From assembly GCA_964496765.1 (NCBI GenBank), contig CAZCAP010000002.1, positions 66,376 through 98,375 on the forward strand: DNA of 32,000 nt. The letters are read 5' to 3'. A program made the translations under genes and the position numbers. Shown here in pieces: positions 1 through 32,000 of the stretch (positions are counted from its first letter, which is position 1; every line of letters begins with the position of its first letter). The notes beneath the pieces were generated by a model. It had not been told where the DNA came from. It searched no databases and saw nothing but the letters and a program-made list of their open reading frames with translations. Source of the stretch: an uncultured archaeon (lineage in GTDB: Archaea; Iainarchaeota; Iainarchaeia; Iainarchaeales; CSSED10-239).

Positions 1-299
1 TGCTTATTTAATTGTTTTATATATTTATCTAGTTTTATACTACTATCCTTTAATTTCTTACTTAATTCTAGCTTATATTGCCCTAATCTTATAATTGTTA
101 TGTTTGTTTCCTGTACGTGTTGCTTTATCCATCTTTTTTTAGACTGTATTTCATTTTTTGTGGTTGTTGCATCTATGTTTTTTTCTTCAAATAATTTTTC
201 TGTTTTTGCTTTTATACTATTAACCTTTCTATTAAAATTATTTCCCCCTAATTTAAATCTTATCGCTTTTAATGCTATAAATCCACCTTTTCTTAATAA
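1..299 (-). CDS. Partial hypothetical protein (Lys-rich, coiled-coil-like) that runs off the left edge; start codon unresolved
   Basis: The reverse-strand frame directly after the recombinase TAA stop (300-302) stays open for all 99 codons to position 1 (..KGGFIALKAIRFKLGGNNFNRKVNSIKAKTEKLFEEKNIDATTTKNEIQSKKRWIKQHVQETNITIIRLGQYKLELSKKLKDSSIKLDKYIKQLNK..). A stop-free run this long is unlikely by chance in AT-rich DNA. There is no in-frame ATG/GTG/TTG. A GGTGG Shine-Dalgarno-like sequence lies at 283-287. Confidence 0.35.
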
Positions 300-1160
300 T
301 TATATATTGTCCAACGGGTTTTTAATTTCTTTTAATTTATTAGTGTTTACTTTTGTGTATATTTGTGTAGTATTAAGATTAGCATGTCCTAATAATTGTT
401 GTATATATCTTATGTTTACATCATTTTCTAAAAGCGCGGTTGCAAACGAGTGCCTTAGCTTGTGTGGACTAACCGCTTTATTAATTCCTGCTTTTTTTGC
501 AGATATTTTTAAAAATTTTTGAACCGTATCTGGAGATAATGTGGATCCCTCTTGATTACAAAATAAGTATTCTGATTTTTGTTTTTTCTCTCTTTCTTCT
601 AAATATTTTTTATAATCAACAACCCAATTTTTAGATAGTATTATTATTCTATCTTTATTTCCTTTACCAGAAACCACTTTTCCTGTATGCTCATTAAAAT
701 CAAGATCACTTATTTTCATATTTATACATTCTGATATTCTAACTCCTGTTGAAAACATAAATTCTATAATTAGTTTATTTCTTTGGCTGCTTGTTGCATT
801 AATTAGATCTTTGATTTCCTTTGGGGTTAGGGTAATTGGTATTTTATTTGATTTTTTAGGGAGCTTTATATTTAGCTCAAGTGGAGTCCTTAGAAATTCA
901 GAATAAAAATGTTTAAGTGCAGATAATATTAGGTTAAGGGTAGCAGAACTAACTCCTTTTTTTGATTTAAGTTGTGATAAAAAATTAACAACATCATCTG
1001 ATTTAACCTCTCTTAGATCTTTTTCAATGTATTTTTGAAATATTCCTAGATACATAGAATACGTTTTTATTGTTTGCTCACTAAATCCCTCTATGTTTAA
1101 TTCATTTTTGAATTTCGTTATTAATTCTTCGTTTTTAGTATTTACTTCCATAAATTTCAA
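300..1160 (-). CDS. xerA: Tyrosine recombinase, XerA/XerC/XerD-like
   Basis: N-terminal SAM-like core-binding region (FSEQTIKTYSMYLGIF) plus the catalytic signature TGVRISE, HKLRHSFAT and LLGHANLNTTQIYTKV (R, H-x-x-R, H, Y). The ORF-track start is TTG at 1160; the ATG at 1151 is more likely. Confidence 0.9.
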   Translation of the reverse strand: MKFMEVNTKNEELITKFKNELNIEGFSEQTIKTYSMYLGIFQKYIEKDLREVKSDDVVNFLSQLKSKKGVSSATLNLILSALKHFYSEFLRTPLELNIKLPKKSNKIPITLTPKEIKDLINATSSQRNKLIIEFMFSTGVRISECINMKISDLDFNEHTGKVVSGKGNKDRIIILSKNWVVDYKKYLEEREKKQKSEYLFCNQEGSTLSPDTVQKFLKISAKKAGINKAVSPHKLRHSFATALLENDVNIRYIQQLLGHANLNTTQIYTKVNTNKLKEIKNPLDNI

Positions 1161-1165
1161 CTCTT

Positions 1166-2074
1166 TTATTTTTTGTTGTCCAACAAATATAACAACTTAT
1201 TGCTTGCTATGTATTTTGGGTTGATTTTTCTGTTTTTTCCAATAAACCCGGTATACTTTTTTGGAATTTTAATATTTTTTGTTTTTAATTTTTCAATGTT
1301 GTTAACAATCGTTTTATTATTTGACTTTTTTATTCTTTCAAGTATATAGTCATCTGTTTTATTAAAATCATCTTCCTCAATTAATTTTAATTTTATTGCT
1401 TTTTTAAGTACTTTAACGAACATCATATAGTTTATCATGTGTTTTATTCCACCCCAATGATTCTCTGCAAAATACTTATAAACACCATAAAATTCTTTAG
1501 CACTCTTTTTATTTTTGAAAACAATTTCCCCATCAACAACTGTCAGGTTCTTATATAATGTTGTAACCTTTTTTTTATCTTTTTTAAAAAATAAGAGTTC
1601 TCTTAGTGTGTAATCAATCCTATCAGCACAAAGGTCTGGTAGATTGTTTTCCAATAAAGTAAATCCCTTAAAGTCTGTTATATCTTTTATTTTATATTTA
1701 TATTTCTTTAATATCTTCATAATCTCTTTATTTTTTTTAATGTATTTTTCAAAAACATCATCCCCATGGGATTCATTATTATTGTTAATGTAATAATCAT
1801 AAACATGTGAAAAAGCTGTGTGAGATATATCATGTAATAATCCAGCAATTTGTTCCTTTATTGGAGCGCCTAACCTATCCAATAACACCATCACCCCTAT
1901 ACTATGATCATATCTCATGAATTCTACTCCATAATGCCATTCCTTAGGTAATCCTTGTTGTCTTATACCCTTAAGTCTCTGAACAGCTGGCGTTTTAATT
2001 AAATCAATAAGTACTTTTTCTTTAATCTTATGTTTTCCGTATACTGCATCTATTATTTCCATATAATCAACCAA
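1166..2074 (-). CDS. HD-domain metal-dependent phosphohydrolase (dGTPase/SAMHD1-type HD superfamily)
   Basis: YDHSIGV ... LLHDISHTAFSH ... DRIDYTLRE is the H..HD..D pattern of HD phosphohydrolases. 302 aa. Confidence 0.8.
   Translation of the reverse strand: MVDYMEIIDAVYGKHKIKEKVLIDLIKTPAVQRLKGIRQQGLPKEWHYGVEFMRYDHSIGVMVLLDRLGAPIKEQIAGLLHDISHTAFSHVYDYYINNNNESHGDDVFEKYIKKNKEIMKILKKYKYKIKDITDFKGFTLLENNLPDLCADRIDYTLRELLFFKKDKKKVTTLYKNLTVVDGEIVFKNKKSAKEFYGVYKYFAENHWGGIKHMINYMMFVKVLKKAIKLKLIEEDDFNKTDDYILERIKKSNNKTIVNNIEKLKTKNIKIPKKYTGFIGKNRKINPKYIASNKLLYLLDNKK
1177..1194 (-). repeat. 18-nt word copy A (exact)
   Basis: The plus strand reads TGTCCAACAAATATAACA. It lies in the last codons of the HD gene (read as L-L-Y-L-L-D-N) and ends 25 nt upstream of the recombinase ATG (1151). 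Confidence 0.9.
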
Positions 2075-2254
2075 ATTATTAAACCAATAATATTATGCCG
2101 AATTAATAATATAAACCTAACGCTTGTATATTTCTTAGTTTACTGGTCCATTTTCAGGTATTTAATACAAAAATAAAACCAAGGGGAGAAGGTATAAAAA
2201 GGCAACCACCTATTAATCTATAACCTTTTAATTTTTTGATTTTTTTGATTAGTT

Positions 2255-2758
2255 ATGTTTACAATATACACTGGTAACGGAAAAGGTAAAACTACAGCTA
2301 GTTTGGGGTTATTAATTAGAGCTAAGGGGGCTGGATTTAACTGTTATTTAGTTAAATTCCTAAAAAAGCAAGAAAATAGTGAAAACAGTATACTATCTAA
2401 ACTTGGAATCCCATACAAAATGTTTGGATCAAACAAATTTATTATTGATAAACCAACAAAAATAGATAAAGAAGAGGCCTCAAAAGCAATTATGTACGTG
2501 CAAAAACTAATAGATACAAAAAAAATTGATTTATTAGTTCTTGATGAAATTAATCTTCTTATTTATTATAAGTTGTTTTCAATTAGGAAAATAAAGCAAA
2601 TAATTAGTGTATGTGAAGAAAAAGAAATAGAATTAGTTTTCACTGGGAGATATGCAAGCAAAGACATTATTGAGATTGCAGATCTTGTCTCTGAAATAAA
2701 AGAAATAAAACATTATTACAATACAGGAATTAAAGCTAGAAAAGGAATTGAATATTAA
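2255..2758 (+). CDS. cobO: ATP:cob(I)alamin adenosyltransferase (CobA/CobO/BtuR family)
   Basis: YTGNGKGKTTASLGLLIRAKGAG P-loop, LVLDEIN, and C-terminal TGRYASKDIIEIADLVSEIKEIKHYYNTGIKARKGIEY all match the family pattern. Confidence 0.85.
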   Translation: MFTIYTGNGKGKTTASLGLLIRAKGAGFNCYLVKFLKKQENSENSILSKLGIPYKMFGSNKFIIDKPTKIDKEEASKAIMYVQKLIDTKKIDLLVLDEINLLIYYKLFSIRKIKQIISVCEEKEIELVFTGRYASKDIIEIADLVSEIKEIKHYYNTGIKARKGIEY

Positions 2759-2782
2759 TAAAATACATAAAAGGTAATTATC

Positions 2783-5374
2783 ATGCTCACACAAATAAAA
2801 AAAATAACTAAGGTTAAGAAAAGAACTGGAGAGACAGTAGATTTTAATAAAGATAAAATTAAACTCGCAATCTCGAAAGCAATGCTCGCAACAGACTCAC
2901 ACAACGAGCTTGTTCTTGAGTCTATTGTTGATAAAATTGTGTTAGTTCTTGAATCTAAGTTTATAAATAAGATACCTTCTGTTGAGGATGTGCAGGATAT
3001 TATCGAATATGTTTTAATTGCAAGCGAGCTTTCAACGGTTGCAAAAGCTTATATTTTATATCGTGAAGAAAGAAGAAAAGCAAGAGATAGTCAAGAAAAA
3101 ATAATTGATTGTGATTTTGTTAAAGCTCTGAAAGAAAAGGGTGTGGATTTAAGTAAGCAGGCAGTAAATGTTTTAAATAACTCCACTCAATTCGTTGATC
3201 TAGGATTAATTATATTTTTAGATAGGTATTCCCTTAAAACAAAAAGAGAAGATATTAAAGAAGGGGATTTAATTATTTGTATAACCAAGGATGATTTCAA
3301 ATATCCAAAGAAAGATATTGGTATTGTAAAAAGAATAGTTGATCATAATCTAATTTTACACATGATTACTGGATTGTATGCTGATGAAGCAAATAATTTT
3401 GAATTTACCCTAGAATTAAGTAAATGTGAAAAGCCATCAGAAGCAGTAAATGACACTTATAAAAGAGTTGCAAAAGCGGTCGCTTCTGTTGAAAAAGATG
3501 AAACTAACAAAACAAAGTGGTTTGAGGAATTCTATACCCACCTAAAGTATGGATATATATCTCCTGGTGGGAGAATACTAACAGGTGCAAGTGTTGATGA
3601 ACTTGGATATACATCTAATCTAACTTTATACAACTGCTTTGTAATTCCATCCCCTAAAGATTCCAGAAAATCAATCATCCAGGAATCAGCATATCACATG
3701 GTTGAAATATTTTCAAGGGGTGGTGGTGTTGGGATGTCCCTATCAACATTAAGACCAGCCTATGCTTACGTAATGGGTGTGCATGGAAGATCATCTGGTT
3801 CTGTTTCATGGGGTGGTTTATTTTCATTTATTACTTCTTTAATTGAACAAGGAGGTTCAAGAAGAGGGGCTCTAATGTTAATGCTTGATGATTGGCATCC
3901 TGATATTTATAATTTTATTGATTCTAAAACAAAAACAGGAATTTTAGAGCATGCAAATATATCTGTTAAGGTTTCTGATTCATTTATGGAGGCTGTTAAA
4001 AATAATGAAAATTGGAATTTAGAGTTTCCAGATTATGAGAACCCAACCTATAAAGATATATACAATGAAGAATGGGACGGGGATTTAAAAGCCTGGAAAG
4101 AGAAAGGCTATCCTGTAAAGGTTTATGGAACTGTTAAAGCAAAAGACATGTGGTTAAAAATAATAACTTCTGCTTGGAAAAGTGCAGAACCAGGAATTGT
4201 TTTCATGGAAAGATACAATAAATTAAGTAACAGTTATTATTATAATAAAATTGTTGCAACAAATCCCTGTGGAGAACAGGGACTTCCACCATGGGGGGTG
4301 TGTAACCTTGGGCACCTATATCTTGCATCTTTTACAGATAAAATTGGTGTTGATGAAATTGGTCCAGTTCATGAACTTAATTGGGATAAACTTAAAAAAT
4401 CCGCAAGAGTATTAACTAGATTTTTAGATGATGTAATTGACTTAACACCTTATTTCTTTGAAGAAAATGAAAGATTGCAAAAAGCAGAAAGAAGAATTGG
4501 TGGTGGGACTTTAGGACTTGCTGAATTATTGATTAAACTGAGAGTGAAATATGGAACACCAGAGAGTTTAAAGCTAATTGAAAAAATATATGAAACAATA
4601 ACAAGCGAGATGTATTTAACTTCTGCTTTGTTAGCAGAAGAAAAGGGTTTCTTTCCAAAATTTGATAAAGAAAAATATTTAAATGGAAGATTTGTTAGAG
4701 AACTCCCAAAAGAAGTTTTAGACAAGATTAGAGAAAAAGGTATGAGGAACGTAAGTTTAACAACCCAGGCGCCAACAGGCTCAACAGGGACAATGCTCGG
4801 AACATCAACAGGAATTGAACCCTACTTTGCATTTCAATTTTATAGGCAATCCAGACTTGGATTCCATAAAGTGAATACTCCTTTAGCTCAGGATTATGAA
4901 AAAAATGGAGTTCTTCCTGATTTCTTTGTATCTGCAATGGATTTAAGTCCAGATGATCACATAAAAGTCCAAGCAGCAATACAGAAATGGACAGATTCAT
5001 CAATAAGCAAAACCGCAAATGTTCCTGCTGATTTCACTATTGAACAAACTGGAGAATTATATATTAAAGCCTATGAACTTGGATGTAAGGGTGTAACCAT
5101 TTATAGAGACTCATCTAGAGATGAACAAGTTCTTTCAATGGATGAAAATCAAGGAAAAAAGAATGAAGAATCAACAATAAAAAAAAGAGATGAAAAAAAT
5201 AAAAAAAATAATCTAAGAGAAAAAGAACAAGCTCCAAATGAAAATGTAACCTATGGAGTAGATTCTGGAAATACCTGTCCAAATTGTAGGAAAGGTATAA
5301 TGATTAAACTTGGTGGATGCACAGAGTGTTCGCAAGGGTGTGGGTTTAAGGGTGCCTGTGATCTTAAAACATAA
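2783..5374 (+). CDS. nrdJ: Adenosylcobalamin-dependent (class II) ribonucleoside reductase
   Basis: N-terminal ATP-cone (VKKRTGETVDFNKDKIKLAISKA), active-site loop ATNPCGEQGLPPWGVCNLG, and a Lys/Glu-rich linker followed by the Cys-rich tail CPNCRKG..GGCTECSQGCGFKGAC typical of class II RNRs. The SD AAGGT lies 7 nt upstream of the start. Confidence 0.95.
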   Translation: MLTQIKKITKVKKRTGETVDFNKDKIKLAISKAMLATDSHNELVLESIVDKIVLVLESKFINKIPSVEDVQDIIEYVLIASELSTVAKAYILYREERRKARDSQEKIIDCDFVKALKEKGVDLSKQAVNVLNNSTQFVDLGLIIFLDRYSLKTKREDIKEGDLIICITKDDFKYPKKDIGIVKRIVDHNLILHMITGLYADEANNFEFTLELSKCEKPSEAVNDTYKRVAKAVASVEKDETNKTKWFEEFYTHLKYGYISPGGRILTGASVDELGYTSNLTLYNCFVIPSPKDSRKSIIQESAYHMVEIFSRGGGVGMSLSTLRPAYAYVMGVHGRSSGSVSWGGLFSFITSLIEQGGSRRGALMLMLDDWHPDIYNFIDSKTKTGILEHANISVKVSDSFMEAVKNNENWNLEFPDYENPTYKDIYNEEWDGDLKAWKEKGYPVKVYGTVKAKDMWLKIITSAWKSAEPGIVFMERYNKLSNSYYYNKIVATNPCGEQGLPPWGVCNLGHLYLASFTDKIGVDEIGPVHELNWDKLKKSARVLTRFLDDVIDLTPYFFEENERLQKAERRIGGGTLGLAELLIKLRVKYGTPESLKLIEKIYETITSEMYLTSALLAEEKGFFPKFDKEKYLNGRFVRELPKEVLDKIREKGMRNVSLTTQAPTGSTGTMLGTSTGIEPYFAFQFYRQSRLGFHKVNTPLAQDYEKNGVLPDFFVSAMDLSPDDHIKVQAAIQKWTDSSISKTANVPADFTIEQTGELYIKAYELGCKGVTIYRDSSRDEQVLSMDENQGKKNEESTIKKRDEKNKKNNLREKEQAPNENVTYGVDSGNTCPNCRKGIMIKLGGCTECSQGCGFKGACDLKT

Positions 5375-5395
5375 TAAAATGTAATTTGATAAAAT

Positions 5396-5833
5396 ATGAT
5401 TAAAGTAAAAAGATTAACAGAAAGTGCAAGACTTCCAGAAAAAGCACATGAAACAGATGCTGGGTTTGATTTATTTTCAGATGTTGACCTAGTTATTCCT
5501 CCAAAATCTAGAGGAACAGTATCTACGGGAATCACAATGGTACTTCCAGAGATACCCTATCCAATTTTTAATACTTATTTGAGAATTGCTCCTAGAAGTG
5601 GATTATCCGCAAAGAAAGGAATAGATGTTTTTGCAGGAGTAATTGATTTAGAATATAGAGGAGAACTATTAGTTTGCCTTTTCAATTCCAGTGATGAAGT
5701 GTTTGAAATAAAGAAGGGAGATAAAATTGCTCAAATAATCCCAACAATTATTTTAAATGATAAAATTCAAGAAGTAGAAGAGATAGATGACACAGAGAGG
5801 GGAGCAAAAGGTTTTGGCTCTTCTGGTCAATAA
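5396..5833 (+). CDS. dut: dUTP diphosphatase (trimeric dUTPase)
   Basis: Motifs DAGFDL, APRSGLS, GVIDLEYRGE and the C-terminal RGAKGFGSSG are present. Confidence 0.9.
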   Translation: MIKVKRLTESARLPEKAHETDAGFDLFSDVDLVIPPKSRGTVSTGITMVLPEIPYPIFNTYLRIAPRSGLSAKKGIDVFAGVIDLEYRGELLVCLFNSSDEVFEIKKGDKIAQIIPTIILNDKIQEVEEIDDTERGAKGFGSSGQ

Positions 5834-5840
5834 CCTTTCT

Positions 5841-5858
5841 TGTTATATTTCTTGGACA
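5841..5858 (+). repeat. 18-nt word copy E (TGTTATATTTcTTGGACA, one mismatch)
   Basis: Read directly. Intergenic, 8 nt after the dut stop and 116 nt before the KaiC-like start; same orientation as the flanking genes. Confidence 0.8.
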
Positions 5859-5974
5859 CTTTCTTTCTATTTTTATTTATTTAGCTTAAATAAACCTCTT
5901 TTTAAGTTTAATTTCTCCTATATTATATACAGATACTAAAATCTAATTATTAATATAAATGAGGTGTATGAATT

Positions 5975-6676
5975 ATGGAAAGAGTTCCAACAGGAGTAAA
6001 AGGTTTTGATGAATTAATCCAGGGAGGTATTCCAAAAGGTGGTACCGTTCTTGTATCAGGAGGAACTGGTTCAGGTAAAACTATTTTTGCAACAACTTTT
6101 ATTTATGAGGGTGCAAGAAAATACGGAGAACCAGGTTTAATAGTTACAGTTGAAGATAATCTAAAAAACTTTGTATGGAATATGGAAAACTTTGGATGGG
6201 ATATTAAATCTCTAGAAGAAAAAAATCTAATGAAAATATACAGAATGCACATTGATCCAAGAAAACCAGTGGAACCACAAATAGATAAGGAACTAGATAT
6301 AATCACATCAATGGTTAAAGATTTAGGGGCAGTTAGGCTCGCTGTTGATTCAACAACCGCTTTTGGTGCTTGGATGTCAGACATTGGAAAACTAAGAAAT
6401 CTTTTGTTTAGGTTTTCAGATACTCTAAAAGATTTAAATTGTACAACTGTTCTCACTGCAGAAACAAACGGTCAGGATTTTTCTGCCTATGGTGTTGAAG
6501 AATTCGTTGTTGATGGAATTTTTATGATGTATTTTATTCCTCCAAACAGATCAATGTTTGTTAGAAAACTAAGAGGAACAAGACACTCATTAACAGTTCA
6601 TCCTTGTCAGATAACATCCACAGGAGTAGAAATAAATCCAAAAGATGAAATCATGTGGAGTGCAATCAAGCAATAG
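5975..6676 (+). CDS. KaiC-like / RecA-superfamily ATPase (single domain)
   Basis: VPTGVKGFDELIQGGIPKGGTVLVSGGTGSGKT Walker A in a KaiC/RadB-like context. 233 aa. The SD GAGGTG lies 8 nt upstream. Confidence 0.8.
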   Translation: MERVPTGVKGFDELIQGGIPKGGTVLVSGGTGSGKTIFATTFIYEGARKYGEPGLIVTVEDNLKNFVWNMENFGWDIKSLEEKNLMKIYRMHIDPRKPVEPQIDKELDIITSMVKDLGAVRLAVDSTTAFGAWMSDIGKLRNLLFRFSDTLKDLNCTTVLTAETNGQDFSAYGVEEFVVDGIFMMYFIPPNRSMFVRKLRGTRHSLTVHPCQITSTGVEINPKDEIMWSAIKQ

Positions 6677-7107
6677 TAAATTTTTTTGATTATCTTTTGC
6701 TCAAGAGATATATTTATAAATGTGTAGTTCATAATTTATTTATTAATATAAAAATTAAAGGTGAAAATAATGATAATTATACAGTTACAGTTAATGCTAC
6801 TGCAAATTGTTTAGATTTTAATATGGATAAACCAACAGGGGTTGGGAAAAAAATTACTTTTGCTGGAATTAATGCCACAGGAAATGCAAAAAGTGTTTTA
6901 AATAATGTCGAAAACACTATAGTTATAACTAGTAGTGATTCTGAACCATTACAAGACCCTGGTACTGATGCGGCTGGGTTCGGGTTTTGCTGTAGTGGTG
7001 CAACTGCTGGCGGTGGATGGCTAGAATGTTCCGCTGTAAATTGTGTTCCTGATTGTGTTAATATTTGTGCGGGATGGGTAAGTACAAAGACTTATAACCC
7101 ACAATAA
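6655..7107 (+). CDS. Small hypothetical protein with a Gly/Cys-rich C-terminus; start uncertain
   Basis: Long open frame convergent with cdc48. The C-terminal 43 aa are GFGFCCSGATAGGGWLECSAVNCVPDCVNICAGWVSTKTYNPQ (6 Cys in 27 residues), locally much more GC-rich than the surroundings. The ATG at 6655 overlaps the KaiC-like gene by 22 nt; the next in-frame ATG is 6823. Confidence 0.45.
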   Translation: MECNQAIVNFFDYLLLKRYIYKCVVHNLFINIKIKGENNDNYTVTVNATANCLDFNMDKPTGVGKKITFAGINATGNAKSVLNNVENTIVITSSDSEPLQDPGTDAAGFGFCCSGATAGGGWLECSAVNCVPDCVNICAGWVSTKTYNPQ

Positions 7108-7116
7108 ATAATTAGT

Positions 7117-9318
7117 TTAAGCAATTCCCTTATCTTCTTGGGTTTTGCTTTTCTTATTATTTCCTTTTTTTTCTTTTTCTATTTCCATAATCTTATCAAT
7201 CGCACTATTGAAATCTTCTTTTGTTATTCTTATCTCTGATTTATCTTTTTTGTGTTCTTCAATAATAGCTCTTCTTATTGCCATCATTCCTGCTTCTCTT
7301 GCAATTGCTTCAATATCAGCACCACTAGTTCCTTCTGTTTTTTTTGCAAGCTCTTTAGGTGTTATCTTATTATCTATTTTCATGGTCTTTAAATAAACTT
7401 CAAATATTTTTTCCCTTGATTGAATATTAGGAAGAGGAACATACATTTTAATATCAAATCTTCCTGGTCTTAGGAATGCCTGATCAATTATATCAGCTCT
7501 GTTCGTTGCACCAATAATAACAATATCTTTGAGATTAGATATTCCATCCATTTCTGTTAATATTTGAGCAACCACGTTATTCTGAACACCACTTGACATG
7601 TCATTGCTTGTTCTTGTGCTTGTTATTGCATCAATCTCATCAAAAAAGATGATTGATGGAGCAAGTTGTCTTGCTTTCTTAAACAATTCTCTTATTTTCT
7701 TTTCAGATTCTCCAACCCATTTATTAAAGATCTCTGGACCCTTAACAGAAATAAAGTTCGCATTTGATTCTGTTGCAACTGCTTTTGCTAGAAGTGTTTT
7801 TCCTGTTCCTGGAGGTCCATAAAGAAGAATTCCTTTTGGAGCATCAATTCCAATATCTTTAAATAAATCTTTGTGCTTTAGTGGCCATTCAATCATTTCC
7901 TTTAATTGTTGCTTTTGTTCTTCTAGTCCACCTATGTCATTCCAAGAAACATTAGGTATTTGAACAATCACTTCTCTAATTGCACTTGGTTCAACAACAT
8001 TTAATGCATCTAAAAAATCAGTGTGTGTTATAACAAGCTCATCAAGAAGTTCTCTTGATAGGTGTTTGCTTGACTCTTTACTTATTTTTGGCATTAATCT
8101 TTTAATTGCTTTTAGTGCAGCTTCCTTACAAAGCGCATTAAGGTCAGCACCAGAAAAGCCATTAGTTAATTCAACAATTTCATTTAGGTTTACGTTTACA
8201 AGTGGCATACCTCTAATGTGTACTTGTAATATTTCTGTTCTCCCGATCCTATCAGGTATACTTATTTCAAGTTCCCTATCAAACCTTCCAGGTCTTCTTA
8301 GAGCGGGATCAACTGCTTCTGGTATGTTTGTTGCTCCAATCACAACCACATCCCCACGATTAGACATTCCATCCATTAGTGTAAGAAGCTGAGCAACAAT
8401 TCTTTTTTCTGTCTCTCCATGTATGTTCTCTCTTCTAGGTGCAATCGCATCAATTTCATCAATAAAAATAATTGCTGGTGCCTTTTCTTCTGCTTCCTTA
8501 AATATGTTTCTTAAATTTTCTTCGGATTTCCCATAAACCCCAGAAACAATTTCTGGTCCATTAATTGTTGTGAAGTAGGCATCAGTTTCTCCTGCAACTG
8601 CTTTTGCTAGAAGTGTTTTTCCTGTTCCTGGTGGGCCATAGAGAAGAACACCTTTAGGTGGGGATATTCCGAGTTTTTTAAATATTTCTGGTCTTTTTAT
8701 TGGTAGTTCAACCATTTCTCTAATTGCTTCTATTTCTTTTCTAAGACCACCAATATCATCATAGGTTATGCTTATCTTATGTGCTTGCTCTGGTTCTTCT
8801 GAAACAACTAGTTTTGTATCATCTGTTATTCTTACTGCTCCTTTAGGAATTGTTTTAGTTACAATTAATTGCAGATCTCTGTATCCATCAGCAGTGAGAA
8901 TAGGTAATCCTGGTATCTTAATCATATTATTTTCAATAATATTTTGATTAACTATTTTGTCTTTAATATACCCAATAATGTCTGAACTTAATTTTATTTT
9001 TTTATCTTTATCAATAACTGGTGCTAGGTTAACTGTGTTTGCTCCTGTACAAATCACTTTTTCAATGTAAACATCCTCATCAATTCCTGCACCTATATTG
9101 TATCTAATTAGGCCATCAATTCTTATTGTATTTAACCCAGTATCTTCCACATTTCCTTTGATTGCATAAACAATTGCTGATTTTATTCCATCTATCTTTA
9201 GAGTATCCCCTGCAGATAGCTTAAGCTTATCAAAAACAATTGGATCAATTTTAGCTATTCCTTTTCCTACATCTTTAATATCGTTTTCCTTAACAGTAAG
9301 AATTATTTTTTCTGGCAT
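7117..9318 (-). CDS. cdc48: AAA+ ATPase Cdc48/VCP (two AAA domains plus an N domain)
   Basis: Two Walker A motifs ([15 protein letters not shown]), Walker [10 protein letters not shown] and IIFFDEIDA, and a double-psi-barrel-like N domain. 733 aa. Confidence 0.95.
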
Positions 9319-9355
9319 AATTGGTTTCTCTTTTTTTAAATTTCTATATTTTTAG

Positions 9356-9373
9356 TGTCCAACAAATATAACA
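9356..9373 (-). repeat. 18-nt word copy B (exact)
   Basis: The plus strand reads TGTCCAACAAATATAACA. Intergenic, ending 37 nt upstream of the cdc48 ATG and just downstream of a hairpin (9397-9413, TTATCCT-aat-AGGATAA) plus T-run that probably terminates topA. Confidence 0.9.
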
Positions 9374-9504
9374 AAAAACACTTTATTATATTTTTGTTAT
9401 CCTAATAGGATAAGGAGGCACAGGATTAAAAGGTTTTTGGAAAAAGCTTATAAAATTTTCATAAAATATAACTAGTTTATTACTAAAAGTGAGTATTTGT
9501 ATAG

Positions 9505-11718
9505 TTAACTGCTTTTTTCTTCTGTGGATTTTTTAATCTTATTTTTCTTTGCGACTGGTGCTTTGGGTTTAATTACTTTTATAAGTTTTTCTTTTTTAAT
9601 TTCTTCTTTTTTCTTAATCTTTTCGTCCTTTTCTTGTGCTTTCTTTTCTTTTGCGGCTACCTTTTCTTCTCTAGCTGCTTTTCTTTCTTCTATTTCTTTT
9701 CTCATTTCTTCTTTTGTTACACAGTTTGGGTTCAAGCACATCTCAAAATTAAGCCCTCTCTTTCCAGTCATCTTTATCATTGGTGCTTTACACTCTGGGC
9801 AAGCTCTATCCAATGGAGCTGCCTTTTTATTCTGAGGAAGTGGATAGGTTGTTCTACACTTAGGAAATCCAGAACATCCAACAAATTGCTTTCCACTAGA
9901 TCCACCATATCTAATAACTAGATCCTTACCACAGTTAGGGCATTTACCAAGATATGAAGATGTGTGTATTCCACCCTTAAGTTCTTTAGCAATATCTTCT
10001 TTTTCTTTTAAAAGAATATCAACAATTGTTTTTATGATATCTCTAGTCTTGTTTACAACATCATCTTTTTTTTTCTTACCTGCAGCAACTTCATCCATCT
10101 CTATTTCTGTGTTTGCAGTAAGAGCAGGATTAGTTATCTTTTCACAATATTTATTAAGAACAGAACAAACAGCAATTGCAATATCTGTTGGAGATATACT
10201 TTTTGCTCCTTCAATATAATTTCTATCTTTAAGTTTTTGAATAATTGCTGGTCTAGTTGATTTTGTTCCTAAATTCTGTTCTTCCATTAATTTAATTAAT
10301 CCACCTTCACTGTATTGTGCAGGAGGGGTTGTTTCTTTTTTATCAAGATTCATTTCATCTATGTTAACCTCATCTCCTTTTGCAAGATTAGGAAGGATGA
10401 CTTCATTTAATTTAGAATAATAATATATTTTTTTCCAACCAGCTTCAATAATTCTTTGACCAGAAACAGAAAAAGGTTCCTTCACAGCATCAATTACTGC
10501 TGATACATTTTCAGTAACTGCTTCCTTTGAAAGTGTTGCTAAGAATCTTCTAACAATTAATTCATATATTCTTTGTGAATTTCCAGTTAACCTATCTGAA
10601 TATCCAACTGGGTGTATTGGTGGATGATCTGTTGTTTCCTTATCCCCCCTTGATGGATGTAGAGGTTTTTTAATAATCTCATCAATATATTCTTTATATG
10701 TTCTATTTGTGGATAGGTTTTTCAATATTTCTTTTAAATCTAGGCTCGGAGGATAAACTGTGTTATCTGTTCTTGGGTAACTAATTAATCCTTCTTGATA
10801 TAGGTTTTCTGCAAGAGAAGAAGCTTGGCTAGTTCCAATTCCTAGAGAGCTTGCTGCTCTAAGAAAGCTAGTTGTATTGAAAGGTGCGGGTTTAGGAATT
10901 CTCTTTTCCTGTTTATCAACAGACTTTACAATTCCTGTTTTTGCATTTTTAATTATTTCATAAATTTTATTTGCAAGATTAAGATCAAACATTTTTCCAT
11001 TTTTATGTATTCCTTCAAACTTAATCCTGTGTTTTTCAAATATTATTCTAATCACATGATACTTTTCAGGAACGAATTTTCGTCTTTCTAGTTCTCTTTC
11101 AACAATGAGATTTAAAAGTGGGGTCTGTACTCTTCCAGCAGATAAAAACATCTTACCCTTTCTATTTCCAACAACAGAAAGATATCTAGTTAATATTGCT
11201 CCCCATAGCAAATCAATCTCTTGTCTTGTAAACACAGAATATGCAAAATTAAAATCAAATTGTCTTAGGTTTGAGAATGCATCTCCGACTTCCTTATCTG
11301 TTAATGCACTAAAATATGCTCTTGAAAGCTTTGCGTTCTTGTTTTTCTTAAGTAAATAGTTATAGGCCTCTAGTCCAATGGCTTCTCCTTCCCTATCTGC
11401 ATCTGTTGCAATAATAATTTCATCAAGGTCTTTTCTTTCCTTTTCTAATTCTGAAATTATTTTTTTCTCATACCCAATATATGCGAATTTCTTATCCGCA
11501 AGTGCTTTGAGGGTATATATATTCCAATATCTGTCCTCATCAATGAAATCAACTGTATTTATGTGACCTCTGAGAGGAATAAGTAGATACTCTTTCCCAG
11601 TTGATCCCCATTTAAAGCAGGGAAACCCTTTTTCTTGGTTTGTTTCGAAATTATTTTTTGAAAGTATTGCTGCAATTCTTTTTCCTGCAATTGGTTTTTC
11701 AGAAATAATTATTTTCAT
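9505..11718 (-). CDS. topA: DNA topoisomerase, type IA
   Basis: Toprim motif IIIATDADREGEAIG, active-site GLISYPRTDN, two C-terminal Zn ribbons (CPNCGK..CSGFPKC and CPECKA..CLNPNC), and a Lys/Glu-rich tail. Confidence 0.95.
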   Translation of the reverse strand: MKIIISEKPIAGKRIAAILSKNNFETNQEKGFPCFKWGSTGKEYLLIPLRGHINTVDFIDEDRYWNIYTLKALADKKFAYIGYEKKIISELEKERKDLDEIIIATDADREGEAIGLEAYNYLLKKNKNAKLSRAYFSALTDKEVGDAFSNLRQFDFNFAYSVFTRQEIDLLWGAILTRYLSVVGNRKGKMFLSAGRVQTPLLNLIVERELERRKFVPEKYHVIRIIFEKHRIKFEGIHKNGKMFDLNLANKIYEIIKNAKTGIVKSVDKQEKRIPKPAPFNTTSFLRAASSLGIGTSQASSLAENLYQEGLISYPRTDNTVYPPSLDLKEILKNLSTNRTYKEYIDEIIKKPLHPSRGDKETTDHPPIHPVGYSDRLTGNSQRIYELIVRRFLATLSKEAVTENVSAVIDAVKEPFSVSGQRIIEAGWKKIYYYSKLNEVILPNLAKGDEVNIDEMNLDKKETTPPAQYSEGGLIKLMEEQNLGTKSTRPAIIQKLKDRNYIEGAKSISPTDIAIAVCSVLNKYCEKITNPALTANTEIEMDEVAAGKKKKDDVVNKTRDIIKTIVDILLKEKEDIAKELKGGIHTSSYLGKCPNCGKDLVIRYGGSSGKQFVGCSGFPKCRTTYPLPQNKKAAPLDRACPECKAPMIKMTGKRGLNFEMCLNPNCVTKEEMRKEIEERKAAREEKVAAKEKKAQEKDEKIKKKEEIKKEKLIKVIKPKAPVAKKNKIKKSTEEKSS

Positions 11719-11768
11719 TTTAATGTATCCATATATTTTGTTTATAACCCACTAGAAAAAGAAATAAA

Positions 11769-12239
11769 TTAGAAGGTTGTTTGTAAAATCTTACTTGGTA
11801 AGTTTTTGCTTGCCTTGTATTCTTTAATGTAGGTAAGTGTATTTACATTTGTGATTCCATCTATTGAATAAACATTATCCAATATTTTTTTAAGATTGTT
11901 TTTGTCGGTTGCAATTACCTCTGCAACAAAATTGTATTGCCCAGTAACCCCCTTGAGTGCAATTACGTCTTCCATGTCCTTTAGTTTTTTAATAATCTCG
12001 TTTTGCTTTGGAGGATCAATCATTATCAGCATTTCTATGTGTTCAGAAAATCCAATAATTGTGTAATCCACTTCTGCAAATATGGATTTAATAATTCCCT
12101 TTTGCTTTAGTCTTTCAAGGCGCTTCTTAATTGCAACATCTGTTAAATTTATTTCCTTAGCAATATTTGCAAAAGAAATTCTCCCATCTACTATTAATTT
12201 TTCAATAATGTGTTTATCTATTTTATCTATCACTTGCAT
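11769..12239 (-). CDS. Lrp/AsnC-family transcriptional regulator
   Basis: N-terminal HTH (IDKHIIEKLIVDGRISFANIAKEINLTDVAIKKRLERLKQKGIIK) followed by a RAM-like C-terminal domain. 156 aa. Confidence 0.85.
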   Translation of the reverse strand: MQVIDKIDKHIIEKLIVDGRISFANIAKEINLTDVAIKKRLERLKQKGIIKSIFAEVDYTIIGFSEHIEMLIMIDPPKQNEIIKKLKDMEDVIALKGVTGQYNFVAEVIATDKNNLKKILDNVYSIDGITNVNTLTYIKEYKASKNLPSKILQTTF

Positions 12240-12259
12240 AATAACACCCTCTAGTTTAA

Positions 12260-12976
12260 TTATAATTGACTTCTTGGTTTTAATAATCTGTATTTGTTTA
12301 GATATACTTCTGTTTTAAGTATTTCAATATATGGAATTATAAATATCACAAATACAAATATTGAAATAATTGGACCCACAATACTTCCAAATGCAATATC
12401 AATAATATATGTTATGAACATTAAAAGAAATGCAGCAACAAACAAACTAATCATAAAGAACCAATTTCTTTTCCAATATTTTGTACTAATTATTATAGAT
12501 GCGCCTATAGATTCCTTTTCCATAATAATAACCTGTGGAACAAACCAAAGCATTAGTGTTATTATTAATAAAACTAATGATATGATAATATTATTCAATA
12601 GAAATAAATTGTATAGCACTACAGATATTCCGTACATTAATAAAAAGAAAACCCAATTGAATTTAGTTAACTTAATGAAATGTGATTTAATATCCCTTGC
12701 CTGAACCCTATCACTAATCTTATAGTCTGATCCAATTCTATAAATTAAAACAGTTTGTATAAGACTGTACACAAAAATTATTACAAGACAGGATATTATT
12801 GTTAATATGATGTCTCCTGGAACCTGATCAAGAATATTATATGAAATATTAAGATTACCACCAAACACACTAAATATTGGATTTATTAAAAATAATAAAA
12901 ACAAAAATAGTACGCTTAATGAAAGAATTATTTTATAATTTTCAAAATATTTTCTAAAAGTAATTCCAATATCCAT
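12260..12976 (-). CDS. Polytopic membrane protein, unknown function
   Basis: 238-aa ORF with about 6 hydrophobic helices. I recognise no motif. Confidence 0.6.
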   Translation of the reverse strand: MDIGITFRKYFENYKIILSLSVLFLFLLFLINPIFSVFGGNLNISYNILDQVPGDIILTIISCLVIIFVYSLIQTVLIYRIGSDYKISDRVQARDIKSHFIKLTKFNWVFFLLMYGISVVLYNLFLLNNIIISLVLLIITLMLWFVPQVIIMEKESIGASIIISTKYWKRNWFFMISLFVAAFLLMFITYIIDIAFGSIVGPIISIFVFVIFIIPYIEILKTEVYLNKYRLLKPRSQL

Positions 12977-13120
12977 ACCTGACCATCTTCTTTCTATGTT
13001 TTATTCAATATATAATATAATTTGTTTTCTATATAATTAGTCTATCAAATAATTTATATACTTAACATTTTTAGGGGATATTCTTTAGTTTTCATCCCAA
13101 GGGTGTTTTTTATTGCTTTT

Positions 13121-14341
13121 TTACCCAAGAAGATAGTATTCTTTAGACCCATTTATCTTGATTTTTGCTATGTTTCCTAGCTTAATTTTTCCATTTTTAT
13201 TTGATTTTATAACAACAGGCAGATATTCCTCTGTTTTTCCAAGAAATTCGTTTTTGTTTGTGGCTTGTTCGTTGACTAGAACCTGTTTGGTTTGTCCAAC
13301 AAATATAACAGAATTGTTCCTTGCAATCTCTTTTGCAACCTTCGCAAGAATTCTAGATCTCTCCTTCTTAATTTGTCCGTGGAGATCCTTTAGGTTATTT
13401 GCTTCTATTCCTTTTCTTTTTCCAAATCTTGAAATATTAATTAATGGGGGTTTAATTTTTTTAATAAATTTTATTGTGTTTTCAAACTCTTTTTCTGTTT
13501 CTTCTGGAAAACCAACAATCACATCTGTTGCAATTGTTATTGTTGGGTGAACTTTTCTAAAATAATTAATAATGGTTTCAATTTCCTGCGTTTTATAATA
13601 TCTATTCATTTTTTTTAGTGTGTTATTATCTCCTGCTTGAATAGGGATGTGTAGGAACTTATAAATTTTTTTGTTTTTATATACTTTAGCAAGTTCTTTA
13701 TAAAATTTAATTAGATGTTGTGGGTTTGCCATTCCTAATCTTATTCTAAATTCACCAGGTATTTTAATTATTTCTTTAAGTAGATTTACTATGTTTGTCT
13801 TAATATCTAATCCATAGCAACCAGTGTCCTGGGCAGTAAGTAATATTTCTTTTGATCCGTTTTTTAGTGCAAATTTAGTTTCCTCTAGTATTTCCTTAAT
13901 TAGTTTACTTTTCAGTCTTCCTCTTGCAAATTTGACTGCGCAATAAGTGCATGCTCCAAGACAGCCGTTTGCAATAATTATTGCCTGAGTTATTTTTTTC
14001 TGAGATTTAATTTTACTTTTAGAAAAAATTAATTTTTTTAATTTTTTTACATCTTTTAACCCAAAATAGTTTGCTTTTGGGCACGTTCTTCTAAGTCCAG
14101 ATGAATCAATATCAACAAGACACCCAAACAATATAATTTTTTTATCTTTCGTTCCATTTTTTTTAAGTTCCTGCAGATATTTAATTATTTTAAACTCTGT
14201 TTGTTCTTTAACCCCGCAGGTGTTTATAAGAATAAAATCCGCAGAATTTATATTTTCTGTTAATATTGTATGATTGGTTAATTCTTCACTAGTTCTTTGA
14301 TTTAGAGTGCATCCAAATGTTTTAACAAATATAGTTTTCAT
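13121..14341 (-). CDS. Radical-SAM methylthiotransferase, MiaB-like archaeal type (MtaB/CDKAL1-like)
   Basis: N-terminal UPF0004 motif VKTFGCTLNQ, radical-SAM cluster CLGACTYC, and a C-terminal TRAM-like region. The SD GGTGGAG lies upstream. Confidence 0.9.
   Translation of the reverse strand: MKTIFVKTFGCTLNQRTSEELTNHTILTENINSADFILINTCGVKEQTEFKIIKYLQELKKNGTKDKKIILFGCLVDIDSSGLRRTCPKANYFGLKDVKKLKKLIFSKSKIKSQKKITQAIIIANGCLGACTYCAVKFARGRLKSKLIKEILEETKFALKNGSKEILLTAQDTGCYGLDIKTNIVNLLKEIIKIPGEFRIRLGMANPQHLIKFYKELAKVYKNKKIYKFLHIPIQAGDNNTLKKMNRYYKTQEIETIINYFRKVHPTITIATDVIVGFPEETEKEFENTIKFIKKIKPPLINISRFGKRKGIEANNLKDLHGQIKKERSRILAKVAKEIARNNSVIFVGQTKQVLVNEQATNKNEFLGKTEEYLPVVIKSNKNGKIKLGNIAKIKINGSKEYYLLG
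13293..13310 (-). repeat. 18-nt word copy C (exact)
   Basis: The plus strand reads TGTCCAACAAATATAACA. It lies inside the MiaB-like ORF on the sense strand and is read as S-V-I-F-V-G-Q. Confidence 0.9.
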
Positions 14342-14388
14342 AAATATACTCCACCAATTGAATAGGTGTACAATAAAATATTATGAAA

Positions 14389-14787
14389 TTATTTTTCAGA
14401 AAAAATAATTCCAAATATCCCTGCTATAATGAATTCTAAGAATGCTGAATCTAAAAGCATTTTAAAAAATTGTAATTGCATTGGCCAGGTTGGATTTAAC
14501 AACTTAATCTGCCATGCATAAAATAAGACTGCAATATAGAATGCAAATACTCCTGCAATTGCAAAAATTATTGCAATCCAATACTTATTTTTATAATTAG
14601 TATATTTTTCTATTATTGGAGTTAAATAATAAAATCCAATGAATCCAATAAGTGGAAGAAATATGTACATGGGTGTTGTGAAATAATTACTTTTCGTTAA
14701 TAGATAAATTAAACCCTGTGAAATCACAAAAGATATAATTAACCACACACTAAACCTAATAACTTTATTTCTTCTTTCTTTCTTCAT
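14389..14787 (-). CDS. Small membrane protein (about 4 TM), unknown function
   Basis: 132-aa hydrophobic ORF in a gap between supported genes, on the same strand as its neighbours. Confidence 0.55.
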   Translation of the reverse strand: MKKERRNKVIRFSVWLIISFVISQGLIYLLTKSNYFTTPMYIFLPLIGFIGFYYLTPIIEKYTNYKNKYWIAIIFAIAGVFAFYIAVLFYAWQIKLLNPTWPMQLQFFKMLLDSAFLEFIIAGIFGIIFSEK

Positions 14788-14912
14788 ATTAATTTTCCTA
14801 ATAAATGTTGATATATATAGAACAATAAAAAGTGTTATAAATATATTGGGTTATTATTTTAAGTGTAATATAGATATAATATATTGAAAATAGAACCTAG
14901 ATTGCGATATTT

Positions 14913-15902
14913 ATGACTCAAAAGAACGAAAACACCTTTCCCTGGACTGAAAAATACAGACCAAAGAGGTTAGCTGACGTGGTTGGGCAAAAACACATCC
15001 TTGAAAGATTAAAAAAGTATGTGGAGAAAAGATCAATTCCAAACATGTTGTTTTCTGGACCTCCTGGGGTTGGTAAAACTTGTTGTGCAGTTGCTCTTGC
15101 AAGAGAGTTATTTGGACCCACTTTTAATCAGGATTTTTTAGAACTTAATGCATCCGATGAACGTGGAATTGGTATAGTTAGAGGAGAAATAAAAGAATTC
15201 GCAATGACCATCCCTCTCGGAGCTGATTTTAAAATTATTTTTTTGGATGAGGCTGATGCCCTTACTGTTGATGCTCAGCAGGCACTAAGAAGAACCATGG
15301 AAAAGTATACTGGAACCGTTAGATTTATTTTAAATGCAAACTATGCATCAAAATTAATTTCTCCAATTCAAAGCAGATGTTCTTTATTTAAATTTAAACC
15401 TCTATCTAGAGAAGAGGTTTCTGATAAAATAACTGATGTAGTAAAACACGAAAATATAAAAATAGATGATGATGCAATAAATGCAATTTATGACATTTGT
15501 GAAGGAGATATGAGACTTGCTCTTAATTATCTTCAAAGTTCAGCATCAACAACTGATCACATTAAAAAAGAAACAATATATAGTGTTTCAAATGCAGCAC
15601 AACCAAAGGACATTTTAAATCTTATTGATTCTTGTCTTGCAGGTAATTTTCTTGATGCTAGAAAGCATTTAGAAACATTATTATTTGATCAGGGGCTATC
15701 GGGAGAGGACATAATTAGTCAACTATATAAAAAAATAGTTTCCTATCCTGAAGAAAAATTAAATATAAAACACAAAATACAAATAATAGATAAGATAGCA
15801 GAAATTAACTTTAGGCTAGTGGAGGGTGCAAACGATAGAATACAATTGGAAGCACTTCTAGCACAAATAATATTAATAAACCACATAAATAAGGGTGAAT
15901 AA
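14913..15902 (+). CDS. rfcS: Replication factor C small subunit
   Basis: WTEKYRP, Walker A GPPGVGKT, Walker B FLDEADAL, and sensor SRC (IQSRCSLFKF). Confidence 0.95.
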   Translation: MTQKNENTFPWTEKYRPKRLADVVGQKHILERLKKYVEKRSIPNMLFSGPPGVGKTCCAVALARELFGPTFNQDFLELNASDERGIGIVRGEIKEFAMTIPLGADFKIIFLDEADALTVDAQQALRRTMEKYTGTVRFILNANYASKLISPIQSRCSLFKFKPLSREEVSDKITDVVKHENIKIDDDAINAIYDICEGDMRLALNYLQSSASTTDHIKKETIYSVSNAAQPKDILNLIDSCLAGNFLDARKHLETLLFDQGLSGEDIISQLYKKIVSYPEEKLNIKHKIQIIDKIAEINFRLVEGANDRIQLEALLAQIILINHINKGE

Positions 15903-15904
15903 AT

Positions 15905-17668
15905 TTGCCAACATATTTAGATGAACTTGTTTCAAAATACAATAAACCAAAGGACGCAGGAACTCCAGAGGTGATCTCTGATTCCTCAAAACCAAAAACA
16001 GACTCAAATGATTTTAAAGAAAAAGTAATTTCAATTGATGCAATTTCACAAAACAAACCAGTTCAAAATATAGGTTCTATTTCACCTCCTGAAATTAAAA
16101 AAGAAGAAATAAAAGATATGAATCAACTAACTTCCATTAAAGATTTAATTTCAAAGAGTACAAGCGATGAAAATAAAATAAACAAACTGGATGATTCATC
16201 AAATTTTGATGATTATTTGTCTGGTAAAAAAACAACCCTAATAACTAAGTATGGGCAAACAGAAATTTATAGAATCGAGGGTGAACAATTATTACATTAT
16301 AAAATTCCAATTCCAAAACCAAATCCTTCTCAAAAACTTATTATAAACACATTAAAAGAAGCAACAACCAGATTGATTTCATCAGACCCCTATAAAATAA
16401 GGGATCCACTACAGAGAAGGAATATCTATTATCAAAAAATAATTGAAATTTTAGAAAACGCATCTGAAATAAATATTCCAAAGCACATGTTTGATTTTTA
16501 TGCGGATGCGGTTGTTAAAGAAATGACTGGTTATGGAATAATTGAACCACTACTTCAGGATGATAAGCTTGAAGAAGTAATGATTGTTGGACCAAAAAAA
16601 CCAGTGTATGTTTATCATTCAGAATATGGTATGCTTAGTACAAACATCGCTTTTAATACTGATGAAGAAATAGAAGAAATAATCGATAAAATCGCAAGAA
16701 CTCTTGGTCGTCAGGTTGATATTTCAAATCCAATTCTTGATGCAAGACTACCAGATGGTTCTCGTGTTAATGCAACCATCCCTCCTGCATCCATTGATGG
16801 TGCAACAGTTACAATTAGAAAATTCAGAGCAGATCCCTACACAATTGTAGATATAGTTAATAAAAAAACAGTAAATGTAGAGGTTGCTGCATTTCTATGG
16901 TCTGTTGTTGAGGGTTTTGGAGCAAAACCAGCAAACATATTAATTTCTGGAGGAACAGGTTCAGGAAAAACAACTCTATTAAATGTTTTAGCAAATTTCA
17001 TTCCTGAAAAAGATAGAATATTAACAATTGAGGACACTGCAGAATTACAATTACCATTGAAGCATCTAATTAGATTTGAAGGGAGACCACCTGGAGTTGA
17101 AGGAAAAGGTGAATTAAGTTTAGAGATATTAACTAAAAACACATTGAGAATGAGACCAGATAGAATAATTGTAGGAGAAATTCGTCATAAGGAAGCAAAC
17201 GCATTATTCACTGCAATGAACACTGGTCACGATGGATGTATGGGAACTATCCATGCAAATTCAGCAAGAGAAACACTTGTAAGAATAACCTCTCCACCAA
17301 TGAATGTGCCTATGCTTATGCTTGCAGGATTAGATTTTATAATTATTCAAAAAAGGATTGCTACACCAAAAGGCCAAGTTAGAAGAATCACTGCAATTGC
17401 AGAGGTTACCGGTGTTTTAGATAACGATCCAAAAGCTAATATTATATTTCAATGGAATCCTCAAACAGATGAGCTTGAAAGGACAGATCTCCCAATACGC
17501 TATTTTGATACAATAAAAAACTATACAAATTTATCAGATTTAGATATAAAACAAAAAATCGAATCAAGGATAAAGATTTTAAATGAGATGGTTACTAATA
17601 AAGTAAGAGACTTAACTGAAGTTTCAAAAATTATCCAAGGAAGTTATGCGAAAATCATATATAATTAA
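15905..17668 (+). CDS. Type II/IV secretion-family ATPase (PilB/FlaI/TadA/EpdL-like)
   Basis: Walker A GGTGSGKTTLLN, TIEDTAEL, RMRPDRIIVGEIR, and the His box GCMGTIHANS. TTG start 2 nt after the rfcS stop; the first in-frame ATG is at 16118. The first ~110 aa are low-complexity. Confidence 0.9.
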   Translation: MPTYLDELVSKYNKPKDAGTPEVISDSSKPKTDSNDFKEKVISIDAISQNKPVQNIGSISPPEIKKEEIKDMNQLTSIKDLISKSTSDENKINKLDDSSNFDDYLSGKKTTLITKYGQTEIYRIEGEQLLHYKIPIPKPNPSQKLIINTLKEATTRLISSDPYKIRDPLQRRNIYYQKIIEILENASEINIPKHMFDFYADAVVKEMTGYGIIEPLLQDDKLEEVMIVGPKKPVYVYHSEYGMLSTNIAFNTDEEIEEIIDKIARTLGRQVDISNPILDARLPDGSRVNATIPPASIDGATVTIRKFRADPYTIVDIVNKKTVNVEVAAFLWSVVEGFGAKPANILISGGTGSGKTTLLNVLANFIPEKDRILTIEDTAELQLPLKHLIRFEGRPPGVEGKGELSLEILTKNTLRMRPDRIIVGEIRHKEANALFTAMNTGHDGCMGTIHANSARETLVRITSPPMNVPMLMLAGLDFIIIQKRIATPKGQVRRITAIAEVTGVLDNDPKANIIFQWNPQTDELERTDLPIRYFDTIKNYTNLSDLDIKQKIESRIKILNEMVTNKVRDLTEVSKIIQGSYAKIIYN

Positions 17669-17683
17669 ATTGATTGAATTGAT

Positions 17684-18826
17684 ATGGATGACAAAAAATT
17701 AATTAGATTAAAAGAAGACACCATAAAGAGTCCAACTAAAAAGAGTAACGTAGACTTGGATGTGGTTCAAAACATTGTTAATAAGATGAAAAAGAAATCT
17801 GCTGCCCAGGGGACGGCTGGAAATGTTTCTGAAGTTCATTTGAAAGAGCTACGAGAAATAATTTCTGAAGGGAAGTTATCTAATCTTGATGCAGACACAG
17901 AATCTAAATTAGTATCTGGGAATGATTCTTCTTTAGAAAAAAGTTTAGTTAAATTTTATAAACCATTTAAAGCATTTATTAATTACATAGTGATGCTCAT
18001 TGCAAAAAATTCAATTGGTAAAAAAATATCTTTTTATTTAACATCTGCTAACATTAAAAAAACATTAGTTCAACATTTGGTTTTTTCAGTATTATTTTCT
18101 ATGTTAATTTCTGGATTTATTTCTTTATTATTAGTTTTATTATTTACCTATTATAATCCACTTCTATTGATTATAATTCCATTTGTTTTTATTGGTCTTT
18201 TAGCCATATTAATTTTAATGTTTGCATATTTGTTACCTATGCAAAAAGCGAAAATAAGAGGGGTTTTAATTGATGTTGAATTACCCTATGCTCTTCGTCA
18301 CATAGCAACAGAATTGCAAGCAGGAATTGGGTTATTTAAGGTTTTACAATCTGTTGCAAAGAATGATTATGGTGTTCTTTCTGAAGAAATGAATAGAACA
18401 ATATTAGAGATTGAAAATGGAACAGATACAAAAACCGCACTAAGACATGCTACTCTTAGAAGTCAATCTAAAAATTATAATATTGCGTTATTCCACATTG
18501 TAAGAACTCTAAACACTGGTGGTAATCTTGCAGAAACAATTAATGGGGTTGCTGATTCTGTTTCTTTTGATTTAATGGAATCTGCAAAAGTATTCGGAGA
18601 AAAAATGAATTTCTTTGGAATTATTTTTATTTTTATGGCAATCGTTATGCCTGTGTTTGCTTCGATTTTAGGTGCAATTGCAAACTCACCATTGGGTCAG
18701 GATGGGTCTCTATTCCTTCCTGGAGTGATGACACCAACTATATTGAGTTTAATTTATTTAGTTGCTTTACCAATAATATTTATATTTTTAATATTGTATA
18801 TTAAAATGATAGAACCAAAGATGTGA
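17684..18826 (+). CDS. T2SSF-domain membrane protein (PilC/FlaJ/TadB/EpdJ-like), single domain
   Basis: LPYALRHIATELQAGIGLFKVLQSVA..GTDTKTALRHA..LNTGGNLAETI flanked by TM helices. Confidence 0.8.
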   Translation: MDDKKLIRLKEDTIKSPTKKSNVDLDVVQNIVNKMKKKSAAQGTAGNVSEVHLKELREIISEGKLSNLDADTESKLVSGNDSSLEKSLVKFYKPFKAFINYIVMLIAKNSIGKKISFYLTSANIKKTLVQHLVFSVLFSMLISGFISLLLVLLFTYYNPLLLIIIPFVFIGLLAILILMFAYLLPMQKAKIRGVLIDVELPYALRHIATELQAGIGLFKVLQSVAKNDYGVLSEEMNRTILEIENGTDTKTALRHATLRSQSKNYNIALFHIVRTLNTGGNLAETINGVADSVSFDLMESAKVFGEKMNFFGIIFIFMAIVMPVFASILGAIANSPLGQDGSLFLPGVMTPTILSLIYLVALPIIFIFLILYIKMIEPKM

Positions 18827-18830
18827 TTAT

Positions 18831-19724
18831 ATGAAATTTTTAGAAAGATATCAAATATATCTTTATGGACAAAAAATAAAAATACCAGCATTATATTGGT
18901 TAGGTATAATTTTTACGTTTTCTCTTTTGCTTGGAATAGGAGGATATTTCATAGATGCAAAAATTGGATTCCTATTATTTGTAATATTATTAGATTTAGG
19001 ATATGGTATTCCCATATACCTTTATGATAGTCACATTAAACAAATAGAAAGATACTGGCCTGAAGCACTTAAACTAATTGCTGACACCATGAAAGCTGGA
19101 TCCTCATTTGATTATGCATTGAGAGAAGTTTGTGTTGCTGATTTTGGGCCCCTATCATTCGAAATAAATGAAGTTATTAGAAGAATAGAAATGGGAGATA
19201 CCACTGTTAAAGCACTTGGATTTTTATCCTATAGGGTCGAATCAAAAGTTGTTAGAAGAACAGTTACATTAATTCAGGAATCATTGAGAACTGGTGCTCC
19301 ATTAGCAGATGTTTTAGAAGAAATTGCTAATGATACAAAATACATTTATAGAATTAAAAAGGAAAGACAAACAAAAACAATGCTTCAAACAATATTTATT
19401 GTTGCTGCTGGTTCAGTTGTTGCTCCTTTCATTTTTGGATTAACAAGAGTAATTACAGAATTTTTAACAAATGTAGCAACTGACACCGGAATTGCGTCTG
19501 CTTCTGCATTGGTAGTTGCAATGCAAACCCAGGCTACAATCTTTTTACTACTTGATATTTATATTATCTTAGAGGTTCTTGCTGCTTCCGCAATGATTAG
19601 TATGATGAGAGAAGGTAAGCTAAGTCCAATGTATGTATTTTTTCCTGTAATGATAACCATTGCATACACTGTATATCTCATAGCCCAGGTTGTTTTAAGA
19701 GGAATGCTTGCAGGAATGATATGA
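18831..19724 (+). CDS. T2SSF-domain membrane protein (PilC/FlaJ/TadC/EpdK-like), single domain
   Basis: WPEALKLIADTMKAGSSFDYALREV..GDTTVKALGFL..LRTGAPLADVLEEIA flanked by TM helices. Confidence 0.8.
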   Translation: MKFLERYQIYLYGQKIKIPALYWLGIIFTFSLLLGIGGYFIDAKIGFLLFVILLDLGYGIPIYLYDSHIKQIERYWPEALKLIADTMKAGSSFDYALREVCVADFGPLSFEINEVIRRIEMGDTTVKALGFLSYRVESKVVRRTVTLIQESLRTGAPLADVLEEIANDTKYIYRIKKERQTKTMLQTIFIVAAGSVVAPFIFGLTRVITEFLTNVATDTGIASASALVVAMQTQATIFLLLDIYIILEVLAASAMISMMREGKLSPMYVFFPVMITIAYTVYLIAQVVLRGMLAGMI

Positions 19725-19734
19725 AATTTCGTAG

Positions 19735-19920
19735 ATGATGTTTATGAGAGAAAAACTTAAAAAAATTATAAAAGAAGAAAAGGCACAGGTGTCTTTGGAG
19801 TTTTTAATTATACTTGGAATTGTTGCTCTTGCTGCAGTTGCTGTTGGGTTTTATTTAAAGCAGGTATCTGCAAAGAATGTTAAAAATGCAACAAGTACAC
19901 AAGCTGATGCAATGAAGTAA
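19735..19920 (+). CDS. Short Flp-like pilin with a class III signal peptide
   Basis: Basic leader, then KA|QVSLEFLIILGIVALAAVAVGFYL. The mature part is about 44 aa and has an N-x-T sequon (NAT). Alternative ATG at 19744. Confidence 0.75.
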   Translation: MMFMREKLKKIIKEEKAQVSLEFLIILGIVALAAVAVGFYLKQVSAKNVKNATSTQADAMK

Positions 19921-20054
19921 ATCAATTAGGTTAACTTTCCTAAACAGAAATATATATAAATCTGACGTTCTTATATATAGTAAATAATTATTATATCTTG
20001 AAAAAAGATTATAATAAAAAAACTTAAAAAAACAAAATAAATAGGTGAAATAAA

Positions 20055-20528
20055 ATGATGAGAAAAATTAAAGGACAAGGTGCACTTGAATACCTTTTGT
20101 TAATTGGTGGTGCTGTTCTAATTGCTGTAATCGTTATTGCTCTTCTTGTTGGAATGGGCGGACAGTCAAGAGAAACAGCTCAAGATCAATCAACAAAAGC
20201 TCAACAATCATTAGATCAGCCACAGGCAGCAACAATCGTTAGTATAACACCAATAGATAATTGTAATGGAACTACAGGTTCTGTCACAATAAATTGGGCA
20301 AAAGTTGGAGATGGTGGTGTATATGAGTTAAGGATGTTTGATTATTCAGGAACACAAATTGGAAGTAATATCGATATAACAGATCAAAATGCATCATTTA
20401 ACCAAGCATTTGCTTCTATTGGTGGTAGGGCTTGTCAAGATTCGTTCTGGGGACAAATTATAACTTCAAAGAATGATATGACTGTAAGTTCTGCAAGAAT
20501 GAAATGGAATTGGCCATCACTAAACTAG
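20055..20528 (+). CDS. Pilin with a class III signal peptide (candidate abundant pilin)
   Basis: MMRKIKG|QGALEYLLLIGGAVLIAVIVIALLV followed by a beta-rich C-terminal domain with sequons (NGT, NAS). The SD AGGTGA lies 6 nt upstream. It has its own 134-nt AT-rich upstream region and a downstream hairpin terminator. Confidence 0.8.
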   Translation: MMRKIKGQGALEYLLLIGGAVLIAVIVIALLVGMGGQSRETAQDQSTKAQQSLDQPQAATIVSITPIDNCNGTTGSVTINWAKVGDGGVYELRMFDYSGTQIGSNIDITDQNASFNQAFASIGGRACQDSFWGQIITSKNDMTVSSARMKWNWPSLN

Positions 20529-20546
20529 TTTGAGATTTGAAAATTT

Positions 20547-20590
20547 AAAGAAATGGACTAATCTCCATTTCTTTAATTTATTTTTTTTTA
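20547..20590 (+). terminator. Hairpin plus T-run terminator after the pilin gene
   Basis: Perfect 11-bp stem AAAGAAATGGA (20547-20557) / TCCATTTCTTT (20564-20574) with a 6-nt loop, followed by AATTTATTTTTTTTT. Confidence 0.6.
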
Positions 20591-20631
20591 AAATCAAATT
20601 ATACTTATAATTTAATTTAAACGGAATAATT

Positions 20632-21072
20632 ATGTTTACTAATAATAAAAAAGCACAGGGTGCACTTGAATATCTTTTAATTATAGGTGGAGCTTTACTG
20701 ATTGCAGTTATTGCAGTAACTATAATTGTAAGTCTTGGTAGTGGTAACCGTGAAACCGTTGATGATAGTCAGCAAGGTTATCAGGAACTTGTTGATAATC
20801 AAGTTATTGCTCCAATAATAAATGATATTGAATGTTCAATTGGCACAATAACAATTTACACAGCTGGATCTCCAACCACAGGAGTTTCCAATTACAAAAT
20901 AAGTTTAGATGATGGTCTCTATGTTAATGTAACAACCATAGATATCCCAAATAGAGAAATTACTTATAATAAGGTGAGCGTAGTTGGAACAAAATATGAA
21001 GTTAGATTAGTTTCAATTAAGAATAATTTAAGATCAACACCAACACTACCTTTTGATTGTGTTGTTAAATAA
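20632..21072 (+). CDS. Pilin with a class III signal peptide (paralog of 20055-20528)
   Basis: MFTNNKKA|QGALEYLLIIGGALLIAVIAVTIIV. The N-terminus shares nucleotide identity (GGTGCACTTGAATA) with the preceding pilin. Beta-rich C-terminal domain. Confidence 0.8.
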   Translation: MFTNNKKAQGALEYLLIIGGALLIAVIAVTIIVSLGSGNRETVDDSQQGYQELVDNQVIAPIINDIECSIGTITIYTAGSPTTGVSNYKISLDDGLYVNVTTIDIPNREITYNKVSVVGTKYEVRLVSIKNNLRSTPTLPFDCVVK

Positions 21073-21082
21073 GATCCAGAAG

Positions 21083-21283
21083 ATGGGAGTTATGAATATT
21101 TTTTTAAAATTACTTAATGATAAAAAAGCACAACTCTCTGTTGAATATCTTATCATGATTGTATTTGGAATGATGCTTGTAATTACAACAGGTATTGTTA
21201 TTATTAATTTAAGTGGCCTTGTTAGTGTTGCAAAAGCAAAAATATTAACCTATAGAGATAATATACTTTCAACATTTTCATAA
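21083..21283 (+). CDS. Short pilin-like protein with a class III signal peptide
   Basis: ..LLNDKKA|QLSVEYLIMIVFGMMLVITTGIVII. The ORF-track start (TTG at 21053) overlaps the upstream gene; the ATG at 21083 or 21092 is more plausible. Confidence 0.65.
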   Translation: MGVMNIFLKLLNDKKAQLSVEYLIMIVFGMMLVITTGIVIINLSGLVSVAKAKILTYRDNILSTFS

Positions 21284-21318
21284 ATTCTAAACAACGCTAA
21301 TTACTTTGGAGTAACCCT

Positions 21319-22452
21319 ATGTTTAATTTTGCATTATATTCTTTTTTAGTTACCCTACTATTTCTATTTATTTTTTGCATATTTGATTTAAAATATAGAG
21401 AAATACCTAATTATCTTGTTCTTCTATTTTTTGGGATTGGTTTGTTATCTAGTTTAGTAATTAGTTTTTGGCTATGGCAATTTTCATATATTTTTAATTC
21501 ATTAATTTCAATTGCAATTACTTTCATTATAACCTTTATTCTTTGGGAGCTTGGTTTATTTGCAGGAGGGGATTTAAAGGTTTTTGTTGGGATTGCTGCA
21601 CTTAACCCACTAAACCTTAACTTTTTAGGTTCTGCACTTAACTTTGGAGTGGTTAAGCAACCAATATTTGGAATCACCTTAATTATCGCAAGTATATTAT
21701 CAACACTACCCTATATCCTCCTATTTACTAGCTATAAAATAATTTCTAAAAATTATTTCAAAGACCTAGTTATAACTTATTTTTCAAAAACCTACTTAAT
21801 AACTATTTTTAATTCAATAATAATTATTTTTCTAATTACCTCCTTTATGAATATTTTTTCATTAAAAACACCAACAATATTATTACTATTATTATCTTTT
21901 GTTTTGATTTTTTTATTTTCTAATGTACTTACCTATAGTAAAAAAGCATTTTATTTTTCTATCGGGATGCTTTATTTAATTTTATTTATTACGACCTGTT
22001 TATTAAAACATGTTCCTCAAAAGATTTTTTTACTTTCAAACCTTTTTTCAATAATTTTATCAGTACTAATAATTTATCTATTAATCATGATTTATAGGTT
22101 CACAAAAGAAAAAATACTTGTTGAAGAAAAAAAAGTATCTGACCTGAAAGAAGGGGATGTTACTTTATATAATTATTATTTAATTAATAAAAAAGTAATA
22201 TTTAAAAAAAGCACTTTTTTCTCTGCCATTAGAGATATGCTAACTGGAGTTTATTATAAAGACCAAATAATTGATTCTAGAAAAGCTGGTGGGTTAAATG
22301 TGAAAGAAGTTACCTTTTTAAATGAATCCCACAATAATAAATTAATAGGTAATGTAATAAAAATCAAAGTCACTATTGCATTTACTCCAGCAGTATTAAT
22401 TGCATATATCTTGCTTAATATTTTTGGAGACGTGATTTGGTTAATATTTTAA
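21319..22452 (+). CDS. A24-family aspartic prepilin peptidase (PibD/FlaK/EppA-like), long form
   Basis: Both catalytic Asp motifs are present: FDLKYREIPN (Asp23) and GLFAGGDLKVF (Asp85, GxGD type). At 377 aa it has extra TM helices and a ~100-aa soluble insert before the last TM. Confidence 0.85.
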   Translation: MFNFALYSFLVTLLFLFIFCIFDLKYREIPNYLVLLFFGIGLLSSLVISFWLWQFSYIFNSLISIAITFIITFILWELGLFAGGDLKVFVGIAALNPLNLNFLGSALNFGVVKQPIFGITLIIASILSTLPYILLFTSYKIISKNYFKDLVITYFSKTYLITIFNSIIIIFLITSFMNIFSLKTPTILLLLLSFVLIFLFSNVLTYSKKAFYFSIGMLYLILFITTCLLKHVPQKIFLLSNLFSIILSVLIIYLLIMIYRFTKEKILVEEKKVSDLKEGDVTLYNYYLINKKVIFKKSTFFSAIRDMLTGVYYKDQIIDSRKAGGLNVKEVTFLNESHNNKLIGNVIKIKVTIAFTPAVLIAYILLNIFGDVIWLIF

Positions 22453-22464
22453 ATGTGAAAAATT

Positions 22465-22929
22465 ATGAATTTAAGTAGAAAAGGACAAATTGCAATTGAA
22501 TATATTATTTTTATAGCCATATTCTTATTATTTTTTCAAGCAGTGATTAAGCCATCTATTGATTTTGCAGAAAATATAATGAGTGATGTTCAATCTATTG
22601 CTATTACCCAAGAAAACGTAAGTAGGCTTGCTGATGGTGTTAGTTCCTTTGCATCATCTATGGGGACTGGAAAGGTAACCATGAATTTGTATTTACCAAA
22701 GAATGCAACAATTACGGATTGTAGTTCTAGTGCAATTACCTATACTATAACTATCTCTAACGTAAATCCGAAACCAGCTGCCTGTAATAATACTAATTTT
22801 TGCGAATTTACAAAAGCAATATTTATTGGTAGTCACGATATTACCTGTGATTTAATAGGGCCTGGTTTTACAGGAGACGTACTTATTGAAAAACAAGCCA
22901 CAGGAGATTTTGATGTTTCAATCAAGTAA
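22465..22929 (+). CDS. Pilin-like protein with a class III signal peptide (minor pilin candidate)
   Basis: MNLSRKG|QIAIEYIIFIAIFLLFF. The C-terminal domain has 4 Cys and several N-x-S/T sequons. Confidence 0.7.
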   Translation: MNLSRKGQIAIEYIIFIAIFLLFFQAVIKPSIDFAENIMSDVQSIAITQENVSRLADGVSSFASSMGTGKVTMNLYLPKNATITDCSSSAITYTITISNVNPKPAACNNTNFCEFTKAIFIGSHDITCDLIGPGFTGDVLIEKQATGDFDVSIK

Positions 22930-23266
22930 AGCCCAAACAAGCATAGAGTTCATTATTCTGATTGCAGTCCTATTATTAATAGGATTTTATTTTAGTGGTT
23001 CAATCTACAAAACCTTTGATAGTAATTATGCAATTTATAAAGTTAAAAACAAAACTCTACAGCTCTTCTCAGAGAATGATAGTGGAGATGTGCTTTCTAA
23101 GGTTAGCTATGAATTGCACGATTCTCAAATCGTCTTGAAGTTAGATATTAAACAATCAAGTTCTGGATACATTTTAACCTCATCAAATTATGCTTCTGAT
23201 ATTCAAGACATAATTAAAAGAACTAGTTTCGATACAGTTGTTATTAATTTTAATTATATTTCTTAA
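22913..23266 (+). CDS. Pilin-like protein with a class III signal peptide (minor pilin candidate)
   Basis: MFQSSKA|QTSIEFIILIAVLLLIGF. The ATG at 22913 overlaps the end of the previous gene; the ORF-track TTG at 22886 is less likely. Confidence 0.65.
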   Translation: MFQSSKAQTSIEFIILIAVLLLIGFYFSGSIYKTFDSNYAIYKVKNKTLQLFSENDSGDVLSKVSYELHDSQIVLKLDIKQSSSGYILTSSNYASDIQDIIKRTSFDTVVINFNYIS

Positions 23267-23279
23267 ATGGTGTGTGTAA

Positions 23280-23813
23280 ATGATAGATAAAAATATATTA
23301 TATATTGAAATAATTTTTCTATTGGGTGTTCTATTAACTGTTTTTATTTCCAAAAATGTTTTTTTGAAAATCCTAATCGTAATTGTGTTGTTCTTATTCG
23401 TAATAAAAGAACTTGATGATTATAAATATATTCAACAAAAATATCTTTATGTTGGATATGGGTTTGTTTCACTACTAGTGTTGTTCATTATTAATGAATA
23501 TATTGTGAATATATATTTTGTTGCTGCCCTCATATGCCTTGTAATTATTTACTTGTATTTGTTCAAGGTTTTATTTAATACAACATATGGAAAAGTAACT
23601 AAAGTAACTGGAAGAAAAGTAAGTATTCAAATCCTAGATCCCTTTTATAAAACAAAAAATGAATTAGTTCTTAGCTTTTCTGGAAAAGTTAAGAAAGGAG
23701 ATGTTGCAATAATTGCGCTAACCAAATTCCCAATAAATAAGAAAGCCATTAAAATAATTAAAGTTGTTACAGAACCTAAATCATTGAATAAAAATGTGAA
23801 AAAAAAGAAATGA
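23280..23813 (+). CDS. Membrane protein (about 4 TM) with a small C-terminal beta (NfeD/OB-like) domain
   Basis: Hydrophobic N-terminal two-thirds. C-terminal GKVTKVTGRKVSIQILD..KKGDVAIIALTKF..IKIIKV and a Lys-rich tail. The family assignment is tentative. Confidence 0.5.
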   Translation: MIDKNILYIEIIFLLGVLLTVFISKNVFLKILIVIVLFLFVIKELDDYKYIQQKYLYVGYGFVSLLVLFIINEYIVNIYFVAALICLVIIYLYLFKVLFNTTYGKVTKVTGRKVSIQILDPFYKTKNELVLSFSGKVKKGDVAIIALTKFPINKKAIKIIKVVTEPKSLNKNVKKKK

Positions 23814-24172
23814 ATGAAATTCTATTCAAAAGAATAGTGATATTGTTTTCAATAGTTGGTCTGATTTTATTAGTTGTTTATTCATTCTTTTTTGTTCCTG
23901 AGGAACAATCTATTTCTAGTTTACCTACATTGAAAGAAGGTACAATTGTATCAACATCAGGGATTATAAAGGAATTAGCAGTAAAAGATAATCTTGTTCA
24001 ATTTCAGCTTTGTGAATATTCTATTTGTATTCAGGCAGTTCTTTTCAATCCAAGTAATAGTCAATTAGATGTATTAAATAATCTAAGTATTACAAAAGAA
24101 AATACTAGACTATCTGGTCAATATAAATTATATATGGATAATCCAGAAATTATTGTATACAATATTGAATGA
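23810..24172 (+). CDS. N-terminally membrane-anchored OB-fold-like protein
   Basis: One TM (IVILFSIVGLILLVVYSFFFV) followed by GTIVSTSGIIKELAVKDNLVQFQLCEYSICIQAVLF..LSGQYKLYMDNPEIIVYNIE, an OB-fold-like strand pattern. ATGA start/stop overlap with the upstream gene. Confidence 0.5.
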   Translation: MNEILFKRIVILFSIVGLILLVVYSFFFVPEEQSISSLPTLKEGTIVSTSGIIKELAVKDNLVQFQLCEYSICIQAVLFNPSNSQLDVLNNLSITKENTRLSGQYKLYMDNPEIIVYNIE

Positions 24173-25359
24173 CTATGTATTTAATTGAAATAATTATAGG
24201 GGTGTTGTTGGGGTTTGTTATTGGATTAATTCCTAGTATACACATAAATACAATATCCTATTTTTTTTTGTTTATTGGAGGTTATAATCTTTTTTATAAT
24301 AATTCATTTTTTTTTATATCTTTGGCGGTTTCCCAATTAGTAACTAGTTACGTTTCTATTTCTGTTTTTGGAGTTCCAAATGATTCAACAATCATGCATT
24401 TATTTCCACTTCAAAGACTGGCAAAGGAGGGACAATTAAAAAAAGGGATTTATCTTTGTTTAGTTGGTTCTTTCTTTGGAGGCCTATTCTCTCTACTATT
24501 ATTTCCCATTCTTTTTTTACTATTTAGTGCTTTGTTTAATTTTAATTTATTTATTTATGGCTTGATTATTTTAATTTTAATTATGTTTATTATTTTAGAA
24601 AAAAACATTAAAAAAAGAATAGGAATACTTGCAATAATTATTTTTTCTGGAACTCTTGGAATACTCACCCTTAAATATAATTATTTTCTTTCGGAACCAC
24701 TAATGGTTTGTGTGGTGGGCCTGTTTGCATTCCCATTTATATTAGAATCTATTTTTTCTAAAAATAGGTTTGTTAAACAAAAAGATGAAGACCTGCAAAT
24801 AAATCTAAAGGACACTGGTGTTTCTTCATTTCTTGGAACTTTGGGTGCAATGTTTATGATAATCGTGCCCTCATTTAGCTCATCACAGGCATCACTGCTA
24901 TTGTCAAAGATTAAACAAAAACTAAATTCAGAGGAATACTTGTTGATTTTTTCCAGTGTTGCCATTAGTTCTTTATTTTTTTCTTTTTTTCTTGCAATTA
25001 ATTTTTATAAACCTAGATTGGGTTACATTGCTATTCTTTTATCCAATAACATTCTTGGCAAGAGCATTTCTAACTTTAATCTTGCAATTACCTTATTTTT
25101 ATCTTTATGTTTGTCAATATTACTTTTATCTTTTACCTATAAACAAATAGTTGATTGGATAACTAGATTTAATTTTAAATTAATTAGTGTTATTTTATTG
25201 CTTTTTATTTCAATCCTTATTATCCTATTATTTGGAATGAAAGCTATTCCTCTATTAATTCTATCAACCTCAATTGGATTTCTTCCTCTTGTGTTTGGAG
25301 TGGATCGAGTTATCCTAATGAGTTACATTATGATCCCAACAATATTATTTTATGTGTGA
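24169..25359 (+). CDS. Polytopic membrane protein, TctA/DUF112-like
   Basis: 396 aa with 10 or more hydrophobic helices. The N-terminal GLIPSIHINT resembles the G-x-x-P-G-x-H-x-N motif of the TctA/DUF112 family. ATGA overlap with the upstream gene. Confidence 0.5.
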   Translation: MTMYLIEIIIGVLLGFVIGLIPSIHINTISYFFLFIGGYNLFYNNSFFFISLAVSQLVTSYVSISVFGVPNDSTIMHLFPLQRLAKEGQLKKGIYLCLVGSFFGGLFSLLLFPILFLLFSALFNFNLFIYGLIILILIMFIILEKNIKKRIGILAIIIFSGTLGILTLKYNYFLSEPLMVCVVGLFAFPFILESIFSKNRFVKQKDEDLQINLKDTGVSSFLGTLGAMFMIIVPSFSSSQASLLLSKIKQKLNSEEYLLIFSSVAISSLFFSFFLAINFYKPRLGYIAILLSNNILGKSISNFNLAITLFLSLCLSILLLSFTYKQIVDWITRFNFKLISVILLLFISILIILLFGMKAIPLLILSTSIGFLPLVFGVDRVILMSYIMIPTILFYV

Positions 25360-26124
25360 TTTTCTTGCTGCAAAATTAAACATCCAACTAACTATCCAAA
25401 ATTGTAATAGCCACACAATAAACTTGTTTTTAAATCCAGCTATATACACACTACTACCTCTTTCTACCTTTCTAATGGATCTTTTAACTACCTTATTTAC
25501 TCTCATCCAAAACATGTTTGGAACGTAATTTATGTTATAGCTTTTTAAAAAATTAGTTTTTACAAATCCTGGGCAAAGAGCTTGAAAGTGCACGTTGAAG
25601 TTATTTGCTTTCATTTCATCAATCAAAGTTTCTGTGAAAATTCTGATGTATGCCTTTGTAGAATTATATATTGCATTACTTTTACTGGTTGTTATGAATG
25701 AAGCCATGGATGATACATTAATAATATATCCTTTGTTTTGTTTAATCATTAGTGGTAGTATTGCTCCCGTTAGTTGTGTTGTTGCAAGAACGTGAACAAA
25801 TATTTCATTCTTTGCTGCCTCTGGGTCCATTTTATAAAAGTAGGTTGGATACCCAAACCCAGCACAGTTAACTAAATATGCAATATTTTTAATTTGAGAT
25901 AATTCTTTTACTGCTCTTTTAATTTCTTCTTCTCTAGATAGATCACAGGGGAATACAATACACTTTACTTTGTATTTTTTAGTTATGTCTGTTGCTATTT
26001 TTTCAAGTTCAGCTTTTCTTCTGGAAACCAACACAATATTGTATTTCTTTTCTGCAAGTTGGTTTACAAACTCAAGTCCAATTCCACTTGAGGCACCTGT
26101 AATTATTGCATATGCTTGACTCAT
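25345..26124 (-). CDS. Short-chain dehydrogenase/reductase (SDR)
   Basis: Cofactor motif ITGASSGIG and the catalytic S..YNSTK. The hydrophobic C-terminal tail overlaps the convergent upstream gene by 15 nt. Confidence 0.9.
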   Translation of the reverse strand: MSQAYAIITGASSGIGLEFVNQLAEKKYNIVLVSRRKAELEKIATDITKKYKVKCIVFPCDLSREEEIKRAVKELSQIKNIAYLVNCAGFGYPTYFYKMDPEAAKNEIFVHVLATTQLTGAILPLMIKQNKGYIINVSSMASFITTSKSNAIYNSTKAYIRIFTETLIDEMKANNFNVHFQALCPGFVKTNFLKSYNINYVPNMFWMRVNKVVKRSIRKVERGSSVYIAGFKNKFIVWLLQFWIVSWMFNFAARKSHIK

Positions 26125-26194
26125 ATCTATCCCTTTTTAATTATTCTTATTATCAAACAGTTTAAGAATTATTTTGTTTTATATATTCTTGATT

Positions 26195-26593
26195 ATGAAT
26201 AAACTTATCTCTGATTGGAGTATATATCTTGATGTTCTAGAATCAATAATGGAATTTTCAAAGAGTTTTTATCCTCTTGAGTTCTCTGGAATTTTATATT
26301 GTGATCTTGAAAAAAAGATTATAAAAGATATTTACATTCTTCCTGGAACTCAGAGTGGGAGAACAAGTGCGGTGCTGCGAATGGACCTTGCACCCATGAC
26401 CTTTAATCTAGCTGGATCTGTTCATTCTCATCCATTAGGGTATGGAGAAGCATCTAATGCAGATTTAAACTTTTTCTCAAGCAAGCAGGTAAATATAATC
26501 GCCTATCCTCCATTTTCTCTAAATTCCTATAGGGTTTATAATAAACAAGGAAAAATTATTGAGTTACTAGTGATTTCTAGACCAAAAACGTGA
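26195..26593 (+). CDS. JAMM/MPN+ metalloprotease, minimal stand-alone form
   Basis: EFSGILY (Glu) and HSHPLGYGEASNADL (H-x-H-x7-S-x2-D). The ORF-track TTG at 26174 is less likely than the ATG at 26195. Confidence 0.8.
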   Translation: MNKLISDWSIYLDVLESIMEFSKSFYPLEFSGILYCDLEKKIIKDIYILPGTQSGRTSAVLRMDLAPMTFNLAGSVHSHPLGYGEASNADLNFFSSKQVNIIAYPPFSLNSYRVYNKQGKIIELLVISRPKT

Positions 26594-26750
26594 TTTAGTA
26601 GATAGTTTTATAAACGTTTCCGGAAAGGGTTTTATTTCTTTTGGAAGATATATTAATTTAGTTGTAGGGTCATTATTTATTTTTAATAAAAATAGTTTTG
26701 ATTTTCTTAGAATTAGATTAAATTTTATTACAGCTATTAGTGTGGATATT

Positions 26751-27263
26751 ATGGATGAAACAAAAAAACAAGAAGAAAAAGAAGAAATTGTTGAACAAAC
26801 AATAGACCAGAAAGAGGATGTGGTTGAGTCCCTAACCAAAAAAATACAGGATTCCTTGGAACAGCTAAAAAGAACACAGGCTGACTTTATTAATTACAAA
26901 GCCAGGGTTCTAAAGGACACACAAGATCTTGTATTTTTACAAACAAAAGAAATTGCTCTGGAGTTAATTGCATTTAAAGAATTAGTATTAATTTCAATGA
27001 AGAATGAGGAACATGATGAAACAAAAAAAGTACTTTCTTTATTACTTGAAAAAATAGATAATTCTTTATCAAGATTAAATATAACTAAGATTATTTTGAA
27101 GGATAATATTCCAGATTATAATCTTTGCGAGTGCATAAATACAATCAATGTAACTAATAAGGAAGATAATAACAAAATAATAGAAATAATCGAAGATGGA
27201 TACTTATACAATAAAAAATTAATTAAACCTATAAAAGTAGTTATAGGTAAATTGGAGGAATAA
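26751..27263 (+). CDS. grpE: Nucleotide exchange factor GrpE
   Basis: LKRTQADFINYKARV coiled-coil motif, position immediately upstream of dnaK, and appropriate size. ATG at 26751 (the ORF track begins at GTG 26742). Confidence 0.85.
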   Translation: MDETKKQEEKEEIVEQTIDQKEDVVESLTKKIQDSLEQLKRTQADFINYKARVLKDTQDLVFLQTKEIALELIAFKELVLISMKNEEHDETKKVLSLLLEKIDNSLSRLNITKIILKDNIPDYNLCECINTINVTNKEDNNKIIEIIEDGYLYNKKLIKPIKVVIGKLEE

Positions 27264-29096
<1,833 letters not shown>

Positions 29097-29134
29097 TTTC
29101 TTCTCCTATTTATTTTTTTTGGACATGAAAGAAT

Positions 29135-30310
29135 ATGGCAGAAAAAGACTTGTACAAAATACTTGGAGTAAATAAAAACGCAAGTATTGATGATATAAAA
29201 AAAGCATATAAGGAGCTTGCAAAAAAATATCATCCAGATATAGCTGGACCAACTGCTGATGCAGAAAAATTCAAAGAAATAAGTAATGCCTATTCTATAC
29301 TTTCTGATTCAGAAAAAAGAAAACAATATGATACCTTTGGAGAAAACATTGGATCTGGTGGTCAAGGATACAATTACTATGGAGGCCAAGGCTTTGGTGG
29401 TGGTTTTTCACAGGGCTTTGCAGGATTTGATTTTAGAGATATCTTCTCTCAGTTTATGGAAGAAGAAGAAGATGATGAAAATGGTTTTTTTAGAAGATTT
29501 ACTGGTGGAGGAAGAACCAGAAGATCAAGAAATCAACAGGATTTAAATCTAGTTTATAGAATTGAAGTTGATTTTAAAACATCCTACACTGGTGGTAAAG
29601 AAAGATTAGAAATTTATAAAGAAGGATTATGTTCTTCTTGTTCAGGAAGTGGTTCAGTATCTGGGAAGAGAGCAATTTGTGATTCTTGTCATGGAAAGGG
29701 AAGAGTAGTTACTTCAAGAAGAACACCCTTTGGAATGTTTTCTGTTCAAACAACCTGTTCTAAATGTAATGGAGAGGGCGAAATAATAACAGATCCCTGC
29801 AAAAGCTGCTCTGGAAAAGGTTATGAAAAAATTAAAAGAACAATTTCTGTGGATATCCCTGCTGGTATTTCTGAAAACGATGTTATTAGAGTGCAGGGAG
29901 AAGGAAATGAAAGAGAGCATGAAAAAGGAGATCTTTATTTAAAAATAAGTGTTAAAGAAAATACTTTCTTTAAACGTGAGAAGAATGATCTCTATTGTGA
30001 TGTCCCCATAACATTCACTGATCTAATCCTTGGGACTAGTTTTAAATTAAATTTATTTGGTAATCTTGTAAAAATTAAAGTTCCTAGTCACACCAAAGCT
30101 AACACAATTATAAAGATGAAGGGGGATGGGTTTGTGGATGTTAAAGGTGGTGGAAGACCAGGTTCTTTATTTGTTAGATTAATTCCAGAAATTCCAGAAA
30201 AAATGAATAGTGAGTATAAAGATTTAATAAAAAATCTTTCAAAAATAGAAGAATCAACAATAAAGAAAGAAATAAAGAAAAAATATAGTGAATATATTGT
30301 TGATGACTAA
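29135..30310 (+). CDS. dnaJ: Hsp40 co-chaperone DnaJ (type I)
   Basis: J domain (DLYKILGV..KYHPD), a G/F-rich region, and four CxxCxGxG zinc motifs (CSSCSGSG, CDSCHGKG, CSKCNGEG, CKSCSGKG). Confidence 0.95.
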   Translation: MAEKDLYKILGVNKNASIDDIKKAYKELAKKYHPDIAGPTADAEKFKEISNAYSILSDSEKRKQYDTFGENIGSGGQGYNYYGGQGFGGGFSQGFAGFDFRDIFSQFMEEEEDDENGFFRRFTGGGRTRRSRNQQDLNLVYRIEVDFKTSYTGGKERLEIYKEGLCSSCSGSGSVSGKRAICDSCHGKGRVVTSRRTPFGMFSVQTTCSKCNGEGEIITDPCKSCSGKGYEKIKRTISVDIPAGISENDVIRVQGEGNEREHEKGDLYLKISVKENTFFKREKNDLYCDVPITFTDLILGTSFKLNLFGNLVKIKVPSHTKANTIIKMKGDGFVDVKGGGRPGSLFVRLIPEIPEKMNSEYKDLIKNLSKIEESTIKKEIKKKYSEYIVDD

Positions 30311-30356
30311 ATAATGCACTAAATACCTTTTTATTGTTTTCTAACATAATATATGT

Positions 30357-31694
30357 ATGTCTAATTATAAGCAAGAAAAATCAAGTTCTTTCTTTATTAA
30401 AAAGATAAATAATAAAGAAATTAAGGTACTTGCAAGCAAAACCCTATTTTCTAAGATCCCTTTTTCTGCATTTGAACAACTTGAATCTATTTCTTTGATT
30501 AAAGAAGTTGAAAGTCCAATTATTGCTCATCCAGATATTCAACCAGGATTTTCTGTTCCCATTGGAACTGTTTTTTTAAGTAATGCAAAAACAGGAATTA
30601 TTTCCCCATCAGCAATTGGGTTTGATATTAATTGTGGAATTAGATTAATTAAAACAAATTTATTTTTAAAAGATATTTCTAAAGAGCAACTTTTATCTCT
30701 TAAAAATGAACTAACTAAACTTCCTCTTGGTTTGTCTAAAAAAGGAATGAAGATAACTAGAAAGGATTTAGACAATATATTAAATAATGGAATTAATTGG
30801 TGTGTTTCTAAAAAAATGTGTTCAAAGGAGCACTCTAAAAGAATAGATATGGGGGGATGCTATGCAGGAGCAAGTTCTTCTTTTGTTTCCAAGGAAGCAA
30901 AGGAACTTGGGCTTCTTGAGCTTGGAACGCTAGGGGAAGGTAATCATTTTATTGATGTTCTTATTGTTTCTGATATTTGTAATAAGTCTCTTGCGACTAA
31001 ATATAAACTTAAGAAAAATCAAATAATAATTTTAATTCATAGTGGCTCTCGTGGTCTTGGGCACAGAGTAGCAACAGACTATAATAAGCTATGTGAAAAT
31101 AAACATCCTTTTACATATACTAAATTTAATTCTAAGATTGGACAAGATTATTTTAAAGCAATGAAGGCAGCAGGAAATTTTGCCTTTGTTAATAGAGAGA
31201 TTCTTTCAAAACAAATACAATATATATTTTCTGTTATATTTGTTGGACACTCAAAAGTGAAATTAGATCTCATTTATGATCTTTGCCATAACACTGCAAC
31301 TCTTGAAAAAATAAAAGGTAAAGATTATGTGGTTCATAGAAAAGGCGCAACCCTTTCAACAAAAGGGAACCCAATTATCTTACCAGGTTCAATGCTTGAC
31401 TATAGTTATTTATTATCTCCATCAACAGGCATGAAGCAAACACATAATACCTTTCCTCATGGATTAGGAAGAAGTTTATCAAGAAGCATAGCTAAAGAAA
31501 AAATAAATATTAAAGATTTAAGAAAATTAATGCTGGACAAGGGAGTTCTTCTTGGTGGAAGAAGTGAAGGAGTAATGAGAGAGGAACAACCAAATGCTTA
31601 CAAATCTTCAAAAGAGATTATTTCAATAATCGAAAAATCCAAACTTGCAAAAAAAATAGTTTCATTTAAACCAATAATTGTTTTAACAGGATAA
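30357..31694 (+). CDS. rtcB: RNA 3'-phosphate ligase RtcB
   Basis: GFDINCGIR, GEGNHFIDV, HSGSRGLGH and CHNTA metal/GMP-binding motifs. Confidence 0.95.
   Translation: MSNYKQEKSSSFFIKKINNKEIKVLASKTLFSKIPFSAFEQLESISLIKEVESPIIAHPDIQPGFSVPIGTVFLSNAKTGIISPSAIGFDINCGIRLIKTNLFLKDISKEQLLSLKNELTKLPLGLSKKGMKITRKDLDNILNNGINWCVSKKMCSKEHSKRIDMGGCYAGASSSFVSKEAKELGLLELGTLGEGNHFIDVLIVSDICNKSLATKYKLKKNQIIILIHSGSRGLGHRVATDYNKLCENKHPFTYTKFNSKIGQDYFKAMKAAGNFAFVNREILSKQIQYIFSVIFVGHSKVKLDLIYDLCHNTATLEKIKGKDYVVHRKGATLSTKGNPIILPGSMLDYSYLLSPSTGMKQTHNTFPHGLGRSLSRSIAKEKINIKDLRKLMLDKGVLLGGRSEGVMREEQPNAYKSSKEIISIIEKSKLAKKIVSFKPIIVLTG
31232..31249 (+). repeat. 18-nt word copy D (exact)
   Basis: TGTTATATTTGTTGGACA on the plus strand inside rtcB, on the sense strand, read as S-V-I-F-V-G-H. 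Confidence 0.9.
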
Positions 31695-31713
31695 AAAAGG
31701 GAAGTGATTAATT

Positions 31714-32000
31714 ATGGCCTATGGAGCAGGAATAAGTTTAATGGCAACATCTTCAGGAAAGTTTTTTGCAGAACTAATTTTACCACACCTAAACGAAAAC
31801 CTAATGATAAATGGAATGAAACCAATTAAGTTAACAGAAACACAGGAAACCAAATTTGAGAACACGGAGATTAAATCAAATATTCTTGAATCAATAAGAG
31901 GACATGATGTGTATATTGTTTGTGATGTTTCAAATAGATCTGGTGGTCTTTCAATAAATGATAATGTGGTTGCTCTCAAGACATTGGTTGCCTCTGCAAG
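31714..32000 (+). CDS. prs: Ribose-phosphate pyrophosphokinase (PRPP synthetase), 5' partial
   Basis: I translated this myself from the ATG at 31714: MAYGAGISLMATSSGKFFAELI..KFENTEIKSNILESIRGHDVYIVCDVS..NDNVVALKTLVASA. It matches the Prs N-terminal pattern (F.dGE..v.i.esvRG.dv.iv....ND.lmEL....dA.k.aSA). Open to the window end. Confidence 0.75.
   Translation, partial: MAYGAGISLMATSSGKFFAELILPHLNENLMINGMKPIKLTETQETKFENTEIKSNILESIRGHDVYIVCDVSNRSGGLSINDNVVALKTLVASA

Follow-up and report, generated by a model that had tools for sequence, protein, structure and literature searches.

One group of tiny DPANN archaea preserves an 18-bp word without a single changed letter at dozens of sites, coding regions included, and the word looks like an undescribed gene-boundary signal that works with the transcription machinery. 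Its nucleotides are under purifying selection, and on balance we regard it as a DNA-level signal tied to the direction of transcription; the narrower proposal, that it is an orientation-dependent boundary element bound by protein on double-stranded DNA and acting as a polar barrier, is advanced tentatively. The core of the word reads nG[T/C]TATATTTnTTGGACA, in which 15 of the 18 positions are essentially invariant and variation is confined to positions 1, 3 and 11, the last being mostly G or C and occasionally A. A TATA-type A/T octamer lies between G2 and position 11 and is joined to an invariant TTGGACA. Outside the word, C at +1 (44%) and T at +2 (65%) alone stand out among 96 non-redundant copies.

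Copies in the window and across the clade

The 32,000-nt stretch of archaeal DNA analyzed here (the window) contains four copies that are exact and a fifth with a G11C substitution, where 0.12 would be expected (100 dinucleotide shuffles, maximum 2). The original prediction that this number lies far above chance was confirmed, and all of its coordinates, reading frames and distances were reproduced; a scan of the window allowing up to three mismatches identified no site beyond the five. The first exact copy (1177..1194, minus strand) occupies the last codons of an HD-domain gene, where it reads LLYLLDN (the peptide being ASNKLLYLLDNKK, then stop) and lies 11 nt short of the stop codon's end, with the xerA ATG following 25 nt downstream. 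L051, L052 and L127 share this copy at the orthologous site, with the ATG at 24-30 nt. XerA is the archaeal chromosome-dimer-resolution tyrosine recombinase, and its gene (300..1151, minus strand; 279 bits to the NF040815 equivalog, for which the cut-off is 220), directly downstream of this copy, is taken as context; a partnership with the word is possible. The G11C copy (5841..5858, plus strand) lies 7 nt past the dUTPase stop codon, is followed by T-rich runs and precedes a KaiC-like gene by 116 nt; L027, L137 and L127 have orthologous copies 7-9 nt past their dut stops, although the gene downstream differs.

Another exact copy (9356..9373, minus strand) is located between topA and cdc48, with the cdc48 ATG 37 nt further on, and has orthologous copies in L027 and L150 that lie 19 nt ahead of the ATG. 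Approximately 55-65 nt upstream of it, a BRE/TATA-like sequence of canonical type, CCAAAAACCTTTTAAT (9425..9440, minus strand), is conserved in the same two lineages and represents a candidate promoter, and hence this copy is probably contained in the cdc48 5' UTR. The remaining two exact copies are deep within genes. One (13293..13310, minus strand) covers codons 344-350 of a MiaB-like (MtaB-type) gene, where it reads SVIFVGQ just ahead of the TRAM domain, 172 nt from the end of the gene, with orthologous copies in L088 (exact) and L150 (a T3C variant). The other (31232..31249, plus strand) covers codons 292-298 of rtcB and reads SVIFVGH, 445 nt from the end of that gene. Each of the five copies is in sense with respect to the local genes, and the flanks agree weakly, supporting the earlier view that they are not remnants of a MITE, an IS or a duplication. 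The word is likewise neither a dif site nor a canonical core promoter.

The source contig (106 kb; ena:ERZ27248937:k141_943951) carries an extra exact copy approximately 2.5 kb beyond the left edge of the window and none over the 8.5 kb past its right edge, giving six copies in ~50 kb. As the wider count showed, the word recurs both genome-wide and clade-wide, and is not local to the window: among 185,579 species genomes, one MAG (ELA007) carries 16 copies, and approximately 90 low-GC metagenome contigs, including one of 977 kb, also carry it. Its density ranges from one per 8 kb down to one per 100 kb, it marks only some 10-15% of genes, and in two syntenic 20-kb loci the rtcB copy is the only one present. 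The lineage loci (628 kb) contain 61 exact, 45 one-mismatch, 7 two-mismatch and 8 three-mismatch copies (null, 3), and nearly all of the 45 one-mismatch copies are G11C.

At orthologous sites the word is exact and its flanks have diverged. The rtcB copy, for example, is exact in seven further lineages, with RtcB identity as low as 64%, and over the eight lineages synonymous sites are fixed at five of five positions inside the word compared to four of 24 in flanking codons for conserved residues (p about 1e-4). An ancestral xTLN(I/L)GQ was converted to SVIFVGQ/H without an indel, and thus the word arose in situ in rtcB by point substitution. These data support the earlier claim that conservation acts on the nucleic acid and not on the protein.

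Orientation and position relative to genes

Intergenic copies are co-oriented with genes in 34 cases and opposed in 4, and coding copies in 31 and 12 cases, respectively. Collapsed into manually assembled ortholog groups, the counts become approximately 41 and 6 (p = 2e-7), in agreement with the co-orientation claimed for the window. Several of the opposed coding matches read (L/V)SKKYN in an ABC ATPase or a Trm5-like protein, or sit on seemingly unrelated contigs, and are probably chance occurrences. Orientation follows the genes, flipping with them every 4-10 kb, and consequently the word is not linked to replichores. All three independent close pairs are arranged back-to-back with spacers of 28-33 nt, and none face-to-face. 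The rare reversed copies occur back-to-back with a normally oriented one.

With genes called by a simple ORF heuristic and ortholog groups assembled by hand, an upstream stop codon was found within 21 nt of the word in 11 of 23 co-directional groups (5.6 expected; p = 0.004), the word clustering 2-21 nt past the stop, whereas the next start codon was equally close in only four of the 23 (p = 0.91). The upstream gene is the nearer neighbor in 19 of these 23 groups, and no fixed distance from the word to start codons or promoters was found. In lineages with differing neighbors, the word mostly stays beside the upstream gene (dut, tadA, tRNA-Met, F70 and F12), although in some rearrangements (FKBP, a DsbA-like gene) it stays beside the downstream gene instead. 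By manual grouping, copies occur in convergent gaps approximately in proportion and in divergent gaps less often, the opposite of what would be expected of a promoter.

The settings of the word otherwise vary, extending from positions ahead of well-defined canonical promoters to 5' UTRs, convergent gaps and the middle of genes; promoter and start-site assignments here derive from sequence and conservation. The TATA box of the RNase P RNA gene lies 26-27 nt downstream of the word, its start site being fixed by helix P1 and an Rfam match, and the word likewise stands in front of FKBP and nuclease promoters. One copy is placed between two predicted divergent promoters, that of FKBP and that of a leaderless hydrolase gene (TATA-22 nt-ATG), and a back-to-back pair occupies the divergent gap beside a PD-(D/E)XK nuclease gene. 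Another copy, 45-68 nt beyond the tRNA-Met terminator, is in four lineages the one conserved patch within a gap of 400 nt. These divergent-gap and post-terminator copies probably experience no sense transcription. At the DsbA-like gene of L121, L159 and L093, a conserved TATA is found 14-15 nt upstream of the word, which therefore probably overlies the start site. At the tRNA(GCTTCTG...) gene, which starts 15-17 nt past the word, the octamer spans -31 to -24, the position taken by the TATA box in a lineage without the word.

Proposed polar boundary model and its alternatives

We infer that the word is recognized as DNA rather than RNA, that a protein binds it, and that it is polar. As a clade-specific cis-signal, it would be read on double-stranded DNA by a highly specific putative protein or complex, the effect of which would depend on the orientation of the word relative to RNA polymerase traffic. 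Sense transcription would have to pass through, and hence a copy within a 5' UTR, between cistrons or inside a gene would be tolerated only if it faced in sense. The word would preferentially stand where a gene ends on its 3' side, often directly ahead of the next promoter, and would most likely function there as an insulator or polar boundary, halting wrong-way polymerases, whether these come from antisense transcription, from read-through of a convergent unit or from the next promoter firing divergently. A reversed copy back-to-back with a normal one would close the unit in both directions. No polar transcription barrier is known in archaea and the binding protein is putative, so the prior for such a mechanism is low. 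Moreover, a protein positioned over the DsbA-like start site or in the cdc48 5' UTR would be expected to repress regardless of polarity, the reason for strong selection on mid-gene barriers, such as that 65% along rtcB, is not obvious, the spacing at the tRNA(GCTTCTG...) gene favors promoter activity there, and the word accompanies the downstream gene in the FKBP and DsbA-like rearrangements.

A close rival, only slightly less credible, is a specialized promoter/operator module of a large regulon, with TBP on the TTATATTT octamer and a second factor (a TFB paralog or a regulator) on TTGGACA, and with position determining whether the word acts as core promoter, upstream activating site or operator. 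The octamer itself, the co-orientation with downstream genes, the divergent back-to-back pairs, the tRNA spacing, the presence of an ATG 19-37 nt past the word at xerA, cdc48, the DsbA-like gene and further genes, and the several copies 3-40 nt upstream of canonical TATA boxes, as for an activator site, are all consistent with it. The promoter-plus-operator module of the original prediction fits the tRNA gene, xerA and the divergent pairs, but not as a general rule. Start codons lie just 3-8 nt past the word in four groups (for one of these, an MBL-fold gene, the codon substitution pattern backs the start), Shine-Dalgarno-to-word spacing differs by 16 nt among orthologs, and some copies are just upstream of canonical promoters, that of RNase P RNA included. 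Copies in convergent gaps have nothing to drive, others are 450-740 nt inside genes, with at least eight conserved at 120-890 nt, and the positional bias is toward upstream stops, with divergent gaps under-represented. The downstream genes are functionally heterogeneous, sharing no common function, and the invariance of 15 of 18 positions far exceeds that of ordinary archaeal promoters or operators. Furthermore, the side of the TATA box on which the BRE lies sets the direction of firing; the lineage's own BRE is absent from the word, and its sole G/C block is on the wrong side for forward firing. Read in reverse, the word (TGTCCAA-n-AAATATA-r-CA) could be a BRE plus TATA that produces antisense transcripts from gene 3' ends, or that holds a non-productive TBP/TFB complex. 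Its conservation blocks (7 + 1 variable + 7) place the variable base at the BRE/TATA junction, it resembles the lineage's own CCCAAAAC-TATTATAA promoters, and its location at gene 3' ends would yield full-length antisense RNAs. This version is nevertheless improbable: some 85% of copies would become antisense promoters of no evident purpose, close pairs would become face-to-face promoters 28-33 nt apart, an unnatural layout, alignment of the flanks revealed no conserved initiator or proximal element at the predicted start, and the gene opposite the divergent FKBP site already has its own promoter.

Recognition in sense transcripts, by an RNA-binding protein that reads sequence or by a guide RNA, so as to define or stabilize transcript ends between cistrons, is modeled on the yeast mitochondrial dodecamer (Rmd9) and chloroplast PPR10 sites and is the other close rival, though a less likely one. 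It would account for a word that is strictly in sense across 5' and 3' UTRs, coding regions and tRNA leaders, for positions 2-21 nt past stop codons without fixed geometry to starts and, through base-by-base recognition, for the exactness, in an AT-rich, compact genome with many co-directional genes. The RNA target proposed earlier is weakened, however, by the copies between divergent promoters and past the tRNA-Met terminator, by the interchange of G and C at position 11 between orthologous sites, which is more easily accommodated on duplex DNA than where RNA is recognized or base-paired, and by the marking of so few genes. Complementarity to the 16S and 23S segments examined is at chance level, and the copies coincide with no conserved RNA structure or Rfam family. 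A recombination site or hot-spot, at which XerA, another recombinase or 18-bp microhomology inserts or deletes genes in the manner of an integron attC site at a cassette 3' end, is also improbable. A hydrolase paralog lies between two direct copies in L092, with a single copy there in L113; likewise, a small ORF (geneX to DsbA-like gene) between two copies in L091, L022 and L093 is absent from L076, which has one copy. Gene content past the dut copy differs across three lineages, xerA abuts one copy, and GTTGGAC matches GTTRRRY, which we take to be the integron core-site consensus. Gene adjacency is kept less often across word-bearing than word-free gaps of similar length, a noisy statistic built on comparisons that are not independent. 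Against this, the word has neither dyad symmetry nor a second binding arm, the recombinase in the window is the housekeeping XerA, essential-gene copies arose by point substitution, and synteny is kept around most window copies, with no inversion between inverted ones. The dif site of P. abyssi is ATTGGATATAATCGGCCTTATATCTAAA (PMC2958812), and the likeness to it stops at TTATAT.

An uptake-, Chi- or KOPS-like word, maintained through preferential DNA uptake or through a translocase reading a single strand, has very little to recommend it beyond an exact, clade-specific sequence in both coding and intergenic DNA, its origin in situ within a variable protein loop, and a type IV filament locus in the window. 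The generic idea of an over-represented, oriented word withstood analysis, but its gene-linked orientation through several flips in 32 kb is not that of a replichore-linked Chi or KOPS, and its strict strand bias and low density do not match an uptake sequence. Uptake sequences have, to our knowledge, no strand bias relative to transcription, and DUS or USS occur about once per kb.

Comparison with known systems

The polar boundary element proposed here recalls the Sal box of rDNA (bound by TTF-I or Reb1), mTERF sites and Tus-Ter, which are similarly asymmetric, nearly invariant, approximately 18-23 bp long and orientation-dependent, and are found both at transcription-unit 3' ends and just upstream of promoters. 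These are known from eukaryotes, organelles and bacteria rather than archaea, and serve few loci compared with 20-120 sites, coding regions included, for the word, the polarity of which is deduced from orientation statistics alone and the binder of which is putative. The archaeal BRE/TATA core promoter shares an A/T octamer with G/C flanks, the reverse-complement likeness to CCCAAAAC-TATTATAA and, at one tRNA gene, the canonical distance. Unlike it, the word stands at variable distances from start sites and start codons, carries its G/C block downstream of the octamer in the gene direction, occurs upstream of, inside and after transcription units, and is far more strictly conserved. Rmd9 dodecamer and PPR10-type sites are also exact, short and sense-oriented, occupy AT-rich, compact genomes just past stops or between cistrons, and are recognized one base at a time; they act on RNA, whereas several copies of the word seemingly lack sense transcription and only a minority of genes is marked.

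Neisseria DUS and Pasteurellaceae USS are comparably exact and clade-specific, are written into tolerant protein segments as well as intergenic DNA, and often follow genes, but the word is 10-100 times rarer and strictly gene-oriented. Promoters of single-subunit RNA polymerases (T7-like phages, the yeast mitochondrial nonanucleotide) resemble it in being near-identical, oriented and present in dozens of copies, some inside upstream genes and at variable distances from start codons; they differ in that the word also occupies convergent gaps and positions deep inside genes. We know of no such polymerase in archaea, and no gene for one was seen in the DNA examined. Integron attC sites share with the word a location at gene 3' ends, co-orientation with genes and the fit of GTTGGAC to GTTRRRY, and the adjoining xerA and the two indels between direct copies recall attC or Xer-dif sites, but the word has no inverted-repeat architecture, is conserved over 18 bp only, and is scattered among conserved core genes, with some copies born by point mutation.

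Recurrence of the word and its restriction to one clade

The oriented 18-bp word consists of a TATA-type A/T octamer, a variable position 11 and a TTGGACA block. Its five predicted copies were all recovered; a search of the window with up to three mismatches returned four exact copies (1177-1194, 9356-9373 and 13293-13310 on the minus strand, 31232-31249 on the plus strand) and one with the G11C exchange (5841-5858, plus strand), with no further degenerate copy, compared with an expectation of 0.12 from dinucleotide shuffles. The peptides, the frames in which they are read and the spacing of the copies from start and stop codons had also been given correctly, and the flanks of the copies are unrelated, in keeping with the original prediction that these are not MITEs, IS ends or a duplicated segment. 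The window is a stretch of archaeal chromosome of low GC content (~30%) encoding XerA (the tyrosine recombinase of chromosome-dimer resolution), an HD protein, ribonucleotide reductase, dUTPase, a KaiC-like ATPase, Cdc48, topoisomerase I, an Lrp/AsnC regulator, a MiaB/MtaB-like enzyme, RFC, a type IV filament locus, GrpE-DnaK-DnaJ and RtcB. Relatives of RtcB at 50-55% identity are labelled Candidatus Iainarchaeum or plain "archaeon," and the organism is therefore placed among the DPANN archaea. Extending the window on its 106-kb source contig, by ~10 kb on the left and 8.5 kb on the right, adds one exact copy, which stands after a tRNA-Met gene. A regular spacing of ~4 kb between copies, apparent in the window and at related locus L127, was discounted; the two represent the same syntenic block and hence are not independent evidence.

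Several other features of the region were recorded. Within the type IV filament locus (20060-22514), a 45-nt repeat family common to four ORFs encodes the class III signal peptide and pilin N-terminus of ordinary pilin paralogues, and the internal direct repeats of cdc48 (7452-8759; 121-211 nt, ~71% identity, 819-825 nt apart) correspond to its two AAA+ domains, D1 and D2. Left of the window, a bacterial-type MutS/MutL pair (L163:15453-19720) lies beside a cluster of three tRNA genes in a DPANN genome. About 2-3 kb left of the window (L163:13219-13480), and also at loci L039, L149, and L127, six conserved GTAATTAC palindromes form an array that stands, with an ACC-TTTATAAT promoter, upstream of an unannotated 206-210-aa gene; the array probably serves as operator for a transcription factor under its own control. 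At L063:10037-10738 (minus strand), a 233-aa ORF, by its look a putative integrase fragment, overlaps a tRNA gene at its 3' end and may belong to an integrated element.

As had been anticipated, the word recurs beyond the window. A scan with TGTTATATTTSTTGGACA of one genome per species (596 Gb in total) gave 37 single matches in unrelated organisms, in agreement with the chance expectation of ~0.06-0.36 per Gb, together with one MAG, "archaeon ELA007," holding 16 copies on 14 contigs. A metagenome scan added at least 108 loci, with ~90 low-GC relatives among the matches listed; eight of these matches fall on a single 977-kb contig, spread from 38 to 768 kb. Across 628 kb of lineage loci, 61 copies were exact, 45 had one mismatch (almost all G11C), seven had two and eight had three, the last class against a null of three. 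Variation is limited to three positions, namely 1, 3 (T, at times C and in rare cases A) and 11 (either G or C, with an occasional A); outside the word, only a weak preference for C at +1 and T at +2 was seen, with no conservation in the upstream flank. Apart from L161-L169, loci entered the set because they carry the word, and the statistics of recurrence and orientation refer to contigs and lineage loci rather than closed genomes. The sole match in a viral collection (L160, IMG/VR UViG_3300026484_000595, identical to L098, Ga0256837_1000225, position 7692) reads as the word's reverse complement and falls in a coding frame (MGAPCPTNITQW); it is probably either chance or a misclassified cellular contig. 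Shuffles, unrelated flanks and clade-wide recurrence rule out chance or local duplication; the word is real, under strong selection, and specific to one DPANN clade. Neither it nor its complement appears in the literature searched, and nothing relevant was found in that on DPANN promoter motifs and archaeal uptake sequences.

Selection on the nucleotides and orientation with the genes

Counterparts at orthologous positions were found for four of the five window copies in ELA007 and for all five in other lineages, with diverged flanks. Eight lineages, with protein identity as low as 64%, share an exact copy within rtcB, and its five synonymous positions are all invariant; in the flanks, the third base is invariant in only 4 of 24 codons with conserved residues, a contrast of ~1e-4. 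Distant RtcB proteins read x-T-L-N-(I/L)-G-Q where this clade has S-V-I-F-V-G-(Q/H), with no indel; substitutions in a variable loop therefore created the word there. Intermediates are seen in the lineage of the 977-kb genome (TGATATATTTGTTGGACA) and at 55% identity (AGCAATATTTGTTGGACA). Selection was strong enough to overwrite three amino acids of an essential RNA ligase. Because coding copies are read in two frames, as VIF(V/L)G and LLY(L/F)LD, the constraint is not on protein; these frames and the invariant synonymous sites of rtcB uphold the earlier proposal that it acts on DNA or RNA.

Orientation of the word follows transcription. With genes called by a longest-ORF heuristic, 34 intergenic copies are co-oriented with both neighbors and 4 opposed to both, while 31 coding copies are sense and 12 antisense. 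Several of the antisense coding matches, which encode (L/V)SKKYN in an ABC ATPase or Trm5-like protein or sit in unrelated-looking contigs, are probably chance. Clustering of flanks by k-mers was abandoned for defining ortholog groups, as AT-rich sequence chained unrelated sites, and with manual grouping roughly 41 groups run along gene direction and 6 against (p = 2e-7); strand composition could explain at most a two- to three-fold bias. Orientation switches between neighboring window copies, each time with gene direction, and copies on the 977-kb contig likewise follow local genes. Given these flips within 32 kb, the word is tied to transcription and not to replichores.

Copies also favor the 3' side of genes. 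An upstream stop codon or RNA 3' end lies within 21 nt in 11 of 23 co-directional intergenic groups (5.6 expected, p = 0.004), as opposed to a following start within 21 nt in 4 of the 23 (p = 0.91); 19 of these groups are nearer the upstream gene, and the last 15% of the gene holds 5 of the ~13 coding groups. Convergent gaps contain about their share of copies and divergent gaps fewer. The few reversed copies mostly stand back-to-back with a normal or slightly degenerate copy; such pairs have spacers of 28-33 nt at three independent loci, and no face-to-face pair was seen.

Comparison with known repeated words and recombination sites

DNA uptake sequences (DUS/USS) occur at ~one per kb, whereas the word is found once per 8 kb on the source contig, at least nine times in 977 kb, and once per 20 kb at loci L167 and L168. 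The orientation of Chi and KOPS follows replication, switching at the origin and terminus alone; that of the word flips with genes within 32 kb, unlike Chi, KOPS or architecture-imparting sequences. The suggestion in the original prediction of an uptake-, Chi- or KOPS-like word was consequently rejected on account of gene-linked orientation and low density. Copies of a MITE, IS end, REP element or duplicated segment resemble each other past the core and have inverted repeats at their termini or a palindromic hairpin. The word has unrelated flanks, arose in rtcB by substitution without an indel, and has symmetry limited to its TGT...ACA ends, with 8 of 18 positions self-complementary and no dyad. 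Integron attC sites are imperfect inverted repeats of 57-141 bp (R''-L''...L'-R') that fold as single-stranded hairpins; here 18 bp are conserved with no conserved partner arm in the flanks, and the core-site-like GTTGGAC is the sole likeness. A Xer/dif site has two inverted 11-bp arms about a 6-bp spacer and usually occurs once per chromosome, as opposed to many copies without a dyad; TTATAT is the sole stretch shared with the dif site of Pyrococcus abyssi (PMC2958812). The word is outside every described family of repeated genomic words.

That the word might nonetheless serve as a recombination site is suggested by two indel polymorphisms bounded by direct copies. An alpha/beta-hydrolase paralogue lies between two of them at L092:1379-2313 where L113:867 has a single copy, and a 61-102-aa ORF that separates geneX from a DsbA-like gene has a copy on either side at L091:1200-1466, L022, and L093 but is absent at L076:1190, where one copy is present. 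Gene content after the dut copy also varies among lineages, and gene adjacency is kept less often across word-bearing gaps than across word-free gaps of similar length, although this measure is noisy and its comparisons are not independent. The word may therefore double as a hot-spot of recombination, or each new unit may require a boundary copy of its own. The absence of a dyad, unlike the archaeal dif site, and the identity of the recombinase adjoining one copy as housekeeping XerA make a recombination site very improbable.

Promoters, RNA genes and a candidate polar boundary

Promoters and start sites were assigned from sequence and conservation. An RNase P RNA gene was detected by alignment at L154:3211-3480 (plus strand), with orthologues at L084, L141, and L158, and supported at a relaxed Rfam threshold (57.5 bits against a gathering score of 84, E = 1.9e-15); RNase P RNA of this AT-rich lineage escapes default annotation. 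Its promoter, TTTAAATA, lies 22-23 nt before the 5' end of helix P1, and in a leaderless hydrolase gene AAAACC-N3-TTTAAAAC precedes the ATG by 22 nt, which together calibrate the lineage geometry as a TATA box 22-23 nt before the start. The word precedes the RNase P TATA box by 26-27 nt, at 4-19 nt past the stop codon of the gene before it, and stands 5-28 nt upstream of the CCCAAAAC-TATTATAA promoters of the FKBP and PD-(D/E)XK nuclease genes. At cdc48, it is downstream of a conserved AAAAACC-TTTTAAT promoter-like sequence and so probably within the 5' UTR. Directly upstream of that copy and near the predicted start site, there is a dyad, TTATCCTATTAGGATAA (9374-9413, minus strand), which L027 and L150 retain in part and which may represent an operator of its own or a hairpin. 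At the DsbA-like gene the word overlaps the predicted start site, with a conserved TATA 14-15 nt upstream of the word, and at an MBL-fold gene the true ATG follows the word by 3-5 nt. In the 400-nt gap after tRNA-Met, it lies 45-68 nt past the terminator as the sole conserved island of that part in four lineages. Distances to start codons or RNA 5' ends range from 3 to >480 nt, with none preferred.

No Rfam 15 match at gathering thresholds overlaps a copy in the window or 43 related loci; the matches near copies are tRNAs, rRNA fragments and RNase P RNA (the last at the relaxed threshold) alone. Complementarity to rRNA (the 3' 777 nt of 16S and 461 nt of 23S) was not above that of shuffled words. 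A hidden ncRNA starting at the word was dismissed, with no conserved sequence directly downstream (e.g., in the tRNA-Met gap) and no overlapping Rfam match. Other ideas were likewise set aside: a small RHH-like ORF between two copies as binding factor lacks Pfam support and is truncated in some lineages, helical phasing between word and downstream TATA (6, 18, 29, and 41 nt) does not hold at the PurF site, where the distance is 21 nt, and a de novo EM promoter model gave a motif too weak for scoring orientations.

Archaeal core promoters have a TATA box ~22-25 nt upstream of the transcription start and a BRE upstream of it. Only one site agrees with this distance from TATA box to start: the tRNA(GCTTCTG) gene begins 15-17 nt after the word, and a lineage without the word has a TATA box at the equivalent place. 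Elsewhere the TATA-like distance is not fixed, and the sole conserved G/C block is downstream of the octamer in gene direction. Very short distances to start codons, copies in convergent gaps, deep intragenic copies and the bias toward stop codons also speak against a forward core promoter, and the promoter or operator regulon of the original prediction appears rather doubtful. No coherent regulon emerged, as Pfam annotation of the downstream genes (cdc48, xerA, FKBP, DsbA-like, PurF, S6e, L7Ae, OGG-like, MBL-fold, PIN, nuclease, tRNAs and RNase P RNA) gives no common theme. The reverse complement does look, by sequence, like a lineage-type BRE and TATA box with a variable junction base; firing in reverse, however, most copies would be antisense promoters and close pairs would face each other. 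In archaea, intrinsic termination of sense transcription takes place at an oligo-T run of five or more where a unit closes at its 3' end. No T5 run is present in the word, and one follows within 40 nt for 17 of 53 copies compared with 17% of controls; copies in 5' UTRs, before a tRNA gene, inside essential genes, and between the apparently co-transcribed HD and xerA genes (25 nt) eliminate a sense terminator or processing site. Most sites fit the RNA-level target also proposed earlier, here as an end-defining element, but a copy with a mapped promoter on either side, the two firing divergently (FKBP, L078 and L092), the divergent pair beside the nuclease gene, the post-terminator island after tRNA-Met, and the free G/C exchange at position 11 between orthologous sites, which is easier with duplex DNA, render it unlikely.

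A DNA-bound, orientation-dependent element, for which we infer protein binding, DNA-level recognition and polarity alike, is put forward as a tentative possibility; it accommodates every context, which a single-role promoter or terminator does not. Sense polymerases could traverse such an element, and its useful effect would fall on those arriving from the opposite side. This would account for the sense-only orientation tolerated in transcribed DNA, for the preference for gene 3' edges and the upstream side of strong promoters, for the presence of the word in convergent gaps, and for reversed copies back-to-back with normal ones at some unit boundaries. It is conceivable, if somewhat doubtful, that this DPANN group sets polar boundaries to transcription by means of an asymmetric 18-bp site and a dedicated, extremely specific DNA-binding factor, with sense transcription passing them and antisense, convergent or divergent transcription being blocked there. 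Selection would have placed such sites at gene ends and even within coding sequence.

DPANN archaea have not been cultured or are difficult to grow, and, to our knowledge, almost nothing is known of their transcription punctuation. Accidental TATA boxes abound in AT-rich archaeal genomes, which raises the question of how spurious and antisense transcription is contained there. The word is experimentally tractable, a testable handle that offers one oligonucleotide and some 100 natural sites in each genome. Under any mechanism it implies a factor of unusually high sequence specificity, which could double as a marker of the lineage or as an orthogonal tool for binding DNA or RNA. Were the polar boundary true, it would represent genome-wide control of pervasive transcription in an AT-rich, TATA-saturated genome and, in its logic, an archaeal counterpart of Sal-box/TTF-I, mTERF, and Tus-Ter.
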